Source of the DNA: Pyrinomonadaceae bacterium
GTDB taxonomy: Bacteria; Acidobacteriota; Blastocatellia; Pyrinomonadales; Pyrinomonadaceae
Assembly: GCA_036399155.1 (NCBI GenBank)
Contig: DASWNR010000065.1
Span: 1-61,407, forward strand
Direction: 5' to 3'
Length of the DNA stretch: 61,407 bases
Shown here: piece by piece, positions 1-61,407 of the stretch
Position numbering within the stretch: the stretch's first letter is position 1
How the letters are laid out: each line of letters opens with the position of its first letter
Notes under the pieces: generated by a model
Database searches by the model: none
What the model was told of the DNA's origin: nothing
What the model saw: the letters and a program-made list of their open reading frames with translations, nothing else
Translations under genes and position numbers: made by a program

Positions 1-20
1 GTTCCTTCGAGGCGGGGCCG

Positions 21-1889
<1,869 letters not shown>

Positions 1890-2170
1890 GCTCTTGGGTC
1901 AATCCTTTGTCAGTGGGAATCGGATGGATGGGTGATGCCGGAGTAGACTTCATCAACTTCTACGGGTTCAGTGCCGGGGAAGTCCCGAGGGCGTTCTTAC
2001 TTTCGGGCCTCATTCTAACACCCCCGTGCTCGGCAAACTCAAGCGACCCCGCCGCGCGCCCGCCGGACGTTGACACTGGCACGCCGCTGCATGATACTGC
2101 CGCCACCAAAAGCATTCCCGACGGCCATCCAAAAACACAGAGCGAGCAGACAAAAAGGAGAGACTGAGAC

Positions 2171-3415
2171 ATGAAGGGCAGTTCATTTCTAACCCTGGCG
2201 TTCTTAGCCCTCGCGGGTTTCGGCCTTCACACGGCGGCGGCGGCTCAGTTCCCGAGGCTTCCCAAGATACCTAAGCCGAAGGCGACCCCGACGCCGGCCG
2301 CCCAGCCGGCGGCCACGGCCGGCGACGCACCGCCGGCCGCCCAGCCGGCGGCGGCCGCGGCCGCGCCAGCCCCCTCCTCCGCCGCCCCGGCGCAGGGCGG
2401 GCCGACCATCGCCAAGGACTCCGTGCAGCTGACGGCCTTCACCTTCAACTCCTACAAGGGGAACTTCGACACATGGAGCTGGGCGCCGCTCATCACCTAC
2501 AGCGTCAACGGCCCCATCCCGAGCGGCGGCCAGCTCTACGTCGAATACACCGTGCCGGGCTCGCCGGCTGTCAAGTTCGACTGCGCCACCGAGGAGATGC
2601 CCGCCGACCGCTGGTGGAAGACCACATGCGGCGGCCGCGACGGCGTCCCCGAGGAGAAGGCGACGACCTACACCGGCCCCTTCAACTTCGCCATCAAGCT
2701 GCGGAACGAGCTGGCCGGCACCGACACGACCGTCTTCACCGGCAAGGCGAAGGTCGGGAAGGTGCACTCCAACGAGATCAAGACCGGCAAGTTCGCCAAC
2801 CACTTCGTCTACTACGTGGATCACGACTGGAACCTGCCCATCGGCTACGTCTACTACACGCCGGACGACCTGAACGGCTGGAAGAGGCCCATGCTCAACG
2901 TCACCTTCTGGGTGCGCGGCGAGGCTTACAAGCTCGACCCGCACCTCTTCTACAAGGGCGCGGAGGTGGGCCGCATCATGTACGAGGGCACGCAGGTCGG
3001 CAAGCCCAGCTGCGAGTCGGACGTGGATAACAACACCACCCATTTCGTGGACGAGAAGGACGCGCCGCAGAAGGCGAAGTGGGCGCGGGTGCGCTGCACC
3101 TTCAACAACGTCCGCGCCTGGGATACGTCGGACGCGGGGTGGGGCTTCGGGCCCCCGCACCTGATGGACAAGAACCCCGGCGAGTACGAGATGAAGGTGC
3201 TGTGGAATAACAAGCTGGCGCGGTCGGTCAAGTTCACCGTCCCCGCCGGCGGCAAGCTCGACACCGGCCTCGCCGCCTCGAACAAGCTCGGCAGCGACCG
3301 CCTCATCGTCCCCGTCGCCGTCCTCGGCGACCAGGACGGCGCGTGGGACAAGGCGGCGTGGAAGACCGAAGCCTTCTACGGCAACCCGCTGAACGGCTTC
3401 ACGCCCGCGCCTTAA
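2171..3415 (+). CDS. hypothetical exported protein (signal peptide, Ala/Pro-rich linker, beta-rich domain)
   Basis: N-terminus MKGSSFLTLAFLALAGFGLHTAAAAQ looks like a Sec signal peptide. It is followed by low-complexity PAAQPAA repeats. Amino-acid usage is coding-like and no family was recognised. Confidence 0.7.
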   Translation: MKGSSFLTLAFLALAGFGLHTAAAAQFPRLPKIPKPKATPTPAAQPAATAGDAPPAAQPAAAAAAPAPSSAAPAQGGPTIAKDSVQLTAFTFNSYKGNFDTWSWAPLITYSVNGPIPSGGQLYVEYTVPGSPAVKFDCATEEMPADRWWKTTCGGRDGVPEEKATTYTGPFNFAIKLRNELAGTDTTVFTGKAKVGKVHSNEIKTGKFANHFVYYVDHDWNLPIGYVYYTPDDLNGWKRPMLNVTFWVRGEAYKLDPHLFYKGAEVGRIMYEGTQVGKPSCESDVDNNTTHFVDEKDAPQKAKWARVRCTFNNVRAWDTSDAGWGFGPPHLMDKNPGEYEMKVLWNNKLARSVKFTVPAGGKLDTGLAASNKLGSDRLIVPVAVLGDQDGAWDKAAWKTEAFYGNPLNGFTPAP

Positions 3416-3426
3416 CGCGCAGGCAC

Positions 3427-3479
3427 GAAAACAAGAAAGCCTCCCGCGCGAGACAGGCGCGGGAGGCTTTCTTGTTTTC
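3427..3479. terminator. bidirectional intrinsic terminator hairpin between convergent genes
   Basis: Perfect 23-bp stem GAAAACAAGAAAGCCTCCCGCGC / GCGCGGGAGGCTTTCTTGTTTTC with a 7-nt loop. A/T tracts lie on both sides. It sits between the stops at 3415 (+) and 3499 (-). Confidence 0.8.
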
Positions 3480-3498
3480 GATTTGGGCGGCGGCGGTT

Positions 3499-4254
3499 CT
3501 AGCTCGCCACGTCGCTAGCGTTCGGCACGTCGGCGTCCGACGCGGTCGCGGAGGCGTCCGACGCGGGGGAGGACGAGCGCGAGGAGCCGGAGCCGTAGCG
3601 GGACGCGCCCGACGCGCCTGTGGACGACGAGCCGGAGGCGGACGCGGCCGTGGCGGACGCGGAGTCGGTGGCCGAGGAGGTCTTGCCCTCGGACTGATCG
3701 CGGAGCTGCACCATGCGGCAACTGCCCTCGAAGATCGCGCCGCTCTCGATGACGAGCGCGGGCGTCTGGATGTTGCCCGTCACCTTGGCGACGCGCCCCA
3801 TCTCGATGCGCTTGGTGGCGACGATGTCGCCGTTGACCGTGCCGAAGATCTGCGCGACCGCGACCTCGACGTTGGCGTCGACGTGCCCGTTGGTCGAGAC
3901 GATGAGCGTGCCGTCGGCCGAGGCGACGCGCCCCGAGAGGGTGCCGTCCACGCGGAGCATGCCCTTGAAGTTGGCCTCGCCCGTGAGCGTGGTGCCGTTG
4001 CCGACGAAGCCCGTCAGCGTCCCCTCCTTGATGTCGCGCGCGAGCGACTCGCTCTCGGTGACGGCGCGCGAGGTGGTCTGCGTGTAGACCGACTGCTGGT
4101 AAGCCTCGGTCGGCGTCGCCGCCGCCGGGGCGCCGCCCGACGGGGCGGACGAGCCGTAGCCGGAGCCGCCCGCGGGGGCGGCGTGCGGGGTGTGGTCGGC
4201 CGTGTCGTCTGCGGTTTGCGTCGGTTCCTTCGGATTTCTTCCCGGTCTAAACAT
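3499..4254 (-). CDS. bactofilin-family polymer-forming cytoskeletal protein
   Basis: Central repeat-like beta-helix signature GTLSGRVASADGTLIVSTNGHVDANVEVAVAQIFGTVNGDIVATKRIEMGRVAKVTGNIQTPALVIESGAIFEGS, with Ser/Ala/Gly-rich disordered tails. Start placed at ATG 4254 (MFRPGRNPKE) rather than the ORF-track start at 4356. Confidence 0.75.
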   Translation of the reverse strand: MFRPGRNPKEPTQTADDTADHTPHAAPAGGSGYGSSAPSGGAPAAATPTEAYQQSVYTQTTSRAVTESESLARDIKEGTLTGFVGNGTTLTGEANFKGMLRVDGTLSGRVASADGTLIVSTNGHVDANVEVAVAQIFGTVNGDIVATKRIEMGRVAKVTGNIQTPALVIESGAIFEGSCRMVQLRDQSEGKTSSATDSASATAASASGSSSTGASGASRYGSGSSRSSSPASDASATASDADVPNASDVAS

Positions 4255-4406
4255 GTCACATTCTCCCTGTTTGAGAACTCTTGGTTGGTAAAAGGAATTG
4301 GTCAGGAGAGGCCGTCGGCGGTGCCACCGCCCGGCTTTCGGACAGACATTCAACACTCTCCGAGAGCGAGGCCGATGATAAGGGAATCGCGGCCAATAGT
4401 AAAGAA

Positions 4407-4528
4407 GTAGACGGTGGACGGTAGAAGGTAGACGGTAGGTTAAAACGACTTCGGCGGGCGTCCGGGTTTTCGACCCGCGACGCCCGCCGAAGTTTTCTAC
4501 GGGCTACCGTCTACCGTCCACCGTCTAC
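4407..4528. repeat. nested palindromic intergenic element, GTAGWCR-heptamer arms (copy A)
   Basis: Arms are GTAGACGGTGGACGGTAGAAGGTAGACGGTAG ... CTACCGTCTACCGTCCACCGTCTAC. The inner hairpin is ACTTCGGCGGGCGTC-N16-GACGCCCGCCGAAGT. The core is shared with copy B. Confidence 0.9.
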
Positions 4529-4536
4529 TTCCCCGC

Positions 4537-4904
4537 TCACCTCTTCACGTTCTCGACCTGGACGGCGAGCACGTCGTTGAGGGCGGCGATGGCGACGCGC
4601 CTGGGCGCCTGCGGCAGCGTGATGGGCGCCGGCGAAAGCTCGACCGTCGAGTTGCCGTTGAGGTGCCGTCGAGGTCGAGGTCGGGCGTGACGTGGCGGTC
4701 GACGACGCGCTTGAAGTCCTCGGTCGAAACGTCCCTGTTGAAGTGCGTCTTGACGGAGTCCTGCATCATCGCCTGGAAGCGCTCGTCCGGGTTGCGGTTC
4801 GGGTTCTTGCGAAAAGGGCGCTGGCGGCCCCGAGGGAATTTTACGCGGCCGGGGGAGTCGAGGCGCGAAAGGTCATTCTTCTGACCGCGGTCGCGCGCCG
4901 TCAA
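4537..4904 (-). pseudogene. small conserved-looking gene disrupted by a frameshift (11-nt tandem near-duplication)
   Basis: The ORF-track frame (4545..4904) turns into Arg/Ser/Pro junk after ...VTPDLDLDG. A second frame reads LNGNSTVELSPAPITLPQAPRRVAIAALNDVLAVQVENVKR and stops at 4537. Total length is 368 nt, which is 119 codons plus 11 nt. Confidence 0.55.
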
Positions 4905-5096
4905 GCGGCCGCGCCGTCATGACACGGGACTTGACACGGGCGCGGGCGCGCCGATAAAACGGCTGCAAACGTTCGGGCGGAAAACGTAAAAATGGTCGGG
5001 CGGGCGCGGCTCGCCTACGCTATTCACGCGGCCGCGCGGAAGGGTTCCGGCGGGTGCCGGGCCGCCCCGCGCGGGACGGAGAGGAGTGGACGGAAG

Positions 5097-5789
5097 ATGG
5101 CCGGTCAGATGGTCGAGTTTCAGAGCAACGGCGGGACGGCCCGCGGCTACCTCTCGACGCCGGAGGGCGGGAGCGGCCCCGGCGTCGTCGTCATACAGGA
5201 GTGGTGGGGGCTCGTCCCGCACATCAAAGACGTGGCCGACCGCTTCGCGCGCGAGGGCTTCGTCGCGCTCGCGCCCGACCTCTACCACGGCGAGGTGGCG
5301 CGCTCGCCCGACGAGGCCGGGAAGATGATGATGGCGCTCAACATCGGGCAGACCGAGAAGGACTTGCGCGGCGCGGTCGAGTACCTCCTCGCCCACGAGG
5401 CGACGGCGGGAGAGGAGGTCGGCACGGTCGGCTTCTGCATGGGCGGCGTGCTCTCGCTCTACGCCGCGTCGAAGAACGAGCGCGTGGGCGCGTGCGTCAT
5501 CTTCTACGGCATCCACCCGAAGGTCGAGCCCGACTTCGGGAATCTGCGCGCGCCCGTGCTCGGGCTCTACGCCGAGAAGGACTCGTCCGTCCCGCCCGCC
5601 GCGGTGCGCGCGCTCGAAGAGAAATTCGACGAGCACGGCAAGTCAATCGAGACGCACGTCTACCCCGGCACAAACCACGCCTTCTTCAACGACACGCGCC
5701 CCGAAGTCTACGACCCCGAAGCGGCCGCCGACGCCTGGCGGCGCACAATCGAGTTCTTACGCCGACACCTCTCGGGGAGTAGACGGTAG
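5097..5789 (+). CDS. dienelactone hydrolase family protein
   Basis: MAGQMVEFQSNGG..GYLSTP...GVVVIQEWWGL, a nucleophile-elbow-like GFCMGG, and a C-terminal YPGTNHAFFND are typical of the DLH family. ATG 5097 is preceded by GGAGAGGAG. The stop TAG lies inside repeat copy B. Confidence 0.85.
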   Translation: MAGQMVEFQSNGGTARGYLSTPEGGSGPGVVVIQEWWGLVPHIKDVADRFAREGFVALAPDLYHGEVARSPDEAGKMMMALNIGQTEKDLRGAVEYLLAHEATAGEEVGTVGFCMGGVLSLYAASKNERVGACVIFYGIHPKVEPDFGNLRAPVLGLYAEKDSSVPPAAVRALEEKFDEHGKSIETHVYPGTNHAFFNDTRPEVYDPEAAADAWRRTIEFLRRHLSGSRR

Positions 5790-5894
5790 ACGGTAGCCAA
5801 TAGTCAGTAGAAAACTTCGGCGGGCGTCGCGGGTCAGGAACCCGTGACGCCCGCCGAAATCGTTTTACCCTGCTGACTACTGTCTACCGTCTAC
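5779..5894. repeat. nested palindromic intergenic element, GTAGWCR-heptamer arms (copy B)
   Basis: GTAGACGGTAGACGGTAGccaaTAGTCAGTAG ... CTGACTACTGTCTACCGTCTAC. The inner hairpin ACTTCGGCGGGCGTC...GACGCCCGCCGAA is the same as in copy A. Confidence 0.9.
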
Positions 5895-5895
5895 T

Positions 5896-6264
5896 TTGCA
5901 TGGTTGCGTCGCGCGTGAGGATGGCTTAAAACTGACGTTCGTGCCTGACGCGAAACTCCTTTTGATTTGCGCCGCCGCGCTCGCCGCGCTCGTCGCGGTG
6001 CTGACGATGTGGCGCGGGCGGCGCGGGGACGGGCCGATGCTCACGCAGACGCGGACGCTGCCGGAGATGAAAGGCTCGCTCGACGCCGGGCCGCAGGGGC
6101 GCTCAATCAACGTCTCGCTCGGCCGGGAGATTCTGCAACTGCTCGAAGCGGGTCGGCGGGTCGAGGCCGTCCGGCTCGTGCGCGAGCATACGGGCTGGGG
6201 GCTGAGCGAGGCGGCCGAGGCGGTCGCGAAGCTGGAGAAGTTGAAGAAGCGTTTGGAGTCGTAA
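5896..6264 (+). CDS. small membrane-anchored protein with ribosomal L7/L12 C-terminal-like domain
   Basis: One hydrophobic helix ([19 protein letters not shown]) is followed by [37 protein letters not shown], which resembles the L7/L12 CTD fold motif. The start is uncertain: TTG 5896 or in-frame GTG 5941. Confidence 0.55.
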
Positions 6265-6268
6265 AGCG

Positions 6269-7132
6269 ATGTTCGTCGAAAGCAAGGTGAAGACGAAGCT
6301 GCTGCGCCAGATGGGCGAGGCCGTCAAGGACTTCGGGATGATCGAGGACGGCGACCGCGTGATGGTCTGCCTGTCGGGCGGCAAGGACAGCTACACGATG
6401 CTCGACCTCCTGCTCGACGTGCGGAAGCGCGCGCCCGTCCGCTTCGACCTCCTCGCCGTCAACCTCGACCAGAAGCAGCCCAACTTCCCCGCCGACGTGC
6501 TGCCGAACTACCTGCGCGAGCGCGGCGTCGCCTTCCGCGTCGTCGAGCGCGACACCTACTCGGTCGTCAAGCGGCTCGTCCCCGAGGGCAAGACCTTCTG
6601 CTCGGTCTGCTCGCGTCTGCGGCGCGGCATCCTCTACAACACCGCGGTCGAGGAGGGCTGCACCAAGATCGCGCTCGGCCACCACGCCGACGACATCACG
6701 GCGACCTTCCTTCTGAACCTGCTCTTCGTCGGGCAGCTCAAGGCGATGCCGCCGGTGCTGCGCTCGGACGACGGCCGCAACACGGTCATCCGCCCGCTCG
6801 CATACTGCCGCGAGGCGGACATCGCGGCGTACGCCGCCGAGAAGGACTTCCCGATCATCCCGTGCGACCTCTGCGGCTCGCAGACGAACCTGAAGAGGGC
6901 GCGGGTCAAGCGCCTCGTCGCAGAGCTTGAGCGCGAGATACCGAACGTGCGCGCCTCGATGCTGACGGCGCTGACGAACGCCGTGCCGTCGCACCTCTTA
7001 GACCCGTCGCTCTTCGACTTCAAGTCTCTGCGCGCCGCCGCCGGAAACGTCGAGGCCGAACTCGACGCCGCGCTCGGTCACGCCGAGCCCGAGGGCGCCG
7101 ACGAAGCGCCCGCGCTCGTCTCCATCGGTTAG
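6269..7132 (+). CDS. ttcA: tRNA 2-thiocytidine(32) synthetase
   Basis: PP-loop [26 protein letters not shown] and PCDLCGSQ cysteine motifs, and the length, match TtcA. Confidence 0.9.
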
Positions 7133-7144
7133 GTCTCCGCGAGA

Positions 7145-8290
7145 ATGGCTCCCACTAAAAGTAGATCGAAGACCGCCGCGAAGAAGGCGAAGGCCGCCGT
7201 CAAGACGTTGAAGGCCGCGGCGTCGGGCAAGAAGTCGGGCGCGGCCGTCCGTCAGCCGTCGGGTTCGGGTAAGGCGAAGCCGGCGGCCGCCTCGAAGGCG
7301 AAAGCCGCGAAGACTTCAAAGGCGAAGCCCGCGCCGAAGCCGAAAACGAAGGCCGCCGTAAAGACGAAGGCGGCGGGGCCGGCCAAGGCGGGAACGGCGA
7401 AGACATCGGAGGCCCCGAAGGACGTGCTGGACTTCGGCGAGTTCCCCGCCGGCTCGGTCACGCGGCACGAGGTGACGCTGTGCCTCTCGTGCATCTTCAA
7501 GCTCTTCACACAGCAGCTCGGCCTCGCGCCGCGCACCGCCTACAACGAGATACGCCGCTACGCGCCCACCGTCGAGGAGCTGACGGCGCGCGAGCCGCAA
7601 CGCCCCTTCTTCAAGCCCTCGGCCGAGAAGAACCCGCGCTGCCCCTTCTGCGACGCGGCGAAGCGCTGGCACGCCGCGCTCCGCGTCCACCGCTTCGAGG
7701 GCGGCAGGGCTTCGGACGCCGCCCGCAAAACGCTGCTCAAGCGTCTGCCGGCGAAGGACGAGCAGTTCCAGGTTCACGAGGAGAAGCGGACGGCGCGGCA
7801 GGTCTTCTTCGAGTGGCTTGAGCGTCTGGGGCAGGAGCTTGACTTCGAGACGGACGCGGCGTGGATGCCCGCGGCCGCGCGCGCGTACCTGCAAAGGCGC
7901 GAGCCGAAGGCGGACTGGGCGGCGGCGTTCGGCGGCGTCCGGCAGGTGCGGCGCTCGCAGCGGCTCGAAGAGGGGTGGGAGCGCGACGGCGCGCGGCTCT
8001 TCCTCGCGCCCGCGCTCTACAACGACGTGCTGCTCGTCCAGTACCTCGTCAGCCGCTCGCACCGCCACGGCGGGCGCACCTTCGAGGGGCGGCTCACCCT
8101 GCGCGAGCTGGCGCGGGGCATGCGACGCGGCGGCCACCTCGACGCGCACGGCATCGACTCGCGCGACGAGTTTGAAATCCTCGAACAGCTCGTCGAGCAC
8201 CTCACGGGCGGCGACGCGCCCGCAAAGCTCCACTTCATCGTAGACCGCCGCGACCTCCTCGACACCGCGAAGGAAGTCGCAAGTCGGTGA
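7145..8290 (+). CDS. hypothetical protein with histone H1-like Lys/Ala/Pro-rich N-terminal tail
   Basis: The first ~85 aa are AKKAKAAVKTLKAAASGKK...KAKPAPKPKTKAAVKTKAAGPAKAG. The remaining ~295 aa are an unrecognised globular region with two Cys pairs (CLSC, CPFC). The stop TGA lies inside repeat G. Confidence 0.7.
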   Translation: MAPTKSRSKTAAKKAKAAVKTLKAAASGKKSGAAVRQPSGSGKAKPAAASKAKAAKTSKAKPAPKPKTKAAVKTKAAGPAKAGTAKTSEAPKDVLDFGEFPAGSVTRHEVTLCLSCIFKLFTQQLGLAPRTAYNEIRRYAPTVEELTAREPQRPFFKPSAEKNPRCPFCDAAKRWHAALRVHRFEGGRASDAARKTLLKRLPAKDEQFQVHEEKRTARQVFFEWLERLGQELDFETDAAWMPAAARAYLQRREPKADWAAAFGGVRQVRRSQRLEEGWERDGARLFLAPALYNDVLLVQYLVSRSHRHGGRTFEGRLTLRELARGMRRGGHLDAHGIDSRDEFEILEQLVEHLTGGDAPAKLHFIVDRRDLLDTAKEVASR

Positions 8291-8355
8291 TGGGTGATGG
8301 GTGATAAGAGAAGACGAGGCCCGTCTTTTCTTTCTTATCACCCATCACCCATCAC
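8287..8355. repeat. palindromic intergenic element, GTGATGR-heptamer arms (copy G)
   Basis: GTGATGGGTGATGGGTGATAAGAgaaGACGaggccCGTCttttcTTTCTTATCACCCATCACCCATCAC. It lies between convergent stops at 8290 (+) and 8361 (-). Confidence 0.9.
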
Positions 8356-8360
8356 TCCCC

Positions 8361-9521
8361 CTACCTGTTCATCTTGTTGAAGTGCAGTCGGAGCGGCGCG
8401 GCGAGCGAGATGTCGCGCAGCTCGAAGACGGCGTAGGCCGCCTGCTCGGTCTTGACGAGCTGGTAGACGCCGTCCTGCGTCGTCGCCGAGACCGTGCCGT
8501 CGCGCTCGCGCAGGTAGCGCGTAGCCTCTTCGACCGTCGGCCGCTTCTCGCTCGTGTTGTCGCCGAGCGCGTCAACCACGTAAGACTTCAGCAGCTTCGG
8601 CCAGTAGGAGGCGAACAGGCGCTGGCTGGCGAAAACGTCGACCCAGACGGCACGGCCGTTGCGCGCGACGACGACGCCGACGACGCCCGGCCGCAGCACT
8701 TCGCCCTGTAGCGCGCGCAGGTAGTCGTCCATCTGCGCGCCGACGCGCTTGCTCGAATAGACCTCCTGGTAAGTGTCGGTCGAGTTCGCCGTGCCGAGCT
8801 TGGCGTTTTTCTTGCTGACCTCGCTCCAGACCTCGCCCTGCATCTTCTTGTCCTGCGCCACGCCGCGCAGCGCCGGGTGCGCGACCGCGCCGAGGCTTGA
8901 GAACTTCGACGCCTCCTCGGCCGCGGCCGCCCTGCGCGCCGGAGAGGCGCCGCCGCCGGAGCTGTGGCCGGCGGTGCGCGCGCTCCAACGCCCGTGCTCG
9001 ACGCAGAAGACGCTCAGGGCGACGGGGACGCTCACGGGCGGGATGATGCGATCCTCCTGCACGATTCTATCCTGCTTGCCGCCGACGATGACCTCGCCCG
9101 CCAGCAGCAGTAGCTTCTTGCCCGAGCGGTTGACGAGCGACAGCTCGTTGACGCTCGCGCCGCCGCCCGTGTAGCCGACGTTCTGCTGCCGCGCCGCGCT
9201 CTGCGGCGTGCGCCCGTGCGTGCGCGGGTGCGGGCGCGCCGCCGCCTGCCCCGCGCCCTTCTCCGTGATGACGACCGTGCCCGCGCGCGTCCCCTCGTCG
9301 AGCGTGATGTACGCGTCGGAGCCGGGGAGGTCGGCGCCATAGACGGGGAAGATGGTCAGGTTCTTATAAGAGACCGGCGCGAGCACGCGCCAGTCGGCGT
9401 TGTTCCTGTTCCCCTTCGCGCGCGCGACGCCCGGCGCGGACGGCAGTGACGCGCACGCCAGCAGCAACGCGCACGCGCACAGCGCGGCCGACATAACCCT
9501 CGAACCCGGAAAGTGAATCAT
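8361..9521 (-). CDS. hypothetical exported protein (resembles the ARPP-1/DUF6569-type family as I recall it)
   Basis: Signal peptide MIHFPGSRVMSAALCACALLLACASLPSAPGVARA. Motifs NLTIFPVYG..YITLDEG...VVITE, LLLLAGEVIVGGKQDRIV and FCVEHGRW. ATG 9521 is preceded by GAGGAGG. The upstream 27 codons in the ORF track were rejected. Confidence 0.65.
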   Translation of the reverse strand: MIHFPGSRVMSAALCACALLLACASLPSAPGVARAKGNRNNADWRVLAPVSYKNLTIFPVYGADLPGSDAYITLDEGTRAGTVVITEKGAGQAAARPHPRTHGRTPQSAARQQNVGYTGGGASVNELSLVNRSGKKLLLLAGEVIVGGKQDRIVQEDRIIPPVSVPVALSVFCVEHGRWSARTAGHSSGGGASPARRAAAAEEASKFSSLGAVAHPALRGVAQDKKMQGEVWSEVSKKNAKLGTANSTDTYQEVYSSKRVGAQMDDYLRALQGEVLRPGVVGVVVARNGRAVWVDVFASQRLFASYWPKLLKSYVVDALGDNTSEKRPTVEEATRYLRERDGTVSATTQDGVYQLVKTEQAAYAVFELRDISLAAPLRLHFNKMNR

Positions 9522-9779
9522 CGTTTGCCTCCTCGGAAAAATCTCTTCTGTTTGAAAGTTCGGCCGACGTTCGGCGCGGCGCGGCTTCGGGGAACGAGGC
9601 ACACCCGTACCGCCCGGACGGACGGGGCCGCCGTGCCGTCTTCGCGCTTATCGTTTCCGGACTGTGAACGCCGCGCGCCGCGCGGACTTGCGCGCCCCGC
9701 CATTTTTTGTCGCCCCGCGCCGGGACGGTCGCGGAACTCGCACGCGCCGCGCGGTGTCGAAAGAGTGAGAGGTGAAACA

Positions 9780-10304
9780 ATGAGAGACGAAGAGTCAGAG
9801 ACTTCCACGCACGCGCGGCCCGCCGACGCCCCCGCGCCGAGCATCAACGTCACGCCGCTCATCGACATCCTGCTCGTGCTGCTCATCATCTTCATGGTCA
9901 TCACGCCGCTGCGGCCCGCGCGCTTCAGGGCGCACGTGCCGACGCAGCCGCCCGACGACCCGAGAATTCTCAAGAGCCAGCTCACGCTCGTCGTCGAGGT
10001 GGACGCGGCCCAACGATTGAAGCTGATACGCGGCGACGAGACGGTGGCGGAAGGGACGGTCGGGGACGCGGGCGCGGTCGCCGCGCGACTGGCCGCTGAG
10101 TGGCGCGAGCGCAAGCTCGCGGGCAACTGGCGGGTCGGGATGGAGGCGCGCCCCGACCTCCCGCCCGACGATAGGATAGAGCGCACGGTCTTCGTCCGCG
10201 CGCCGCGCTCCACGCGCTACGGCGAGGTGGCAAAGGTCATCGACGCCGTCAAGGGCGCGGGCGCGCAACCCGTCGGCCTACAGACCGAAGCGCTGCCGAA
10301 CTGA
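9780..10304 (+). CDS. exbD: ExbD/TolR-family biopolymer transport protein
   Basis: INVTPLIDILLVLLIIFMV transmembrane signature, then a periplasmic domain ending ...YGEVAKVIDAVKGAGA. ATG 9780 follows GAGAGGTGA. No ExbB or TonB partner is in the window. Confidence 0.75.
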   Translation: MRDEESETSTHARPADAPAPSINVTPLIDILLVLLIIFMVITPLRPARFRAHVPTQPPDDPRILKSQLTLVVEVDAAQRLKLIRGDETVAEGTVGDAGAVAARLAAEWRERKLAGNWRVGMEARPDLPPDDRIERTVFVRAPRSTRYGEVAKVIDAVKGAGAQPVGLQTEALPN

Positions 10305-10387
10305 GCGGCTGAGAAGGAAGAGACGCGGCGCGGCGGAGGAGGGTTGGTATTCTGCCCGACAAAGGGGAAGGCCGCGTAGGCGAAGCC

Positions 10388-12127
10388 TCAAGACTCTTCG
10401 AGTTTCGCCTCGCGCGCGCGCCCCTCGTCGCGCGGGTCGGGCGGGCGCGAGGTGACGGGGCCGCCGGCGGCTTCGGGCGGGCGGCGCTTGTAGCGGTGCG
10501 TGACGGGGCGGCGGCGGCCGATGCCGATGGCGTTGCGCGAGATGATGAGCGTCGGCGGGAGCTGTCGCCTCTTGAACTCGTTGGCGGGCGACTCGACGCG
10601 GTTGAGGATGTCGTAGACGAGCGCGCGTTCGTGCCCCTCGGCGACGATCTCCTCGGGCGTCGCCTTGCGCTCGAAGTAGAGCCGGAGGATCGGGTCGAGC
10701 GTGTCGTAGGGCGGCAGAGACTGGTCGTCGAACTGGTCGGGCGCGAGTTCGGCCGAGGGGCGCTTGTCGATGATGGCCCACGGAATCAGTTCGCCGTCGC
10801 GGTTGATGTGGCGCGCGAGCGCGTAGACCTCGGTCTTGAGCACGTCGCCGATGACGGCGAGCCCGCCGTTCGTGTCGCCGTAGAGCGTGCAGTAGCCGAG
10901 CGCCAGCTCGGACTTGTTCCCCGTCGAGAGGAGGAGTCGCCCCTCCGCGTTCGAGACGGTCATCAGGATGTTGCCGCGCAGACGCGACTGTAGATTCTCG
11001 GCCGCCAGACTTTCGCCGCCGCGCGAGGGCTTCGTCAAACCCATCTCCCTCGTCAGCACCTCGAAGGCCGACGTGATGGGGCGTTCGACGACGGGCATCC
11101 CGTAGTTGCGGCCGAAGGCGATTGAATCCTCGACGCTCCCGCGCGATGAGAAGGGCGAAGGCATCATCACGCCGAGCACGTTCTCCGCGCCGATGGCCTC
11201 GCACGCGAGCGCCGCGACGACCGCCGAGTCGATGCCGCCCGACAGCCCGAGCACCGCGCGCCTGAAGCCGTTCTTGCGCGCGTAGTCGCGTATGCCTAAG
11301 ACGAGCGCGCCGCGCACGGTCTCCACGTCGTCGCCGGGGAGGCACGCCTCGTCGCGCACGCCGCAGTCGAGCGAGACCGTCCCGACGAACTCCTCGAAGG
11401 GCGGCGCCTGCAAGATGGTCTCGCCCCGACAGTCCGTGACGAGCGAGGCGCCGTCGAAGATGATGCCGTCGTTGCCGCCGACGAGGTTGACGTAGACCAC
11501 GGGCAGCCCCGAAGCCTTCGAGCGGTGCGAGACCATCGAGCAGCGCTGCGCCATCTTCGCCTTGTTGAAGGGCGACGCGTTGGGCGAGACGATGACCTTC
11601 GCGCCCATCTCGATCACCTCGTCGGTCGGGTCGTGCGCGTAGAGCCGCTCGCGCCAGAACGTCTTGTCGTTCCAGAAGTCCTCGCAGACGACGACCCCGA
11701 GCGGCCCGCCGGCCACGTCGAAGAGGCGGCGGCGCTCGGAGGACTCGAAGTAGCGCGGGTCGTCGAAAACGTCGTACTCGGGGAGCAGCGTCTTGTCGGC
11801 GAAGCCCAACAGCTCGCCGTCGCGGATGACGGCCGCCGAGTTGAAGAGCTTTCGCCCGTGCGTCGCGCCCGTCGGACGCACGGTGCCGACGACGGCCGTC
11901 AGCCCCTTCGTCGCCGGGATGATTTTCTCAAGCGGCTTCAGCGCCGACTCCGCGATGTCGCGGTCGAGGAACCAGTCGAGCGACGTGTAGCCCTGCAAGC
12001 ACGCCTCCGGGAAGACGATCAGGTCCGACCTCTCGGCCCTCGCCTGCTCGATGGCGCGCAGAATCCTTTCGGCGTTCCCCTCGTAGTCGCCGTTCGTCGT
12101 GTTGATCTGCCCGATGGTGACGCGCAT
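10388..12127 (-). CDS. nadE: glutamine-dependent NAD+ synthetase
   Basis: N-terminal CN-hydrolase domain (MRVTIGQINTT..., VVCEDFW) is fused to an NAD synthase domain with PP-loop GLSGGIDSAV. Its 579 aa is typical of the glutamine-dependent form. Confidence 0.9.
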   Translation of the reverse strand: MRVTIGQINTTNGDYEGNAERILRAIEQARAERSDLIVFPEACLQGYTSLDWFLDRDIAESALKPLEKIIPATKGLTAVVGTVRPTGATHGRKLFNSAAVIRDGELLGFADKTLLPEYDVFDDPRYFESSERRRLFDVAGGPLGVVVCEDFWNDKTFWRERLYAHDPTDEVIEMGAKVIVSPNASPFNKAKMAQRCSMVSHRSKASGLPVVYVNLVGGNDGIIFDGASLVTDCRGETILQAPPFEEFVGTVSLDCGVRDEACLPGDDVETVRGALVLGIRDYARKNGFRRAVLGLSGGIDSAVVAALACEAIGAENVLGVMMPSPFSSRGSVEDSIAFGRNYGMPVVERPITSAFEVLTREMGLTKPSRGGESLAAENLQSRLRGNILMTVSNAEGRLLLSTGNKSELALGYCTLYGDTNGGLAVIGDVLKTEVYALARHINRDGELIPWAIIDKRPSAELAPDQFDDQSLPPYDTLDPILRLYFERKATPEEIVAEGHERALVYDILNRVESPANEFKRRQLPPTLIISRNAIGIGRRRPVTHRYKRRPPEAAGGPVTSRPPDPRDEGRAREAKLEES

Positions 12128-12180
12128 TCGGCCCCCGCCTCCGGTGTGCCCCCTGAAAGCCCTTTCCGGCCCTCGCGGCC

Positions 12181-13125
12181 TCAGCCCACGAGCCGCACGT
12201 CGAGCCCTTCCAAACTCCCCGGGGCGATCTGAATATCAATGTCCGTGACTGCGCCAAGCATACCGCTTTCGCGCAAGGATGTCTCCGCGCGCGCCGGGGA
12301 GGTGACTTTGAGGACGAGCCTCTGGACGGAGTCTGTGCCGGCGCGGACGAGCCGGAGCGCGGGGCCGTCCTCTATCTCCCAGACGCCCTCGGCCCGCTCG
12401 GCGGCCGGCGCGTAGAGCCTGCGCCAGAGTTCGCGCGCCGCGTCGAAGTCACGGACTCCCGCGACGACCTCCTTCACGGACTCGACGCCGAGCGCGCCGC
12501 CGCCCCGTTCGCGCAGGCGCTCGCGGTCGGCCGCGCGCTTCTCGCCGTGGTCGCGGAACTCGTCCCAGAAGGGGCGGACGCCGAAGTTCTCGTAGTAGAA
12601 CTCGCAGAGGAAGACGACGTTGCGCTCGAAGAGCTTCGCGATCTGCCAGCGGTCGAGCGCGCTGCCCGAGCCCGCGTCGGACAGGCGCGTCGCGCCCGGC
12701 AGGCGGCTCAGCGCGACGGTCAGGTCGAGCAGAAAATCTTTGCCGAGCATGCGGCCGAGGACGGCGTTGGCCCGGATTTTCGTCTTCCCGCCGTCGGCGC
12801 CCTGCTCGACGTAGGACACCACGGGCGTGTGCGGCAGCCTTCTTCTCGAAAGCTCGCGCGCGGCCTCGTCGATTCCGGGCGACTCGAAGGCGACGGCGCA
12901 GAAGCGCCCGCGGCCGTCGGCGCTGCGGCGCGGCCCGCACTGCATCACCTCCAGGTAGAGGTTGCCGAGCGCGACGCCGCCGCTCTGGAACGCCGGGTAA
13001 GAAGCGAGCGGCCACGCGACGGGCAGACCCAGCGTCCCGGTGAGCAGGTCGAACAGACGGCGCGGCTCGTCCACCAGCGCGACGACGTGGTCGAGTTGTT
13101 TGACGACGGGTCGCGACGTGTCCAT
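12181..13125 (-). CDS. glyoxalase-like (VOC superfamily) domain protein
   Basis: LDHVVALVDEP..LGLPVAWPL...GGVALGNLYLEV resembles the Glyoxalase-like domain. ATG 13125 (MDTSRP) is preceded by GAAGGGAGAG, so the GTG at 13140 was rejected. Confidence 0.6.
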   Translation of the reverse strand: MDTSRPVVKQLDHVVALVDEPRRLFDLLTGTLGLPVAWPLASYPAFQSGGVALGNLYLEVMQCGPRRSADGRGRFCAVAFESPGIDEAARELSRRRLPHTPVVSYVEQGADGGKTKIRANAVLGRMLGKDFLLDLTVALSRLPGATRLSDAGSGSALDRWQIAKLFERNVVFLCEFYYENFGVRPFWDEFRDHGEKRAADRERLRERGGGALGVESVKEVVAGVRDFDAARELWRRLYAPAAERAEGVWEIEDGPALRLVRAGTDSVQRLVLKVTSPARAETSLRESGMLGAVTDIDIQIAPGSLEGLDVRLVG

Positions 13126-13140
13126 GCGCTCTCCCTTCAC

Positions 13141-13252
13141 GTCAGTAGAGAGTAGTCAGTAGAAAAACCTTCTCTGTCGAATTGTCAGCAGTTCATTCTC
13201 AACGCCCGCGACGCGGGGCGCTACTGTCTACCGACTACTGTCTGCTATCTAC
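13141..13252. repeat. nested palindromic intergenic element, GTAGWCR-heptamer arms (copy C)
   Basis: GTCAGTAGAGAGTAGTCAGTAG ... CTACTGTCTACCGACTACTGTCTGCTATCTAC. The core is homologous to copy D in inverted orientation. The hyuB stop codon (13249-13251) lies inside the right arm. Confidence 0.85.
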
Positions 13253-14835
13253 TCCTTCCCGTGTCCGCCGCCGCCGGGTGTCTCGATGCGGACGCGGTCG
13301 CCGGGGCGCAGGTCGCGCGAGCCTTTGGCGTCGAGTTTAGAAGCGCGGCCGTCGCGCACGACGCGGTCGCGGCCGGGCTTGCCTTTGCCCCCGCCCGCGA
13401 GTCCGTAGGGCGCGCGCGCGCGCCGGTCGGCGAGCAGCGACATGCGCGCAGGGACGAGCGTCTCTATCTCGCGCACGACGCCGTCGCCGCCGCGCCTTGC
13501 CCCCCGCCCGCCCGAGCCGCGCCGCAGGGAGTAGGCGCGCACGCGCAAGGGGTACGCGTACTCAAGCGCCTCGGCCGGCGTGTTCAGGCTGTTGGTCATG
13601 TGCGTGTGGACGCCGCTCACGCCGTCTAGGCCGGGGCGCGCGCCCATGCCGCCCGCGACCGTCTCGTAGTAGGCGAACTCGCGCCCCGTGCGCGGGTCCG
13701 TGCCGCCGATGGTCAGGTTGTTCATCGAGCCCTGGCTCGCCGCAGGGACGCGCCCGGGCAGGGCTTTCGAGAGGGCCTTGAAGAGCACGTCCACGATGCG
13801 CTGCGAGGTCTCGACGTTCCCGCCCGCGACGGGCGCGGGGTGCGCGGCGTTGACGATTGTGCCCGCCGGCGCGTTGACCTCGATGGGCTCCATCAGACCC
13901 GCCGACGCCGGCACCTCCTCCGCGCCGACCAGACAGCGGAAGACGTACGCGACGGCCGAGACCGTTATCGCCTCGACGGCGTTGACGGGCCCCGAGACCT
14001 GCGGCGCACTTCCGCTGAAGTCCACGCGCGCGCGCTCGCCGCGCACCTCGACGCTGACGCGCAGGGCGACTTCGCCGGCCGCGACGCCGTCCGAGTCGAG
14101 CGCGTCTTCGGCCTCGTAGACGCCGTCGGGTATGGCGCGCACCGTCGCGCGCATCATGCGCGCGGAGTAGTCGATGAGGTGGCGCGCGTACTCGGCCGCC
14201 TCGCGCGCGCCGGCGCGCGCGACTATCTCCGACAGCCGCGCCGCGCCGGTCTTGAGCGAGCCGACCTGCGCCTCGAAGTCCGCGCGGCGCTCGCGCTCGA
14301 CGCGCACGTTGGCCATCAGCAGGCGCATCACGTCCCCGCCCACGCGCCCGCCGACGACCAGCTTCACCGGCGGAATCCTCAACCCCTCGCCGTACACGTC
14401 AGTCGCCATCCCCATAGACCCCGGCGTCGCGCCGCCGATGTCCGCGTGGTGAGCGCGGTTCGCGACGTAGAAAGCAGCCCTCCGCCCCGACTCGTCGAGG
14501 AAGACGCCCGAGACGAGCGTCACGTCCGGCAGGTGCGTGCCGCCTGCGAAGGGGTCGTTGAGGACGACCACATCGCCGGGGCCGACGGTCGTCTCGCGGA
14601 GAGCGGCGGCGACGGCCATGGGCATGCTTCCCAGGTGGACGGGCATGTGGTCGCCCTGCGCGATGACAGAGCCCGCGGCGTCGAAGACCGCGCACGAGTA
14701 GTCGCGCCGCTCCTTGATGTTCGGCGAGTGCGCCGTGCGCCTGAGCGTCAGCCCCATCTCCTCGGCGACCGACGTGTAGAGCGCGCGGTAGATTTCCAGC
14801 GTGGTCGGGTCGAAGCCCGTGCCCCTCTTTTTCAT
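13249..14835 (-). CDS. hyuB: hydantoinase B/oxoprolinase family protein
   Basis: MKKRGTGFDPTTLEIYRALYTSVAEEMG...RSPNIKERRDYSCAVFD...GDHMPVHLGSMP is the classic HyuB N-terminus. The start ATG 14835 overlaps the hyuA stop (ATGA). The 123 upstream codons of the ORF track were rejected. Confidence 0.9.
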   Translation of the reverse strand: MKKRGTGFDPTTLEIYRALYTSVAEEMGLTLRRTAHSPNIKERRDYSCAVFDAAGSVIAQGDHMPVHLGSMPMAVAAALRETTVGPGDVVVLNDPFAGGTHLPDVTLVSGVFLDESGRRAAFYVANRAHHADIGGATPGSMGMATDVYGEGLRIPPVKLVVGGRVGGDVMRLLMANVRVERERRADFEAQVGSLKTGAARLSEIVARAGAREAAEYARHLIDYSARMMRATVRAIPDGVYEAEDALDSDGVAAGEVALRVSVEVRGERARVDFSGSAPQVSGPVNAVEAITVSAVAYVFRCLVGAEEVPASAGLMEPIEVNAPAGTIVNAAHPAPVAGGNVETSQRIVDVLFKALSKALPGRVPAASQGSMNNLTIGGTDPRTGREFAYYETVAGGMGARPGLDGVSGVHTHMTNSLNTPAEALEYAYPLRVRAYSLRRGSGGRGARRGGDGVVREIETLVPARMSLLADRRARAPYGLAGGGKGKPGRDRVVRDGRASKLDAKGSRDLRPGDRVRIETPGGGGHGKE

Positions 14836-16913
14836 AACTCGATGACGAGATTGCCGCCCGCGTCCGTCGAGGCGCGCGCGCCGGCGGGGACGAGCGTCGT
14901 CGCGGAATACTCCGTGACGACGCACGGCACCCGCAGCCGCGCGCCCGCGCGCAACTCCTCGCGGCGGTAGACGGCCGCCGCGCCCGCGCGCTCGTCGAAG
15001 TGGACGCGCGCCACGCCGTGCGGCTCGGTGAAGTCGCGCGCGGCCGGCGTCCGTCGCGGCCTCTTCTCCTTCAACTCTTCGACGAGCCCGGCCGAGAGCA
15101 GGCGCGCGCTCACGACCTCGACCGAGCCCGCGGTCTGCGCGTAGCCGTAGCGCGCCTCGTGCTCGCGGTGGAAACGTTCGACCAGACGGCCGCCGCCGTC
15201 CCACGCGACCTCAAGCTCGAAGGACTGACCCTTGTAGCGCGCCGCGACCGTGCGCGTGTGCCTCTGCCGCGCGTCGTCGAAGCCCTCGCGCCGGAGAGCG
15301 GCGCGCGCCTCGCGCTCCATCTCCCGGAACGCCCGCTCGACCCGCGCGACGGCCTTCGTGCCCGAGCCGGCGGTCGCGTCGCTCCCGACTTCGAGCCCGC
15401 CGACTTCGAGCATGAGAGTGCGGCTGAGGCTCTTGACCACGTCGGCGCGCAGACAGCCCAGCGCCGAGAGCGCGCCGGGCTGGCGGGGCACGACGACGCG
15501 CGGCACGCGCAAGTTCCGCGCAAGCTCGACCGCGTGCAACCCGCCCGCGCCGCCGAACGTGACGAGCGTGCACCCGCGCGGGTCGAAGCCGCGCTCGACC
15601 GAGACGGCGCGCAGCGCCCTCTCCATCCCCGCGTTGACGACGCGCACGACCCCGAGCGCCGCCTCGACCGCGGACACCTCGCGCCCGCCCGCCTCGCCCA
15701 TCTCGCGCGCGAGCGACGCCAGCGCCTCGACGGCGCGCGCTTCGTCCAGCTTGAAATCGCCGCCCAGCAAGTCCGCGCCGCCGAACCTGCCGAGCACGAG
15801 GTTGGCGTCCGTCACCGTCGCCGCCGTCGGAAGCGTCGAGCGGCCGTAGCACGCGGGCCCCGGCACGGCGCCCGCCGACTGCGGCCCGACGCGCAAGGAG
15901 CCGCCCGCGTCCACGCGCGCGATGGAGCCGCCGCCCGCGCCGACGGTGTGTATGTCGAGCACGGGCACGGCGACGGGGAGCCCCGCCACGCTCGCCTCGT
16001 TCGTCAGGCGCGGCCGGTTGCCCGGGCACAGCGCCACGTCGGTCGAGGTGCCGCCCATGTCGAACGTGATGAGGTCTGTGAAACCCGCCTCGGCGGCGGC
16101 GCGCGTCGCGCCGACCACGCCGCCCGCCGGCCCCGAGAGTATCGTCCGCACGGGCTCCGACGCGGCCGCGCGCGCCGAGATGCTCCCGCCCGAAGACTGC
16201 ATCACGCGCAGGTGCCGCGCGGGGACGTGCGCGCCGAGCCGCCCGAGGTACGCGCCCATCAAAGGTTGCAGGTAGGCGTTGATGCACACGGTCGAGGTGC
16301 GCTCGAACTCCCTGTACTCGGGGAGGATTCTGTGGGAGACCGAGAGCGGCACGCCTTCGAGTCCGGCCTTGAGCGCGCGCTCGATTTTCCGCTCGTGCCC
16401 GGGGGCCGCGAATGAGAAGAGCAGGCAGACGGCGATTGACTCGACGCCCGCGCGCTTGAGCTTTCTGACGAGGGCGGCGACCTCTTCGTCTTCAAGCTCT
16501 TCGACGACCGAGCCGTCGGCGGCCACGCGCTCGCGCACGCCGAAGCGAAGCCCGTCGGCGACGAGCGGCGCGGGGCGCGTCCAGTCGAGGTCGTACAGGC
16601 TGCCGCGCGCCTGCCGCCCGATGACGAGCACGTCCTCGAACCCCTTCGTCGTGACGAGCGCCGCGCGCGCGCCCTTGCGTTCGAGCAAAGCGTTGGTGCC
16701 GACGGTCGTCCCGTGGACGACTTCGAGGTCGCGCAGGCGCACGCCCGCCTCGCGCGCCACACGCCGCAACCCTTCGGCGATGGCGCGCGAAGGGTCGTCC
16801 GGCGTCGAGGCCACCTTGAAGACGCGCGCGCGCCCCGACGCGTGATAGACGAAGTCGGTGAACGTCCCGCCCGTGTCCACGCCCACGCGCACCCTCATTC
16901 GTTCGTCACCCAT
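14832..16913 (-). CDS. hyuA: hydantoinase A/oxoprolinase family protein
   Basis: VGVDTGGTFTDFV ... VHGTTVGTNALLERKG ... ITFDMGGTSTDV motifs. The start is either ATG 16913 (MGDERM) or ATG 16898 (MRVRVG). Confidence 0.9.
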   Translation of the reverse strand: MGDERMRVRVGVDTGGTFTDFVYHASGRARVFKVASTPDDPSRAIAEGLRRVAREAGVRLRDLEVVHGTTVGTNALLERKGARAALVTTKGFEDVLVIGRQARGSLYDLDWTRPAPLVADGLRFGVRERVAADGSVVEELEDEEVAALVRKLKRAGVESIAVCLLFSFAAPGHERKIERALKAGLEGVPLSVSHRILPEYREFERTSTVCINAYLQPLMGAYLGRLGAHVPARHLRVMQSSGGSISARAAASEPVRTILSGPAGGVVGATRAAAEAGFTDLITFDMGGTSTDVALCPGNRPRLTNEASVAGLPVAVPVLDIHTVGAGGGSIARVDAGGSLRVGPQSAGAVPGPACYGRSTLPTAATVTDANLVLGRFGGADLLGGDFKLDEARAVEALASLAREMGEAGGREVSAVEAALGVVRVVNAGMERALRAVSVERGFDPRGCTLVTFGGAGGLHAVELARNLRVPRVVVPRQPGALSALGCLRADVVKSLSRTLMLEVGGLEVGSDATAGSGTKAVARVERAFREMEREARAALRREGFDDARQRHTRTVAARYKGQSFELEVAWDGGGRLVERFHREHEARYGYAQTAGSVEVVSARLLSAGLVEELKEKRPRRTPAARDFTEPHGVARVHFDERAGAAAVYRREELRAGARLRVPCVVTEYSATTLVPAGARASTDAGGNLVIEL

Positions 16914-16926
16914 CACTCTTCCAACC

Positions 16927-17382
16927 TCACCCCCGGCCGGCACCGCCCGGGGCCCACGCGCCGATGAACTGCCGGAGCGCGACTATCTTGCCGAGGTGGT
17001 AGGAGGTGTGGACGGCGAGGCTGCGGAGCACGTCCTCCATTGTGTTGCCGCGTTCGGTCTCGTGTGCCAGCCGCTCGGGCGACGCGGCCCACCACAGAGC
17101 CTTCTCGACGCCGGCCACGAACTCTGCGACGAGCGCGTCCCACTCGTCCCGGCTCGCGGGCGGCGCGGGCGGGTAGACGCGCCCCGCCTGCCACTCGGCG
17201 TACAGCGCCCCGTCGCGGTTGACGATGATTGACTGCCAGCGGCTCGCGTGCCAAAGCTCTTCGTAGATGGTGTGCGACTGCGCGGAAGGCCGGCTCGTCA
17301 CCTGTTCGAGCGTCAGCCCCGCGAGTATCTCATCGCGCCGCGCGAACTCGCCGTCCCTGAAAAGGTGCTCCCACTTGCCCAA
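16927..17382 (-). CDS. DinB-family protein
   Basis: 151 aa with four-helix DinB-like His positions (..HTIYEELWHASRW.., ..VHTSYHLGKI). The TTG start at 17382 lies 9 nt after GGGAGG. Confidence 0.7.
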   Translation of the reverse strand: MGKWEHLFRDGEFARRDEILAGLTLEQVTSRPSAQSHTIYEELWHASRWQSIIVNRDGALYAEWQAGRVYPPAPPASRDEWDALVAEFVAGVEKALWWAASPERLAHETERGNTMEDVLRSLAVHTSYHLGKIVALRQFIGAWAPGGAGRG

Positions 17383-17418
17383 AAAGCTTTGCCTCCCGGT
17401 GAACCGTCGGTCGAAGTG

Positions 17419-18585
17419 TCAGCGCGGCAGCGTCTCGGAGAGAAGACGGAAGACGTTGCCGCCCATGACCGCGCGCACCTCCTCGTCGGTGAAGCCCTCG
17501 GCGAGCAGCGCGTCGGTTATCTCGGCGACGCCCGTCGCGTCGAAGGGCGTCGTCACCGTCCCGTCGAAGTCCGAGCCGAGCGCGACGTGCCGGACGCCGA
17601 CGACGCCCGCCGCGTGGCGTACGGCGCGCGCCACGGCCGCCGCGTCCGTCCCGCACGTCGCCGCCTCCCAGTAGCCGATGCCGACGACGCCGCCCGTCGC
17701 CGCCACCTTCCTCAACTGCGCGTCGCTCAGGTTACGGTTGTTGTCGCACGTGCCCTTGACGCCCGTGTGCGAGACGACTACGGGTCTGGTCGAGACGGCG
17801 GCCACGTCGTCGAACGTCTGTTCGGAGGCGTGCGCGAGGTCTACTAACATCCCGCGCGCCTCCATCCGCCTGACCATCTCGCGCCCGCGCTCGGTCAGCC
17901 TCGTCTTCCGCTCGCCGTGCGCCGAGCCGCCCCACTCGTTGTCGAGGAAGTGCGTCGGCGCCATCATGCGAAAGCCCGCGTCGAAGAGCGCGTCCACTCT
18001 GCCCGCGTCGCCTTCGAGCGGGTACGCGCCCTCAAGTCCGAGCAAAGCCGCGACCGCCGGCGGGTCGCCCCGGCGGCGCTCGGCGAAGCCCGCCAACTCC
18101 CCCGCCGTGCGTATGACCGTGAGCCGCCCGCCCGAGCGCGCCGCCGCGTCGTGGAGCTTGCGCGACTGGTGGAGCGCGCGCTCAAGCAGGCTGTGCCACG
18201 TCCGCACCGGCCAGCGCTCCGCGACCGCGAGCGCCGTCACCGCGTTCGGCCCCTCGGCGTTGCTCTCGTAGTTCGAGAAGAAGGGCGTCTTAGTGACGAC
18301 CGTAAAGAACTGTAGCGCGACGCCGCCCTCCGCGAGGCGAGGCACGTCCACGTGTCCGCGCGACGAGCGCGCCAGCACGTCCCTGTCCCACAGAAGCGTG
18401 TCGGCGTGCATGTCGGCGACGAAGAGCGAACGGTGCAGCGCGAGCGCGCGCTCCGACGCGCGGCGCGGCCCGCGCGCGTGCGTCCCGTTGAGCGCCCACT
18501 CGGCCAACGCCGCCCCGACCGAAAAGAACGCCGCGGCAGCCACCACGAGGAGCAGCAGCAGGACGAGGGGGAGCTTTCTTTTCAT
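17419..18585 (-). CDS. membrane dipeptidase (peptidase M19)
   Basis: Signal anchor MKRKLPLVLLLLLVVAAAAFF. M19 motifs FVADMHADTLLW, VDVPRLAEGGVALQFF, VVVSHTGVKG, LGSDFDG. The start ATG 18585 overlaps the upstream stop by 1 nt (TGATG). The 256 upstream Arg-rich codons in the ORF track were rejected. Confidence 0.85.
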   Translation of the reverse strand: MKRKLPLVLLLLLVVAAAAFFSVGAALAEWALNGTHARGPRRASERALALHRSLFVADMHADTLLWDRDVLARSSRGHVDVPRLAEGGVALQFFTVVTKTPFFSNYESNAEGPNAVTALAVAERWPVRTWHSLLERALHQSRKLHDAAARSGGRLTVIRTAGELAGFAERRRGDPPAVAALLGLEGAYPLEGDAGRVDALFDAGFRMMAPTHFLDNEWGGSAHGERKTRLTERGREMVRRMEARGMLVDLAHASEQTFDDVAAVSTRPVVVSHTGVKGTCDNNRNLSDAQLRKVAATGGVVGIGYWEAATCGTDAAAVARAVRHAAGVVGVRHVALGSDFDGTVTTPFDATGVAEITDALLAEGFTDEEVRAVMGGNVFRLLSETLPR

Positions 18586-19685
18586 CAACCGCCCACGGCG
18601 ACGCGGCAGCCCGAGGCGTGTGCGGCGCGCGCGGCGTCGAGGACGAGCTGGATTTGGTGGCCGTCGTCGAAGGTCGCCGCGCCTTCGACGTTCGCGCGCC
18701 CCTCGCGGAGCGCCGCGACGATCTCGCGCGCGAAGACCGTGAAGCCGCGCGACCACTCGTTGTCGCGCATCCCCTCGGCGAGCGGGGCTTCGTCCGCCTC
18801 GACCGGCTGCCAATCGCCGTCGCCGACTCGCGAGAGAGAGAGCCGGCCCGCGGCGTCGAGCCGGAGCGCGCCGTCCGTGCCGAAGACCTCGACCGTGTGC
18901 TCGGGGCGGCCCGCCTCGGCCATCGAGATTGAGACGACGCCCGTCGCGCGCTCGGCCGCGCCGCCGTCCTCGAAGTTGACGAGCAGGCTCGCCTCGTCGT
19001 CGCTCGTCACGGGGCGCGGGTCGCCGCCCGTCGGCTCGTGCGGCCGCTCGCGGACGTGCGTGGCGAGCGCGGCCGAGACGTGCGAGACGCGCGTGCCGAG
19101 CAGCCAGTGGAGCGCGTCGATTGCGTGCGACCCGATGGCCCCGAGCGCGCCGCCGCCCGCGCGCTCGTCCGACCACCAGTTCCAGGGCCGGTCGGCGTAG
19201 GCGCGCGAGTCCGCGCGGAACAAAAACTTCGCGTGGCGCACGCGCCCAAGCCCGCCGCCTAAGATAATCTCGCGCATCAGGCGGCGCGCGGGCAGGAAGC
19301 GCAGCTCGTGGTCGAGGAGCGCAAGGCGGCCGGCCGAGCGCGCCGCCTCGCACATCCGCGCCGTCTCCTCCGCTTTCATCGCCATCGGCTTCTCGCAGAG
19401 CACGGCCTTGCCGGCTTCGAGCGCGCCGGCGGCCATCTCGGCGTGCGTGTCGGGCGGCGTCACGATGCTGACGAGGTCAACGTCTTCGCGCCCGATTACC
19501 CCGCGCCAGTCGTCCGCGACGAAGGGGATGTCGAACTCCTTCGCCGCGCGCTCGGCGTTCTCACGACGCGCGCTCGTCACAGCCACGACGCGCGCGCCCT
19601 CGCACGCGGCCCAACCCGGCAACTGCGTCGTCCGCGCGAACCCCGTCCCGATGATGCCGACGCCTATCACGTCACTACGAGCCAA
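18585..19685 (-). CDS. Gfo/Idh/MocA-family oxidoreductase
   Basis: Rossmann N-terminus IGVGIIGTGFARTTQLPGW...VVAVTS and EKPMA motif. Preferred start is TTG 19685, 8 nt after AGGGAGGG. The ORF-track ATG 19763 would run through a terminator. Confidence 0.8.
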   Translation of the reverse strand: MARSDVIGVGIIGTGFARTTQLPGWAACEGARVVAVTSARRENAERAAKEFDIPFVADDWRGVIGREDVDLVSIVTPPDTHAEMAAGALEAGKAVLCEKPMAMKAEETARMCEAARSAGRLALLDHELRFLPARRLMREIILGGGLGRVRHAKFLFRADSRAYADRPWNWWSDERAGGGALGAIGSHAIDALHWLLGTRVSHVSAALATHVRERPHEPTGGDPRPVTSDDEASLLVNFEDGGAAERATGVVSISMAEAGRPEHTVEVFGTDGALRLDAAGRLSLSRVGDGDWQPVEADEAPLAEGMRDNEWSRGFTVFAREIVAALREGRANVEGAATFDDGHQIQLVLDAARAAHASGCRVAVGG

Positions 19686-19706
19686 GAGACTTCCCTCCCT
19701 GTCAGA

Positions 19707-19749
19707 CGAAAAATTTCCGTCGGAAAATTTCCGGCGGAAAAAAATTTCG
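19707..19749. promoter_or_regulatory. three 14-bp-spaced GGAAA(A)TTTCC dyads (candidate operator or UP-like A/T block)
   Basis: cGAAAAATTTCCgt cGGAAAATTTCCgg cGGAAAAAAATTTCgg start at 19708, 19722 and 19736. This is an isolated A/T island immediately upstream of the oxidoreductase-dipeptidase-DinB-hyuAB gene string. The third copy doubles as the U-tract of the tricorn-gene terminator. Confidence 0.4.
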
Positions 19750-19784
19750 GGCGCGGGGCACATTGCTGTCGCGCCCCGCGCCCG
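19738..19784 (-). terminator. intrinsic terminator of the tricorn-like protease gene
   Basis: Minus strand reads GGGCGCGGGGC-gcgacagcaatgt-GCCCCGCGCCC followed by GAAATTTTTTTCC, 15 nt after the stop at 19799. Confidence 0.75.
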
Positions 19785-19798
19785 TCGAAGCCGGGACG

Positions 19799-23206
<3,408 letters not shown>

Positions 23207-23352
23207 CTGGGGTTCTTTCTTGAGTAAAGAAGTCGGCCGACCGGGCCGGGAGCGGGCCGCCCCCGCGCTACGGGCGGCGGCCCCTTCGCGTTCGCATGCG
23301 CCACGCTTTACGCGCGCCGCGAACCGAGGGTTTCAATGACGTTGTTGACGAA

Positions 23353-23387
23353 GAAGGGCGAGCCGCGCCCAGCGCCGCCCGCCCTTC
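23353..23387 (-). terminator. possible terminator hairpin downstream of the split tRNA
   Basis: Minus strand reads GAAGGGCG-N19-CGCCCTTC followed by TTCGTC. The T-tract is weak, so this is tentative. Confidence 0.35.
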
Positions 23388-23440
23388 TGCTAGTTGTGAA
23401 TGCCCTCGCCCCGACTCGAACGGGGAACCAACGGATTATG

Positions 23441-24080
23441 CTTACCACTACGGCTTTCGCCGCCCCCGGTTGAAATGCCGCCGGGGTTTGTAGTCTGGAC
23501 TTTCCCTTCGCTTTACGCGTCTGCCATCAAGTCTCTACACCTTCCCCGCCGCGCGGGGCTTGGCTCGGGATTACCGTCCCGCTTTCGCGGCTTAGGCTTC
23601 CCCGAATTTGGCAGATTCTACAAGCGCACCTGAGACGAACCCGTCAGCGCCGGGACCCGAATGTGATACGCTCGCAACCCATCCCTGGAGGTCTTATGGA
23701 AAAGGTTTGCGTCGTCTGCGAAGCATCTCTTACCGGCAGGCAGACGGTCTTCTGCTCCCGCCGGTGTAAGAACTCCTCCACAAACAACAAACATCAGAAC
23801 TATGTTTCCCAGCAGCACCGCGGGCGACAGAGAAGGCAACGCCTGATTCACCAGAAAGGTGGCCGGTGCGAGCGGTGCGGTTACAGCCGCAACGAAGCGG
23901 CGTTGGCCTTTCATCACCTCGACCCGGCAAGCAAGTCCTTCCCTCTCGACATCAGACAATGCTCGAACGCCTCATGGAACGCGATTCTGGCCGAAGCGCT
24001 CAAGTGTCAACTCCTCTGCCTGAACTGCCACGCGGAGATTCATAATCCTGAATTTTCCACTTAGACCTGTCAAAGAACTG
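23441..24080 (-). ncRNA. group I intron (IC3-like) in the anticodon loop
   Basis: The minus strand contains CCAAATTCGGGGAAGCCTAAGCC, CCCGAGCCAAGCC and GAAGGTGTAGAGACTTGATGGCAGA. These parallel the P3/P4, P6 and P7 core of the Azoarcus tRNA-Ile intron as I remember it (CAAAUUCGGCGAAACCUAAGCG / GCCGAGCCAAGC / GAAGGUGUAGAGACUAGACGGCA). The 5' exon ends in U and the intron ends in G (23441). Candidate IGS GGUCU (24067..24063) pairs with exon GGACU and gives the U.G wobble. Confidence 0.85.
23696..24064 (+). CDS. HNH endonuclease (putative homing endonuclease), encoded antisense to the intron
   Basis: 122 aa: CVVC..FCSRRC zinc-ribbon-like N-terminus, then GGRCERCGY...LAFHHLDP...KCQLLCLNCHAEIHN, a canonical HNH/His-Me finger. 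ATG 23696 follows GGAGG at 4-nt spacing. The stop TAG 24062-24064 overlaps the candidate IGS. Confidence 0.85.
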   Translation: MEKVCVVCEASLTGRQTVFCSRRCKNSSTNNKHQNYVSQQHRGRQRRQRLIHQKGGRCERCGYSRNEAALAFHHLDPASKSFPLDIRQCSNASWNAILAEALKCQLLCLNCHAEIHNPEFST

Positions 24081-24139
24081 AGTCCGCTGCTCTAACCGAT
24101 TGAGCTACGAGGGCGTAGGTGTCAGCGGTGTGCGGGGGG

Positions 24140-24168
24140 ATTATAAGGTTCGGCCGGGGGCGTCGCAA
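24140..24168 (-). promoter_or_regulatory. sigma70-type promoter of the split tRNA(CAU) gene
   Basis: Minus strand reads TTGCGA-N17-TATAAT. The -10 element ends 25 nt before tRNA position 1. Confidence 0.6.
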
Positions 24169-24214
24169 GCGAGGCGATGTCGGGCGGCGAACCGAGGGTG
24201 ATGTTGTATTAAGT

Positions 24215-24763
24215 TCAGCCTTCGCCCTTCATCGCCTCTTTGACCGCCTCGATCTGTGCGAGGTGGCGGGATTCGTGTGCGCCGACGAAGAGGAGCCACT
24301 GGTAGAGGTTGAGCGGGCCCCAGGCGGGGTGCGGGAAGCGGAGCGCGTGTCCGTCGGCGCGCTCAAGCGCCGGGCGCAGGCCGTGGAGCGCGGCGCGCGA
24401 GTCGCGCAGGCGTCGGAGCGAGTCGGCGAGCGGCGTCGAGTCCGCGGGGCGGAGCCTTTCGGGCGCTTCGAACCTGGCGGCGCGGCTGCGCTCGACGAAC
24501 TCCTCGATGGAGACGGGCTCGAAGGCCGCGCCCTCGGCGCGCGGCGCGCCCGACTCCTCGGCCTTGCCCAGCAGCTTGCCGAGCAGCCCGACGACGTTGC
24601 CCTCGACTATCGAAAGGTGTTCGCACAGTTGCGCCGGCGACCACCTGTCCGGCGCGGGGCGGAAGCGCTGCTCGTCGTCGCTCAGCCCCTCGACCGCGCG
24701 GAGCAGTTGCCCGCGCACCTCGTCGATGTGCTCGTAGATTTCGCTGACGCTGTTGAAGTCCAT
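24215..24763 (-). CDS. DinB-family protein
   Basis: WSPAQLCEHLSIVEG ... LLFVGAHESRHLAQIE His triad pattern of DinB_2-type proteins. ATG 24763 is preceded by GAGAGGAG. Confidence 0.75.
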   Translation of the reverse strand: MDFNSVSEIYEHIDEVRGQLLRAVEGLSDDEQRFRPAPDRWSPAQLCEHLSIVEGNVVGLLGKLLGKAEESGAPRAEGAAFEPVSIEEFVERSRAARFEAPERLRPADSTPLADSLRRLRDSRAALHGLRPALERADGHALRFPHPAWGPLNLYQWLLFVGAHESRHLAQIEAVKEAMKGEG

Positions 24764-26076
24764 AAAGGGGGGTGGCTCCTCTCGGGGCGTTTAGTCCGAA
24801 GCAGGCTGAGCACGGCCGCCTGCGGCGAGATGCGCAGGACGTGCCAGCGTGGGTAGCGTACGACCATCTCGTCGCGGTAGATGTGCGCGAAGGCCGTCTG
24901 CGCGTAGACCGTCTCGGGCGCGACCCATTCGAGACGGACGAACGGGTTCATCGAGATGAGCACGGCCTCGCTCGGCTGCGCCTGTGACCCGGCCTCGCCG
25001 CCCCGGGCCGCGGTCGCGGGCGCCGCCGACGTGCCCGCCCGCGGCTCGGGCTTCTTGAAGACGCGCGCGTCGTACTCGGCCGAGGCGGCGCGCAAGGGCT
25101 CGCGCAGGGAGAGCCCCGCGCCCGTCGGCGCGCCGCCCGACGCGTCGTAGACGGCCACGTCGTACTCGAACGCCGTCGCCAACTTCGACCCGTCGGGCGA
25201 CCACGCGGGCTTGACCGGCGTCAGCCGGTCGTCGAGCAGGCGCTCGACGCCTTCGAGCGTGACGAGGCGAGGGCGGCCCGCGTGCGGGAAGCCCTCGCTG
25301 CGCTGCGCCGCCCACTCGTCCTCCTTGCAGGCGAGCGCGGCGACCGATTGCCCGTCGGGCGACCAGGCGAGCTTGAAGTAGATGAGCCCCTCGCGCGAGG
25401 TGAGCGGGCGCAGGTCGAAGCCGTCGCGGTTGCCGACGTAGACCTGCTCGGTGCGGAAGGTCTGCGTCGATGGGATGACGGGCGCGGCGGGCGTGGGCGT
25501 CGCCTGCACGCCCCCGACCGGGTCGGGCGGTGCGAGGTCGGGCGCGGGCGGCGCTTCTTCCGCCGGCGTCGGGCTGGCCGAGAGCGAAGGGTTGCGCACG
25601 CCGCTGAAGAGGATGCGCTCGCCGTCGGGCGACCAGGCGACCTCTTCGGGGAAGACGCCCGTCAAATCCGCCGGCATGACGTTGCGTATGAAGATTCCCT
25701 CGGCCGAGTAGAGGTCGATGCGGAAGTCGGTGTCGGTCGCGCTCGTGCCGTAGAGCGCGAGCACGCGCTGGCCGCGCGGGTCTACGACCGTGCGGATGAG
25801 CGCCTCGTCGGGGCGCTGCGTCTCGAATGCGCTCTTGACGGTGGGCCAGGGCTCGTCGGGCTCGTCGCGCCGGAGCGGCTCGGGCAGAGACTCTTCGGGC
25901 GCGTCCGGCTCGAAGCGGAAGGCGAGGCGCTCGGCGGGCACGTCGCGCAGGGACTTCGGCACGACCGAGAGGCCGGCCGTCTCGCGCACCTTCTGGCAGC
26001 CCGCGCCCGCCGTGCAGAGCGCGACCGCCAGCACCGGCAGCAGCGTCGCCCACAGACTCTTTCCCATCCCGGCCAA
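24682..26076 (-). CDS. PD40/TolB-like beta-propeller repeat exported protein (possible lipoprotein)
   Basis: N-terminus MGKSLWATLLPVLAVALCTAGAGC. Repeated W(S/A)PDG motifs (VAWSPDGERILFSG, LAWSPDGQSVAAL, PAWSPDGSKLATA). The last ~27 codons overlap the DinB gene and look non-native, so the true 3' end is uncertain. Confidence 0.7.
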   Translation of the reverse strand: MAGMGKSLWATLLPVLAVALCTAGAGCQKVRETAGLSVVPKSLRDVPAERLAFRFEPDAPEESLPEPLRRDEPDEPWPTVKSAFETQRPDEALIRTVVDPRGQRVLALYGTSATDTDFRIDLYSAEGIFIRNVMPADLTGVFPEEVAWSPDGERILFSGVRNPSLSASPTPAEEAPPAPDLAPPDPVGGVQATPTPAAPVIPSTQTFRTEQVYVGNRDGFDLRPLTSREGLIYFKLAWSPDGQSVAALACKEDEWAAQRSEGFPHAGRPRLVTLEGVERLLDDRLTPVKPAWSPDGSKLATAFEYDVAVYDASGGAPTGAGLSLREPLRAASAEYDARVFKKPEPRAGTSAAPATAARGGEAGSQAQPSEAVLISMNPFVRLEWVAPETVYAQTAFAHIYRDEMVVRYPRWHVLRISPQAAVLSLLRTKRPERSHPPLWTSTASAKSTSTSTRCAGNCSARSRG

Positions 26077-26258
26077 CTTCCCCGAAGCCTCCCGCGCCCG
26101 AGCCTTTTCACGAAGGGCGATGATAGGGAGCGGCGCGGCGCGCTGTCAACGAGCCCGAACCGCGCGCCGCTCCGAAAACCTGACGCGGCCCGGGTGTTGA
26201 CTTACTTTCCCAAAACTCTCGTGAGCGCGTCCCGTCGGGTGAGCCCTGCCCGCCCGTC

Positions 26259-27392
26259 TCACGGCGCGCTGACGAGGAACACGTCCCACGCCCGGCGGCC
26301 CGCCTTCGCCCCCCTGGCGTCATCAAGTTTCGCGCTGTAGCGGAAGCGGTTGCCGAACTCGTCCACCCTCTTCGACTCCTTGAAGTCGAGGTGGAGCCGG
26401 GCGATGTCCAGCGAGGGCAACGTGTGCAGTTCGCCCGCCCCCGAGACGCCGTCGTGGTCGGCGTCCCGCCACAGGCGCAGGCTCGCGAACACGGCGTCGC
26501 GGCCGTCTATCCGGCCGTCGCCGTTGCCGCCGTTCCCCGGCCGGTCGTACTCGGCCAGCGCGAGGAAACCGTTCTTAGAGGCCGACTCGGGCTGCGGCGT
26601 GAAATTCCCGAACAGCTCGCGGCCGCTGTCAACCGAGCCGTTCCCGTTTCGGTCTAAGGCGAGCCACGCGTCGTCCGACCCGGCGGCCGTCCACGAGAGG
26701 CGGCCGCGCCGCCCGTCGGCGTCGAGGTCGAAGAGGACGCCGCCCGCGAAGTCGGTCAGGCGGAAGCCGTCGCCCGCCACGTCCACGAGCACGGGCGAGC
26801 CGCAGGGGCATGTGCCGCCGTCGCTCTGGTTGCCCGAGGTGTTGCCGTTACCGTCTTCCGGCACGTCGCCCTGACAGCCCTCGCCGCAGCCCGCCACGGC
26901 ATCCGGGCAGCACTGGCCGCCGTAGGGGGGCGTAGGCCCGTAGGAGTATCCGTCGTACAGGCAGTTATCGAGGTGGGTGGGGTCGGGCGTCATGCACCCG
27001 CCGGCGAGCGTCGTGTTCGGCGCGCACTCGGTGCAATCCCACACGCGGGGGAGTCCGACCGTGCCCGGCGGCGGCGACTCGCCGCACTTGCAGCACCAGG
27101 CCGGCTTCTCCCCGACGCACGGCGCGGGGGTCGGGGTCGGAGTCGGTGTCGGCGACGGTGTCGGGGTGGGCGACGGCGTGGGAGTCGGGAGCGGGTCACT
27201 GAGGTAACATGTGCCGGGAACAAAATCATCCCACGTACACTTAAGAGTCGGGTCGGATTCGGCCGGGCAAGTTATGGTTTCAGTTTTATAGCGCAGGCAT
27301 CTCCCGCTGTTGCCGCACCCACCGGCGAAAACGACGGCCAACTCAATATCTGGGCAGGAAGTGCAGTTTCTAGGCTCAATCTGTCCCCACAT
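26259..27392 (-). CDS. Cys-rich / Pro-Thr linker / Ca-binding-motif protein segment lacking its own signal peptide (frame stays open upstream to the TAG at 27435)
   Basis: Many Cys, a [21 protein letters not shown] linker, and C-terminal DxDxDG-like motifs ([37 protein letters not shown]). It is in the same reading frame as the upstream ORF, separated by one stop codon. Confidence 0.65.
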
Positions 27393-27434
27393 ACACCCGG
27401 GAACACTGTGGCAGCCACAGTCGTCCGGCGGTGC

Positions 27435-28226
27435 CTAGAGAGCCGGGGCCGGGGCATCGACCGGCGGCAAGAAGTAAGCCCGCAAGAGGCTTGCGGGCTG
27501 CCATGAGTTGCTCACTTTGAATAAATCGCTTGGCGCGTTCATCGTCCCGACCGCCGGACCCGACCTGCATCCTTCCGCGCCGTTTTTCTGCTTCGGAGTG
27601 GTCGAGGATTTGCTTACACGCTTGGGGGGGACGATTTTGCCGTCCCGCCCCCAGAGACCCGTGCCGTCTCCGAATTTAATGGCCGACACTCGGCACACGA
27701 CGCTCTTCGGGTCACCGTACTCCCTTGACACGTCCCGGTTATACTCATAACCCTTCACGTTCTGTGCGCTGGCCTTCAGCGTGGCGCTCTCGCCCGGCAT
27801 AATCGGCATGTCGCCGGGCTCCACCTGCGTCTCCGGGTAGAATAACTCCACCCTCCCGTAACGCGCGCCGAAGACTAATGGGTGTCCGCCGACGAGGACA
27901 CCTGGCATATCGAACAAAAACTGGACGAAATAGATCGGCTTGCTGCCGGTGTTCTTCACCTCCACCTCAAGCTCGCGCAACCACTTCTTATTCTTCAAGT
28001 CCTTGAACGACTTCTCGCTCTTGAGCTTCACCCTGATAGGCAGGTGCTCGGGTATCTCGGTCTTGAACTCACGCTCCTCCACGGCCGGAGTAGTCGCGCC
28101 ATCGTCTTGAGGGTGCGCGCCGCTCGCGGCAATCCCGAAGAAGGCGGCGACCGACAACAGGAAGAAGGCGGTTAAGGGGACGAGGTTCCGGCGGCCGGAA
28201 ATCCCGCGGAGGCTGTGAGCATTCAT
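27435..28226 (-). CDS. hypothetical exported protein (possible N-terminal part of a TAG-interrupted 655-aa protein)
   Basis: ATG 28226 is preceded by AAAGGAGAG. Signal anchor RRNLVPLTAFFLLSVAAFFGIAASGA. Composition is coding-like and Lys-rich, in a locally AT-richer stretch. It ends at TAG 27435-27437. Confidence 0.65.
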   Translation of the reverse strand: MNAHSLRGISGRRNLVPLTAFFLLSVAAFFGIAASGAHPQDDGATTPAVEEREFKTEIPEHLPIRVKLKSEKSFKDLKNKKWLRELEVEVKNTGSKPIYFVQFLFDMPGVLVGGHPLVFGARYGRVELFYPETQVEPGDMPIMPGESATLKASAQNVKGYEYNRDVSREYGDPKSVVCRVSAIKFGDGTGLWGRDGKIVPPKRVSKSSTTPKQKNGAEGCRSGPAVGTMNAPSDLFKVSNSWQPASLLRAYFLPPVDAPAPAL

Positions 28227-28351
28227 GTCGTCTCTCCTTTCGAGAGGTCTGTGAGCCTGACAACGCCTGTGAGGGCTTCGGCCGAGGGCACGGCGGAACG
28301 CCTGACTTATACGCCCGCCGCCCGCGCGGGTCAAGAGTCTCGTCCGCCGCC

Positions 28352-29131
28352 TCACTTGTTGCGCCAGTCGGGCTTGCGCTTCTCCATGAAGGCGCGGACG
28401 CCCTCGTGCGCGTCCTCGGTCTTCATCAGCTCGTTGAGGTAGATGTCCTCGGTGCGCTCCAGCGCTTCGAGGAAGGGGCGGCCGCGCGCGGCGTCCATCG
28501 CCCGCCGCGTCATCTCAAGCGCCGGCGCGGACAGCTCGCGCAGACGCCCGAGCACCTCCGCGAGCTTCGACTCCAACTGCCCCGCCTCGACGACGTAGCT
28601 GACGAGCCCCGTCCGCAGCGCCTCCTGCGCGTCGAAGATTTCGCCCGTCAGCAGCAGCTCGCGCGCGCGCCGCTCGCCCATGATGCGCGGCAGCAGCACG
28701 GCCGCCACCGGCGGGAAGACCCCGAGCTTTATCTCGGGCTGGCCGAACTTCGAGCCGGAGGCCGCGATGACGATGTCGCAGCCCGCGACCAGCTCGCAGC
28801 CGCCGCCGAGCGCCGCGCCCTCGACCACGGCCACCGTCGGCTTCCCCATCTGCTCCATCGTGCGGAAGACGCCGTGGAAGGATTCGAGCATCTGGTAGAC
28901 GGTCTCGGGCTGGTGCTCCTCGACCGAGACGCCGGCGCTGAAGGCGCGCGACCCCCCGGTCGCCCCGAAGACGACGGCCACCACGTCGCGCATCCCCATG
29001 CACTCCGTGAGCGCCGCGTCCACCTCGCGCATCATCGCGATGGTGAAGATGTTCAAGGGCGGGCGCGCGAACGTCACGCGCGCGACGCGCTCCTCGACGC
29101 TGAAACGTATGTGCTGGTAAAGGTCGGGCAT
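28352..29131 (-). CDS. enoyl-CoA hydratase/isomerase (crotonase) family protein
   Basis: RVTFARPPLN...AFSAGVSVEEH...GAALGGGCELVAGCDIVIA...FGQPEIKLGVFP is the crotonase fold signature. Confidence 0.85.
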   Translation of the reverse strand: MPDLYQHIRFSVEERVARVTFARPPLNIFTIAMMREVDAALTECMGMRDVVAVVFGATGGSRAFSAGVSVEEHQPETVYQMLESFHGVFRTMEQMGKPTVAVVEGAALGGGCELVAGCDIVIAASGSKFGQPEIKLGVFPPVAAVLLPRIMGERRARELLLTGEIFDAQEALRTGLVSYVVEAGQLESKLAEVLGRLRELSAPALEMTRRAMDAARGRPFLEALERTEDIYLNELMKTEDAHEGVRAFMEKRKPDWRNK

Positions 29132-29135
29132 AAGC

Positions 29136-29186
29136 GTGTCGGCTGTCGGCTTGTTAGCTGTTAGCTGTCGGCTGTCGGCTGTCGGC
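29136..29186. repeat. tandem heptamer array GCTGTCG/GCTGTTA without an inverted partner (solo arm)
   Basis: GTCGGCTGTCGGCTTGTTAGCTGTTAGCTGTCGGCTGTCGGCTGTCGGCGG is about seven units of the same heptamer that forms the arms of the 34628-34703 palindrome. No complementary arm lies within 100 nt. Confidence 0.85.
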
Positions 29187-29220
29187 GGTTCGCTTTTGTT
29201 TAAGAGACGACGGCCGGCGG

Positions 29221-30609
29221 CTACCTCATCACTTCATCGTTCCCGCGCAGGCGCCTGAGGACGAGGTAGACGGGGAGGCTGAGCGCCAGCAGGCGGAGCG
29301 CGTAGAGGCTGTTCTCTGTGTCGCTCAAGACCGAGCCGGCGAGGAAGGCGACCGAGCCGGCGAGCGCGAGCGCCGTCGTCAGGGGGTAGCCCCACGCGCG
29401 GTACGGCCGCTCCATGCCGGGCTCGCGGCGGCGCAGCACGAAGACCGACAGGAAGACCAGCGCGAGGTCTGTGACGAAGAAGAAGGCGAGCGACGCGAGC
29501 AGGCGTTGGAACGTGCCGCCGTAGAAGATGAGCAGCAGCGCGGCGGCCGTGCTCAGCGCCAGCGAGACGGTCGGCGTCCCGCCGCGGTTGACGCGCGCGG
29601 CGCCTCGCCAGAACAGGCGGTCGCGGCTCATCGCGTAGACGACGCGCGGCGCCGCCAGCATGTTCCCGTTGACCGACGCGAGCAGCGAGAGCACGGCCAC
29701 GACGCCGATGACCGTCGCGCCGCCGGGGCCGAAGATCGCCTCGGCCGCCGCGCCCGCCGCGAGCCGTTCGCCCGCCAGACTCCCGAGCGGAAGCACCCGC
29801 AGCAGCGCCGCGTTAAAGAGCAGGTAGACCGCGACGACCAGCAGCACGCTCCCGACCATCGCGCGCGGGACGCTGCGCGCCGTGTCCCGCACCTCCTCGC
29901 CGAAGTAGACCGTGCTGTACCAGCCGTCGTACGTGTAAATCACGCCTTGCAGCGCGAGCACGAGCGCCGTCAAAAGGCCCAGCCCCTCGGGCATCGGCGG
30001 CGGCGCGGGCGCGGCCGGCTGTAGCGCGGCCCCGCCGCGCCCGCCCAGCGCGAAGCAGGCCGCGATGAGCGCGGCGAAGGCGAGCGCCTTCAAAAGGCTC
30101 GTCAGCTCCTGCGAGCGCCCGCCCCAGCGCACGCCGCGCCACTGCAAGAGCGCGAAGCCGACTGTCACGGCCGCCGCCACCTCGCGCGAGCGCCCGTCGA
30201 GCGCGGGCGCGAGCGCCCCGGCGTACTCGCCCATCACGAGCGCCACGGCCGACGCCGTCCCGCACGTCGAGAGCCAGTCGCTCCACCCGACGACGAAGCC
30301 CGGGTACTCGCCCAGCGCACGGCGCACGAAGACGTAGAAGCCGCCCGAGCGCGGGAGCATCGTCCCCAGCTCCGCCACCGACACCGCGCCGAAGAGCGCG
30401 TAGATTCCGCCGAGCAGCCACACGCCCATGAAGAGCCACACGTTCGGCAGGTGCGCCGCCACCTCGCCCGGCGTCCGCAGGATGCCCATCCCGACCGTGA
30501 TGCCGACCGTCACCGCCATCCCGAAGACGACGCCGAGCACGCGCAGCAGACGCCCGCGCCCCTCGGGCTGGGGCGCCGCGGTGGCTGCTGACTCTCCGGC
30601 GGTCGTCAC
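29221..30609 (-). CDS. APC-family amino acid permease
   Basis: 462 aa with about 12 hydrophobic segments and an N-terminal pattern (GVVFGMAVTVGITVGMGILRTPG) typical of APC transporters. Confidence 0.8.
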   Translation of the reverse strand: MTTAGESAATAAPQPEGRGRLLRVLGVVFGMAVTVGITVGMGILRTPGEVAAHLPNVWLFMGVWLLGGIYALFGAVSVAELGTMLPRSGGFYVFVRRALGEYPGFVVGWSDWLSTCGTASAVALVMGEYAGALAPALDGRSREVAAAVTVGFALLQWRGVRWGGRSQELTSLLKALAFAALIAACFALGGRGGAALQPAAPAPPPMPEGLGLLTALVLALQGVIYTYDGWYSTVYFGEEVRDTARSVPRAMVGSVLLVVAVYLLFNAALLRVLPLGSLAGERLAAGAAAEAIFGPGGATVIGVVAVLSLLASVNGNMLAAPRVVYAMSRDRLFWRGAARVNRGGTPTVSLALSTAAALLLIFYGGTFQRLLASLAFFFVTDLALVFLSVFVLRRREPGMERPYRAWGYPLTTALALAGSVAFLAGSVLSDTENSLYALRLLALSLPVYLVLRRLRGNDEVMR

Positions 30610-30770
30610 GGGCGGCCTGGCTCCTTCGGACTCCCGGCGCTCGGGGCTCGCCGTGTATCTGTCGCGGGTGGTGTTTGAGGTGGCCGACGTAGTCGCGCGT
30701 CAGGTGTTCGAGCGTGGCCGACTCTTCGCGCGAGACTTGCGTGTGAGGTCTTCGAGCGCGGCCCCGAACG

Positions 30771-31193
30771 TCACGGGCGCTTCCCCCGCCGTCGCGGCGG
30801 CGCGGCGCGCTTCTCCTCCGACTCGACCTCGTCCGTGGTGGCGAGCACGAAGCGTCCCTTCACGACGACCTTGCCCCCGACCGTGCAGGCCCACTTGAAG
30901 CGCGTCGCGTGCGTCGCCCAGTCGAAGGCGGCGAAGTCGTCCGGGAAGTTCAGGTAGCCGAAGTTGTCGCCCTCGACCCTGACCTTCTGCTCCCACCGCT
31001 TGCCCGTCCGCTCGGACGTGACGACGAAGGTCGCCTCGTAGCCGTGGAGGTCGTCGTTCTTGTCGCGCACGCCGATGCGCACGCTCGGCGACTCAGACCA
31101 CTGCCATTGAACCTGACCCGCCGCGGCCGCGACCGACGCCGACAGCGCCACGACGAACAACAACGCACACAGTCTTCTCATCCCGCTCCTCAA
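30771..31193 (-). CDS. hypothetical small exported protein
   Basis: Signal peptide MRRLCALLFVVALSASVAAAAG, a beta-rich body and a basic tail. No family recognised. Confidence 0.6.
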   Translation of the reverse strand: MRSGMRRLCALLFVVALSASVAAAAGQVQWQWSESPSVRIGVRDKNDDLHGYEATFVVTSERTGKRWEQKVRVEGDNFGYLNFPDDFAAFDWATHATRFKWACTVGGKVVVKGRFVLATTDEVESEEKRAAPPRRRGKRP

Positions 31194-31223
31194 TCTCGAA
31201 TTTCAAGCTTGAAATTTCAAATC

Positions 31224-31973
31224 TTAAAGGGACTGGCCGCCGTCCACGGTCAGCACCGCGCCCGTGATGTGGCGCGCGCGCTCGGAGCAGAGGAACAGGA
31301 CGGCGTGCGCCACGTCCTCGGGCTCGCCCATGCGCCCGAGCGCGGACTCCGCGACGGCGCGCTCCCTGACCACCTCCGACAGACGCTCGACGAGCGGCGT
31401 GCGTATGAAGCCGGGCGCGACCGCGTTGACCGCGACGCCGTAGCGACCCAGCTCGGCGGCGGCCGAGCGCGTCAGCGCGACGAGCCCCGCCTTCGACGCG
31501 GCGTAGTTGGCGAGGCCGAAGCGCCCGCGCCCGGCCTCGATGGAGGCGACGTTGACGACGCGCCCGGCGCGCGCCCGGCGGAAGTGGCGCGCGGCCGCCT
31601 GCGTGTAGCTGAACGCGCCCTTGAGGTTCGTGTCGAGGACGAGCCGCCACTGCTCCTCGGTCATCTCCCAGAGCGGCGCGTCCGCGTTGGTGCCGGCGGC
31701 GTTGACGAGGATGTCGAGCCGGCCGAGCCGCGCCGCCGCCTCCTCGACGACCTGCGCGGCGCGCGCGTGCTCGCGCACGTCCGCGCGGAAAGATACCACG
31801 CGCCCGCCCGCCGCCTTCAACAAATTCTCGGCCTGCGCGAGCGCGGCCTCCGGGGCCGCGTCCACCAGTGCCACGTCGGCCCCGGCGCGCGCGAGCTCCG
31901 ACGCGCACGCGCGCCCGATCCCCGAAGCCGCGCCCGTCAACAGCGCAACCTTCCCCTCAAACTCTAACTTCAT
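31224..31973 (-). CDS. SDR-family oxidoreductase (FabG-like)
   Basis: GKVALLTGAASGIGRA (TGxxxGxG), NAAG, and the YAASKAG catalytic Tyr-Lys motif. ATG 31973 (MKLEFEGK) is preferred over TTG 31982. Confidence 0.85.
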   Translation of the reverse strand: MKLEFEGKVALLTGAASGIGRACASELARAGADVALVDAAPEAALAQAENLLKAAGGRVVSFRADVREHARAAQVVEEAAARLGRLDILVNAAGTNADAPLWEMTEEQWRLVLDTNLKGAFSYTQAAARHFRRARAGRVVNVASIEAGRGRFGLANYAASKAGLVALTRSAAAELGRYGVAVNAVAPGFIRTPLVERLSEVVRERAVAESALGRMGEPEDVAHAVLFLCSERARHITGAVLTVDGGQSL

Positions 31974-31982
31974 AAGATTCAA

Positions 31983-32057
31983 GTGATGAGTGATGAGTGA
32001 TGGGTGATAAGAAAAACCGGGAGCCTCGCCGTAATCTCATCACTCACCACTCATCAC
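31983..32057. repeat. palindromic intergenic element, GTGATGR-heptamer arms (copy H)
   Basis: GTGATGAGTGATGAGTGATGGGTGATAAGA ... TCATCACTCACCACTCATCAC. The left arm shares GTGATGGGTGATAAGA with copy G. The M61 peptidase stop (32054-32056) is inside the right arm. Confidence 0.9.
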
Positions 32058-33931
32058 TTCGGGAACGGCGCGCCCAGCCACGCCTGGTAGGTGCGGCGCT
32101 GCTGTTCGGTGGGGGCTGGCAGCGGGACGATGCGGTAGGCGGCGGCCGCGCGCGCGCCGAGCTTGATGTCGAGCGTGCGCAGCTCGTCGCCGCGGAAGAC
32201 CGAGAGCCTGAGCTGGTCGCCGGGGCGCTTGTCTGCGAGACGCGCGTTGAGGAAGTCGAGCGTGGCGCGGTAGCCGTCGACCGCGACTATCTGGTCTGCG
32301 GCGTAGAGGCCCTGCTCGTAGGCCGGCGTCCCGGCCGGGACGTTCGTCACGCCGAGCCGCCCTTCCTTCTCTTCGAGCGCCGCTCCGAGGTAGGCGGCGG
32401 CCGCCGCCGGCCTCCCCGACCTGTCGCTCTCCGTGTCGAGCCTGAGCCCGGCCCACCCGAGCGCCGCGTCGTAGTCCAACTCCTCGCGCCCGCGGACGTA
32501 GCGGCGGAAGAACTCTTCGAGACTCCGGCCGGCCGCGCGCTCGGCCGCGCGCTGAAAGTCCTCGGGCGTGTAGTTGCGCCCCTTCTTCCCGAACTCCTCG
32601 TAGAGCGAGCGCATCACGTCGTCGAGCGAGCGGGCGCCGTTCGAGCGGCCCCGGATTTCGAGGTCGAGCAGGAGCCCGACGATGGCGCCCTTGTCGTAGT
32701 AGGAGACAGCCGAGTTGACCGTGTTCTCGTCGCGCCGGTAGTACTTGATCCACGCGTCGAAGCTCGCCTCCTCAAGGCTCTGCTCCAGCCGCCCCGGCGT
32801 GTTCTGCAAAGTCTGCACCTCGCGCGCCATCGTCTCAAGGTACTGCCGGTCGGTCATCAGCCCGGCGCGGCGCGTGAAGACGGTCTCGTAGTAGGCCGTC
32901 AGCCCCTCGGCGACCCAGAGCAGGCGCGTGTAGTTCTCGCGCGTGTAGTCGAAGGGGCCGAGCGCGTCGGGGCGGATGCGCTTGACGTTCCAGAGGTGGA
33001 AGAACTCGTGCGCGAAGAGCGTGTGAACGTAGTTCAAGTCCTGCGGCGTCGAGAAGCCGAAGCGCTTGACGATGAGCGCCACCGAGTTGAGGTGTTCGAG
33101 CGCGCCGCCGTTCTTCTCGGCGAGCATGAGGATGAAGGTGAAGTCGCGGTACGGCGTGTCGCCCATCACGGCGACCTCGGCCTCGACGATGCGCCGCACG
33201 TCGGCGCGCAGCCGCTCGGCGTCGTAGCCGCCCTCGCCGTCGACGACGACGCGGTGCGGGACGCCCGCGACCTCGAACGAGAGCGTCTTAAAGTTACCGG
33301 CGAGGAAGGGCGAGTCGTAGAGCACGTCGAAGTTATCGGCGCGGAAGGTGCCGGCCGCCCCCTGCGCCGCCGGCAGGCCCGTCGCGATCTTCCAGCCGCC
33401 GAACGGCTCGACCCGAAGCGTCGAGGGCGCGCCGAGGTGCCCGTCCGGGTACATCAGGAGGTTGGCGTTGTTCCAGAAGGCGTGGCGGTCGTTCAGTTCG
33501 CTCGTCCGCACGGTCAGCTCGTTGGCGTAGACGCTGTAGCGCGCGAGCACCTCGCGGGCGCCGCCCGCCTCGACGCGCCAGGTGTTCTTGCTGACCTTCG
33601 TCCAGGGGAGCGCGCGCCCCGAGCCGTCCGCGGCCGCGAAGTCCTGGACGTGTCGCGCGAACTCGCGCACGAGGTACGAGCCGGGCGTCCAGACCGGCAT
33701 GACGAGGTCGACCGTGCCGGGCGCGGCGCGGCGGTATTGCAGCAGCGCCGTGACCTCGAAGAGGTGCGTGTGCGGCCTCCGCATCGAGACGGTGTAGGCG
33801 ATCTCGGGCGCGTCGGGCGCGGCGGCGCGCGAGCGCGGGTCGGGGCTTTGCGCGCGCACGGCCGCGGCGGCGAACTGTAGCGTGGCGAGGCACGCCGCGA
33901 GGGCAAGCGTCTTCGCGCGAGTGTGTCGCAT
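32054..33931 (-). CDS. M61 glycyl aminopeptidase-family metallopeptidase with C-terminal PDZ domain
   Basis: HEFFHLWNVKRIRP (HExxH) with a downstream EG..Y motif context. PDZ-like LGVTNVPAGTPAYEQGLYAADQIVAVDG. Signal peptide MRHTRAKTLALAACLATLQFAAAAVRAQS from ATG 33931. Confidence 0.85.
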   Translation of the reverse strand: MRHTRAKTLALAACLATLQFAAAAVRAQSPDPRSRAAAPDAPEIAYTVSMRRPHTHLFEVTALLQYRRAAPGTVDLVMPVWTPGSYLVREFARHVQDFAAADGSGRALPWTKVSKNTWRVEAGGAREVLARYSVYANELTVRTSELNDRHAFWNNANLLMYPDGHLGAPSTLRVEPFGGWKIATGLPAAQGAAGTFRADNFDVLYDSPFLAGNFKTLSFEVAGVPHRVVVDGEGGYDAERLRADVRRIVEAEVAVMGDTPYRDFTFILMLAEKNGGALEHLNSVALIVKRFGFSTPQDLNYVHTLFAHEFFHLWNVKRIRPDALGPFDYTRENYTRLLWVAEGLTAYYETVFTRRAGLMTDRQYLETMAREVQTLQNTPGRLEQSLEEASFDAWIKYYRRDENTVNSAVSYYDKGAIVGLLLDLEIRGRSNGARSLDDVMRSLYEEFGKKGRNYTPEDFQRAAERAAGRSLEEFFRRYVRGREELDYDAALGWAGLRLDTESDRSGRPAAAAAYLGAALEEKEGRLGVTNVPAGTPAYEQGLYAADQIVAVDGYRATLDFLNARLADKRPGDQLRLSVFRGDELRTLDIKLGARAAAAYRIVPLPAPTEQQRRTYQAWLGAPFPK

Positions 33932-34122
33932 CAGGCTTAACACTTCCTTCGTCCGGGTGAATTGTGCGGGAGAAAAGTACGGGGGAATATTACAACGAAA
34001 CGCGCGGGCCCCGCGAACGGGGGCGCGTCGGTTCCGCGCTTCCGCCGCCGCGCGGGGTTGTGTCAAACTCTCGGGCAAACGGAGCGTGAAAATTCCCGGC
34101 GGGGCTTGGGGGGTGCGTCGAG

Positions 34123-34626
34123 ATGTCGATTGTGGCCTGTCCGAAGTGCGGCGCGAAGAACCGCGTAGACGAGCGCGTGACCGTCGTCGGCAAGCAGCCC
34201 GTGTGCGGCAGGTGCGGCGCGGGACTACAAGGCGACGCGGGCGGCGCGGGCGGCGAGACTCCGCGGGCGTCGAGTAAGGCGGGCGAGAAGGCGGGCGGGT
34301 CGAAGCCCGTGGCCGTGACCGACCGGACGTTCGCGCGCGAGGTGGTCGAGGAGTCGAACGCGCGCCCCGTGCTGCTCGACTGCTGGGCGGCGTGGTGCGC
34401 CCCGTGCCGCATGTTAGCGCCCGTGCTCGACGAGCTGGCTTCGGAGTCGGCCGGCCTTTACCGCGTCGCCAAGCTCGACGTGGACGCCAACCCGCAGACG
34501 GCCGCCGCGCTGCGCATCCAGTCCATCCCCACGCTCTTCGTCTACAGGAACGGCCGGGAGGTCGAGCGCATCGTCGGAGTCCAGCCCAAACAAGTCCTCG
34601 CCGCCCGACTCTCGGCGCACCTGTGA
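34123..34626 (+). CDS. trxC: thioredoxin with N-terminal zinc-ribbon extension (Trx2-type)
   Basis: The CPKCG...CGRCG zinc-finger pair is followed by a thioredoxin fold with active site WAAWCAPCR and IQSIPTLFVY. Confidence 0.8.
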   Translation: MSIVACPKCGAKNRVDERVTVVGKQPVCGRCGAGLQGDAGGAGGETPRASSKAGEKAGGSKPVAVTDRTFAREVVEESNARPVLLDCWAAWCAPCRMLAPVLDELASESAGLYRVAKLDVDANPQTAAALRIQSIPTLFVYRNGREVERIVGVQPKQVLAARLSAHL

Positions 34627-34627
34627 G

Positions 34628-34703
34628 ATAGCTGTCGGCTGTTAGCTTAAAGCAGATTGAGGGGGGCTTGGCTAAAAGCCGACGGCTAACAGCCGACAGC
34701 TAT
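34628..34703. repeat. palindromic intergenic element, GCTGTYR-heptamer arms (copy J)
   Basis: Perfect 19-bp arms ATAGCTGTCGGCTGTTAGC / GCTAACAGCCGACAGCTAT lie between convergent trxC and the TPR gene. The TPR gene stop (34700-34702) is inside the right arm. Confidence 0.9.
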
Positions 34704-37348
34704 TGAACGTTGACCGTGACCTGCTGTGTGCCGCAGGCCGATTTGAAGATGGCGACGAAGGCGCCGGTCTTCCTGCTGATCGAGGTAATGGTGAAGCGCG
34801 CGAGGCCGGGGTCGTCGGCCGGGCTGCGCGGCTCGGCGAGGATGACGATGTCGGCCCAGTTCGGGGTCGAGGAGTCGATGCGCGCGGGCGTGCTGCCCGT
34901 GTAGTTGTCGATGCTCAGGGCGACGGTGCCCGAGCCGCCGTTGCTCTTGACGTTGAGCGAAGGCTCGGCGGCGGTCAGCACGCACCTGCCGCCCGGCTCG
35001 GTCCTTTTCGGCGCGGGCGAGGGCTCGGGCGTCGGAGTCGAGGTCGCCGGCGTCGCCTCGGGCGTGGCCGACGGCGAAGGCTCGGGCGAAGGTGACGGCG
35101 TCTCCGGGGCCGGCGGCGACGCGGGCGGAGTCGAAGGGGTCGGCTCGGCCGTCGGCGTCGCTGAAGGGGTCGGCTCGGGCGTGGCCGAAGGAGTCTCTGC
35201 GGGCGTAGGCTCCGGGGCCGGCGTGGTCGTGCTCGACGCGGCCGGGTTTGTCGTCGTCGCCTCGGTCGTTGACGACTGCGCGGGGGTCGTCGCATCAGAC
35301 GCGGGGGGGCGCGGCGGCGTGCGCGTGTTGGCGGCGGCCGCGGGCGCCTGCAAGAGCTGTTCGAGCCCGCCCGTCGAGCCGTTGTTGAGTTTCTTGTAGA
35401 GCGCCTCGATGGTGGGCAGCATTTTCGGGTCGGGCTGCGCGCGGTAGCTCGTGACGTACGCGGCCAGCGCGTCGCGCCCGCTCCCGCTCGCTTCGAGCGC
35501 CGCGCCCAGCTCCCACTCGGCCGTGCGCCACCAGTGCGAGCCTTCGGGCAGCACGCTCACCGCGCGCCGCAGGCGCACCGCCGCCTCGGCCGTCTGCCCC
35601 TGCTTGTAGAGCGCCCAGCCGGCCATCGCCTCTATCCGCCCGCGCAAGACCCTTGAGAGCATGTCGCGCTGCACGCCGAGCATGTTGAGCGGCGCGTCCT
35701 TCTCGACGACCTGACGGCGCAGCTCCCTCATCTCGTCCGTGTCGGCGAAGAGCGCGATGGGCGCGTGCGCCAGCCCGAGCGCCGGCTCGACGCCGCCGAT
35801 GGCCGCCTCGGCGCGTGCCAGAACCTCCGCGTGCGCGCCGCCGTGCGCCGCCAGCAGCCCGGCCGCGTAGAGGTTGCGGTAGGCGCGCATCTCGTCGTCG
35901 CCGGCGCCGAACTCGCGCGCGGCGTCGGCGGCGGCGCGCTCGCTCGGCGTCTCGCCGGCCGTCGCCTGCCGCAGCGCGAGCAGCGCCTTCAACGTCCTCG
36001 CCTCGGAGGCCGGGGACGCGCCCGCGAACTGCGCGAGGCTCGCGCGGCGCTCGGGCGCGAGCAGCTCGTTAAAGTCCGAGGCCGACGACTCGACGCGCCC
36101 GGCGAGCCGCGCGACTATCTTCCCGTCCCTGAGCGCGAACGAGCGCGAGAGCTGTTCGGCCGCCTCCGCGTAAAGACCCGAGGCGGCCAGCGCGGCGGCC
36201 AGCTCGTAGTCGAGCGTCGCGAAGTTGCCGAAGCGCCGCGCGTGCCTCATCGCCCGCTCGGCTTCGAGCGGGCGCTTGAGCACGAGCAGGGCGCGCCCCT
36301 GCGCGACGCGCGCCCACGCCCAGCCGAAGCGCGCCTCGAAGGCGACGGCCTTCTCGGCCAGCTCAAGAGCGCGCGCGCCCTCGCCGCGCGCCGCGTACCA
36401 GTAGGACGCGCCGACCAGCAGCGGCAGGTCGCGCACGTCACCCCCTTGCGCCGACTGCAACTCTCGCTCGGCATCCTCGCGCCGCCCCGACTCGAAGAGC
36501 GCGAGGACGAGCCCGGCGCGCGCGTTACGGTCGCCCGCGTCCGCCGCGAGCTGCTCCCTGTAGAGCGCCGCCGCCTCGTCGGGCTTGCCCGTCGCGCGCT
36601 TGAGTTCGGCCAGCGCGCGGCGCGCGGGCGCGTTCTTCGGGTCCAGCTCGACGGAGCGCGCCATCTCGGCCTCCGCCTCGTCGAGCCGGAGCGAGAGGCG
36701 GTGCGCCGTCCCGAGCGCCTGGTGCGCGGCGGCCGAGTCGGGCTGCGCCGCGACGGCCGCGCGCGCGAGCCGCGCCGCCTCCTCTATCTGCTCGACGCCG
36801 AGGTAGAACGAGGCGACCGCGAGCAGGCGCGCGGCGCTGCCTTCGGCGCGCGCCTCGACCGCGCGCGCGAGTTCCATCCCGGCCTCGCGCTCGCCGAGCA
36901 CGTAGAGGTTGCCGGGCAGTTGCGAGACGACCTCGGCGAAGAGCCTGTCGGACATCCCCTGCGGGGCCTCGGCGACGGCCGCGCGGAAGAGTTCGAGGGC
37001 GGCGGCGCGGTCGCCCGCGCGCAGACGCTCGTCGCCGAGCGCGGCGCGCGCGCTCGTCAGAAGCTCCTTCGCGCGCAGCGTCTGCGGCGTGTCCGGGTTC
37101 GCCTTGACGAAAGCCTTCAGGCGCTCGACGCGCGCGGCCGCTTCGAGCCTGACGACCTCGTCAAGCTCGGCCTTGAGCGCCTCCTCGTCGGCCGGCTTCG
37201 CGGGCGTCGTCCTGGGGGCGGCCTTCGCCTTCCCCTTCTGCGCGGGCGTCTTCGCGGCGGAAGCGCCCTTCTGCCCGGCGACGATGACGGTCGCGGCGGT
37301 CGCCGACAGGAGAATCGCCAGGGTGAAGCTTGAGAGTGTCCGTTTCAT
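34700..37348 (-). CDS. exported TPR-repeat protein with Pro/Thr/Ser-rich linker and C-terminal beta domain
   Basis: Signal peptide MKRTLSSFTLAILLSATAATVIVA, about 600 aa of TPR-like Ala/Leu/Arg helices, and a TPAPEPTPAETPSATPEPTPS... linker. ATG 37348 is preferred over GTG 37357. Confidence 0.8.
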   Translation of the reverse strand: MKRTLSSFTLAILLSATAATVIVAGQKGASAAKTPAQKGKAKAAPRTTPAKPADEEALKAELDEVVRLEAAARVERLKAFVKANPDTPQTLRAKELLTSARAALGDERLRAGDRAAALELFRAAVAEAPQGMSDRLFAEVVSQLPGNLYVLGEREAGMELARAVEARAEGSAARLLAVASFYLGVEQIEEAARLARAAVAAQPDSAAAHQALGTAHRLSLRLDEAEAEMARSVELDPKNAPARRALAELKRATGKPDEAAALYREQLAADAGDRNARAGLVLALFESGRREDAERELQSAQGGDVRDLPLLVGASYWYAARGEGARALELAEKAVAFEARFGWAWARVAQGRALLVLKRPLEAERAMRHARRFGNFATLDYELAAALAASGLYAEAAEQLSRSFALRDGKIVARLAGRVESSASDFNELLAPERRASLAQFAGASPASEARTLKALLALRQATAGETPSERAAADAAREFGAGDDEMRAYRNLYAAGLLAAHGGAHAEVLARAEAAIGGVEPALGLAHAPIALFADTDEMRELRRQVVEKDAPLNMLGVQRDMLSRVLRGRIEAMAGWALYKQGQTAEAAVRLRRAVSVLPEGSHWWRTAEWELGAALEASGSGRDALAAYVTSYRAQPDPKMLPTIEALYKKLNNGSTGGLEQLLQAPAAAANTRTPPRPPASDATTPAQSSTTEATTTNPAASSTTTPAPEPTPAETPSATPEPTPSATPTAEPTPSTPPASPPAPETPSPSPEPSPSATPEATPATSTPTPEPSPAPKRTEPGGRCVLTAAEPSLNVKSNGGSGTVALSIDNYTGSTPARIDSSTPNWADIVILAEPRSPADDPGLARFTITSISRKTGAFVAIFKSACGTQQVTVNVQ

Positions 37349-37353
37349 AATTC

Positions 37354-39117
37354 TCACTTGAACGCTTCGGAGAGCACACGCCCGGTGGCGTTGCTCGGCG
37401 GCTCGACGTTAAGGATGCGCGCGAGCGTGGGCGCGATGTCGGCGGGCGTCGAGGGTTGGAGGTAGCGGCCCGGCACGACGCCCCCGCCCATGATGACGAG
37501 CGGGACGTGCGTGTCGTAGCGGTAGGGCGTGCCGTGGTTGGCGATGGCCGTGTAGTCGGAGAGGTACTTGTACGACTCCTGTATGACGACCACGTCGCCG
37601 CTGCGCCTCGGGTTGTAGCCGTGCAGCACGCGCCGCGCGACCGCGTCGGCCGGCGGGACGGCGCCCGTCGTGAGCTGCGTCCGCGTGAAGTAGCGCGAGA
37701 CGCCGGGCACGGCGAGCGCCGCCTCGCCCGCGACGCGCTCGATCTCCTCCTGCCGCACGCCGTCGCGGTCGAGCGCGGCGCGGTTGAAGTAGATGTGGCC
37801 GTTGGAAAAAATCTGGACGTAGTCTTCGGTCGTGTCGCGCTCGCCCGGCTTCCCGTAGCGCGCTCGGATGCGGTTGCGCACGGCCGTCATAACGTCCGTC
37901 ACCCTCACGCGCCCGCCCGGCAGCCGCATCGCCGTCGCGTGCTCGGGCGACGGCGCGACGCCGTGGTCGGCCGTGAAGGCGACGACCGTGTTAGCGAGCC
38001 CGACGCGCGCGTCCACGGCCTTGAGCAGCCGCTCTATCTGCTGGTCTACGCGCAGCGTGATGTCCATCACTTCCTGGCTGTAGGGGCCGTAGCGGTGGCC
38101 GACGATGTCGTTGGCCGAGAAGCTGACCGTGAGCACGTCCGTGTCTTCGTCCTCGCCCAGACGCTCGTTCGCCAGCGCCGCCTCCGCGAGCGAGAGCACG
38201 AGGTCGTTCGAGTAGGGCGAGTAGTCGAGCGCCGAGTAGAAGCCCGGCCCCGGCTCTTTGAGCCCGCCGTCGAGGACGTGCGGGAAGACGTAGGAGCGCT
38301 TGTCGGTTCCCCTCTCCCACGGCGTGTCGTCCGGCCCCGCGCGGCGCTCGTACTCGGCGGCGGGGAGCAGCCGCTCCCACTTCGCGCCGAAGAACTTGTC
38401 GGCCGGGCGCGCGGCGTTAAAGCGCGCGACCCAGTCGGGCAGCCGGTCGAAGTAGTATGTGGAGGAGACGAACTGGCCGGTCTGCGTGCTGTACCAGTAG
38501 GCGGCGTCGGCCATGCGCCCGGCGGGCAGGATGGCGCCGCGGTTCTTCGACGAGACGCCGACGACCCGGGCCCGCCCCGCGGTCGCCATCTTCAACTGGT
38601 CGCCGAGCGTCGAGGCGAGTAGGTTGCGCGGGCTCGAAGCCGCCTCGCGGTCTCCGCCGCCGAGCGGGCGCACCGTGTCGTCCTGCACGTTGTTGACGCG
38701 CTTGCCTTCGGCGCGGTCGTACCAGTCGTTGGCGACGATGCCGGTCTCGGAGGGCCACGCGCCCGTCATCATCGTCGCGTGGCCGGGCGCGGTCTCGGTC
38801 GGGACGTGGTCGAAGTTGCACTCGGCCCAGCTCGCGCCGTCGCGCAAAAGCCGGCGCAGCCCCCCCGCGCCGAACAGGTCGCCGAAGCGTTCGAGGTAGT
38901 CGTAGCGAAACTGGTCGACCGCGATGAGCAGCACGAGGCGCGGGCGGCGGAGGGCTGACGGCCGCACCGCCCGGGTCGCGTCGGCCGGCGCGCGCGGGTC
39001 GGGGGCGGCGGCGGCGCGGCGGCGTTGCGCGACGGCGGGCGTCGTCTGGGCGAGCAGCAGCGCGAGCAGTATCAGCAGCGCTGCCGCCGGTCTGCGAAAA
39101 ATCTGTGTCGGTCTCAT
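37354..39117 (-). CDS. alkaline phosphatase-superfamily protein (type I phosphodiesterase/nucleotide pyrophosphatase-like)
   Basis: Signal peptide from ATG 39117 (MRPTQIFRRPAAALLILLALLLAQ). Motifs IAVDQFRYDYL, TETAPGHATMMTG (nucleophile Thr context), FSANDIVGHRYGP, FTADHG. The 206 upstream codons of the ORF track were rejected. Confidence 0.85.
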   Translation of the reverse strand: MRPTQIFRRPAAALLILLALLLAQTTPAVAQRRRAAAAPDPRAPADATRAVRPSALRRPRLVLLIAVDQFRYDYLERFGDLFGAGGLRRLLRDGASWAECNFDHVPTETAPGHATMMTGAWPSETGIVANDWYDRAEGKRVNNVQDDTVRPLGGGDREAASSPRNLLASTLGDQLKMATAGRARVVGVSSKNRGAILPAGRMADAAYWYSTQTGQFVSSTYYFDRLPDWVARFNAARPADKFFGAKWERLLPAAEYERRAGPDDTPWERGTDKRSYVFPHVLDGGLKEPGPGFYSALDYSPYSNDLVLSLAEAALANERLGEDEDTDVLTVSFSANDIVGHRYGPYSQEVMDITLRVDQQIERLLKAVDARVGLANTVVAFTADHGVAPSPEHATAMRLPGGRVRVTDVMTAVRNRIRARYGKPGERDTTEDYVQIFSNGHIYFNRAALDRDGVRQEEIERVAGEAALAVPGVSRYFTRTQLTTGAVPPADAVARRVLHGYNPRRSGDVVVIQESYKYLSDYTAIANHGTPYRYDTHVPLVIMGGGVVPGRYLQPSTPADIAPTLARILNVEPPSNATGRVLSEAFK

Positions 39118-39268
39118 TGCGTGTGTCGGGAAATTGAACCTCGCGTCAGTGAATCGGGTTCGTCCGTCGGGTCTGTTGAACGACTTGTGTGCGGGCATGA
39201 TAACATCGCCGCGCGCCGGGGCGCGAACGCGGGCCGGGCGATAAATCCGACCGTGCGGGGCGTGGTCT

Positions 39269-39790
39269 GTGGGCAGCTTCGACGAAGAGTACGAGCGGAA
39301 ACTGGCCGAGGCGCGCGAGCGCGCGGGGGGCGGCGCGCGCGGCGACGTGCTCGAATACCTCGACCTCCGCGCGGCCAACGACGCGGCGCGCACGCGCGCG
39401 GTCGAGTGGCTGCTCGAACTCTTCACGGCGGCGGCGGGCGAGCTGAACCGCGCGGGCGCGGGGCTCGCGCTCGCGCGCACGGACGCGCACCGCTTCCGCG
39501 TCGGCAACTCTTCGATGGTGGGCGCGCGCCTCGTCCTGAAGCACGGCGTGCGGCAGTTGACGGTCGAGGCTGGCTGGCCGCGCGCCCCGCTCGACGGCAT
39601 CGTGCGCGGCGGCGGGCTCGCCTCCGCGCTCCTCGGCCACTTCGGCAACGCGCGCGCCGGCCAGGAGCTTCTGCTCCTCCCGCTCCCCGACTCCGAGCCC
39701 CGCTGGTTCGTCATCGACCAGAAGACCGGCGCGCGCACCGAACTCCGCCCCGAAGACCTCCGCCGGCACCTCGCACGCCTGCTCGACTGA
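39269..39790 (+). CDS. hypothetical protein
   Basis: 173-aa ORF with balanced, coding-like composition. It is divergent from the phosphatase gene. No family recognised. Confidence 0.55.
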   Translation: MGSFDEEYERKLAEARERAGGGARGDVLEYLDLRAANDAARTRAVEWLLELFTAAAGELNRAGAGLALARTDAHRFRVGNSSMVGARLVLKHGVRQLTVEAGWPRAPLDGIVRGGGLASALLGHFGNARAGQELLLLPLPDSEPRWFVIDQKTGARTELRPEDLRRHLARLLD

Positions 39791-39800
39791 AAGACAACAA

Positions 39801-39905
39801 GTAGACAGTAGTCAGTAGCGCTCCGCGTCGAGGGCGTTGTCGCCGACTCACTGATGATTTGCTAAAGAAGGTTTTTCTACCGTCTACTGTCTACTGGCTA
39901 CTGAC
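39801..39905. repeat. nested palindromic intergenic element, GTAGWCR-heptamer arms (copy D)
   Basis: GTAGACAGTAGTCAGTAG ... CTACCGTCTACTGTCTACTGGCTACTGAC. The core CGCTCCGCGTCGAGGGCGTTG...AGAAGGTTTTT matches the reverse complement of the copy C core. Confidence 0.9.
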
Positions 39906-40137
39906 TTCCGTCTCCTTTCTTCCTCACGATTTGCGGCGCGGCCTGCACGTTTTGGGACGAGGCCGCGCTTCGTCGCGCGCCGCGTCAGTCTGACGCGGCG
40001 CGTCGTTTTCAGGCACTCTCCCCGGCGTCCTCAGAAATTCTCTTCGCGGCACGGCGGTTGCCAAAACGCGCGTCGGGATGGTTGCCGCAGGCCCCAGCGT
40101 TTCCCCGGTCGGAAGCGGCAGATATTTTGAAGGAGAG

Positions 40138-40770
40138 ATGAAAATGACTAGCCGACGTTTCACCGTTCTGACCTTCGCCGCCGTCGCCCTCGCCACGTTC
40201 CTCGCCCCCGCGTCCGCCAGCGCCCAGTCCATCTGGGATCGCATCCGCGACCGCGCCGAGCAGGATCAGCGCCAGCGCGACCGCGACGAGGACTGGCGCC
40301 GCGACCGGCGCGACGACGGCCGCGGCACCCGCGGGAGGGGCGCGCACCTGAACGACTACGAGCGCCGACAGCTCCGCGAACTCGCGCGCCGCATCGACGA
40401 CCGCAGCCGCGACCTACAGCGCGACGTTGACCGCCTGCTCGACAACAGCCGCATCAACGGCTCGAACCGCGAAGACCGCATCAACAACGAGGCGCGCGAC
40501 CTGCGCGACGCCGCCGGCCGCTTCCGTGGCGTCGCCGGCGACAGCGACTACCTACAGGGAAGCCGCGACGAGGCGAGCCGACTGCTCCAGGAGGCTTCGC
40601 GCTTCAGCCGCATGCTCAGCCGCGTGCGCCTCGACTCGCGCACCGCGAGCGACTGGAACCAGATTCGCTCCGACCTGCGCGCCGTCGCAAACATCTACAA
40701 CCTGCGCTTCAACGACGACCGCGGCTACAACGGCGACGACGACTGGCGTCGCAACCGCCGGTACGAGTGA
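40138..40770 (+). CDS. hypothetical exported Arg/Asp-rich helical protein
   Basis: ATG 40138 follows AGGAGAG. Signal peptide MKMTSRRFTVLTFAAVALATFLAPASASA, then highly charged RDRDEDWRRDRRDD... sequence. Confidence 0.65.
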   Translation: MKMTSRRFTVLTFAAVALATFLAPASASAQSIWDRIRDRAEQDQRQRDRDEDWRRDRRDDGRGTRGRGAHLNDYERRQLRELARRIDDRSRDLQRDVDRLLDNSRINGSNREDRINNEARDLRDAAGRFRGVAGDSDYLQGSRDEASRLLQEASRFSRMLSRVRLDSRTASDWNQIRSDLRAVANIYNLRFNDDRGYNGDDDWRRNRRYE

Positions 40771-40774
40771 GGAA

Positions 40775-40885
40775 GTAGTCAGAGGAAGTAGTCAGTAGTC
40801 GGTAGATTAAAAAATCAGGCGGCGCGTCTCGGTCATCAGCCGAGCGCGCCGCCTGTCTTTCTACCGGCTACTGTCTACCGTCTAC
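40775..40885. repeat. nested palindromic intergenic element, GTAGWCR-heptamer arms (copy E)
   Basis: GTAGTCAGAGGAAGTAGTCAGTAGTCGGTAG ... CTACCGGCTACTGTCTACCGTCTAC. The core hairpin AGGCGGCGCG...CGCGCCGCCTGTCTTT is shared with copy F. Confidence 0.9.
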
Positions 40886-40906
40886 TTCCTCCTGTATCCT
40901 GTCACC

Positions 40907-41776
40907 ATGCCGGAGAACGCAGGGACGCTCTACCTCGTCGCCACGCCCATCGGGAACCTTGAGGACGTGACGCGGCGCGCGCTGCGCGTGCTGGCGGAGG
41001 CGGACGTGGTCGCGTGCGAGGACACGCGGCGGACGCGCTCGCTGCTCGAACACTTCGGGATACGCGCGCGCACCCTGAGCTACCACGAGCACAACGAGCG
41101 CGAGCGCGCCGACGAGCTGGCGCGGACGATTGAAGGGGGCGGAACCGTCGCGCTCGTCTCGGACGCGGGCACGCCCGGCGTCAACGACCCCGGCTACCGT
41201 CTGGTGCGCGCCTGCGTCGAGCGGGATTTGCGCGTCGTCCCCGTCCCCGGCCCCACGGCCTTCGTCGCCGCCGTCACCGCGTCGGGGCTTCCGACCGACG
41301 AGTTCTACTTCGGCGGCTTCCTGCCCGCGCGCTCTCACGCGCGCCGCGAGAAGCTCGCCTCGGTCAAAGCCCTGCGCGCGACGCTCGTCTTCTACGAGAC
41401 GCCGCACCGCATCGCGCACGCGCTCGCCGACGCGCGCGAGGTTCTCGGCGAGCGCGAGGCGGCGGTCGCGCGCGAGCTGACCAAGCTCCACGAGGAGATT
41501 GCCCGGGGCCGTCTGAGCGAGCTGGCCGAGCGCTTCTCGGCCGAGGGCGCGGCGCGCGGCGAGATGGTGCTCGTCATCGACCGCGACGTGATAGAGCAGG
41601 AAGGCACGGCCGGGGCTTCGGGTGAGGCGGCGAGCGTCGGGGCGCTGGTCGCCGCGCTCGAATCGGAAGGGCTCGACCCGCGCGCGGCGCTCAAGCGGGC
41701 CGCGCGCGAGCTGGGGCTGACGCGCGACGAAGCCTACCGCCGCCTCACGTCCGAGCGCGCGCGCTCGAAAGGTTGA
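40907..41776 (+). CDS. rsmI: 16S rRNA (cytidine1402-2'-O)-methyltransferase
   Basis: LYLVATPIGNLEDVTRRALRVLAEADVVACEDTRRT and SDAGTPGVNDPG are signature RsmI (tetrapyrrole-methylase fold) motifs. Confidence 0.9.
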   Translation: MPENAGTLYLVATPIGNLEDVTRRALRVLAEADVVACEDTRRTRSLLEHFGIRARTLSYHEHNERERADELARTIEGGGTVALVSDAGTPGVNDPGYRLVRACVERDLRVVPVPGPTAFVAAVTASGLPTDEFYFGGFLPARSHARREKLASVKALRATLVFYETPHRIAHALADAREVLGEREAAVARELTKLHEEIARGRLSELAERFSAEGAARGEMVLVIDRDVIEQEGTAGASGEAASVGALVAALESEGLDPRAALKRAARELGLTRDEAYRRLTSERARSKG

Positions 41777-41791
41777 GCCGCCCCTCCGAGA

Positions 41792-44700
41792 TCACCGCGC
41801 GCGGAGCAGGCGGTCGAGCCAGAGGTTGGAGAGCTTCTCCTGAACGGTGTTGGCGCGCAGCCGCGCGTTGAGGTGTCGGAAGTCCACGAGGTCGAGCGGC
41901 TGATCCTGGTTGTAGCACGAGAAGACGAAAGTCTCCTTGCCCGTCTCGGGGTCTTCGTGCCGGCAGAGGCACTGCGCGCAGACCTCCTTCATCATGCACT
42001 GCATCGGGCTGTTGATCGAGCCGACGCCGACGTGCTCTTTTTTGAGGTGCGGCGCGAGCACGCCGTGGCGCGCGGCCTTAACCGCGGCCATCATGCGGTC
42101 TGAGCCGATGGCGATGATGCGGTCAACTTCGCGCAGGGCGAAGGGCGGCGGGCCGAACGCGCCCTCGGCGTAGGCGGTCATGGCCTGCACGATGTTGCCG
42201 CGGAAGTGCCTGTCCTGCGGCCTGCGCGGCTCGACCTCCGCGCCCGTGTCCGTAGACCAGACGACGATGTCGGTCGCCTCCTCTATCTCCTCGCGCTTGA
42301 AGAGGTCTTCGCCCGCCTTGTACCCGGCGAAGTAGACGACGCGGTTGTCCGCCGCCTTCAAAGCCTTCGCGATGGAGAAGAGCACGGCGTTGCCCAAGCC
42401 CCCGCCGGCGAGCAGCACGGTCTCGCCCTCCGGAATCTCGGTCGGCGTCCCCGTCGGCCCCATCACGACGACCTGCTGACCCGGCCGCAGCAGCGCGCAC
42501 TGCCGAGACGACGCGCCCATCTCAAGCACGATGAGGCTCAGGAGCCCCGCGTCCTTGTCCACCCACGCGCCCGTCAGCGCCAGCCCCTCCATCGTCAGCC
42601 GCGTGCCTTCGACGAGCGGCGCGTCGGTCTCGTAGTTTTGCAGCCGGTAGAACTGACCCGGGTGGAACTTGCGCGCCTGCATCGGCGCGCGGACGACGAC
42701 CTCGACGATGGTCGGGGTCAAACGCTCGACGCGCTCGACGCGCGCGACGAGATTTTCGTCGAAAGTCGCCGAAAGCCGCTCGAAGGACGCGTCGCGCGCC
42801 TGCTGGTCTTCGTCCTTCAGCGCCGCCAGCTCATCGGCGAAGAGCGCGACGACTTCGGGGAAGCCGTCCTTGGCCGACGCCATCGCCTTGACGACGTTGC
42901 CCGCGTAGACGGGGTGGTTGTCGCCGTAGTAGGTGACGAAGCGCCCGCCGCCCTCGTACGAGGTGAAGAATCCCGGCTCGCCCTTCGCGGCCGGGACGAG
43001 CTTGAACGTTCCGTCGGCAACCCTCTCAACCTTGTGCGGCGCGAAGAACTCTTTCCAGTCGTCGAGCGCGAAGGTGCCGGGGCGCTCGCGCTCGTAGATG
43101 GTGTTCGGGCTCGTGCCCGCCGCGACGCAGACGGTGCGCGCGGGGACGCGCAGGCGGTCGTCGCAGTTGACGTTCCACTTCCCCGTCGAGGGGTCGCGCG
43201 TCACGCGCTCGAAGACGAGCGCCGCGACCGCGCCGTGCTCGTCCGGCACCGCCTCGGACGGCGACAAATTCTCGACGAAGTGGATGCCCTCTTCGAGCGC
43301 CTTCGCGACCTCCTCGTGGTTGAGCCTGTAGGCCGGCGAGTCAATCAGCCGCTTGCGGTAGACGATGGAGACGCCGCCCCACGAGCGCACGAGCGGCACG
43401 AAGTCCGGCTCCTCGCCGGCCGCCGCCGCGCGCGCGCGCTCCCCGCGCACCGCGCGCCCGTGCGCGACGTACTCTTCGAGCACGGCGCGCTCCTCCGCGT
43501 CGAAACGCTTCCAGACCGCGTCTTCGCCGAACTCTTCGCCGAGCGCCTCGAAGCGTTCGAGCATCTTCTCGACCTGCACGGGGTAGTAGGCGAACAGCTC
43601 GGTCGCGGTGTCGATGGCGGTCAGCCCGCCGCCGATGACGACCGCCGGCAGACGCACCTGCAAGTTCGCCATCGAGTCGGGCTTGGCCGCGCCCGTCAAC
43701 TGCAAGGCCATCAGGAAGTCCGACGCCTTGCGTATGCCGCGTATCAGATTGTTCTTCATCGAGACGAGCGTCGGCTTGCCCGCGCCGGTCGCGACCGCGA
43801 TGTGGTCGAAGCCCAGCTCCCAAGCGTCTTCAATCCCCAGCGTCCCGCCGAAGCGCACGCCGCCGTAGAAGCGGAAGCGTTCGCGGCGCGCGAGCGTCAG
43901 GTGCATGAGCGTCAGAAAGTTCTTGTCCCAGCGCACCGTGATGCCGTACTCCGACACGCCGCCGAAGCCCGCGAGCACGCGCTCGTCAAGCTCCTGCTCT
44001 ATCTCGCCGACGTTCTGCACCGCGCGCGGCACGCGCCGTCCGCCGTCGCCGGTCAACTCGTCATCCAGCGGCTCTATCTTCAGCCCGTCGATGCCGACGA
44101 CGCCGAAGCCCTCGTTCAGGAGGAAGTGCGCGAGCGTGTAGCCGGCGGGGCCTAAGCCGACGACGAGCACGTTCCTGCCGTTGTATGGGAGCGCGTAAGG
44201 GCGCTTCGCGTTGAGCGGATTCCAGCGCGTGAGCAGGCCGTAGATTTCGACGCCGAAGGGAAGCCCGAGGACGTTCGTCAGCACGCCGGTCTCTGCCTGC
44301 GGGATGTTGACCGGCTCCTGCTTCTGGAAGATGCACGACTTCATGCAGTCGTTGCAGATGCGGTGCCCCGTGCCCGGGCACATCGGGTTGTCGATGACGA
44401 CGACGGCGAGCGCGCCGATGGAGTCGCCGTCGCGCTGTAGGACGTGCATCTCGGAGATCTTCTCGTCGAGTGGGCAGCCCTGTAGAACGATGCCGAGCGG
44501 GTTCTTCTTGAACGAGCCGTCGCGCTCCTTCAGCCCCTTCGAGCAGGAGTCCTTGTCGCGCTCGTGGCAGTAGAGGCAGTAGTGAACCTCTTCGAGCACC
44601 TCGCGCTGCGTGTAGCGCTTGTCGGTGAGCTTGAAGCCGTCTCGGCGGCGCAGGTTCTTGTCGGGGCCGCGCATCAGCTCGGGCAGGTCGGCCTCGGGGC

Positions 44701-45436
44701 GTTCGAGCTGGACGAGGTGCTCGTAGTTGAGCGGGTGCGGGAAGCGGAAACTTACCCAGCCCTTCACCCTCTCCCTCGCCTCCGGCCGCAGCGCGTGCGC
44801 CGCCGCCCACGCTTCGACGAGCCGCAGCGCCGCGCGCACGAACGCGCGATTTTCGTCGGCGACTCCCTCGCCGTCCGCCGCGCGCCACGCCGCGAGCGCC
44901 TCGCCGGCGCGCGTCCCCGCCAGCCTCGACGCGGCGGCCGAAGTCTCACGCGCGCGCTCGTCCGACCACGTCTCCTCCTGACGGACGCCCTCCTTCGGGT
45001 AGTTCTTCTCCCACTCCAAGAGCATGACGGTCATCCGCGCCACGCCCAGCTCGCGGTCGTCGCCCAGCGTGTCTGCGAACGCCGCGTGCCGGAGAAGTTC
45101 GAGCGCGGCGTCCGCCCCCTCCACGTCAACGGCCGCCGCCTTTTCGGCCGGGAAGCTCTTCGTCGCGCGCCGCTGTACGAACTGCTTGAACTGGAAGACC
45201 GGGTCCTGCGCCCTGATGCTCTCGGCTAGGCGCTCCCGCTCCGGCTCTATGCGGAACAGACGCGCGACGAACCTTGAGAGGTGCGGCGCGGCGGCGATGA
45301 GCAGTTCGGACTCCGCCCTCGTCCCCTTCAAGTTCTCGCCGCGCGAGGTGATGTATTCCGAGAGCGAAGCGTGCAGCGCCGCGTCGGAGCTTTCGACCTC
45401 GGCGTAGAACGCCTCGGCCAGCGCGCGCAGACGCAC
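41792..45436 (-). CDS. large fused oxidoreductase: N-terminal unknown/Fe-S region + GltD-like FAD/NAD(P) oxidoreductase + PyrK-like ferredoxin-reductase module with C-terminal Cys cluster
   Basis: 1214 aa. Cys motifs CLYCHERDKDSC and CPGTGHRICNDCMKSC. Dinucleotide fold VLVVGLGPAGYTLAHFL and VVIGGGLTAIDTA. C-terminal FHPGQFYRL...LLAGGGLGNAVL (FNR-like) and CMMKEVCAQCLC (2Fe-2S-like). Confidence 0.75.
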   Translation of the reverse strand: MRLRALAEAFYAEVESSDAALHASLSEYITSRGENLKGTRAESELLIAAAPHLSRFVARLFRIEPERERLAESIRAQDPVFQFKQFVQRRATKSFPAEKAAAVDVEGADAALELLRHAAFADTLGDDRELGVARMTVMLLEWEKNYPKEGVRQEETWSDERARETSAAASRLAGTRAGEALAAWRAADGEGVADENRAFVRAALRLVEAWAAAHALRPEARERVKGWVSFRFPHPLNYEHLVQLERPEADLPELMRGPDKNLRRRDGFKLTDKRYTQREVLEEVHYCLYCHERDKDSCSKGLKERDGSFKKNPLGIVLQGCPLDEKISEMHVLQRDGDSIGALAVVVIDNPMCPGTGHRICNDCMKSCIFQKQEPVNIPQAETGVLTNVLGLPFGVEIYGLLTRWNPLNAKRPYALPYNGRNVLVVGLGPAGYTLAHFLLNEGFGVVGIDGLKIEPLDDELTGDGGRRVPRAVQNVGEIEQELDERVLAGFGGVSEYGITVRWDKNFLTLMHLTLARRERFRFYGGVRFGGTLGIEDAWELGFDHIAVATGAGKPTLVSMKNNLIRGIRKASDFLMALQLTGAAKPDSMANLQVRLPAVVIGGGLTAIDTATELFAYYPVQVEKMLERFEALGEEFGEDAVWKRFDAEERAVLEEYVAHGRAVRGERARAAAAGEEPDFVPLVRSWGGVSIVYRKRLIDSPAYRLNHEEVAKALEEGIHFVENLSPSEAVPDEHGAVAALVFERVTRDPSTGKWNVNCDDRLRVPARTVCVAAGTSPNTIYERERPGTFALDDWKEFFAPHKVERVADGTFKLVPAAKGEPGFFTSYEGGGRFVTYYGDNHPVYAGNVVKAMASAKDGFPEVVALFADELAALKDEDQQARDASFERLSATFDENLVARVERVERLTPTIVEVVVRAPMQARKFHPGQFYRLQNYETDAPLVEGTRLTMEGLALTGAWVDKDAGLLSLIVLEMGASSRQCALLRPGQQVVVMGPTGTPTEIPEGETVLLAGGGLGNAVLFSIAKALKAADNRVVYFAGYKAGEDLFKREEIEEATDIVVWSTDTGAEVEPRRPQDRHFRGNIVQAMTAYAEGAFGPPPFALREVDRIIAIGSDRMMAAVKAARHGVLAPHLKKEHVGVGSINSPMQCMMKEVCAQCLCRHEDPETGKETFVFSCYNQDQPLDLVDFRHLNARLRANTVQEKLSNLWLDRLLRAR

Positions 45437-45701
45437 GGGACGGTGTAGGTCACCGTAGGTGAAGCCCTCGATTCCGAGTTCAAAGTCCGGCGGCGTCTGT
45501 CTGTTTCTGGCGGGCTCGTGCGCGGCGTCGTTCGATTCGACGAGGAGGTTCTCTACCAGTTAGAAGTGTCCGACTCTCTGAAAACTTGCGGCCGTGGGAA
45601 GCGTTTCAAATGCGCGCGGGACTCGGGAGAGGCGCGCCGGCCGAAGTATAACACCGCCCCGGCCGCCGCCCGAAAGTCCCGCCCCGCGACGCGCCACGCG
45701 C

Positions 45702-45730
45702 TTGCCAACTCAAACGGACGCATCTATAAT
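45702..45730 (+). promoter_or_regulatory. sigma70-type promoter of tRNA-Glu
   Basis: TTGCCA-N17-TATAAT. The -10 element ends 12 nt before tRNA position 1. It has the same architecture as the promoter of the split tRNA(CAU). Confidence 0.6.
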
Positions 45731-45742
45731 CGCCTCGTTTTT

Positions 45743-45816
45743 GGCGCGTTGGTGTAGTCGGCTAACACGCCGCCCTCTCAAGGCGGAGACCACGGGTTCG
45801 AGTCCCGTACGCGCTA
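45743..45816 (+). tRNA. tRNA-Glu (anticodon CUC)
   Basis: GGCGCGT TG GTGT AGTCGGCTA ACAC G CCGCC CTCTCAA GGCGG AGACC ACGGG TTCGAGT CCCGT ACGCGCT A folds as a cloverleaf with a G1.U72 wobble. CCA is not encoded. Confidence 0.8.
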
Positions 45817-45844
45817 TCAAGGTCAACAATCAGCAGAAGCAAAT

Positions 45845-45879
45845 GCCGCCGGAACCTCTGGCGGCTTCTTCATTTTCTG
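45845..45879 (+). terminator. intrinsic terminator after tRNA-Glu
   Basis: GCCGCC-ggaacctct-GGCGGC followed by TTCTTCATTTTCTG. Confidence 0.6.
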
Positions 45880-45925
45880 CGGGACTGTTTTCGTCGGGTC
45901 GCGCAGGTCTCGGGCACGCCCCCGG

Positions 45926-45934
45926 TGCTATAAT
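45926..45934 (+). promoter_or_regulatory. extended -10 promoter candidate upstream of the TerB/AAA+ gene
   Basis: TGcTATAAT, 45 nt upstream of GTG 45979. No good -35 element. Confidence 0.4.
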
Positions 45935-45978
45935 CGCGCGCCCGTGAAGCGTGAAAATTTGGAGGAGAACTGAGGCGC

Positions 45979-47436
45979 GTGCTGCTGGACGAGGAGAATA
46001 AGAGGCTGGCGGCCGCGGTGCGGCGCACGCTCGAAGCGCTGGTCGCGCCGCTCGGCGAGAGCATCCTGATGGTCTGGCGCGGCGGGGGCGCGCCGGACGC
46101 GCAGTCCGTGCTCGACAACCACCTGAAGCTGACCGCGCAGCGTTTCATCGACCTGCGCGAGGCTTCCGAAGCCGCGAAGCAAACTTATTACGAGCAGGTC
46201 TGCCGACTCTTCAACCTCACGGCCGCGCCCGACACGTTCCCGCTGCGCGACTCGACGGACTTGCCTCCGCACCTGCTCAAGCGGCTCGACCGCACGCCGG
46301 TCAGCGTCTCTTACCTCGAAACCTACGACTCGCGCCACGGCACCAACTTCGCCGACCGCGCACGGCAGACGCTCTTCCACTTCGCCAACCTCGTCATCAA
46401 GAGCGACGGCAAGGTGACGCCGGTCGAAGAGTCCGCGCTCGCCGAGTTCAAGCAGACGCTCTACCCCGGCCGCGCGGCGGACGCGCCCGCGGGCGCGAAG
46501 AATCACCCCGAGAGGACGCCCGACGCGGCCACGCCCGAGGTGCCCGAGGAGGAGCTGCCGCCGCCGCGCCCGCTCGAAGAGCTGCTGGCCGAGATGGACG
46601 CGCTCGTCGGGCTCGAACGCGTCAAGGCCGACGTGCGCCAGCTCATCAACTTCCTCAAGGTTCAGAAGCTTCGCGAGGAGCAGGGCTTGAAGGCTCTGCC
46701 GGCCTCGCGCCACCTCGTCTTCTACGGCAACCCCGGCACGGGCAAGACGACGGTCGCGCGGCTCGTCGCGCAGATTTACCGCACGCTCGGCGTGCTCAAG
46801 CGCGGCCACCTGGTCGAGACCGACCGCGCGGGGGTCGTCGCCGGCTACGTCGGCCAGACCGCGATCAAGGTGCGCGAGGTGACGACGAAGGCCCTCGGCG
46901 GCGTCCTCTTCATCGACGAGGCGTACTCGCTCGCCGCCGGCGGCGAGAACGACTTCGGCCGCGAGGCGGTCGAGACGCTTTTGAAGATGATGGAAGACCA
47001 CCGCGACGAGCTGGTCGTCATCGTCGCCGGCTACACGGGGCGGATGCAGGACTTTCTCGACTCGAACCCCGGCCTACGCTCGCGCTTCAACAAGCACATA
47101 CACTTCGACGACTACGGCGTCGAGCAGCTCGTACACATCTTCAAAGCCTTCTGCAAGAAGTCCGACTTCAAGATTACGGAGGGCGCGGAGGGTGAACTAA
47201 CGTCGGTCTTCGGCGTGCTCTGCGCCTCGCGCGACGAGACGTTCGGCAACGCGCGCGCCGCGCGCAACCTCTTCGAGGCCACGCTCAGCAAGCAGGCCAA
47301 CCGCCTCGTCTCGCTTCCTAAAGTTGACCGCGAAATCCTCTCCACCATCGAGGCCGCCGACATCCCCGGCCACGACGAGCTGCGCGCGGGCGGCATTCCC
47401 TCCGGCGAGGACTTGGGCGTCGCGCCCGACGCCTGA
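45979..47436 (+). CDS. TerB-like N-terminal domain fused to CbbX/SpoVK-type AAA+ ATPase
   Basis: LFHFANLVIKSDGKVTPVEESALAEF resembles the TerB motif. The AAA+ module has Walker A GNPGTGKTTVA, Walker B VLFIDEAYSL, GYTGRM...NPGLRSRF and GNARAARNLFE, as in CbbX/SpoVK/EccA-class proteins. The GTG start lies 11 nt after GGAGGAG. Confidence 0.8.
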   Translation: MLLDEENKRLAAAVRRTLEALVAPLGESILMVWRGGGAPDAQSVLDNHLKLTAQRFIDLREASEAAKQTYYEQVCRLFNLTAAPDTFPLRDSTDLPPHLLKRLDRTPVSVSYLETYDSRHGTNFADRARQTLFHFANLVIKSDGKVTPVEESALAEFKQTLYPGRAADAPAGAKNHPERTPDAATPEVPEEELPPPRPLEELLAEMDALVGLERVKADVRQLINFLKVQKLREEQGLKALPASRHLVFYGNPGTGKTTVARLVAQIYRTLGVLKRGHLVETDRAGVVAGYVGQTAIKVREVTTKALGGVLFIDEAYSLAAGGENDFGREAVETLLKMMEDHRDELVVIVAGYTGRMQDFLDSNPGLRSRFNKHIHFDDYGVEQLVHIFKAFCKKSDFKITEGAEGELTSVFGVLCASRDETFGNARAARNLFEATLSKQANRLVSLPKVDREILSTIEAADIPGHDELRAGGIPSGEDLGVAPDA

Positions 47437-47582
47437 GGAGTCGGCCCGGCGACGCCCGGCCCGCAATCTTTGCTGGTGACCCGGCGTGGCCTTTCTGCTA
47501 TCCTCTCCGTCCTCGCTTCCGGGCCGGGTCACGTCTCCACGGCCCCGAGGCATTCGGCCGACTCTTTCCAGACTGTCCGCTC

Positions 47583-49016
47583 ATGTCCGAGATCACAAAA
47601 GTCTTTCTCAGCTCGACCGCCAGAGACCTGTCGGATTACAGGGAGGCGGTCTACCGCGCCGTTCAGCAGATGGACGGATACAAGTGCGTCCGCATGGAGG
47701 ACTTCCTCTCGCGCGCCGCCTCGCCCATCGACCAGTGCCGCAGGGCGGTCGGCGAGTGCGACCTCTTCGTCGGCATCGTCGGCCCGCTGCACGGCAGCAG
47801 CCCGCCGGGCAGCGCCTCGTCCTTCACCGAGCTGGAGTACCACGCGGCGCACGACTACAACAAGCCGCGCCTGATGTTCCTCACCCCGCCGAAGTTCCAC
47901 GTCGAGGCCGACATGATAGAGGCGGACGACAAGCGCGAGCGGCAGGCGAAGTTCCGCCGCCTCGTGTTTGACACCAACGCCGCCGGGAGCCCCTTCGCCA
48001 CGCCGGAGGAGCTGGCGCGGCTCGTCGTCACGTCGGTCAGGAACTGGGAGAGCGCGGCGGCGACCGAGCGGAAGCGGACGCCGCCCAACCCGAGCGCCAA
48101 CGTCCCGCGCACGTGCGACCGCGAACACCAAGAGGCCGCCTTCGCCAGATACCTGCGCCTCGCCGGCGACTACCGCCCCGGCCTACCGCTCGTCTGCGTC
48201 GTGCGCGGCGAGGAGGGGCAGAACCACTGGAGCTTCGTCCGGCGGCTCTGCGAGACGCGGATTCAGACCTACGCGACTGAGCGGTCGGGCGAGAAGGGCG
48301 CGAAGGTCAAGCGGATCGACCTCGGCTGGCAATACTCGGACGACCTACAGTCGCGGCAGGACGCGCTGACCTCCACGCTCTTCGAGGCGCTCGACCCCGA
48401 CTACGTCGTCAAGCGCTCGGACTACTCGGCGGCGGCGCTACGCGGGCTGCTCGGGGGTTCGCTCTGCTCCGTCGTCGTCTTCCAGCATGAGGTGCACGCG
48501 CAGCTCTGGGACAGGACTTCCGAGTCGCTGCTGCGCTGGTACCTCGGATTCCTCGACGGGTTGAAGGCCGAGCCGCCGGTGCCGCAGTGCGTCGTCTTCA
48601 TCAACTTCGTCTACCCGGACGCGCGACGCGACGGGCTGTGGGCCTTCTGGCGCAGACTCCGGCGGGCCAGCCCCTTCGGGCTCAGCCGGCGCGTCGAGCG
48701 CTCGCTGCGCGGAATCGCCGCCGCGCCCGAGCGGGCGGTCGAGCCCAAGCGCGCGAAGGAGCCGGCGCGTGCGCTGGCGGCGGCGCCCGCGCACGCTGCC
48801 TGCGCGGTGCTCGACGAGCTGACCTGCGTCGAGAAGAAGCACGTGACGAAGTGGCTGCGCGACAACCACGTCAGCGACGACGAGGCCGAGATAGAGCGGG
48901 CGGCCGTCGTCATCCTGACGGACAAGCAGGGGCGGCAGTACAAGTGCCGCAACATGCGCGAGGTCGAGTCGTCGCTGAGGAACATCCACACACGGATCGT
49001 GAGCGAGGTGGCATGA
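47583..49016 (+). CDS. DUF4062 (TIR-/nucleoside-deoxyribosyltransferase-like) domain protein with degenerate STAND-like C-terminal region
   Basis: The N-terminus KVFLSSTARDLSDYREAVYRAV...CDLFVGIVGPLHGS...SFTELEYHAAHDYNKPRLMFL matches the DUF4062 pattern. From about residue 160, CDREHQEAAFARYL...PLVCVVRGEEGQNHWSFVRRL occupies the place of a P-loop but has no GxxxxGK[ST]. Confidence 0.7.
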   Translation: MSEITKVFLSSTARDLSDYREAVYRAVQQMDGYKCVRMEDFLSRAASPIDQCRRAVGECDLFVGIVGPLHGSSPPGSASSFTELEYHAAHDYNKPRLMFLTPPKFHVEADMIEADDKRERQAKFRRLVFDTNAAGSPFATPEELARLVVTSVRNWESAAATERKRTPPNPSANVPRTCDREHQEAAFARYLRLAGDYRPGLPLVCVVRGEEGQNHWSFVRRLCETRIQTYATERSGEKGAKVKRIDLGWQYSDDLQSRQDALTSTLFEALDPDYVVKRSDYSAAALRGLLGGSLCSVVVFQHEVHAQLWDRTSESLLRWYLGFLDGLKAEPPVPQCVVFINFVYPDARRDGLWAFWRRLRRASPFGLSRRVERSLRGIAAAPERAVEPKRAKEPARALAAAPAHAACAVLDELTCVEKKHVTKWLRDNHVSDDEAEIERAAVVILTDKQGRQYKCRNMREVESSLRNIHTRIVSEVA

Positions 49017-50022
49017 CGCAAGAGACAGACTTTCTCTACTATGCGGGCGACGGGACGAGGGCGACGGACGGCGCGCGGCGGCTGCCCGACTACGAGCGGC
49101 TCGTCCCGCCCGACGACCCCGGCGGGTACCGCGCCGAGCTGGGGCTGGTCAACGCCGTCAACGCCGCGCTGATGCTCGGCCAGCCGCTGCTCGTGACGGG
49201 CGAGCCCGGCACGGGCAAGACCCAGCTGGCGCGCAGCGTCGCACACGAGCTGGGACTGCCCGAGCCGCTCACATTCAACACGAAGACCACCTCGACCGCC
49301 AGAGACCTCTTCTACCGCTACGACTCGCTCGCGCACTTCCACGACGCGCAGTTCCGCAAGGGCGGCGACGGCGGGCGTGAAGCGCTCGACGTGGAGAAAT
49401 ACATCACCTACGAGGCGCTCGGCCGCGCCATCCTCCTGGCGATGTCGCCGAAGGAGGCCGACCCGTTCCTGCCGCCGGAGCAGAGGGGCATGGGGCCCGT
49501 GCGCTCGGTCGTGCTCATCGACGAGATAGACAAGGCCCCGCGCGACCTGCCCAACGACGTGCTCAACGAGATCGTGAGCATGTCCTTCACCGTCCGGGAG
49601 ACCGGGCGCACCTTCTCTGCGCCGGGGCGCTACAGGCCCATCGTCATCCTGACCAGCAACGCCGAGAAGAACCTCCCCGAGCCGCTGCTACGCCGCTGCG
49701 TCTTCTACTACATCAAATTCCCCGACGACGACTCCGCGCGGCTCGCCGAGATCGTCCGCAGCCGTCTGGGCGAAGGGGACGGCGGGCTGAGCGGCGATAT
49801 GCTGAGCCACGCGCTGACACACTTCCTCGAAATCAGGACCAACAAGCAGCTGAGGAAGCCGCCCGCGACCGCGGAACTGCTGGCGTGGCTGCGCGTCCTC
49901 GGCAAGAGGGGCATCGACGCGGGCAACCCCTCGCATGCCGCGGCACTGGCCTCGACCTACCCCGTGCTACTCAAGTACAAAGATGACCTCGACGCGCAGG
50001 CGGCGCGGCGACAAGCTCCGGC

Positions 50023-50026
<4 letters not shown>
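49013..50026 (+). CDS. MoxR-like AAA+ ATPase (AAA_5/AAA_3 type)
   Basis: Walker A LLVTGEPGTGKTQLAR, Walker B SVVLIDEIDKAPRDLPNDVLNEI, sensor region IVILTSNAEKNLPEPLLRRC. The start ATG overlaps the upstream stop (ATGA). The 142 upstream codons of the ORF track were rejected. Confidence 0.85.
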
Positions 50027-53487
<3,461 letters not shown>

Positions 53488-53603
53488 GTCCGGCGCATGC
53501 CGCCGCCGCGCGCGGTCTCCCCGCTGGCCGTTTGACCAAAGGCGCGCGTCTGAGCGATGCTACGACGTTACAAAATCAATCTTCATACGGTGAGAATTAC
53601 GCC

Positions 53604-54779
53604 ATGAGTAAAGCAGCAACCGAAAGTTATGGGGTCGGGCCGCTGACCTCCTATTCCGAGGACGAGCAGATGTTCCGCGCCTCCGTGCGCGAGTTCGCCG
53701 AGGGCGAGATACGGCCGCGCGTCGAGGAGATGGACGAGCACGCCAAGATGTCGCCCGAGGTGCTCAAACAGCTCTTCGACCTCGGGCTGATGGGCGTCGA
53801 GACGCCCGAGGAGTACGGCGGCACGGGCGCGTCCTTCTTCATGGCCATCGTCGGCGTCGAGGAATTGTCGCGCGTAGACCCCTCGGTCGGCGTCCTGATG
53901 GACGTGCAGAACACGCTCGTCAACAACGCGCTCATCCGCTGGGGGAGCCCCGAGCAGAAGAAGAAGTACCTGCCGCGCCTCGCCTCCGACACCGTCGGCG
54001 CTTACGCGTTGAGCGAGGCGGGGTCGGGCTCCGACGCCTTCGCCCTGGCGACGCGCGCGGTGGACAAGGGCGACCACTACGAGCTGACGGGGCAGAAGCT
54101 CTGGATTACGAACGGCAACGAGGCGGGCGTCTTCGTCGCCTTCGCCAACGTCAACCCCGAGGCCGGCTACCGCGGCATCACCGCCTTCATCGTCGAGAAG
54201 GGCTTCGAGGGCTTCTCGGTCGGGAAGAAGGAGAACAAGCTCGGCATCCGCGCCTCCTCGACCACCGAGATTATTTTTGACGGCTGCAAGGTGCCGAAGG
54301 AGAACGTGCTCGGCGAGTTGGGGCGTGGGTACAAGATCTCCATCGAGACGCTGAACGAGGGGCGCATCGGCATCGGCGCGCAGATGATCGGGCTGGCGCG
54401 CGGCGCGCTCGAACACGCCCTGCGCTACACGTCCGAGCGGACGCAGTTCAAGCAGCCCATCAACCAGTTCCAGGGCGTCCAGTTCCAGCTGGCCGAGATG
54501 GCGACCGAGTTGGAGGCCGCGCGCCTGTTGGTCTACAACGCCGCGCGGATGAAGGACGCCGGCCTCCCCTTCGTCAAGGAGGCGGCGATGGCCAAGCTCT
54601 ACTCGTCGCGCGTCGCCGAGCGCGTCTCGTCCAAAGCCATCGAGCTTTACGGCGGCTACGGCTTCGTCAAGGACTACCCCGTGGAGAAGCTCTGGCGCGA
54701 CTCCAAGATCGGCGCCATCTACGAGGGCACGTCCAACATGCAGCTCCAGACCATCGCCAAGCTCATCATAGGAAAGTAA
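53604..54779 (+). CDS. acyl-CoA dehydrogenase (short/branched-chain type)
   Basis: EDEQMFRASVREFAEGEIRP..., YALSEAGSGSDAFA, WITNG, and C-terminal IYEGTSNMQLQTIAK are classic ACAD motifs. ATG 53604 was chosen and the 85 upstream codons rejected. Confidence 0.9.
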   Translation: MSKAATESYGVGPLTSYSEDEQMFRASVREFAEGEIRPRVEEMDEHAKMSPEVLKQLFDLGLMGVETPEEYGGTGASFFMAIVGVEELSRVDPSVGVLMDVQNTLVNNALIRWGSPEQKKKYLPRLASDTVGAYALSEAGSGSDAFALATRAVDKGDHYELTGQKLWITNGNEAGVFVAFANVNPEAGYRGITAFIVEKGFEGFSVGKKENKLGIRASSTTEIIFDGCKVPKENVLGELGRGYKISIETLNEGRIGIGAQMIGLARGALEHALRYTSERTQFKQPINQFQGVQFQLAEMATELEAARLLVYNAARMKDAGLPFVKEAAMAKLYSSRVAERVSSKAIELYGGYGFVKDYPVEKLWRDSKIGAIYEGTSNMQLQTIAKLIIGK

Positions 54780-55099
54780 TGGCAGCGTCACGCATAGACA
54801 TCTTCCGCATGATGCTCGAAGGCGACCCCGACAACACGGCGGTCATGTTCGGGCTGGCCAAGGAGTACGAGAAGGCCGGGCGCTTCGACGAAATGATCGG
54901 GGTGCTCACCGACTACGTCCAGCGCGCCGACGACGAGGGCAACGCCTACGGCATGCTGGCCTCGGCCTACCTCAAACTCGGCAACCGCGACGCCGCCCGC
55001 CGCGCCTACGAGCGGGGCGCCGAAGTCGCCCACGCACACGGCCACCCCTCCATGGCGCAGGACTACCGCCTCGCGATTGAGACGGAGTTCGAGGACTAG
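54779..55099 (+). CDS. small TPR-like protein
   Basis: 106 aa with helical repeats (FGLAKEYEKAGRFDEMI, LASAYLKLGNRDAARRAYERG). The start overlaps the ACAD stop (TAATG). Confidence 0.6.
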   Translation: MAASRIDIFRMMLEGDPDNTAVMFGLAKEYEKAGRFDEMIGVLTDYVQRADDEGNAYGMLASAYLKLGNRDAARRAYERGAEVAHAHGHPSMAQDYRLAIETEFED

Positions 55100-55105
55100 G
55101 CGGAG

Positions 55106-55309
55106 ATGGACGAGCTGATCTTTCTCGTGCAGGAAGCGCACGAAGGCGGGTTCACGGCGCGCGCACTCGGCGCGTCCATCTTCACGGAGGCCGACGACCT
55201 CGACGGCCTCCGCGAGATGGTTCGCGACGCGGTGCGCTGCCACTTCGACGAAGACCGCTTCCCCCGGCGAATTTCGATTAATACAGTTTTGTTTGAGCAG
55301 GAGAGTTAG
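55106..55309 (+). CDS. small HicB/UPF0150-like fold protein
   Basis: 67 aa. [40 protein letters not shown] matches the pattern of HicB-like/DUF1902-type small proteins. No HicA-like partner was seen. Confidence 0.5.
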
Positions 55310-55314
55310 CAATC

Positions 55315-57435
55315 ATGGCGACCGAGGTTAAGGCGCGGGAGTATCGTGGGTTGGGCCGCGAGGTGATGGTGGGCATCTACCGGACGATGTACCTGTCGCG
55401 GCGGGTGGACGACAAGGAGATTCAGCTCAAGGGGCAGAACAAAATCTTCTTCCAGATTTCGGGCGCGGGGCACGAGGCCGTGCTCACGGCCGCCGGGCTC
55501 GCCTTCAAGGCCGGCCACGACTGGTTCTACCCCTACTACCGCGACCGCGCGCTCTGCCTGCAACTCGGCGTCACCCCGCTGGAGATGCTGCTCGCGGCGG
55601 TCGGCGCGGAGTCCGATCCCAGCTCGCACGGCCGACAGATGCCCTCGCACTGGGGGCACGCGAAACACAACATCGTCTCGCAGTCTTCTCCCACCGGCAC
55701 GCAGTTCCTACAGGCCGTCGGGTGCGCCGAGGCGAGCTACCGCGCGACTTTAGTCGAAGGCATCAAGGAGAAGGTTACGGGCTTCCGTGGCGACGAGGTC
55801 GTCTACTGCTCGACGGGCGACGGCACGACGAGCCAGGGCGAGTTCTGGGAGGCGCTCAACACCGCGAGCAACCTGAAACTGCCCGTCGTCTTCCTCGTCG
55901 AGGACAACGGCTACGCCATCAGCGTCCCCGTCGAGGTGCAGACCGCGGGCGGCGACGTGTCCCGCCTGGTCGAGGGCTTCCCCGATTTACTCGTCCAGCG
56001 CTGCGACGGCACGGACCCCGTCGAGTCGCTGGAGACTTTGAAGAGGGCGGTCGAGCATTGCCGCCGGAGGAGGGGGCCGGCGCTCGTCCACGCCAAGGTC
56101 ATACGCCCCTACTCGCACTCGCTCTCGGACGACGAGAAGCTCTACCGCCCCGACGAGGAGCGCACCACGGACGCCGAGCGCGACCCCGTCAAGCGCTTCG
56201 GCGCGCTGCTCGTCGAGGAGGGCTTCGTCACGCAGGACGAGTTGCAGCGGCTCAAGGACGAGGTCGACCGCGAGGTGGGCGAGGCGGCCGACGCCGCGCT
56301 CGCCAGCCCGCAGCCCGCGCCCGACACGGCCACGCGGTTCGTCTACTCGCCCGACGTTGACCCGACCTCGAAAGAGTTCGACAACGAGGAGGGCGCGGAG
56401 CTTTCCGGCAACGCCGGCACGATGGTCGACCTCATCAACCGCTGCATGCACGAGGAGATGGCGCGCGACGCCTCTATCGTCGTCTTCGGCGAGGACGTGG
56501 CCGACGTTTCGCGCGAGCAGTACCTCGACAAGGTCAAGGGCAAGGGCGGCGTCTTCAAGGTCACGGCCAACCTCCAGCGCAAGTTCGGCGCGGCGCGCGT
56601 CTTCAACTCGCCGCTCGCCGAGGCCAACATCGTCGGCCGCGCGATAGGCATGGCGACGCGCGGCATCAAGCCCGTCGTCGAGATACAGTTCTTCGACTAC
56701 ATCTGGCCGGCCTACCACCAGATTCGGAACGAGCTGGCGCTGATGCGCTGGCGCTCGGGCAACGAGTGGAAGTGCCCCGTCGTCATCCGCTGCCCCGTCG
56801 GCGGCTACCTCAAGGGCGGCGCCGTCTACCACTCGCAGTCGGGCGACACGCTCTTCACGCACATCCCGGGGCTGCGCGTCGTCTACCCGTCGAACGCGCT
56901 CGACGCCAACGGCCTCCTGCGCACGGCCATACGCTCGGACGACCCCGTGCTCTTCCTCGAACACAAGCACCTCTACCGGCAGGCTTACAACAAGTCGCAG
57001 TACCCGCCCGACGGATTTTTGATCCCGTTCGGCAAGGCCAGGACGGTGCGCGAGGGCACGGACATGACCGTCGTCACCTACGGCGCGCTCGTCAACCGCA
57101 CGCTCGTCGCCGCCAAGCAGGCCGAGCAGCAGCACGGCGTCAGCGTCGAGGTCATCGACCTGCGCACGCTCGCGCCTTACGACTGGGAGGCCGTCGCCGC
57201 CAGCGTCCGCAAGACCAACCGGCTCGTCGTCGCGCACGAGGACACGCGCACGCACGGCTTCGGCGCCGAGGTGGCGGCGCGCGTCTCCGAGGAGCTGTTC
57301 GAGTACCTCGACGCGCCCGTCCGGCGCGTCGCCGCGCTCGACACCTTCGTCGCCTACGCCCCGCGGCTCGAAGACGCCATACTCCCGCAGGTCGACGACG
57401 TATACCGCGCCATCACCGAGTTGCACGCGTACTGA
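55315..57435 (+). CDS. 2-oxoisovalerate (branched-chain 2-oxoacid) dehydrogenase E1 component, fused alpha/beta subunits
   Basis: N-terminal half has E1-alpha motifs ([32 protein letters not shown]-binding). C-terminal half is E1-beta-like (FGEDVA..., [23 protein letters not shown]). 706 aa is consistent with a fusion. Confidence 0.85.
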
Positions 57436-57476
57436 GCGGCGTACTGCCGTACACAATTTTGTATCGAATCGTTCCG

Positions 57477-57510
57477 GCGGGACGGGCACCCATTTGAGTG
57501 CCCGTCCCGC
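57477..57510 (+). terminator. intrinsic terminator after the E1 gene
   Basis: GCGGGACGGGCAC-ccatttga-GTGCCCGTCCCGC followed by TAAGTCTTTG. Confidence 0.65.
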
Positions 57511-57641
57511 TAAGTCTTTGTCACGCCTCGACTTCCCTCCGGCGGCACGGTCATTGCCACCTTCCACAGGTTCCGCCCACGCGGCGGACGTTAATCAACC
57601 GACAAAATGGCTAACTTTCTAATCATAGGGGGACAATCTTG

Positions 57642-58607
57642 ATGAGTAGACGTTTGTTTAACTTCGCGGCCGCCGGTGCGCTCGCGCTCTCGCTCGCGCC
57701 CGCGGCCCTGTCGCAGGAGACGCCGCGACCCAATCAGCCCGCACAGCCGACGCAGACGCAGACGACCGTGACGACGCAGACGACGCAGACCGTCCAGAAC
57801 GCAGACGGCTCGTGGTCGGTCATCCACTACCCGGCCAACAAGGAGGTCGTCGTTGACTTCACGCCCGCGCCCACCTTCTCGACCGCGAGGGGGCGTGCGA
57901 AGGTCATGCGCATGAGCGACCACACGATGGTCACGCTCGACCTGTCGGGGCTCCCGGCCGACGCCGCCGGGATGAACCTCTACGCGGTCGACCCGTCCGG
58001 CAAGGTCACGCTGCTCGGCCCCGTCGCGTTCAACAACGGCGCGTCCACGCAGAGCTTCCAGACGCCGCTCGACCGCTTCATGCTCGTGATGTCGCCCGAG
58101 GCCAATCTGACGACCTACGCGCCGGCGACCGCCTACGCCTTCCGCAGCGCGGTGCCGCAGGGCTTCGCCGTCTTGCCGATGTCTTCGGCCTCCGGCGAGC
58201 GGGTCGCCGCGACTTCGACGGCGGGCACGACGACCGCCTTCACCGCGCCGATGCTCGGCATCCCGACCTTCGACCGCGGCGACACGACCGAGGTCAAGGT
58301 CAAGCTCGGCGGCGCGCTGACGGGCTCGCGCGTCAACTTCAACATCACGCCGCGCCGCGACGGCCCGACCGAGGTCGTCGCGCGCTTCCACGAGATGAAG
58401 GAGGCTCCGGCCGGCCAGGTCTACGTGCTCTGGGCGGTCTCGCCCGAGGGCAAGCACGTCAAGCTCGGCCAGGTGGTGAACACGGGCCGGCGCAACGAGG
58501 CCGAGATTAAGAGTGAGACGACGCTCACGGATTTCGGCCTGCTCATCACGCTCCAGCCCGAGGGCGAGGCGCCGTCCGGCGACGTGGTCGGCACCACCTT
58601 ACGGTAA
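57642..58607 (+). CDS. hypothetical exported protein with two related beta-domains (RskA-C-terminal-like by eye)
   Basis: Signal peptide MSRRLFNFAAAGALALSLAPAALS, a QPTQTQTTVTTQTTQT linker, and two segments ending ..LYAVDPSGKVTLLGPV.. and ..VLWAVSPEGKHVKLGQV... ATG 57642 lies 9 nt after AGGGGGA. Confidence 0.65.
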   Translation: MSRRLFNFAAAGALALSLAPAALSQETPRPNQPAQPTQTQTTVTTQTTQTVQNADGSWSVIHYPANKEVVVDFTPAPTFSTARGRAKVMRMSDHTMVTLDLSGLPADAAGMNLYAVDPSGKVTLLGPVAFNNGASTQSFQTPLDRFMLVMSPEANLTTYAPATAYAFRSAVPQGFAVLPMSSASGERVAATSTAGTTTAFTAPMLGIPTFDRGDTTEVKVKLGGALTGSRVNFNITPRRDGPTEVVARFHEMKEAPAGQVYVLWAVSPEGKHVKLGQVVNTGRRNEAEIKSETTLTDFGLLITLQPEGEAPSGDVVGTTLR

Positions 58608-58637
58608 GCCCCCGCGGGTCTTACGCGTCAAACAAAC

Positions 58638-58680
58638 GAGAGGGCCGCTCCCGACGTGGGGCGGCCCTCTCGCTTTTAAA
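58638..58680 (+). terminator. intrinsic terminator
   Basis: GAGAGGGCCGC-tcccgacgtgg-GCGGCCCTCTC followed by GCTTTTAAAAA. Confidence 0.75.
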
Positions 58681-58748
58681 AATCCCCTCGGGAGACTTTT
58701 GAAAATCCTGACGAAAGCCGCGCCTGACACAGTTCCGACACATACTTG

Positions 58749-58776
58749 TTGACATCCGCCAGAATCACGGCATAAT
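58749..58776 (+). promoter_or_regulatory. strong sigma70-type promoter upstream of the S1C protease gene
   Basis: TTGACA-N16-CATAAT. This would give a leader of about 120 nt before ATG 58902. Confidence 0.6.
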
Positions 58777-58847
58777 GGCTGGACGCCGCGCGAGCCCCAA
58801 GGCGCGGCCGGTGAGTTCGGGTATTCGCCCGCCGAACCCTCCCCGAA

Positions 58848-58883
58848 AGAGCCGTTAACCCCGAGGCTCTAAACTCTTTTTTT
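58848..58883 (+). terminator. terminator-like hairpin plus T7 tract inside the 5' leader (possible attenuator)
   Basis: AGAGCC-gttaaccccga-GGCTCT then aaacTCTTTTTTT, 18 nt before the start codon. Two further hairpins lie upstream in the leader (GCCGCGC..GCGCGGC and GTTCGG..CCGAAC). Confidence 0.4.
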
Positions 58884-58901
58884 GAGAAGAAAGCCCCCGA
58901 G

Positions 58902-60062
58902 ATGTTTAAACGCAAGCTTCCCCCGTGGCTGGCGCTCCTGGCCCTTTTCTTCCTTCTGGCCGCGCCCGGAGCGGCGCGCGCGCAGGGCGAGTCGCTCCCC
59001 GAACTCATCCGCCGCGTCAAGCCCTCGGTCGTCTCCGTCATCACCTACAACGCGAAGGGCGAGGTCGCGCTCACGGGCAGCGGCTTCTTCGTCCGCCCCG
59101 GCGAGGTTCTGACGAACCTGCACGTCGTCGAGGGCGCGCACCGCGCCGAGGTGCGCACGTTCGAGGGCAAGGGCAAGACCTACCGCGTGGCGGGGCTCAC
59201 GTCGCTCGACGAGGACGGCGACCTCGCGGTCTTGAGCGTCGAGATGCCCGCGGAGCGCGCCCGCGTGGTCGAGACGGCGGAGGCCGCGCCCGAGGAGGGC
59301 GAGCGCATCTTCGTCATCGGCAACCCCCTGCGGCTCGAAGGCTCGGTGGCCGACGGCATCGTCTCGGCGGTGCGCGAGGTGCCGTCCTTGGGGCGCATCG
59401 TGCAGATCACGGCGCCCATCTCGCACGGCAACTCGGGCAGCCCCGTCTTCAACATGAAGGGTCAGGTGTTGGGCGTCGTCACCATCCGCGTGATGAACGG
59501 GCAGAACATCAACCTCGCGCTCGGCTCGCCGCGCTTCTCGGCGCTGCGGCCGGCCGGACGGCTCGTCGGCTTCGACGAGCTTTCGGCGAAGTCGAAGGAC
59601 GAGCAGAGGCCCGACTCCATCTCCGACTGGTGGTACCGCAACGGGCTCAACTCGCTCTGGCTCGGCAACTACGACAGCGCGCTCGGCTACTTCGAGACGG
59701 CGGTGAACAAGAACCCGCGGCGCGCCGACGCGTGGATTCAGGTCGGCTTCTGCAAGGTCAAGCAGGGCAAGAACCAGGACGCCATCCGCGCCTTCGAGCA
59801 GGCGCTTCGGCTTAAGCCCAGCTCCTACGAGGCGCTCAACAAGCTCGGCGACGCCTACTACTACGCCGGCAACTACTACAAGGCGCTCGACGCCTACAAC
59901 CGCGCCGTCTCGTCGCGCCCGGACCTCGCCGAAGGTCACTACAACCTCGGCGCCGTCCACCTCGAACTCGGCGACCGCGCCGCCGCCCTCGCACAGGCCC
60001 ACGCCCTCAAGCCGCTCGACCCCGCCCTCCACCAGAAGCTACTGCGCGAGATAGGGCGGTGA
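58902..60062 (+). CDS. trypsin-like serine protease (S1C/DegP-type catalytic domain) fused to TPR repeats
   Basis: Signal peptide, TNLHVV (His), DGDLAVL (Asp), GNSGSPVFN (Ser) catalytic triad contexts, and C-terminal TPR motifs (WIQVGFCKVKQGKNQDAIRAFEQALRLKP, GDAYYYAGNYYKALDAYNRAV). Confidence 0.85.
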   Translation: MFKRKLPPWLALLALFFLLAAPGAARAQGESLPELIRRVKPSVVSVITYNAKGEVALTGSGFFVRPGEVLTNLHVVEGAHRAEVRTFEGKGKTYRVAGLTSLDEDGDLAVLSVEMPAERARVVETAEAAPEEGERIFVIGNPLRLEGSVADGIVSAVREVPSLGRIVQITAPISHGNSGSPVFNMKGQVLGVVTIRVMNGQNINLALGSPRFSALRPAGRLVGFDELSAKSKDEQRPDSISDWWYRNGLNSLWLGNYDSALGYFETAVNKNPRRADAWIQVGFCKVKQGKNQDAIRAFEQALRLKPSSYEALNKLGDAYYYAGNYYKALDAYNRAVSSRPDLAEGHYNLGAVHLELGDRAAALAQAHALKPLDPALHQKLLREIGR

Positions 60063-60066
60063 GTAA

Positions 60067-60163
60067 GTAGACAGTAGTCGGTAGTCAGTAGAACAAAACA
60101 GAGGCGGCGCGCTCGGCTTATAACCCGAACGCGCCGCCTGTCTTTCTACTGACTACTGTCTAC
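60067..60163. repeat. nested palindromic intergenic element, GTAGWCR-heptamer arms (copy F)
   Basis: GTAGACAGTAGTCGGTAGTCAGTAG ... CTACTGACTACTGTCTAC. The core AGGCGGCGCG...CGCGCCGCCTGTCTTT is shared with copy E. It lies between convergent stops at 60062 (+) and 60168 (-). Confidence 0.9.
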
Positions 60164-60167
60164 TTCC

Positions 60168-61407
60168 CTACTCCCCCGCGGGCGGGGCGAAGATGTCCCT
60201 GTTGATCTGGCGCGGGTCGCCGAGGACGACGAACTGTAGGTTGCGCATGTATGTGTTGGCGGCGCGCTTCACGTCGGCCGGGGTGACTGCGCGCAGGCGG
60301 TCGATGAAGACCGCCGAGTTGCGCCAGCCGCCGCCGATCAGCTCGTACTGCGCCAGCTCGCCGGCCTGCGCCGCGTTCGTCTCCTGCCCCATGTAGTAGC
60401 GCGTCAGGAAGTGCTGCGCCGTGCCGCGAATCTCATCGGGGCTGATCTCCTCGGCCTGGAGCCGCGCGATCTCGCGCAGCATCAGTTGCACCGACTGGTT
60501 GGCGTCCACCGACGTGACCGAGATGCCGCCGAGGTTCGCGCCCTGGCTGTAGAGGAACGCGTCGGGCGCGTAGGAGAGGTTGTGGCGCACGCGCACGACC
60601 GAGAAGACGCGCCCCTGGAGGACGGTCGAGGCGACCCGCATCGCGTAGTAGTCGGGCGAGTCGGGCGGCGGCGCGGCGAAGACGCCCTGGACGTAGTTGG
60701 TCGGGAGCTGCCGCTCGGTCACCGCCACGGTCGGCGTGCGGAAGGTGAGCTGCGGCAGCGGCTCGGTCTTGTAGTCGCCGCGCGGGAGCTTGCCGAAGCC
60801 GGCCTCGACCTTCTGGCGAATCTGCGCCGGGTCGACGTCGCCGACGACGACGAGGAGCAGGCGCGAGGTCTGCATCATCCGCGCGTGGTAGCGCTTCACG
60901 TCGTCGAGCGTGAGCGAGCGCACCGAGGCGGCCGTCCCCGTAGGGTTGTTCAGGTAGGGGTGGCCGGCGTAGGCGATCTTCGACTGGAGCACCTGTAGGA
61001 ACGAGTCGGGCGTGTCCTCGTCGTCGCTGCGCGCGACGACCATGCGGCTCTTGACGCGCTCGAAGTCTTCGGGCGTGAAGCTGGGGCGCAGCGCCGCGTC
61101 GGTGAAAATCTCCCACGAGCGGTCGAAGTGGCGGCGCGTGCTCCCGAGCGAGAGCACCGAGTAGTCGTAGTTGATGCCGTAGGTGAGCCCCGTCCCCGTG
61201 CGCGACAGCTCGCGGCGCATCTGCTCGCGCGGGAACTTCTGGCTGGCCTCGGTCGCAACGTCGAGCATCAGCGACTCGATGCCGGCGTTCTCCGGCGTCA
61301 CGTTGCGCGCGCCGCCGCGCAGGAAGAGCCCGGCGACGACCGACTGGCTGCCCTCGCGACGCTTGACGAGCACCCTCAGGCCGTTCACGTCGAACTCCGT
61401 GACGCGG
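60168..61407 (-). CDS. M16 (pitrilysin/insulinase) family peptidase, 5'-truncated by the window edge
   Basis: NGLRVLVKRREGSQSVV..., with Peptidase_M16 and M16_C-like organisation. The reading frame stays open to the right window edge, so the N-terminus (and any HxxEH motif) is outside the window. Confidence 0.75.
   Translation of the reverse strand, partial: RVTEFDVNGLRVLVKRREGSQSVVAGLFLRGGARNVTPENAGIESLMLDVATEASQKFPREQMRRELSRTGTGLTYGINYDYSVLSLGSTRRHFDRSWEIFTDAALRPSFTPEDFERVKSRMVVARSDDEDTPDSFLQVLQSKIAYAGHPYLNNPTGTAASVRSLTLDDVKRYHARMMQTSRLLLVVVGDVDPAQIRQKVEAGFGKLPRGDYKTEPLPQLTFRTPTVAVTERQLPTNYVQGVFAAPPPDSPDYYAMRVASTVLQGRVFSVVRVRHNLSYAPDAFLYSQGANLGGISVTSVDANQSVQLMLREIARLQAEEISPDEIRGTAQHFLTRYYMGQETNAAQAGELAQYELIGGGWRNSAVFIDRLRAVTPADVKRAANTYMRNLQFVVLGDPRQINRDIFAPPAGE

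Follow-up and report, generated by a model that had tools for sequence, protein, structure and literature searches.

The stretch of DNA analysed here (the window, 61,407 nucleotides from a soil acidobacterium of the family Pyrinomonadaceae, Acidobacteriota) carries palindromic repeats immediately past genes, at a density of about one per 6 kb. For two proteins encoded in the window, the closest homologues (90-95% identity) carry the name Pyrinomonadaceae. Judged from sequence comparisons, these elements are probably REP/REPIN-like dispersed palindromes with simple-sequence-repeat arms, forming a combined stop and hairpin module at gene ends. Orthologous sites show that elements are gained as discrete units next to gene 3' ends and then inherited, that they lose or flip their core, and that their arm units turn over quickly, both arms tracking each other.

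Structure of the elements

All ten copies listed in an earlier note were found again when the sequence was re-read (Table 1), and Tandem Repeats Finder detected tandem units of period 7 in the solo array and in each of the two arms of all palindromic copies. The motif GTAGWCRGTAG occurs 22 times in the window, whereas 100 shuffles that preserve dinucleotides predict 0.04 occurrences; its matches are confined to the six GTAG-type copies and lie always on the plus strand in left arms and on the minus strand in right arms. With an 18-mer and up to one mismatch, 19 matches were obtained against 0 expected. The layout of the GTAG type is an inward-reading (GTAGWCR)n array on the left, a core, and the reverse-complement array on the right.

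Table 1. Coordinates, composition, folding and gene neighbourhood of the repeat elements
Feature	Position	Strand	Composition	Fold	Adjacent genes
Copy A (GTAG type)	4404..4531		Located by tandem-repeat scan, motif matches and fold	-99.7 kcal/mol, z -12.8	3' of a small minus-strand ORF (4545-4904); 150 nt upstream of bactofilin gene 3499-4254 (minus)
Copy A left arm	4407-4438		GTAGACG/GTGGACG/GTAGAAG units
Copy A core	4447-4494		A-tract, GC hairpin, T-tract, ACTTCGGCGGGCGTC...GACGCCCGCCGAAGT
Copy A right arm	4496-4528
Copy B (GTAG type)	5778..5895		Arms 5779-5810 (left), 5867-5894 (right)	z -12.8	Stop of dienelactone hydrolase gene 4992-5789 is the TAG of the second heptamer
Copy B core hairpin	5816-5858		Core common to copy A
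GTGATGR copy 1 (G1)	8286..8356		Arms 8287-8309, 8333-8355 (100% complementary); core 8310-8332	z -10.1	Convergent junction; stop of gene 7145-8290 is the TGA of the first heptamer
Copy C (GTAG type)	13141..13252		Arms 13141-13162, 13221-13252	z -2.5	Stop of hydantoinase B gene 13249-14835 (minus) is the TAG in the outermost unit; other arm 16 nt from the next gene's start
Copy C core	13163-13220		58 nt; on the minus strand GTAG and CGCCCCGCGTCGCGGGCG stem-loop ... AGAAGGTTTTT
Solo array	29136..29186	+	GCTGTCG/GCTGTTA units, 7 copies, no inverted partner	Does not fold, z -0.6	Enoyl-CoA hydratase and amino-acid permease genes, both minus
GTGATGR copy 2 (G2)	31981..32059		Arms 31983-32012, 32035-32057	z -7.3	Stop of M61 peptidase gene 32054-33943 (minus) is the TGA of the outermost unit
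GCTGTYR copy (H)	34627..34704		Arms 34628-34648, 34683-34703	z -7.9	Between convergent thioredoxin and TPR genes; TPR stop is a TAG within the right arm
Copy D (GTAG type)	39800..39906		Arms 39801-39818 (left), 39877-39905 (right)	z -2.2	Begins 10 nt past the stop of gene 39269-39790 (plus)
Copy D core	39819-39876		58 nt; GTAG and CGCTCCGCGTCGAGGGCG stem-loop ... AAGAAGGTTTTT
Copy E (GTAG type)	40774..40886		Arms 40775-40805 (left, with a 13-nt duplication), 40861-40885 (right)	z -10.0	207-aa gene and rsmI
Copy E core hairpin	40816-40853		GGCGGCGCG...CGCGCCGCC, then TGTCTTT
Copy F (GTAG type)	60066..60171		Arms 60067-60091 (left), 60146-60163 (right); extra degenerate unit; identical in L001 and L002	z -9.4	Convergent junction; CTA of the extra unit (60168-60170) is the M16 peptidase stop codon
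Copy F core hairpin	60102-60139		Core common to copy E

The cores are drawn from a few reusable modules, and the pairwise subfamilies described earlier (A/B, E/F and C/D) are as claimed. Module 1, an A-tract followed by a GC hairpin and a T-tract, is found in copies A/B and E/F and in the GTGATGR and GCTGTYR copies; by its sequence it looks like a two-way intrinsic terminator, and a simple terminator scan flagged the core of copy B and no other. Module 2, in copies C and D, is 57-60 nt long, opens with GTAG and a stem-loop and ends with GAAGGTTTTT; its start is a REP-like unit.

A super-hairpin had been predicted for each full copy. Seven of the nine palindromes (A, B, E, F, both GTGATGR copies and the GCTGTYR copy) fold far better than shuffled sequences, with z from -7.3 to -12.8 and none of 200 shuffles folding equally well, but C and D are weak. 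The central GC-rich hairpin attributed to every copy is likewise lacking in these two, whose arms pair while the core holds only a small stem-loop of 7-8 bp adjoining one arm. Mismatches between arms are symmetric (38 G-T versus 34 A-C) and unrelated to the transcribed strand, which points to pairing at the DNA rather than the RNA level.

Gene ends and stop codons

All nine palindromes adjoin at least one gene 3' end, as had been observed, and in the window copies occupy none of six divergent junctions, three of six convergent ones and seven of 32 tandem ones. The number of copies between convergent genes has to be lowered from four to three (8287, 34628 and 60067). Copy A had been counted among them, yet its left neighbour is the minus-strand bactofilin gene, as supported by Pfam and codon-position GC, and the plus-strand ORF 3343-4410 is an antisense artefact opposite this gene. 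Both the association with 3' ends and the scarcity at divergent junctions extend to other genomes, with 16 convergent against at most three divergent cases by ORF calls, and eight against two by codon-phase calls.

The adjacent stop codon lies inside an arm in copies B and C, in both GTGATGR copies, and on the right of the GCTGTYR copy and of F; in the remaining copies it is 4-14 nt from the arm. By codon-phase calls in other genomes, coding sequence runs into an arm in 57 of 75 elements. The ends of ORFs are concentrated at positions -3, -10 and -17, counted from the first base of the array. An arm often provides the adjacent gene's own stop codon. Since seven is not a multiple of three, the array presents stops in all three frames to that gene. 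Stop positions show that an arm would halt ribosomes that enter it from the adjoining gene, whatever their frame, TAG, TGA or TAA being read on the inward strand only; among 12 inverted pairs of non-GTAG heptamers, eight had stops solely on the inward strand and none solely on the outward strand.

Occurrence in other genomes and at orthologous junctions

The architecture recurs outside the window, in many phyla and in viral contigs. It was seen in at least 119 stretches from genomes and at least 120 from viral contigs, and its polarity is almost always the same: GTAG-reading arrays were inward in 58 cases and outward in none among genomes, and viral contigs held 29 inward versus two outward pairs. 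For whole elements, cores included, matches of about 100 nt at 75-85% were obtained with other Acidobacteriota loci, the flanks being unmatched. Six further loci were found for the E/F cores and about nine for the C/D cores, none with flanking genes homologous to those of the window; judged by eye, about six C/D cores face one way relative to the flanking genes and three the other. About half of the heptamer palindromes in syntenic Pyrinomonadaceae loci are built from other heptamers.

Orthologous junctions were compared across five related genomes (labels L122-L127), and presence/absence polymorphism, a check proposed earlier, was observed at B, C, G2, D and the solo array. Site B is reduced to a 39-nt vestige in L122, the element at C is absent from L122, L123 and L124, the solo-array junction is just 6 nt long in L124, and the G2 spacers measure 24 nt (L126) and 38 nt (L127) without an element. 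Site D is empty in L125, has arms only in L126 and an inverted core in L127. The GFO_IDH and M19 genes overlap in the window and in L122; in L124 a complete C/D-type element of 154 nt lies precisely between them, and L123 has a deletion derivative of 43 nt there, the upstream ORF ending in the first heptamers where the element is present. No target-site duplication was visible at the filled and empty sites examined.

Element E, by contrast with these filled and empty sites, is simply inherited in four genomes, being present in L125, L126 and L127 with a conserved core and changed arms, whose unit order has changed faster than the core. Core identity (85-93%) is no higher than that at four-fold sites (81-96%) and lends no support to selection on this core. 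Two convergent junctions carry a heptamer palindrome in every related genome, with differing sequences. G1 is occupied by palindromes of other heptamers in L122, L123 and L124 (units GTGATGG, GGAGGTC/AGGTTAG and GGGGCTA/AGGCTAG across the genomes compared, the window included), and H by AACCGTG/AGCCGTG palindromes in L126 and L127 versus AGCTGTC in the window. Within each genome, the unit variants of the left arm are found again in the right one, and this joint change indicates that in-place repeat turnover also shapes the elements.

Relatives, origin and possible function

The elements had not been recognised as a named REP/MITE family. No Rfam family matched, the sole hits being spurious ones to long miRNA hairpins, well under the cut-off, and the window heptamers were not found in the literature searched. 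Even so, the GTAG-type copies agree with the published superfamily of GTAG-tagged REPs in their tag and its outward orientation, in their position and in the supply of stop codons (PMC3733652). The closest published relatives are these REPs (Di Nocera 2013) and the convergent heptamer pairs of Xanthomonas (Rehm 2015). REPs and REPINs were compared from PMC3733652 and Bertels and Rainey 2011 (PMC3116915), with the REP definition of Quentin et al. 2018 (PMC6006769). Tags of GTAG REPs are outermost in head-head dimers, and the repeats lie downstream of ORFs, between unidirectional or convergent ones, GTAG often supplying a TAG stop (Di Nocera et al. 2013, PMC3733652). The window elements have the same outer GTAG (sometimes GTGG) tags facing outward on both sides, the same position and the same frequent use of the tag as stop; they are also palindromic, dispersed, common to several species and vertically persistent in the long term, and in the C/D core GTAG directly joins a GC-rich 7-8-bp stem with a 2-5-nt loop, as in the published pattern. 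They differ in that the tag is repeated as a run of 2-8 heptamers, and it is these heptamers that pair as the arms, whereas a classical REP consists of one short stem-loop whose tag is unpaired. Moreover, the A/B and E/F copies contain a single central hairpin accompanied by A- and T-tracts, with an A-rich linker between hairpin and tag, and not the two inverted REP stem-loops of a REPIN; sister elements use non-GTAG heptamers (GTGATGR, GCTGTYR, AACCGTG, GGGGCTA and others); Acidobacteriota are missing from the 2013 host list; and no RAYT is linked to the window family. With E. coli TnpA-REP as probe, no RAYT/IS200-like gene was detected in the 2.09 Mb of DNA examined, nor did any appear in the Pfam lists for about 120 kb of syntenic loci.

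The GGGAATC repeats of Xanthomonas are tandem heptamers of 2-26 units, with 70-75 convergent opposite-strand array pairs per genome; they lie mainly between genes, at a mean distance of 28 nt from the upstream ORF, sometimes overlap a stop codon, and are under-represented between divergent ORFs and adjoin different genes in related species (Rehm et al. 2015, PMC4692102). Convergent tandem heptamers adjoining stop codons and rare between divergent ORFs are common to both systems, but the Xanthomonas unit lacks a stop codon and was taken to form G-quadruplexes, and neither shared cores nor families spanning several genomes nor the dynamics of orthologous sites were described (PMC4692102). Other heptanucleotide repeats (Mrazek 2007; cyanobacterial STRR, Mazel 1990; TAACTGA) share the period, the intergenic location and a patchy distribution across phyla, but are mostly solo direct arrays without palindromic partner or core. 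TAACTGA repeats, from Beggiatoaceae, cyanobacteria and Bacteroidetes, provide three-frame stops in one orientation and can overlap ORF ends by up to 18 nt (the length of two complete repeats and four further bases), but lie just upstream of start codons (MacGregor 2015, PMC4679880).

MITEs such as Nezha, ERIC and RUP are likewise non-coding, gene-adjacent and polymorphic in presence, with terminal inverted repeats and hairpin folds, while the window elements lack a visible target-site duplication and have simple-repeat arms of variable unit number. No insertion sequence sharing their ends is known as a parent. The A/B, E/F and GTGATGR cores, with A-run, GC-rich stem-loop and T-run, recall bidirectional intrinsic terminators, and three copies fill the entire spacer between convergent genes; the T-runs are short, however, the core sequence is common to unrelated sites, and the additional paired arms would be superfluous for termination.

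Copying or mobility, as proposed earlier, is supported by the recurrence of cores at unrelated sites and by filled and empty orthologous junctions, but in-place turnover and the inheritance of E also contribute. A purely in-place origin, in which slippage-grown heptamers came to flank pre-existing terminator hairpins and nothing transposes, is considered rather unlikely. Matching arms would then result from intrastrand template switching, or from selection for pairing, copying changes between arms. The related but different heptamers at G1 and H, the reordering of E units, the symmetric mismatches and the array at 31983, whose start coincides exactly with the native GTGA at the M61 stop codon, all agree with it, as does the attribution to slippage of heptanucleotides, reportedly the commonest long prokaryotic simple repeats (Mrazek 2007, as cited in PMC4679880). 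Such an origin is hard to reconcile with near-identical cores bearing the same arm type at unrelated sites within and between genomes, with a full C/D-core element between genes that overlap in relatives, where no prior hairpin existed, or with the GTAGWCR unit in many phyla and viral contigs. Chance similarity or an assembly artefact, for which nothing was found, is refuted by the motif excess (22 versus 0.04 expected), by two independent assemblies from other samples that are 99.96% identical across copy F, and by hundreds of independent public assemblies with the same architecture.

It seems improbable that the 70-120-nt super-hairpin acts as RNA, whether as an RNase III/E target, an operon attenuator or a small RNA. 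The predicted RNA folds are very stable, read-through would carry both arms in the seven of ten copies between same-strand genes, and REP and MITE hairpins stabilise or destabilise mRNAs (PMC3733652); yet G-U-compatible mismatches are not in excess on the transcribed strand, C/D cores face both ways, Rfam has no matching family, and the distal arm would never be transcribed if the core terminates. Very improbable, in turn, is a role as DNA-level protein-binding or cruciform sites with the heptamer as binding unit. For BIMEs, binding of gyrase, nucleoid or chromosome-organising proteins has been proposed; strict conservation of GTAGWCR across phyla suggests sequence recognition beyond pairing, and complementarity at the DNA level agrees with the pairing statistics. 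However, no protein emerged as a candidate, about half of the syntenic palindromes use other heptamers, and the inward stop-codon rule and tight stop-codon contact would be left unexplained.

Against the preferred reading, a REP/REPIN-like module, count the negative RAYT search and the lack of visible target-site duplications described above, the departures from classical REP structure, the short T-tracts (4-5 T) that follow the cores, and the heptamer changes at G1 and H, which fit in-place turnover better than copy-and-paste. The element probably represents a REP of the GTAG-tagged superfamily whose terminal tag became reiterated as tandem 7-nt units. It could spread through a single-strand HUH (RAYT-like) enzyme reading GTAG, through hairpin-templated slippage, or both, and recombination between the inverted arms would produce core inversions. 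The hairpin core may end transcription, protect the mRNA 3' end, or both, in either direction. With stops in three frames, insertion at or into the last codons of a gene would be harmless, which may be why elements lie so close to stop codons and can be found even between genes that once overlapped.

Architecture of the heptamer-armed palindromes

Reading of the sequence at each site confirmed the ten copies claimed in the earlier note, and Tandem Repeats Finder returned period-7 arrays at both arms of all palindromic copies as well as at the solo array. The arms were made of at least two to three head-to-tail 7-nt units and were mainly intergenic, as are heptanucleotide simple sequence repeats (SSRs). 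In the six GTAG-type copies (A to F), every unit opened with GTAG, apart from two in copy A that opened with GTGG; the two GTGATGR copies and the GCTGTYR copy lacked a terminal GTAG/GTRG tag. The motif GTAGWCRGTAG occurred 22 times in the window against 0.04 expected from shuffles, all hits being confined to the six GTAG-type copies, with the left arm on the + strand and the right arm on the - strand without exception. A search with an 18-mer allowing one mismatch gave 19 hits against 0 expected.

Features of the window and, where compared, their state in the syntenic loci of related genomes (L122-L127)
Feature	Position	Description	State in relatives
Copy A	from 4407	GTAGWCR arms, A/B core	
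Copy B	from 5779	GTAGWCR arms, A/B core	39-nt vestige only in L122
Copy C	from 13141	GTAGWCR arms, C/D core	absent
Copy D	from 39801	GTAGWCR arms, C/D core; full element	none in L125; arms and 13-nt loop in L126; core of the same type but reversed in L127
Copy E	from 40775	GTAGWCR arms, E/F core	present in 4/4 genomes compared; core conserved, arms differ in unit order and number
Copy F	from 60067	GTAGWCR arms, E/F core	
First GTGATGR copy	from 8287	palindrome	
Second GTGATGR copy	from 31983	palindrome	absent
GCTGTYR copy	from 34628	palindrome	
Solo array	29136-29186	GCTGTYR units	junction of 6 nt in L124
Perfect hairpin	3426-3480	24-nt arms (A-run, GC stem, T-run), no heptamers; fills spacer between convergent 2171-3415 and 3499-4254	
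Plain terminator-like hairpins	in spacers starting 19671, 57436, 58608		
Tandem repeat	19710-19741	14-nt unit AAAATTTCCGGCGG, 2.3 copies, between the GC hairpin and the next downstream gene start	
GC hairpin	19748-19784	follows tricorn protease gene	
Small ORF	4525-4904 (-)	beside copy A; frame change at ~4640-4660, 11-nt tandem repeat at 4644-4675	
Split tRNA(CAU) gene	23401-24114 (-)	exact 5' half 24080-24114; 3' half 23439 down to about 23401; Intron_gpI match 23519-23617	split in L122 and L123, uninterrupted in L124
Three-gene island	47583-53487	DUF4062/iSTAND protein, AAA ATPase, 1154-aa protein	missing from L125, L126, L127
(ACGAAC)n	52174-52223	in-frame, inside the 1154-aa ORF	

Within the arms, 89% of positions (1007/1128) were Watson-Crick paired. 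Single-strand folding gave z = -7.3 to -12.8 for the three non-GTAG palindromes (two GTGATGR, one GCTGTYR) and for copies A, B, E and F; for C and D the values were only -2.5 and -2.2, because their 57-60-nt core is not itself a large hairpin. The solo array showed no fold in the same z-score test. The pairwise core subfamilies A/B, E/F and C/D were in agreement with that note.

The cores of A, B, E, F and both GTGATGR copies consisted of an A-run, a GC-rich stem-loop and then 4-5 T, the E/F core reading GGCGGCGCG...CGCGCCGCC followed by TGTCTTT. This is the layout of a predicted two-way intrinsic terminator, and a terminator or other 3'-end function is the one suggested for these cores; a simple consensus terminator scan flagged copy B only. 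The C/D cores were of constant length, with a GTAG start leading directly into a GC-rich 7-8-bp stem with a 2-5-nt loop, and with the end GAAGGTTTTT. With respect to the flanking genes they pointed either way, which arm-to-arm recombination between the inverted arms would explain by flipping the core. An outward promoter made of a TTGAC-like motif in the C/D core and TACTGT in the arm was considered and rejected, as core orientation varied with respect to the downstream gene; a promoter scan gave no site at that position.

Gene ends and stop codons

Owing to the 69% G+C content of the window, genes were called by codon-position GC and checked with Pfam. Two gene assignments of the earlier note had to be revised. 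Copy A does not lie between convergent genes, since the ORF 3343-4410 (+) is spurious, being antisense to the bactofilin gene 3499-4254 (-), and the gene at 39269-39790 (+), which ends just before copy D and is also called in syntenic genomes, is real. Among the 44 junctions of the window, 6 were convergent, 6 divergent and 32 tandem, and they held elements in 3, 0 and 7 cases, respectively, so that the reported absence of copies between divergent genes held. When only spacers of at least 60 nt were considered, elements were found at 10 of the 20 junctions with an incoming gene and at none of the 6 divergent ones (one-sided hypergeometric p ~0.035, calculated by hand). In long tandem spacers the element adjoined the upstream stop codon and was far from the next start, the respective distances being 14 nt and 150 nt for copy A and 10 nt and 232 nt for copy D. 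The stop codon of a neighbouring gene was located inside an arm in B, C and both GTGATGR copies, as well as on the right side in the GCTGTYR copy and in F. For other genomes, a crude calling of ORFs placed elements at 16 convergent, 32 tandem and 5 divergent junctions, 2 of these 5 being miscalls that could be checked in the window; a codon-phase test on high-GC loci yielded 8 convergent against 2 divergent junctions, with coding sequence entering an arm in 57 of 75 elements. The location was thus that of GTAG-tagged repetitive extragenic palindromes (REPs): extragenic, 3' of ORFs, rare between divergent ORFs and with a tag giving stop codons.

The stops are supplied by the heptamers themselves, TAG being contained in GTAGWCR and TGA in GTGATGR. 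As 7 is not divisible by 3, each frame meets a stop within three units; these three-frame stops were found on the strand reading inward, toward the core, only, the complementary strand having none. Twelve inverted pairs of other heptamers in the fetched loci carried stops inward only in 8 cases, outward only in 0, on both in 2 and on neither in 1, the remaining one being mixed. For paired and solo arrays alike, incoming ORF ends clustered at -3, -10 and -17 from the array start, indicating that the stop is supplied by the first, second or third unit. Intragenic solo arrays were antisense in 11 cases against 0. Closure of all three frames may be of benefit.

The codon-position GC frame of the small ORF beside copy A changed at its 11-nt tandem repeat, and its C-terminal portion would be closed by a TAG of copy A's right arm. 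The cause is a frameshift in the gene or else an indel in the assembly.

Turnover at orthologous sites and dispersal

The best homologues of the window hydantoinase B and RsmI (90-95% identity) bore the name Pyrinomonadaceae bacterium, which places the organism among the uncultured Pyrinomonadaceae (Acidobacteriota). Six syntenic loci from five related genomes were compared junction by junction, and the presence/absence polymorphism that the earlier note had proposed to look for was observed, with filled and empty sites for B, C, D, the second GTGATGR copy, the solo array and an additional junction between GFO_IDH and peptidase M19 genes. The two latter genes overlapped in the window and in L122; L124 had a complete 154-nt C/D-type element between them, and L123 a derivative of 43 nt whose core starts in the same way. 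The upstream protein of L123 and of L124 kept its sequence to ...RVAVG/RAVVG and then stopped at a TAG of the array. The element was inserted right at the gene boundary, in a place that had no spacer before. Direct target-site duplications, which a MITE would be expected to show, were not detected when filled and empty sites were compared for D and GFO_IDH/M19.

Two convergent junctions carried a heptamer palindrome in every genome, but with a differing heptamer: GTGATGG, GGAGGTC/AGGTTAG or GGGGCTA/AGGCTAG between ARPP-1 and a 381-aa gene, and AGCTGTC or AGCCGTG/AACCGTG between thioredoxin and TPR genes. The units were one to three changes apart, and in each genome the right arm had the unit variants of the left arm. 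This indicates concerted evolution of the two arms, with period 7, inverted symmetry and inward stops being kept while the sequence drifts. Two independent metagenome contigs matched the window's right end at 99.96% identity; between such near-identical strains no unit-number polymorphism was seen at copy F, and the sole indel with respect to one of them (L001) was one unit of the (ACGAAC)n repeat. A 139-nt palindrome between two minus-strand genes of L124 (16590-16728) had arms of GACAGGAT-like units, not of period 7, showing that other arm periods exist in these genomes.

Elements of the window, cores included, aligned at 75-85% over ~100 nt with elements of other Acidobacteriota, while their flanks did not align. 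The E/F core was also present in loci L041, L049, L063, L070, L108 and L116, the C/D core in about nine loci, and the GTGATGR type in L026, L070 and L116; none of these loci encoded homologues of the genes flanking the window copies.

In an alignment of eleven E/F elements, double changes affected 5 of 31 pairs and the outer stem was almost invariant, leaving little covariation signal; this near-invariance is more easily reconciled with common descent than with independent origins of the copies. As a test of purifying selection on core E, its identity (85-93%) was close to that of four-fold sites of rsmI (81-96%), a comparison that is uninformative at this divergence. As for the arms, their mismatches were G-T (38) about as often as A-C (34) and bore no relation to the transcribed strand, so that there was no sign of pairing maintained in RNA rather than in DNA; transcription ending at the core would in any case leave the distal arm out of the transcript.

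A single-copy RAYT (the HUH-Y1 transposase tied to REPs) flanked by the repeats would be a candidate for the mobilising mechanism. A tblastn search with E. coli TnpA-REP, checked against PDB 4ER8, found no RAYT/IS200-like transposase in 2.09 Mb of fetched DNA, which says little because RAYTs are single-copy and the DNA searched consisted of fetched loci. Transposase genes were absent from the window (Pfam) and from the syntenic loci.

A genome scan for GTAGWCRGTAGWCRGTAG, with one genome per species, returned at least 119 stretches. The matches listed came from Pyrinomonadaceae, other Acidobacteriota, Gemmatimonadota, Chloroflexota, Planctomycetota, cyanobacteria (Microcoleus, Tychonema), Bacteroidota, Fibrobacter, some Proteobacteria and others. 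Among these and the window, all 58 array pairs less than 160 nt apart had the array that reads GTAG to the left of its complement, the opposite order being found 0 times. IMG/VR viral contigs gave at least 120 stretches with, among the matches listed, 29 pairs facing inward and 2 facing outward; one of the outward cases was just two adjacent elements. GTAG was therefore outside in 58/58 genome pairs and 29/31 viral pairs among the matches listed, as in head-head REP dimers, and folding into a larger hairpin was computed. The sequence between the arms ranged from a 7-nt loop (Chloroflexota) to terminator-like hairpins and ~100-nt inserts. The family is more general than could be seen by the earlier note. 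GTAGWCR palindromes were frequent in some viral contigs, four of them lying within 4 kb in L172 (1348-5243), whose parent contig IMGVR_UViG_3300010379_000008 recurs in several loci.

Relation to published repeats and other features of the window

The earlier note recognised no named REP/MITE family. At gathering thresholds, one tRNA alone reached threshold in Rfam over the whole window, with no family for the elements; E-value mode on the D/E region returned just long-hairpin miRNA models (25-39 bits for thresholds of 90-168). A word search for these heptamers in the literature examined found no paper. Small dispersed repeats of Nostoc were reportedly treated by Elhai in 2008. The GTAG-type copies do, however, share traits with the GTAG superfamily of REPs, which Di Nocera et al. 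2013 (PMC3733652) separated from CGTC-tagged REPs; the complement of GTAGACG starts with CGTC. GTAG REPs form head-head dimers with tags outside, lie 3' of ORFs between unidirectional or convergent ORFs, and often give a TAG stop codon from their termini (PMC3733652), so that dimer order, location and stop supply are all in common. They are further characterised by a GC-rich stem of 6-13 bp with a loop mostly of 2-5 nt, 0-2 nt from the tag (Di Nocera et al. 2013). The C/D cores and their relatives have such a stem-loop next to the tag, e.g. GTAG+CGCTCCGCG-TCGA-GGGCG, and their start is the published REP pattern (PMC6006769), whereas in A, B, E and F an 8-13-nt A-rich linker parts the tag from a longer hairpin. 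Unlike in GTAG REPs, the tag is repeated in tandem to form paired heptamer arms, a single central hairpin is present in most elements, and no RAYT was linked to them within the fetched DNA. Acidobacteria have been reported to carry just atypical HUH transposases with other flanking repeats (PMC3733652; Quentin et al. 2018, PMC6006769).

Heptanucleotides are the commonest long simple repeats (Mrazek 2007, as cited in PMC4679880). Xanthomonas genomes hold 70-75 convergent GGGAATC array pairs each, close to stop codons and rare between divergent ORFs (Rehm et al. 2015, PMC4692102), but these lack stop codons and were interpreted as G-quadruplex motifs. Three-frame stops were described in TAACTGA arrays (MacGregor 2015, PMC4679880), which in contrast are mostly upstream of start codons. 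The individual ingredients have been published; as far as the literature examined shows, their combination, the inward-stop rule and the dynamics at orthologous sites are undescribed. The elements are best filed as REP/REPIN-like extragenic palindromes (REPINs being paired REPs) in which the GTAG tag, or another stop-bearing heptamer, has been turned into an SSR arm.

A more far-reaching reading, which we consider unlikely at present, would make the heptamer-armed palindromes cross-phylum, partly phage-borne and self-propagating gene-end cassettes. The 7-nt period would persist for being coprime with 3, one stop triplet per unit closing three frames on both strands; hairpin-templated conversion would keep the two arms alike; and the GTAG of each unit would be a handle for a RAYT-like HUH enzyme, whose repeated cleavage and rejoining could also yield the tandem units. 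The result would be a portable module of natural origin in which a translation stop in three frames is joined to a two-way terminator, and which could land harmlessly on the last codons of any gene.

If the main reading, of REP/REPIN-like palindromes at gene ends, is right, roughly every fifth gene of these soil Acidobacteriota would end in a portable module giving its stop codon, backing up the other two frames and, with its hairpin, probably ending the transcript. Three separate literatures, on REP/REPIN elements, heptanucleotide simple repeats and terminators, would be joined, with a concrete reason for the favoured period 7 and for such repeats hugging stop codons, and orthologous sites would offer a tractable example of two inverted arms evolving in concert. 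The cassette design could serve synthetic biology. For annotation, gene callers will misplace C-termini and predict antisense ORFs across the elements, and the arms are likely hot-spots for assembly and genotyping.

Two further features of the window were recorded. A group I intron of ~640 nt, for which Rfam Intron_gpI scored 45.4 bits, just below the threshold of 50 (E 4e-10), interrupts the tRNA(CAU) gene; ARAGORN called no tRNA at this site, and the L122 intron holds a 141-aa ORF. The three-gene island, lying between an AAA gene and an acyl-CoA dehydrogenase gene and including a 1154-aa protein with no Pfam hit, was also present in L001 and looks like a variable defence-type island.

Follow-up and report, generated by a model that had tools for sequence, protein, structure and literature searches.

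A predicted IC3 group I intron with an antisense HNH endonuclease gene in a tRNA(CAU) gene of a Pyrinomonadaceae-like acidobacterium

When the window (the whole stretch of 61,407 nucleotides that was analysed) was searched with ARAGORN in intron mode, a tRNA gene was called as tRNA(cat) i(35,640), while the default mode missed the split tRNA. As the original prediction had stated, the two exon halves, with 640 nt between them, join into a perfect 74-nt cloverleaf with the anticodon loop CTCATAA. The host is a Pyrinomonadaceae-like acidobacterium. The features of the locus are listed below; intron positions are converted by the rule that the window coordinate equals 24081 minus the intron position.

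24140..24168, minus strand: promoter-like site for the pre-tRNA (TTGCGA, 17 nt, TATAAT), from a consensus scan
24114-24081, minus strand: tRNA exon 1 (34 nt, 3' end ...GGACU), from ARAGORN -i and the cloverleaf of the joined exons
24079..24084, minus strand: 5' strand of P1 (exon G-4 A-3 C-2 U-1 plus intron C1 A2)
24080-23441, minus strand: group I intron of IC3 type (640 nt), between U33 and C34
24053..24076, minus strand: 5' strand of the P1 extension, with P1a (intron 5-10), P1b (13-18), the receptor-like UCUAAG and P1c (21-28)
23696-24064, plus strand: HNH endonuclease gene (122 aa + TAG), antisense to the intron and covering intron 17-385
23687..23691, plus strand: Shine-Dalgarno-like GGAGG, 4 nt upstream of the HNH ATG, read from the sequence
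23682..23703, minus strand: 3' strand of the P1 extension (intron 378-399), with P1c, UAAGA, P1b and P1a
23676..23681, minus strand: internal guide sequence U400 G401 G402 G403 U404 U405 (UGGGUU)
23623..23672, minus strand: P2 (intron 409-416 with 451-458), with a variable inner hairpin P2a
23444..23615, minus strand: catalytic core, from the Rfam P3-P6-P3' match, covariation and the published consensus layout
23441, minus strand: terminal intron G (omega G), with the 3' splice site directly after it
23440-23401, minus strand: tRNA exon 2 (40 nt), which begins CATAATCC
23356..23370, minus strand: terminator-like hairpin and then a T-rich tail, downstream of the tRNA, from a consensus scan

Exon 1 contains the 5' strand of the acceptor stem, the D arm, the 5' strand of the anticodon stem, C32 and U33. 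The anticodon CAU, A37, A38, the 3' strand of the anticodon stem, the variable loop, the T arm, the 3' strand of the acceptor stem and A73 belong to exon 2, in which CCA is not encoded. The intron starts with CAGTT and ends with GTAAG, and the predicted boundary rules (last exon nucleotide U, last intron nucleotide G) hold. The junction is ACU|...G|CAUAA, an insertion at 33/34, and its 3' part, G|CATAA (RNA: G|CAUAA), is kept in 79 of 79 loci of the class (75 distinct introns plus the window). The site is the one classically occupied in tRNA-fMet, and Williams 2020 (bioRxiv 10.1101/2020.01.27.920355) names it "2Ug"; the intron has the features of position-2 tRNA introns (fMet.2Ug, Met.2Ug and Ile2.2Ug), in that the second nucleotide of the anticodon loop (U-1) precedes it and its last nucleotide is G. 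Assignment to the Azoarcus-type class (Ile2.5Ug; insertion at 36/37 and P1 formed from CAU) was rejected due to the junction at 33/34. Betaproteobacterial loci recovered in the same core-pattern scan have the junction ACUCAU|...|AAUCC.

A single promoter-like site was found upstream of the tRNA, against 0.2 expected, and its predicted -10 element ends about 25 nt before the tRNA 5' end. CTTATAAT also stands upstream of the tRNA in two relatives (L001 and L004). This site probably acts as the promoter of the pre-tRNA, and the hairpin with its T-rich tail downstream may act as the terminator.

The interrupted gene most likely encodes tRNA-Ile2(CAU), judging from comparison of the joined exons. 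The top ten matches of the joined tRNA in E. coli were all annotated as tRNA-Ile, and the single one of these that was fetched and read has the anticodon CAU. The G1-C72 pair excludes an initiator tRNA, and CAU sits on an elongator-type body that resembles tRNA-Ile(CAU) rather than tRNA-Met or tRNA-fMet. At the 8-kb locus of one relative (L120), separate initiator and elongator Met tRNA genes adjoin the split gene, which is the only Ile2-like one of the three CAU tRNAs there. The anticodon arm is also identical to that of the Azoarcus-type tRNA. The isotype model of the preprint (10.1101/2020.01.27.920355) labels the host of the most similar seed of the class Met, not Ile2, and ARAGORN labels many such host genes Leu, Ser, Pro or Arg. 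Standard tRNA finders miss or mislabel the host gene, so that affected genomes of Acidobacteriota, Chloroflexota and Patescibacteria may seem to have no AUA-reading tRNA. Splicing would be essential if the genome had no other tRNA gene of this type.

A search with Rfam Intron_gpI (RF00028), which had been proposed as a check, gave a significant match (45.4 bits, E = 3.7e-10) at 23617..23519 on the minus strand. It was obtained only in E-value mode on a sub-region, covers model positions 48-158 only (P3-P6-P3') and remains under the gathering score of 50 bits; at that threshold, no match was returned for the window locus. An Azoarcus-type intron itself scores only 40.6 bits, and the gathering threshold consequently misses accepted members of the subgroup. 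Four relatives score above it (L078, 72.2; L008, 58.6; L002, 56.7; L034, 53.2 bits). The predicted identity of the locus, a tRNA(CAU) gene split by an Azoarcus-related IC3 group I intron that is lengthened by an ORF, is upheld by the Rfam match, by these higher-scoring relatives and by covariation from P1 to P9.

Helices of the core were placed by homology to the published consensus structure. By intron position they are P3 (466-471/556-561), P4 (476-481/511-516), P5 and P5a with a GAAA loop, P6 and P6a, P7 (G546, G548-U552 with A579-C584, A547 being bulged), P8 (562-564/570-572), P9 (587-591/633-637), P9a, and P9b with a GAAA loop. Minimum-energy folding (RNAfold) reproduces the helices. Covariation is seen in P3, P5a, P6a, P8, P9a and P9b, while P4 and P7 are nearly invariant. 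In the alignment 89 % of the cells are paired, compared with at most 47 % when the partners are slid, and 51 pairs are changed on both sides; the observed values were reached in none of 500 shuffles. P2 covaries too (7 of its 8 pairs changed on both sides; 93.6 % of cells paired), with 81 G·U against 7 A·C.

The three Azoarcus-like blocks named in the original prediction are present and agree with the Azoarcus olearius row of the published seed alignment. The P3 pairing UCUGCC/GGCAGA is real and covaries across the relatives. In contrast, the proposed P7-like GTAG/CTAC was a misassignment. CUAC pairs with GUGGU and forms the 5' strand of P9, and P7 is G(A)GACUU/AAGUCC, at the place of GACUA/UAGUC in the published tRNA-intron consensus. 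The intron has the structural hallmarks of group I, namely a P3-P9 core with the P3/P7 pseudoknot, a G-binding pair beside the bulged A in P7, a U before the 5' splice site in a U·G wobble of P1, and a terminal G. The core sequences AAAUUCGGGGAA, CCGAGCCAAG and GGUGUAGAGACU, the lack of P5abc and the location in a tRNA anticodon loop are those of the IC3 subgroup.

P1 is formed by GACU|CA and UGGGUU, with the 5' splice site directly after U-1 (24081) and the guide about 400 nt into the intron, and RNAfold recovers this pairing. U-1·G402 is kept in 39 of 39 close relatives and in 69 of 69 family members, and GGGTTGC is invariant in the 39 sequences. Exon and guide change together, GGACU occurring with GGGUU and GGCU with GGGCU; the pair at position -3 is A-U in 39 members, G-C in 29 and G·U in 1. 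A candidate P10 of only 2-3 bp can be drawn, in which G401 and U400 pair with C+1 and A+2 of exon 2 and A399 may also pair with U+3. Between its two strands, P1 is continued by the extension stem, which folds at -26.4 kcal/mol. The helix block of P1b, P1c and two P1a pairs has 13 of 16 pairs changed on both sides, and P1a-c show 76 G·U against 33 A·C; this excess indicates that the fold belongs to the intron-sense RNA. The end loop of the extension, about 350 nt, is the complement of the HNH coding sequence, and the start and stop regions of the HNH gene form the two strands of P1c.

The anatomy originally proposed was a different one, with P1 made of exon GGACU and intron GGUCU (14-18) and P7 at GTAG/CTAC; it would make the ORF a passive insert downstream of P1, in P2. 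GGACU and GGUCU of the window can indeed form five pairs with a U·G at the splice site, and this wobble is also found in 23 of 39 close relatives, but 14 of the 39 would have U-A there, and breaks occur in two further pairs (9 sequences for one, 15 for the other). Moreover, GGUCU covaries almost perfectly with AGACC at intron 387-392, within the extended P1 stem (one pair is G-C in 15 sequences, A-U in 13 and G·U in 7), whereas the guide GGGUU gives U·G throughout and compensates the exon change from A to G. With P7 and P9 placed as above, this anatomy has hardly any chance of being correct. Our own first structure, which used the same "IGS" with "P2" at 21-28/378-385 and a "P2.1", was dropped because of the covariation with 387-392 and the invariant GGGUUGC. 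An unbiased guide search in the window gave a chance match in P2a (ACGGGUUCG, position 440), which is not conserved and was discarded. A guide 400 nt downstream of the splice site calls for caution when group I boundaries are annotated manually.

The same data bear on whether the intron is alive. The split gene might be a tRNA pseudogene with a dead intron and a selfish nuclease gene, tRNA-Ile2 being supplied by another intact gene; the sub-threshold Rfam score would fit this, and the very large P1 loop might impede folding. However, the tRNA exons are flawless, and 39 relatives show no variation in P4, in P7 including its bulged A, in the last G of the intron or in the U·G pair at the splice site. 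The locus is also syntenic across a bacterial family with compensatory changes throughout, which requires selection on the RNA fold, and the L120 locus has no second Ile2-like gene among its CAU tRNAs. We consider a dead intron very unlikely.

The intron was correctly predicted to be lengthened by an ORF, but its strand had gone unnoticed: the ORF is an HNH endonuclease gene antisense to the intron. It matches the phrog_2255 profile (PHROG 2255, E = 4e-21), and 98 homologues were found, mostly of 122 aa. The protein has the conserved motifs CxxC, FHH, N and NCHxExHN, in which F72, H73, C108, C111 and H116 are invariant and C58, C61, H74, N91, N110 and H112 nearly so. Together with the profile match, the residues of the beta-beta-alpha metal motif and the zinc-binding CxxC pairs identify an HNH protein. 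The Pfam HNH profile (PF01844) scores 16.3 bits, under its cutoff of 21.4. The AlphaFold model has a pLDDT of 92, and by fold it is matched best by HNH nucleases, with weak E-values (at least 0.09 to solved structures). A PDB sequence search found no solved structure close in sequence, and its hits (e.g. CTCF and NUP93) were regarded as chance matches.

Long spurious ORFs are common at 69 % G+C, and several overlap this region on both strands, so the frame could have been open by chance and non-coding. This is contradicted by the profile match and the homologues of mostly the same length, by a dN/dS of 0.07-0.20, which points to purifying selection, by the confident HNH-like model and by the presence of the same ORF in AT-rich Patescibacteria. 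The probability of a chance frame appears negligible, and comparative data already refute it, short of proteomic confirmation. Judged from sequence and model, the ORF is a real, intact HNH nuclease gene.

GGAGG upstream of its ATG may be the ribosome-binding site, as GGAGG or GGAAG is found at the equivalent place in several acidobacterial relatives. A consensus scan found no sigma-70-like site for the HNH gene on the plus strand of the window. TGTGATACGCT was examined as an extended -10 and set aside as a weak candidate, since it also serves as a P2 strand and is found in introns that lack the ORF. Of 14 non-acidobacterial copies, 13 have a -10 box upstream of the HNH ATG, at a distance of exactly 6 nt.

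At least 75 related introns were found in Acidobacteriota, Chloroflexota and Patescibacteria, with a few in other phyla, and the core-pattern scan recovered at least 119 genome loci, nearly all within split tRNA genes. The original prediction placed such introns in a few lineages only, a view outdated by these numbers and by the 21 tRNA/site classes that Williams 2020 (10.1101/2020.01.27.920355) reports across many phyla. The antisense HNH gene is present in every one of the 27 long loci (600-661 nt; the window and 26 others), and three of them (L019, L028 and L041) have a degenerate copy. Short introns retain the ORF start, the stop or internal pieces, and those without the ORF retain the full ribozyme core. 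Long and short forms share one neighbourhood (pd40-DinB-tRNA-tricorn), where related genomes have introns in the same chromosomal position, some with the HNH ORF and some lacking it. Long, decayed and short introns at one locus form a natural series for the gain-and-loss cycle of a homing gene.

Position inside an intron and presence or absence among homologous introns characterize homing endonuclease genes, and the HNH gene shows both. Intron-less tRNA genes with the identical anticodon arm are widespread, and the intron-less form of the gene, the putative HNH target, contains GAGCAGCGGACTCATAATCCGTTGGT. No intron-less allele of a close relative was found among the matches listed (120 metagenome loci); the only syntenic intron-less case among them is distant (L221). 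Phages as carriers were rejected: the 22 classifiable viral-contig matches are short Azoarcus-type introns without an HNH gene.

Alternatively, the HNH protein may no longer be a homing nuclease and may be kept for another role (as a maturase, in repair nicking or in defence). An enzyme that serves homing alone would be expected to decay after fixation of the intron, yet the gene is under purifying selection while the intron looks fixed and vertically inherited, and the N-terminal zinc ribbon could bind either kind of nucleic acid. Against this, the catalytic HNH residues are all conserved, and many losses or disruptions of the ORF have occurred within the family. This course is usual for homing genes and shows that the protein is dispensable for splicing, in line with the full ribozyme core of the short ORF-less introns. 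A role other than homing is therefore unlikely, but it has a better chance than a dead intron.

The explanation that we favour, and regard as highly probable on sequence evidence, is a working tRNA-Ile2(CAU) gene with a self-splicing IC3 intron at U33/C34 and an antisense homing-type HNH gene aboard. The pre-tRNA would be transcribed from the TATAAT promoter (24168-24140). Free guanosine would attack after U33, the terminal G640 would then replace it and the exons would be ligated, leaving C34 free for lysidine formation. The HNH mRNA would be made separately from the plus strand; in Chloroflexota and Patescibacteria, it would be leaderless and start from the -10 box 6 nt before the ATG. The enzyme would cut or nick intron-less tRNA(CAU) genes near the anticodon loop, and repair would copy the intron in. 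After fixation, the ORF would decay and be deleted, giving short introns with ORF remnants.

As points against this explanation, we counted the closing of P1 over a loop of about 350 nt, the P10 of 2-3 bp, the sub-threshold Rfam score, the weak Pfam and fold scores, the HNH promoter and the close intron-less allele that were not found, and the Met label of the seed.

The Azoarcus pre-tRNA-Ile(CAU) intron (Ile2.5Ug, IC3 structural model) has the same host tRNA type with an identical anticodon arm (GAGCAGCGGACUCAUAAUCCGUUGGU). It also shares an IC3 core with near-identical J3/4-P4, P6 and J6/7-P7 blocks, a CCUAAG receptor in P5 and a GAAA tetraloop in the P9 domain. It differs in its site (36/37), in its P1 (CAU with GUG, here exon ACU with the guide GGGUU) and in its length (about 205 nt against 640 nt); the intron described here has a long ORF-bearing P1 extension, a P8 of only 3 bp, a P2 without a GAAA loop and a P9 that is a three-way junction. 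The Synechocystis PCC 6803 tRNA-fMet intron (fMet.2Ug) occupies the same site, after U33 and before CAU, has a similar length (655 nt) and carries a homing endonuclease gene. That enzyme (I-Ssp6803I), however, is a PD-(D/E)XK protein of 150 aa encoded on the tRNA strand and co-transcribed with the tRNA from one start site, whereas in the present intron the nuclease is an HNH enzyme encoded opposite to the tRNA, which is an elongator-type tRNA(CAU). Met.2Ug and Ile2.2Ug introns (Williams 2020, 10.1101/2020.01.27.920355) have the same site, U-1 and terminal G. The seed Sba135.Met.2Ug has the guide UGGGCU, the core blocks and the P9 layout of the window's intron family, whereas the core of the Ile2.2Ug seed Gba28 differs from it.

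Outside bacterial tRNA genes, nuclear rDNA group I introns with antisense His-Cys box genes (e.g. L2066; PMC9548176) also have the nuclease opposite the ribozyme strand, so that in both cases it needs its own transcription. Those introns are eukaryotic, lie in rRNA genes and often contain spliceosomal introns, in contrast to a bacterial tRNA gene with an HNH enzyme, which in some relatives has a bacterial-type promoter that would give a leaderless mRNA. Phage HNH proteins of PHROG 2255 belong to the same protein family; phage copies that carry an HNH endonuclease annotation are 33-45 % identical to the protein of the window. The best phage homologue, on the jumbo phage LR756504.1 and the only one examined, is free-standing and lies outside tRNA introns.

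A compilation from 2007 of nucleases encoded in bacterial and phage introns lists Synechocystis tRNA-fMet as the only case in a tRNA gene, and the intron family described here would be a second kind of nuclease-carrying intron in bacterial tRNA genes. Williams 2020 (10.1101/2020.01.27.920355) is a catalogue that already includes tRNA introns at the 33/34 site and describes no ORF, strand, P1 extension or promoter; the new part appears to be the antisense HNH gene. The same-strand, intron-co-transcribed layout of the bacterial and phage examples checked is reversed here, with the ORF on the plus strand and the intron and tRNA on the minus strand. No description of an antisense HNH gene in a bacterial tRNA intron was found in the literature searched, which mostly excluded subscription journals, and within it this is the sole bacterial case with the nuclease gene on the opposite strand. 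The HNH enzyme, if homing, would recognise the gene sequence of a tRNA anticodon loop and may be of interest for enzyme engineering.

With some hesitation, the antisense layout can be read as a built-in control circuit in a compact mobile unit that has moved between at least three phyla; we hold this to be possible but doubtful. Pre-tRNA and excised intron both contain the large P1 loop, to which the nuclease mRNA is complementary throughout. If the circuit exists, the abundant tRNA transcript could silence the nuclease through RNA pairing and head-on transcription, and ribosomes would be kept off the ribozyme strand, leaving the intron free to fold. In Chloroflexota and Patescibacteria, the putative nuclease promoter, the leaderless start and sometimes the last codons lie in the P1 stem and exon 1, and a single DNA stretch would then be tRNA, ribozyme helix, promoter and coding sequence at once.

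The stretch between the two tRNA exons is, by its sequence, a group I intron. When ARAGORN was run with introns allowed, the exon halves, placed 640 nt apart by the original prediction, were indeed joined, giving a flawless cloverleaf of 74 nt whose anticodon loop is CUCAUAA (call: tRNA(cat) i(35,640)). Default ARAGORN missed the split tRNA, and Rfam at its gathering threshold missed both tRNA and intron; the sole result in each case was a tRNA-Glu at 45742. The features of the locus are as follows.

24114..24081, minus strand: tRNA exon 1, 34 nt, 3' end GGACT
24080..23441, minus strand: intron, 640 nt, CAGTT at start, GTAAG at end
23440..23401, minus strand: tRNA exon 2, 40 nt, start CATAATCC, end GAGGGCA, CCA not encoded
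23681-23676, minus strand: guide sequence, 400 nt into the intron, from pairing counts
23696-24064, plus strand: HNH ORF, ATG to TAG, 122 aa, intron positions 17-385, the sole conserved ORF
24168-24140, minus strand: putative promoter-like TTGCGA-17-TATAAT for the tRNA
23370-23356, minus strand: putative terminator-like hairpin for the tRNA
19799-23206, minus strand: neighbouring tricorn-protease-like protein, 1135 aa
24215-24763, minus strand: neighbouring DinB_2-family protein
24682-26076, minus strand: neighbouring PD40-repeat-like protein

The junction is ambiguous by 0-2 nt due to the 'CA' common to the starts of intron and exon 2. The predicted boundary rule, U before the intron and G at its end, is satisfied at junction position 0 alone. 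Comparison of 79 homologous loci, comprising 75 distinct introns and the window, showed an unchanging G|CATAA and variable first intron bases (CAG, CAA, CGG, TAA, TGA).

Rfam Intron_gpI matched 23617..23519 on the minus strand, spanning P3, P4, P5, P6 and the return strand of P3. The match expected earlier was thus obtained (E = 3.7e-10), but its 45.4 bits lie under the curated threshold of 50. Four homologous introns exceeded this value (L078, 72.2; L008, 58.6; L002, 56.7; L034, 53.2 bits) and a betaproteobacterial Azoarcus-type intron reached only 40.6 bits. For this subgroup, then, the threshold is not a reliable criterion. The core blocks recognised earlier were found and agree with the Azoarcus olearius entry in the seed alignment of Williams 2020, a preprint catalogue of tRNA group I introns (bioRxiv 10.1101/2020.01.27.920355).

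Pair counts for the 5' splice site were taken from alignment A1 (39 acidobacterial-type introns), and wider P1 counts from 69 introns of the class, i.e. those between U33 and C34 of tRNA(CAU). The P1 first proposed, exon GGACU with intron G14-U18 (GGUCU), did not hold: the splice-site pair was U·G in 23 of the 39 introns, U-A in 14 and unpaired in two, and two further pairs were broken in 9 and 15 sequences. G14-U18 covaries instead with positions 387-392, where one pair is G-C in 15, A-U in 13 and G·U in 7 introns, the adjoining one G-C in 21 and A-U in 11, and the next U-A in 30 and C-G in 6.

Directly after the P1b/P1a stem, the heptamer GGGUUGC is invariant in A1. With GACU|CA it forms G-4·U405, A-3-U404, C-2-G403 and U-1·G402 in 39/39 introns, and C1-G401 in 37 (U·G in the other 2), and it is therefore the guide sequence, 400 nt into the intron. 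U-1·G and C-2-G are present in 69/69 introns of the class. At position -3, 39 introns have A-U (exon GGACU with guide GGGUU), 29 have G-C (exon GGCU with guide GGGCU) and one has G·U; the subfamilies thus differ by a compensatory change. G401, U400 and A399 can also form a short P10 with exon 2 (C+1, A+2 and U+3, respectively), and such pairing of the guide accounts for the repeated CA. A second GGGUUCGU segment at 23642-23635 (intron 439-446, within P2a), with 7 possible pairs to the 5' splice-site region, one of them U·G, was rejected as chance; it is common only to the close relative L044.

The interval between splice site and guide is a long irregular stem, the P1 extension. It carries a conserved UCUAAG/UAAGA motif resembling a tetraloop receptor, and the same pairs were given by its minimum-energy fold with the loop replaced by GAAA (-26.4 kcal/mol). 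Core helices were placed by the published consensus (Williams 2020). All lie on the minus strand, in intron positions.

P1a: 5-10 with 394-399
P1b: 13-18 with 387-392
P1c: 21-28 with 378-385
P2: 409-416 with 451-458
P3: 466-471 with 556-561
P4: 476-481 with 511-516
P5 and P5a: GAAA loop on P5a
P6 and P6a
P7: G546 and G548-U552 with A579-C584, A547 bulged
P8: 562-564 with 570-572
P9: 587-591 with 633-637, P9a and P9b inside, GAAA loop on P9b
Terminal G: G640

In the P7-like GTAG/CTAC proposed earlier, CTAC is in fact the 5' strand of P9. The minimum-energy fold of a shortened pre-tRNA recovered P2, P3, P4, P5a, P6a, P8, P9, P9a and P9b. In A1, pairing was seen in 89.2% of cells overall, versus 32-47% when partners were slid; 51 pairs showed changes on both sides, and the observed values were reached by 0/500 shuffles. 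G·U was more frequent than A·C both in the P1 extension (76 versus 33) and in P2 (81 versus 7), so the fold is that of the intron-sense RNA, not of the opposite-strand mRNA. We infer that both GAAA loops would dock, that of P9b on the P5 CCUAAG motif, as in Azoarcus, and that of P5a on the receptor-like motif in the P1 extension. In an ORF-less intron (L038:1917-2244), the P9a loop contains short tandem repeats of GATTTTT and then AAATCCC units (A1 columns ~644-700).

An ORF within the intron had been proposed correctly; that it is antisense, on the plus strand, and encodes an HNH nuclease had not been noticed. Its stop codon lies within P1b and its first and last codons are the two strands of P1c. 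The protein matched PHROG 2255 'HNH endonuclease' (E = 4e-21) and scored 16.3 bits with Pfam HNH (cutoff 21.4). Common to the aligned copies are an N-terminal CxxC…FCSxxCK zinc ribbon and, after it, GGxCxxCGY, FHH, N and KCxLxCxNCHxExHN. The AlphaFold model has a mean pLDDT of 92, and its best fold matches, with weak E-values, are the HNH nucleases Cap5, Gme HNH nickase, Cas9 HNH and T4 endonuclease VII; sequence search found no similar solved structure. There are 98 homologues (38-86% identity, mostly 122 aa), and in the loci obtained from three look-ups the ORF again faces a split tRNA of this kind on the other strand. Phage homologues (33-45% identity) are annotated as HNH endonuclease. The antisense ORF is present in every long locus of the class (27 loci of 600-661 nt, the window and 26 others, three phyla), in broken form in L019, L028 and L041, and pairwise dN/dS is 0.07-0.20. 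These data support the ORF as a genuine gene of an HNH nuclease. The best phage homologue (L246, jumbo phage LR756504.1, 334469-337813; 45% identity) is free-standing; an uninterrupted tRNA(CAU) gene of the same strand precedes it by ~215 nt, and the record has four matching places.

In 14 Chloroflexota and Patescibacteria copies a hexamer lies exactly 6 nt before the HNH ATG; in 13, all except the frameshifted L019, it agrees with TATAAT at 5-6 positions. Often a TTGACA-like element precedes the hexamer by 16-18 nt. From this spacing, a leaderless mRNA starting at the ATG is predicted for these copies, and its promoter would lie within the 3' strand of the P1 extension. Five of the 14 terminate at the splice junction, whose complement (T|CA or T|TA) serves as stop codon, and in five others the ORF extends 14-21 nt into exon 1, whose opposite strand therefore also encodes the nuclease C-terminus. 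Loci with the frame ending in exon 1 or at the junction are L050, L074, L085, L091 and L109, and L015, L025, L046, L070 and L114. The acidobacterial copies, including the window, lack a TATAAT-like promoter before the ATG; several, again including the window (23687-23691), have GGAGG or GGAAG 4 nt before it.

The order pd40-like, DinB_2, split tRNA, tricorn-like protease is conserved in Pyrinomonadaceae and places the window in this family. Its nearest relative is L024, a Pyrinomonadaceae metagenome assembly (tricorn 90%, pd40 81%, DinB 79% identical). Within this neighbourhood, the intron is long in some genomes but short in others. Since short introns retain ORF remnants, either start and stop regions (L008) or internal fragments (L121, L071, L103, L094), they are deletion derivatives. 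The long, decayed and short series corresponds to the cycle expected of a homing gene, with invasion, fixation, decay and loss. Intron-less tRNA genes with an identical 26-nt anticodon arm are common in metagenomes, and among the 120 matches listed one distant case (L221) was syntenic.

We call the split tRNA tRNA-Ile2 on sequence grounds, because the joined tRNA has G1-C72, ruling out an initiator; every one of its ten best E. coli matches is annotated tRNA-Ile (with CAU in the one read); its anticodon arm is identical to that of Azoarcus-type hosts; and in the Saccharibacteria locus L120 initiator and elongator Met tRNAs lie <2 kb from the split gene. The isotype model of Williams 2020 labelled the host of a similar intron 'Met'.

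When one-per-species genomes were scanned for two core blocks, at least 119 loci were found, nearly all within split tRNA genes. With the 17 new classes of Williams 2020, this contradicts the earlier claim of few lineages. The insertion site was not that of Azoarcus either: the Azoarcus type (Betaproteobacteria) is ~200 nt and inserted after CAU, whereas the window intron is 640 nt, between U33 and C34. The U33/C34 tRNA(CAU) type comprised 75 distinct sequences from Pyrinomonadaceae and other Acidobacteriota, Chloroflexota and Patescibacteria, and a few genomes labelled Bacillota, Capsulimonadaceae or Janthinobacterium. Two initiator-type tRNAs are split at this site, L065 (Spirosomataceae) and L077 (Heliobacteriaceae). 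Both have C1 and a GGG/CCC anticodon stem, with short introns carrying the class core and a GGGCUG guide, which suggests intron movement between tRNA-fMet and tRNA-Ile2 genes, both of which have the CUCAUAA loop. The core pattern also occurs in split tRNA-Thr(GGU), tRNA-Arg(CCU), tRNA-Arg(UCU) and tRNA-Leu(UAA) (L006, L098, L023, L119, L057, L111) of Alphaproteobacteria, Thiotrichales, Aggregatilineales, Acidobacteriaceae and Saprospiraceae. In the compared loci L001-L124, intron-mode ARAGORN mislabelled many tRNA(CAU) as Leu(caa/taa/cag), Ser, Pro, Arg, Val or Phe, because it reads the three bases at the intron start as an anticodon, which they resemble. In such genomes the tRNA for AUA would be missed or wrongly assigned by automated annotation.

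Besides the new classes, Williams 2020 has four classical bacterial ones (Leu.3Ug, Arg.5Ug, fMet.2Ug, Ile2.5Ug), and its seeds Met.2Ug and Ile2.2Ug show that site and host class were already catalogued. The intron is a new member of that class. The original prediction was right on a real feature and its outline class, and wrong or incomplete on P1, P7, the Azoarcus site, rarity and the nature of the ORF. On genes, Williams 2020 states only that introns >~400 bp may contain them. Among the intron-encoded nucleases of bacteria and phages compiled in 2007, the one tRNA case is I-Ssp6803I, a PD-(D/E)XK enzyme whose gene shares the strand and the transcription start of the tRNA, unlike the opposite-strand HNH gene here. 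Antisense homing genes in the literature found were in nuclear rDNA introns only (PMC9548176). An antisense HNH gene in a bacterial tRNA intron was not encountered in this incompletely covered literature, which supports novelty without proving it. A presumably separately promoted antisense HNH gene within a structured P1 extension is a new form of the mobile-intron theme.

According to a 2014 review, phage introns to date were all in protein-coding genes. The IC3 core was observed in 22 IMG/VR viral contigs (L247-L268), some of 140-320 kb, where host flanks or mis-binning are possible. The classifiable introns among them lack the HNH gene. ARAGORN called a split tRNA in 19 of the 22, with short introns (190-222 nt) located mostly in tRNA(CAU) after the anticodon, as in Azoarcus, and in a few cases in other tRNAs.

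Follow-up and report, generated by a model that had tools for sequence, protein, structure and literature searches.

A group I intron in a Pyrinomonadaceae tRNA(CAU) gene carries an HNH endonuclease gene antisense in its P1 loop: a probable composite mobile element

A tRNA(CAU) gene of a Pyrinomonadaceae bacterium is interrupted by a 640-nt group I intron, and the intron holds on its opposite strand a gene for a 122-residue HNH endonuclease. Within the 61,407-nt stretch of DNA analyzed here (hereafter the window), the tRNA gene occupies 24114..23401 and the intron 24080..23441, both on the minus strand; the HNH gene runs along the plus strand from 23696 to 24064. We consider it probable that these parts make up one composite mobile element, in which an Azoarcus-like group I intron splits tRNA(CAU) between U33 and C34 and holds an antisense HNH homing-endonuclease gene in its P1 loop. 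In the mechanism we favor, the 122-residue protein would recognize the anticodon-arm DNA of an uninterrupted tRNA(CAU) gene and cut or nick it, and repair from an intron-carrying copy would then place the intron together with the gene into the cut site (homing). Self-splicing would restore the tRNA.

The 5′ exon of the tRNA (24081..24114, minus strand), read directly from the sequence, comprises the acceptor strand, the D arm and the anticodon stem up to U33, ends in ...GGACU33, and is kept in 60 related loci. The 3′ exon (23401..23440, minus strand), identified by direct reading and from the related loci, extends from CAUAAUCCGU... to the discriminator A and has no encoded CCA. Between U33 and C34 lies the intron (23441..24080, minus strand), recognized by an Rfam match and by covarying helices P2–P9. 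Its last nucleotide is G (omega G); the window's junction reads ...GGUAAG/CAUAAUCC, and ...RG/CAUAAUC is found in every aligned related locus with a visible 3′ intron end. The best matches of the spliced tRNA are E. coli genes annotated as tRNA-Ile, and the interrupted gene appears most like tRNA-Ile2.

The catalytic core, P3–P9, spans 23441..23617 on the minus strand, and P3, P5, P6, P8 and the terminal hairpin all covary. The Rfam Intron_gpI model (RF00028) aligns to 23519–23617 with 45.4 bits (E = 8e-10), covering model positions 48–158 only. This match was obtained in E-value mode and, with the model split by the ORF, stays short of the gathering score of 50; loci of the same type (L021, L040 and L081) reach 52–57 bits across model positions 1–253. 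The window's core is 92–94% identical to those of L001 and L003. Taken with the exon reading, the core match bears out the first-pass annotation, which had put both the tRNA and the intron on the minus strand. The split tRNA and its intron were missed by ARAGORN, and by Rfam at the gathering score across the whole window; genomes of this group will therefore seem to have no tRNA-Ile2-like gene.

Where the ORF sits relative to the ribozyme depends on the internal guide sequence. The supported guide is AUGGGUU (23676..23682, minus strand), as judged by pairing counts, a compensatory change and the MFE fold. Its GGUU pairs with exon G30–U33, placing a U24081·G23679 wobble at the splice site, and the next G pairs with intron nucleotide +1. 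The 5′ strand of P1 (24079..24084, minus strand; helix model and MFE fold) thus consists of exon G30, A31, C32 and U33 with intron nucleotides +1 and +2. P1 formed with this guide is complete (5/5 pairs) in 59 of 60 loci, with 97.9% of cells paired, and the splice-site pair is UG in 27 of 28 sequences. P1 is almost invariant, none of the 28 aligned sequences having a double change; L081 shows a compensatory change, exon GGCU with guide GGGCU. The AUG of the guide can also pair with the CAU of the 3′ exon to form P10, a helix that only 23 of 60 loci can make in full. The P2 hairpin (23620..23675, minus strand) follows the guide immediately, with changes on both sides in 9 of 11 pairs and support from the MFE fold.

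Two further helices bracket the ORF. In P1a, the 5′ strand (24063..24068, minus strand), which includes GGUCU, pairs with the 3′ strand AGACC... (23689..23694, minus strand); this helix rests on covariation and the MFE fold, with changes on both sides in 4 of 5 pairs and all five pairs formed in 50 of 60 loci. P1b is built from the coding ends of the ORF themselves. Its 5′ strand GUGGAAAA (24053..24060, minus strand) is antisense of the final ORF codons, and its 3′ strand UUUUCCAU (23696..23703, minus strand), placed by the helix model, the related loci and the MFE fold, is antisense of ATGGAAAA at the ORF start. Seven of seven P1b pairs form in 35 of 60 loci and six of seven in another 16, and the third-position entropy of the ORF drops to 0.19 in its last two codons, which P1b overlaps. 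The P1/P1a/P1b/P2 model as a whole is 93.9% paired and contains 16 pairs with double changes, a result equaled in 0 of 500 shuffles, and MFE folding of the window's RNA without constraints yields the same helices. RNAalifold found compensatory changes in 39 of 78 predicted pairs. It also lengthens P2 by UUGC/GUAG, which competes with guide U23677 and U23676. Its pairing of exon GACU with the P7 strand AGUC was treated as an artefact because the program cannot draw the P3–P7 pseudoknot.

The first-pass annotation had instead proposed GGUCU (24067–24063) as the guide, with the TAG stop codon overlapping it and the ORF in a P2 extension between P1 and P3. None of these three placements holds. Only 28 of 60 related loci allow GGUCU to pair with the exon along its whole length; in alignment A2, two central pairs are broken in 11–12 of 28 sequences, and the splice-site U lies opposite A in 14 sequences and opposite G in 10. 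It covaries instead with AGACC (23694–23690), just 3′ of the ORF. A P1 made of GGACU and GGUCU fits the window and its close relatives and breaks down in more distant loci. With the guide at 23682–23676, which on the plus strand precedes the ATG by 14–20 nt, the ORF therefore lies in the P1 loop and not in P2. The 366-nt insert is closed off by P1, its extension, P1a and P1b, which form a conserved and covarying stem of some 26 bp and bring the 5′ splice site and the guide together. The HNH gene is thus housed in the peripheral loop L1, and the ribozyme core, the splice-site U·G pair and the terminal G are intact.

The ORF itself (23696..24064, plus strand) has an ATG start, 122 codons and a TAG stop at 24062–24064, and with the intron limits given above it corresponds to intron nucleotides 17–385, both as first annotated. 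The expected HNH motifs are all present (C58xxC61, H73-H74, N91, C108xxC111-H112 and H116), the two CxxC pairs being the zinc ligands, and C58, C61, H73, H74, N91, C108, C111, H112 and H116 vary little or not at all among 27 sequences. The protein matches PHROG 2255, 'HNH endonuclease', with an E-value of 4e-21. Database searches returned 98 homologues, nearly all of 122 residues, and genomic searches 467 relatives of the gene, some of them free-standing. Median dN/dS is about 0.11 for 49 intact homologues that share the arrangement, and entropies at the three codon positions are 0.66, 0.50 and 1.32, the third being 2–2.6 times the first two. These values mark the plus-strand frame as a protein-coding gene that purifying selection maintains. 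Its GC content is 56%, against 69% for the window, a difference that we count among the signs of mobility, as we do the intron-less alleles, the other tRNA backbones and the premature stops described below.

The Pfam HNH model PF01844 scores only 16.3 bits (E = 0.011), below its cut-off of 21.4, and the NCBIfam model HlpB scores 16.3 bits against a cut-off of 130; judged by its sequence, the family is a divergent HNH branch outside the Pfam and NCBIfam models. An AF2 model of the protein (pLDDT 92) places a strand, a strand and a helix at residues 70–74, 104–108 and 109–116. The top PDB matches in Foldseek are HNH nucleases (Cap5 HNH, T4 endonuclease VII, Gme HNH and Cas9 HNH), all with E ≥ 0.2, and neither Foldseek nor a sequence search of the PDB gave a significant match to a solved structure, the latter returning sub-threshold HNH hits only. 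The weak Pfam match and the failure to find a promoter (see below) are what one would expect if the frame were a chance, non-coding opening in a long structured insertion. We give this reading almost no credence, and treat it as refuted: homologues occur also as free-standing genes, third positions vary as in coding sequence at a dN/dS of 0.11, the PHROG match is strong and the predicted fold is confident.

The same antisense HNH-in-intron arrangement was found in about 60 species-level genomes, mostly of Pyrinomonadaceae (Acidobacteriota). At least 120 uninterrupted tRNA(CAU) alleles share the same anticodon arm, and three of these (L104, L124 and L155) lie at the syntenic locus, with flanking genes in common. 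The comparison with intron-less relatives called for by the first-pass annotation thus reveals presence and absence of the element at one and the same site. The intron and ORF together also occur in other tRNA backbones, in L053 (Rhodothermales, chromosome-level), L058 (Armatimonadota) and L021 (Heliobacteriaceae), although these are metagenome-assembled genomes in which binning errors are possible. Degradation of the ORF in relatives that retain the intron had been named at the outset as a sign against a functional pairing; premature stops are found in only 5 of about 60 copies. Most copies are intact, whereas simple homing theory predicts decay after fixation.

These same data allow the element to be viewed as a resident that is no longer mobile, its HNH gene retained or domesticated and selected for something besides homing. 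Possible roles would be a benefit to the host, protection of the tRNA locus from competing elements, or activity on other targets. Across 30–31 syntenic loci, HNH identity follows the identity of flanking proteins (Spearman 0.80–0.87), and descent within Pyrinomonadaceae is therefore mostly vertical. The ORF has stayed intact at a dN/dS of 0.11 where flanking proteins have diverged to about 40% identity, a persistence longer than a simple cycle of invasion, fixation and decay predicts. We nonetheless judge loss of mobility unlikely. Intron-less alleles at the syntenic locus make re-invasion possible, the five copies with premature stops are decaying, the element recurs in other phyla and in non-syntenic contexts, and links to tRNA genes and tRNA introns, in many layouts, run through the entire HNH family, as fits a homing life style.

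These layouts also bear on how a mobile intron with its own endonuclease gene may have come about. In Gammaproteobacteria (L061–L080), a free-standing HNH gene adjoins an ORF-less, intron-containing tRNA(CAU) gene, lying head-to-head with it 89–136 nt upstream or else 23 nt downstream, and the intron is inserted after CAU, which we take to be the position of the Azoarcus intron. An endonuclease gene outside the intron, the layout of collaborative homing, is thus present in L061–L080 and absent in the window. One relative is embedded in the sense orientation in a tRNA-Asn intron. Viral relatives stand free within phage tRNA arrays; the closest of them oppose the tRNA genes in orientation at 24 of 30 loci, often beside a tRNA(CAU), and more distant family members also occur co-oriented with tRNAs. 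The closest relatives of the captured gene are usually antisense to tRNA genes. In an NJ tree, read unrooted, the embedded clade is split from the free-standing clade. The homologues are thus repeatedly linked to tRNA introns, where the first-pass annotation had allowed that they might prove to be free-standing only. We suggest that the composite element probably originated when an intron without an ORF captured an HNH gene that had stood free in association with tRNA genes. Among the loci recovered by genome and metagenome scans, none carries a 33/34 intron lacking the ORF.

Antisense placement would have consequences for expression: the strong tRNA promoter would not drive the nuclease gene, its translation would not take place on the ribozyme RNA, and the gene would require a plus-strand promoter of its own, which we expect to be weak. 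Both signals that had been noted earlier are present: a Shine-Dalgarno-like GGAGG (23687..23691, plus strand) 4 nt before the ATG, by direct reading, and a promoter-like TTGCGA-N17-TATAAT ahead of the tRNA (24168..24140, minus strand) with 10 of 12 matches, against 0.1 such sites expected in shuffles. A Shine-Dalgarno-like motif precedes the ORF in only 24 of 60 related loci. A terminator-like hairpin downstream of the tRNA (23356..23370, minus strand) is a weak feature, such sites occurring in shuffles as well. In the 300 nt ahead of the ATG, a plus-strand search recovered no sigma-70-like promoter in the window, nor did it in 58 of 60 related loci. TTGRCA, antisense of J3/4-P3, was considered as a −35 element and rejected, having no consistent −10 at the right spacing.

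The opposing strands could also be coupled in regulation: the nuclease mRNA would pair with the pre-tRNA or excised intron, or transcription from the two sides would collide, so that each controls the other. This is compatible with homing, and we hold it to be rather unlikely. The sequence itself makes the two RNAs fully complementary over 369 nt, a strong promoter-like tRNA site faces the ORF, and opposite orientation looks like a habit of the lineage, given the 24 of 30 antisense viral loci and the head-to-head gammaproteobacterial genes. Yet the search for a plus-strand promoter came up empty, and the orientation could simply serve to avoid the tRNA promoter. Nor does the family depend on opposite orientation, since more distant members also occur in the same direction as tRNAs and one is embedded in sense.

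A broader proposal, which we put forward tentatively as a possibility, joins these strands to the composite-element explanation. It holds that the HNH lineage is specialized on tRNA anticodon-loop targets and is seen at several stages of assembly: free-standing in phage arrays, beside ORF-less introns, and captured at least twice independently (antisense in the P1 loop of the tRNA(CAU) 33/34 intron, and sense in tRNA-Asn), with abundant pre-tRNA and excised intron RNA acting as an antisense repressor of the nuclease mRNA. If true, such a built-in repressor would explain the opposite orientation as a lineage habit and the gene's intactness through long vertical descent.

On current views, mobile group I introns originate from ORF-less introns that a free-standing endonuclease gene has invaded. 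To our knowledge, few natural intermediates of this assembly have been found, all within protein genes of phages. In the present case a single HNH family provides free-standing, antisense-embedded and sense-embedded layouts, all around bacterial tRNA introns, with hundreds of sequences available for comparison and biochemistry. The antisense layout further raises the question of how such a nuclease gene is expressed and restrained.

Several known systems share parts of this arrangement. The window's core, with AAAUUCGG..GAAGCCUAAG.., GCCAAG and GGUGUAGAGACU, is presumably very similar to that of Azoarcus. The Azoarcus pre-tRNA-Ile(CAU) intron (IC3; for context, PMC13168695) is, like the window's, a small bacterial group I intron in a tRNA(CAU) anticodon loop, and in both the guide sequence leads directly into P2. 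In Azoarcus the intron lacks an ORF and is inserted 3′ of the anticodon (36/37), whereas the window's intron lies at 33/34, with the P1 loop enlarged by 366 nt and a gene on the other strand. I-Ssp6803I is a PD-(D/E)XK enzyme encoded on its intron's own strand, in contrast to the antisense HNH enzyme here. Its intron, in a cyanobacterial tRNA-fMet, resembles the window's in that a bacterial anticodon loop of tRNA(CAU) type is split by a group I intron (Bonocora and Shub, 2001, cited in PMC3984707).

The first-pass remark that antisense arrangements are rare seems fair: antisense homing endonuclease genes are documented in eukaryotic nuclear rDNA group I introns, with P1 and P2 among the reported sites (PMC3679873), and our literature search found no report of an endonuclease gene antisense to its ribozyme in bacteria. 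As far as we found, the present gene is the first bacterial case. As in the window, Didymium iridis Dir.S956-2 carries its homing endonuclease gene opposite the ribozyme strand in a peripheral element, and for this type of system expression from the antisense strand has been demonstrated (PMC3679873; Johansen et al., 2006). The Didymium system resides in eukaryotic nucleolar rDNA, whereas the window holds a bacterial tRNA gene and an HNH enzyme. The Didymium enzyme is of the His-Cys box type and the system depends on eukaryotic mRNA features; the two layouts are analogous, not related.

SegB and similar genes (PMC2330249) are, like the viral HNH relatives, free-standing endonuclease genes among phage tRNA genes. 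SegB is a GIY-YIG enzyme and comes without an intron, whereas the closest viral HNH relatives mostly lie antisense to tRNAs and often beside a tRNA(CAU). In collaborative (trans) homing, described for F-CphI with the cyanophage psbA intron and for T4 mobE with the I-TevIII intron, a free-standing endonuclease gene accompanies an ORF-less or defunct intron, a stage after which, on this model, the intron is expected to capture the gene (PMC3984707, PMC2790892, PMC6083498). The layout of L061–L080 would fit this scheme, and the window's element looks like such a capture. The collaborative cases concern phage protein-coding genes and ours bacterial tRNA genes; unlike them, a single HNH family here offers the pre-capture layout together with two captured ones, antisense and sense.

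The tRNA(CAU) gene lies on the minus strand, where a 5' exon (24114..24081, GCCCUCGUAGCUCAAUCGGUUAGAGCAGCGGACU) and a 3' exon (23440..23401, CAUAAUCCGUUGGUUCCCCGUUCGAGUCGGGGCGAGGGCA) flank a 640-nt intron (24080..23441) that sits inside the anticodon loop and ends in G. Once joined, the exons form a normal cloverleaf with the anticodon loop CU-CAU-AA, and the best matches of the spliced tRNA are E. coli genes annotated as tRNA-Ile, suggesting that this is probably a tRNA-Ile2-type gene. On the minus strand, Rfam places a group I core at 23519-23617 with 45.4 bits (E 8e-10); an insertion splits the model, which keeps the hit under the gathering score of 50. The split tRNA at 23401-24114 was missed by ARAGORN, which reported only a tRNA-Glu in the whole window, and by Rfam at the gathering score. 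Under automatic annotation, genomes that carry this element will seem to be without a tRNA(CAU)/Ile2-like gene.

Scanning a single genome for each species yielded 467 relatives, of which the best 80 loci were kept. In 60 of these (L001-L060) the plus-strand order is that of the window, namely 3' exon, intron core, ORF, about 17 nt and 5' exon, with one locus (L059) cut off upstream. The hosts are mainly Pyrinomonadaceae and other Blastocatellia, along with single MAGs named Rhodothermales, Armatimonadota and Heliobacteriaceae. At least 49 of the ORFs are intact 122-codon frames with a TAG stop, and five contain premature stops (L027, L048, L049, L052 and L060).

The plus-strand ORF (23696-24064, 122 aa, with GGAGG ahead of its start) is a genuine gene. 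Its protein has 98 homologues by sequence search, at 55-86% identity and nearly all exactly 122 aa, which keep an N-terminal four-cysteine motif and the HNH signature (C58xxC61, H73-H74, N91, C108xxC111-H112 and H116). In 49 intact copies that share this genomic arrangement, third positions of codons are 2-2.6 times more variable than first and second positions, and the median pairwise dN/dS is 0.11. The ORF matches PHROG 2255 (HNH endonuclease) with E 4e-21; Pfam and NCBIfam models scored the protein under their cut-offs. Its AlphaFold model is confident (pLDDT 92), and the best PDB matches are HNH nucleases throughout, none of them reaching significance. GC content is 56% in the ORF (23696-24061), 61% in the intron core and 69% in the window, which is consistent with either a foreign origin or constraints from RNA and protein.

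The first-pass annotation was correct in all its coordinates and in its core observation of an HNH gene antisense to its host intron, which proves evolutionarily richer than it supposed. It erred in taking GGUCU (24067-24063), overlapped by the ORF stop, as the internal guide sequence, and in placing the ORF in a P2 extension. As a guide, GGUCU fits only the near relatives of the window: pairing with the exon is complete in just 28 of 60 loci, the two middle pairs are broken in 11-12 of 28 aligned sequences, and in that alignment the splice-site U lies opposite A more often than opposite G. Instead, the pentamer forms a helix, P1a, with a covarying segment that, on the intron strand, immediately follows the ORF start; P1a reads GGUCU/AGACC in the window, GAGACC/GGUCUC in L030, GAAAUC/GAUUUC in L040 and GGCC/GGCC in L028. 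In the adjoining helix P1b, UGGAAAA pairs with UUUUCCA. Because these strands are antisense to the last and first codons of the ORF, they account for its conserved MEK... start and ...FST-TAG end, and for third-position variation near zero in the last two codons.

The guide appears to be AUGGGUU (23682..23676, minus strand), directly 5' of P2. Its GGUU pairs with exon G30-U33 in P1, providing the U.G wobble (U24081.G23679), and the preceding G pairs with intron nucleotide +1, which is C or U depending on the locus. This P1 has all five pairs in 59 of 60 loci, and a more distant copy (L081) carries a compensatory change (exon GGCU, guide GGGCU). The guide AUG can also pair with CAU of the 3' exon in the window as a candidate P10, complete in only 23 of 60 loci. 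The combined model of P1, P1a, P1b and P2 is 93.9% paired, with double changes at 16 pairs, and none of 500 shuffles equalled it; folding the 476-nt RNA of the window without constraints, whole ORF included, gave exactly the same helices. Therefore, the ORF lies in the P1 loop, with its stop codon in the internal loop that separates P1a from P1b and overlapping P1a by two bases. One uncertainty attaches to the guide: RNAalifold prefers U23677 and U23676 paired with the base of P2.

The intron RNA also includes GGAUUAUG (24041-24048), a perfect complement of the opening 8 nt of the 3' exon (CAUAAUCC) that is antisense to codons CAT AAT CCT (H-N-P of the HNH motif). In relatives, the synonymous changes GGGUUAUG and GGAUUGUG preserve this pairing by way of G.U. 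The match may be coincidental, or it may be an additional exon-binding element.

Between 23150 and 24300, the sole sigma-70-like match is the promoter-like TTGCGA-N17-TATAAT of the tRNA (24168..24140, minus strand), and just 2 of 60 related loci have any such match on the plus strand in the 300 nt that precede the ATG. Given the conflicts between translation and splicing in bacteria (PMC3984707), antisense placement would separate the HNH gene from the strong tRNA promoter and would spare the ribozyme RNA from ribosomes.

An uninterrupted tRNA with the same anticodon arm occurs in at least 120 metagenome contigs. Three of these intron-less alleles (L104, L124 and L155) share the neighboring genes of the window and are therefore empty sites at the orthologous locus. 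These neighbors are common to 30-31 intron-carrying loci, across which HNH identity tracks flank identity (rho 0.80-0.87). This correlation points to mostly vertical inheritance within this bacterial family, and yet the element is intact, a pattern compatible with cycles of loss and re-invasion or with a different role under selection.

In the relatives L061-L080, the intron of tRNA(CAU) lacks an ORF, measures 233-289 nt and follows CAU (position 36/37), which we take to be the position of the Azoarcus intron. Their hosts are Gammaproteobacteria, plus two bacterial-looking contigs binned as Halobacteria. In most, a free-standing HNH gene lies upstream on the opposite strand, separated from the tRNA 5' end by 89-136 nt or, in L078, by 236 nt. 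In L066 the gene is 23 nt downstream of the tRNA on the same strand; in L074, as in L066, the intron is upstream on the strand of the ORF. A free-standing HNH gene beside an ORF-less intron matches the arrangement known as collaborative or trans homing (PMC3984707; PMC2790892). Another member, 47% identical to the query, lies within a group I intron of tRNA-Asn(GUU) (L083, 2585-3210) in sense orientation, starting 16 nt past the splice site; in the public gene call, the 5' exon of the tRNA is joined to the ORF as an N-terminal extension, and the 3' end reaches into the P3-P6 core. In a distance tree whose root is not reliable, the embedded clade is apart from the free-standing one.

In the contigs binned as a Halobacteria archaeon (L072 and L073), a tRNA(CAU) of bacterial type with a group I intron (78-82 bits) and a free-standing HNH gene are arranged almost identically to those of the gammaproteobacterial loci. 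The label is probably misbinning; as of a 2014 review, no group I introns had been reported in Archaea (PMC3984707). L073 also has a second tRNA 3' half (CCCCUUGGUCCCAGGUUCGAGUCAUGGCGGGCCCACCA; 2000-2060, minus strand) about 45 nt downstream of the intron-containing tRNA, which could be a remnant of recombination or an integration site. A perfect TATAAT lies 6 nt ahead of its HNH ATG (about 2478-2492, plus strand), which suggests a leaderless or almost leaderless mRNA. On the strand opposite the HNH gene, a separate TTCAAC-N16-TAGAAT belongs to the tRNA.

Viral contigs contributed 541 HNH relatives, of which 79 loci were kept. tRNA genes are present in 65 of these; in 30, a tRNA(CAU) lies no more than 700 nt from the ORF midpoint, and in 24 of the 30 closest loci all tRNAs are on the strand opposite the HNH gene. 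Two viral loci have group I intron matches above the gathering score (59 bits; L212, 3180-3381, and L216, 3234-3427), inside or beside phage tRNA arrays and near HNH relatives; the phage group I introns known by 2014 were all in protein-coding genes (PMC3984707). More distant viral relatives (L224, L242, L245, L247, L248 and L253) adjoin tRNA-Ile(UAU) rather than tRNA(CAU) in some cases and tRNA-Arg(UCU), tRNA-Leu(UAA) or tRNA-Asn(GUU) in others, so separate branches of the HNH family may target different anticodon loops.

We file the element as a bacterial homing-endonuclease group I intron in a tRNA gene, with its HNH gene antisense within the P1 loop. Neither antisense nor opposite orientation is mentioned in a 2014 review of bacterial group I introns (PMC3984707), and no bacterial case of an antisense endonuclease gene was found in the full-text literature searched. 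Such genes are documented in group I introns of eukaryotic nuclear rDNA, and for Didymium Dir.S956-2 expression of the antisense endonuclease gene has been shown (PMC3679873).
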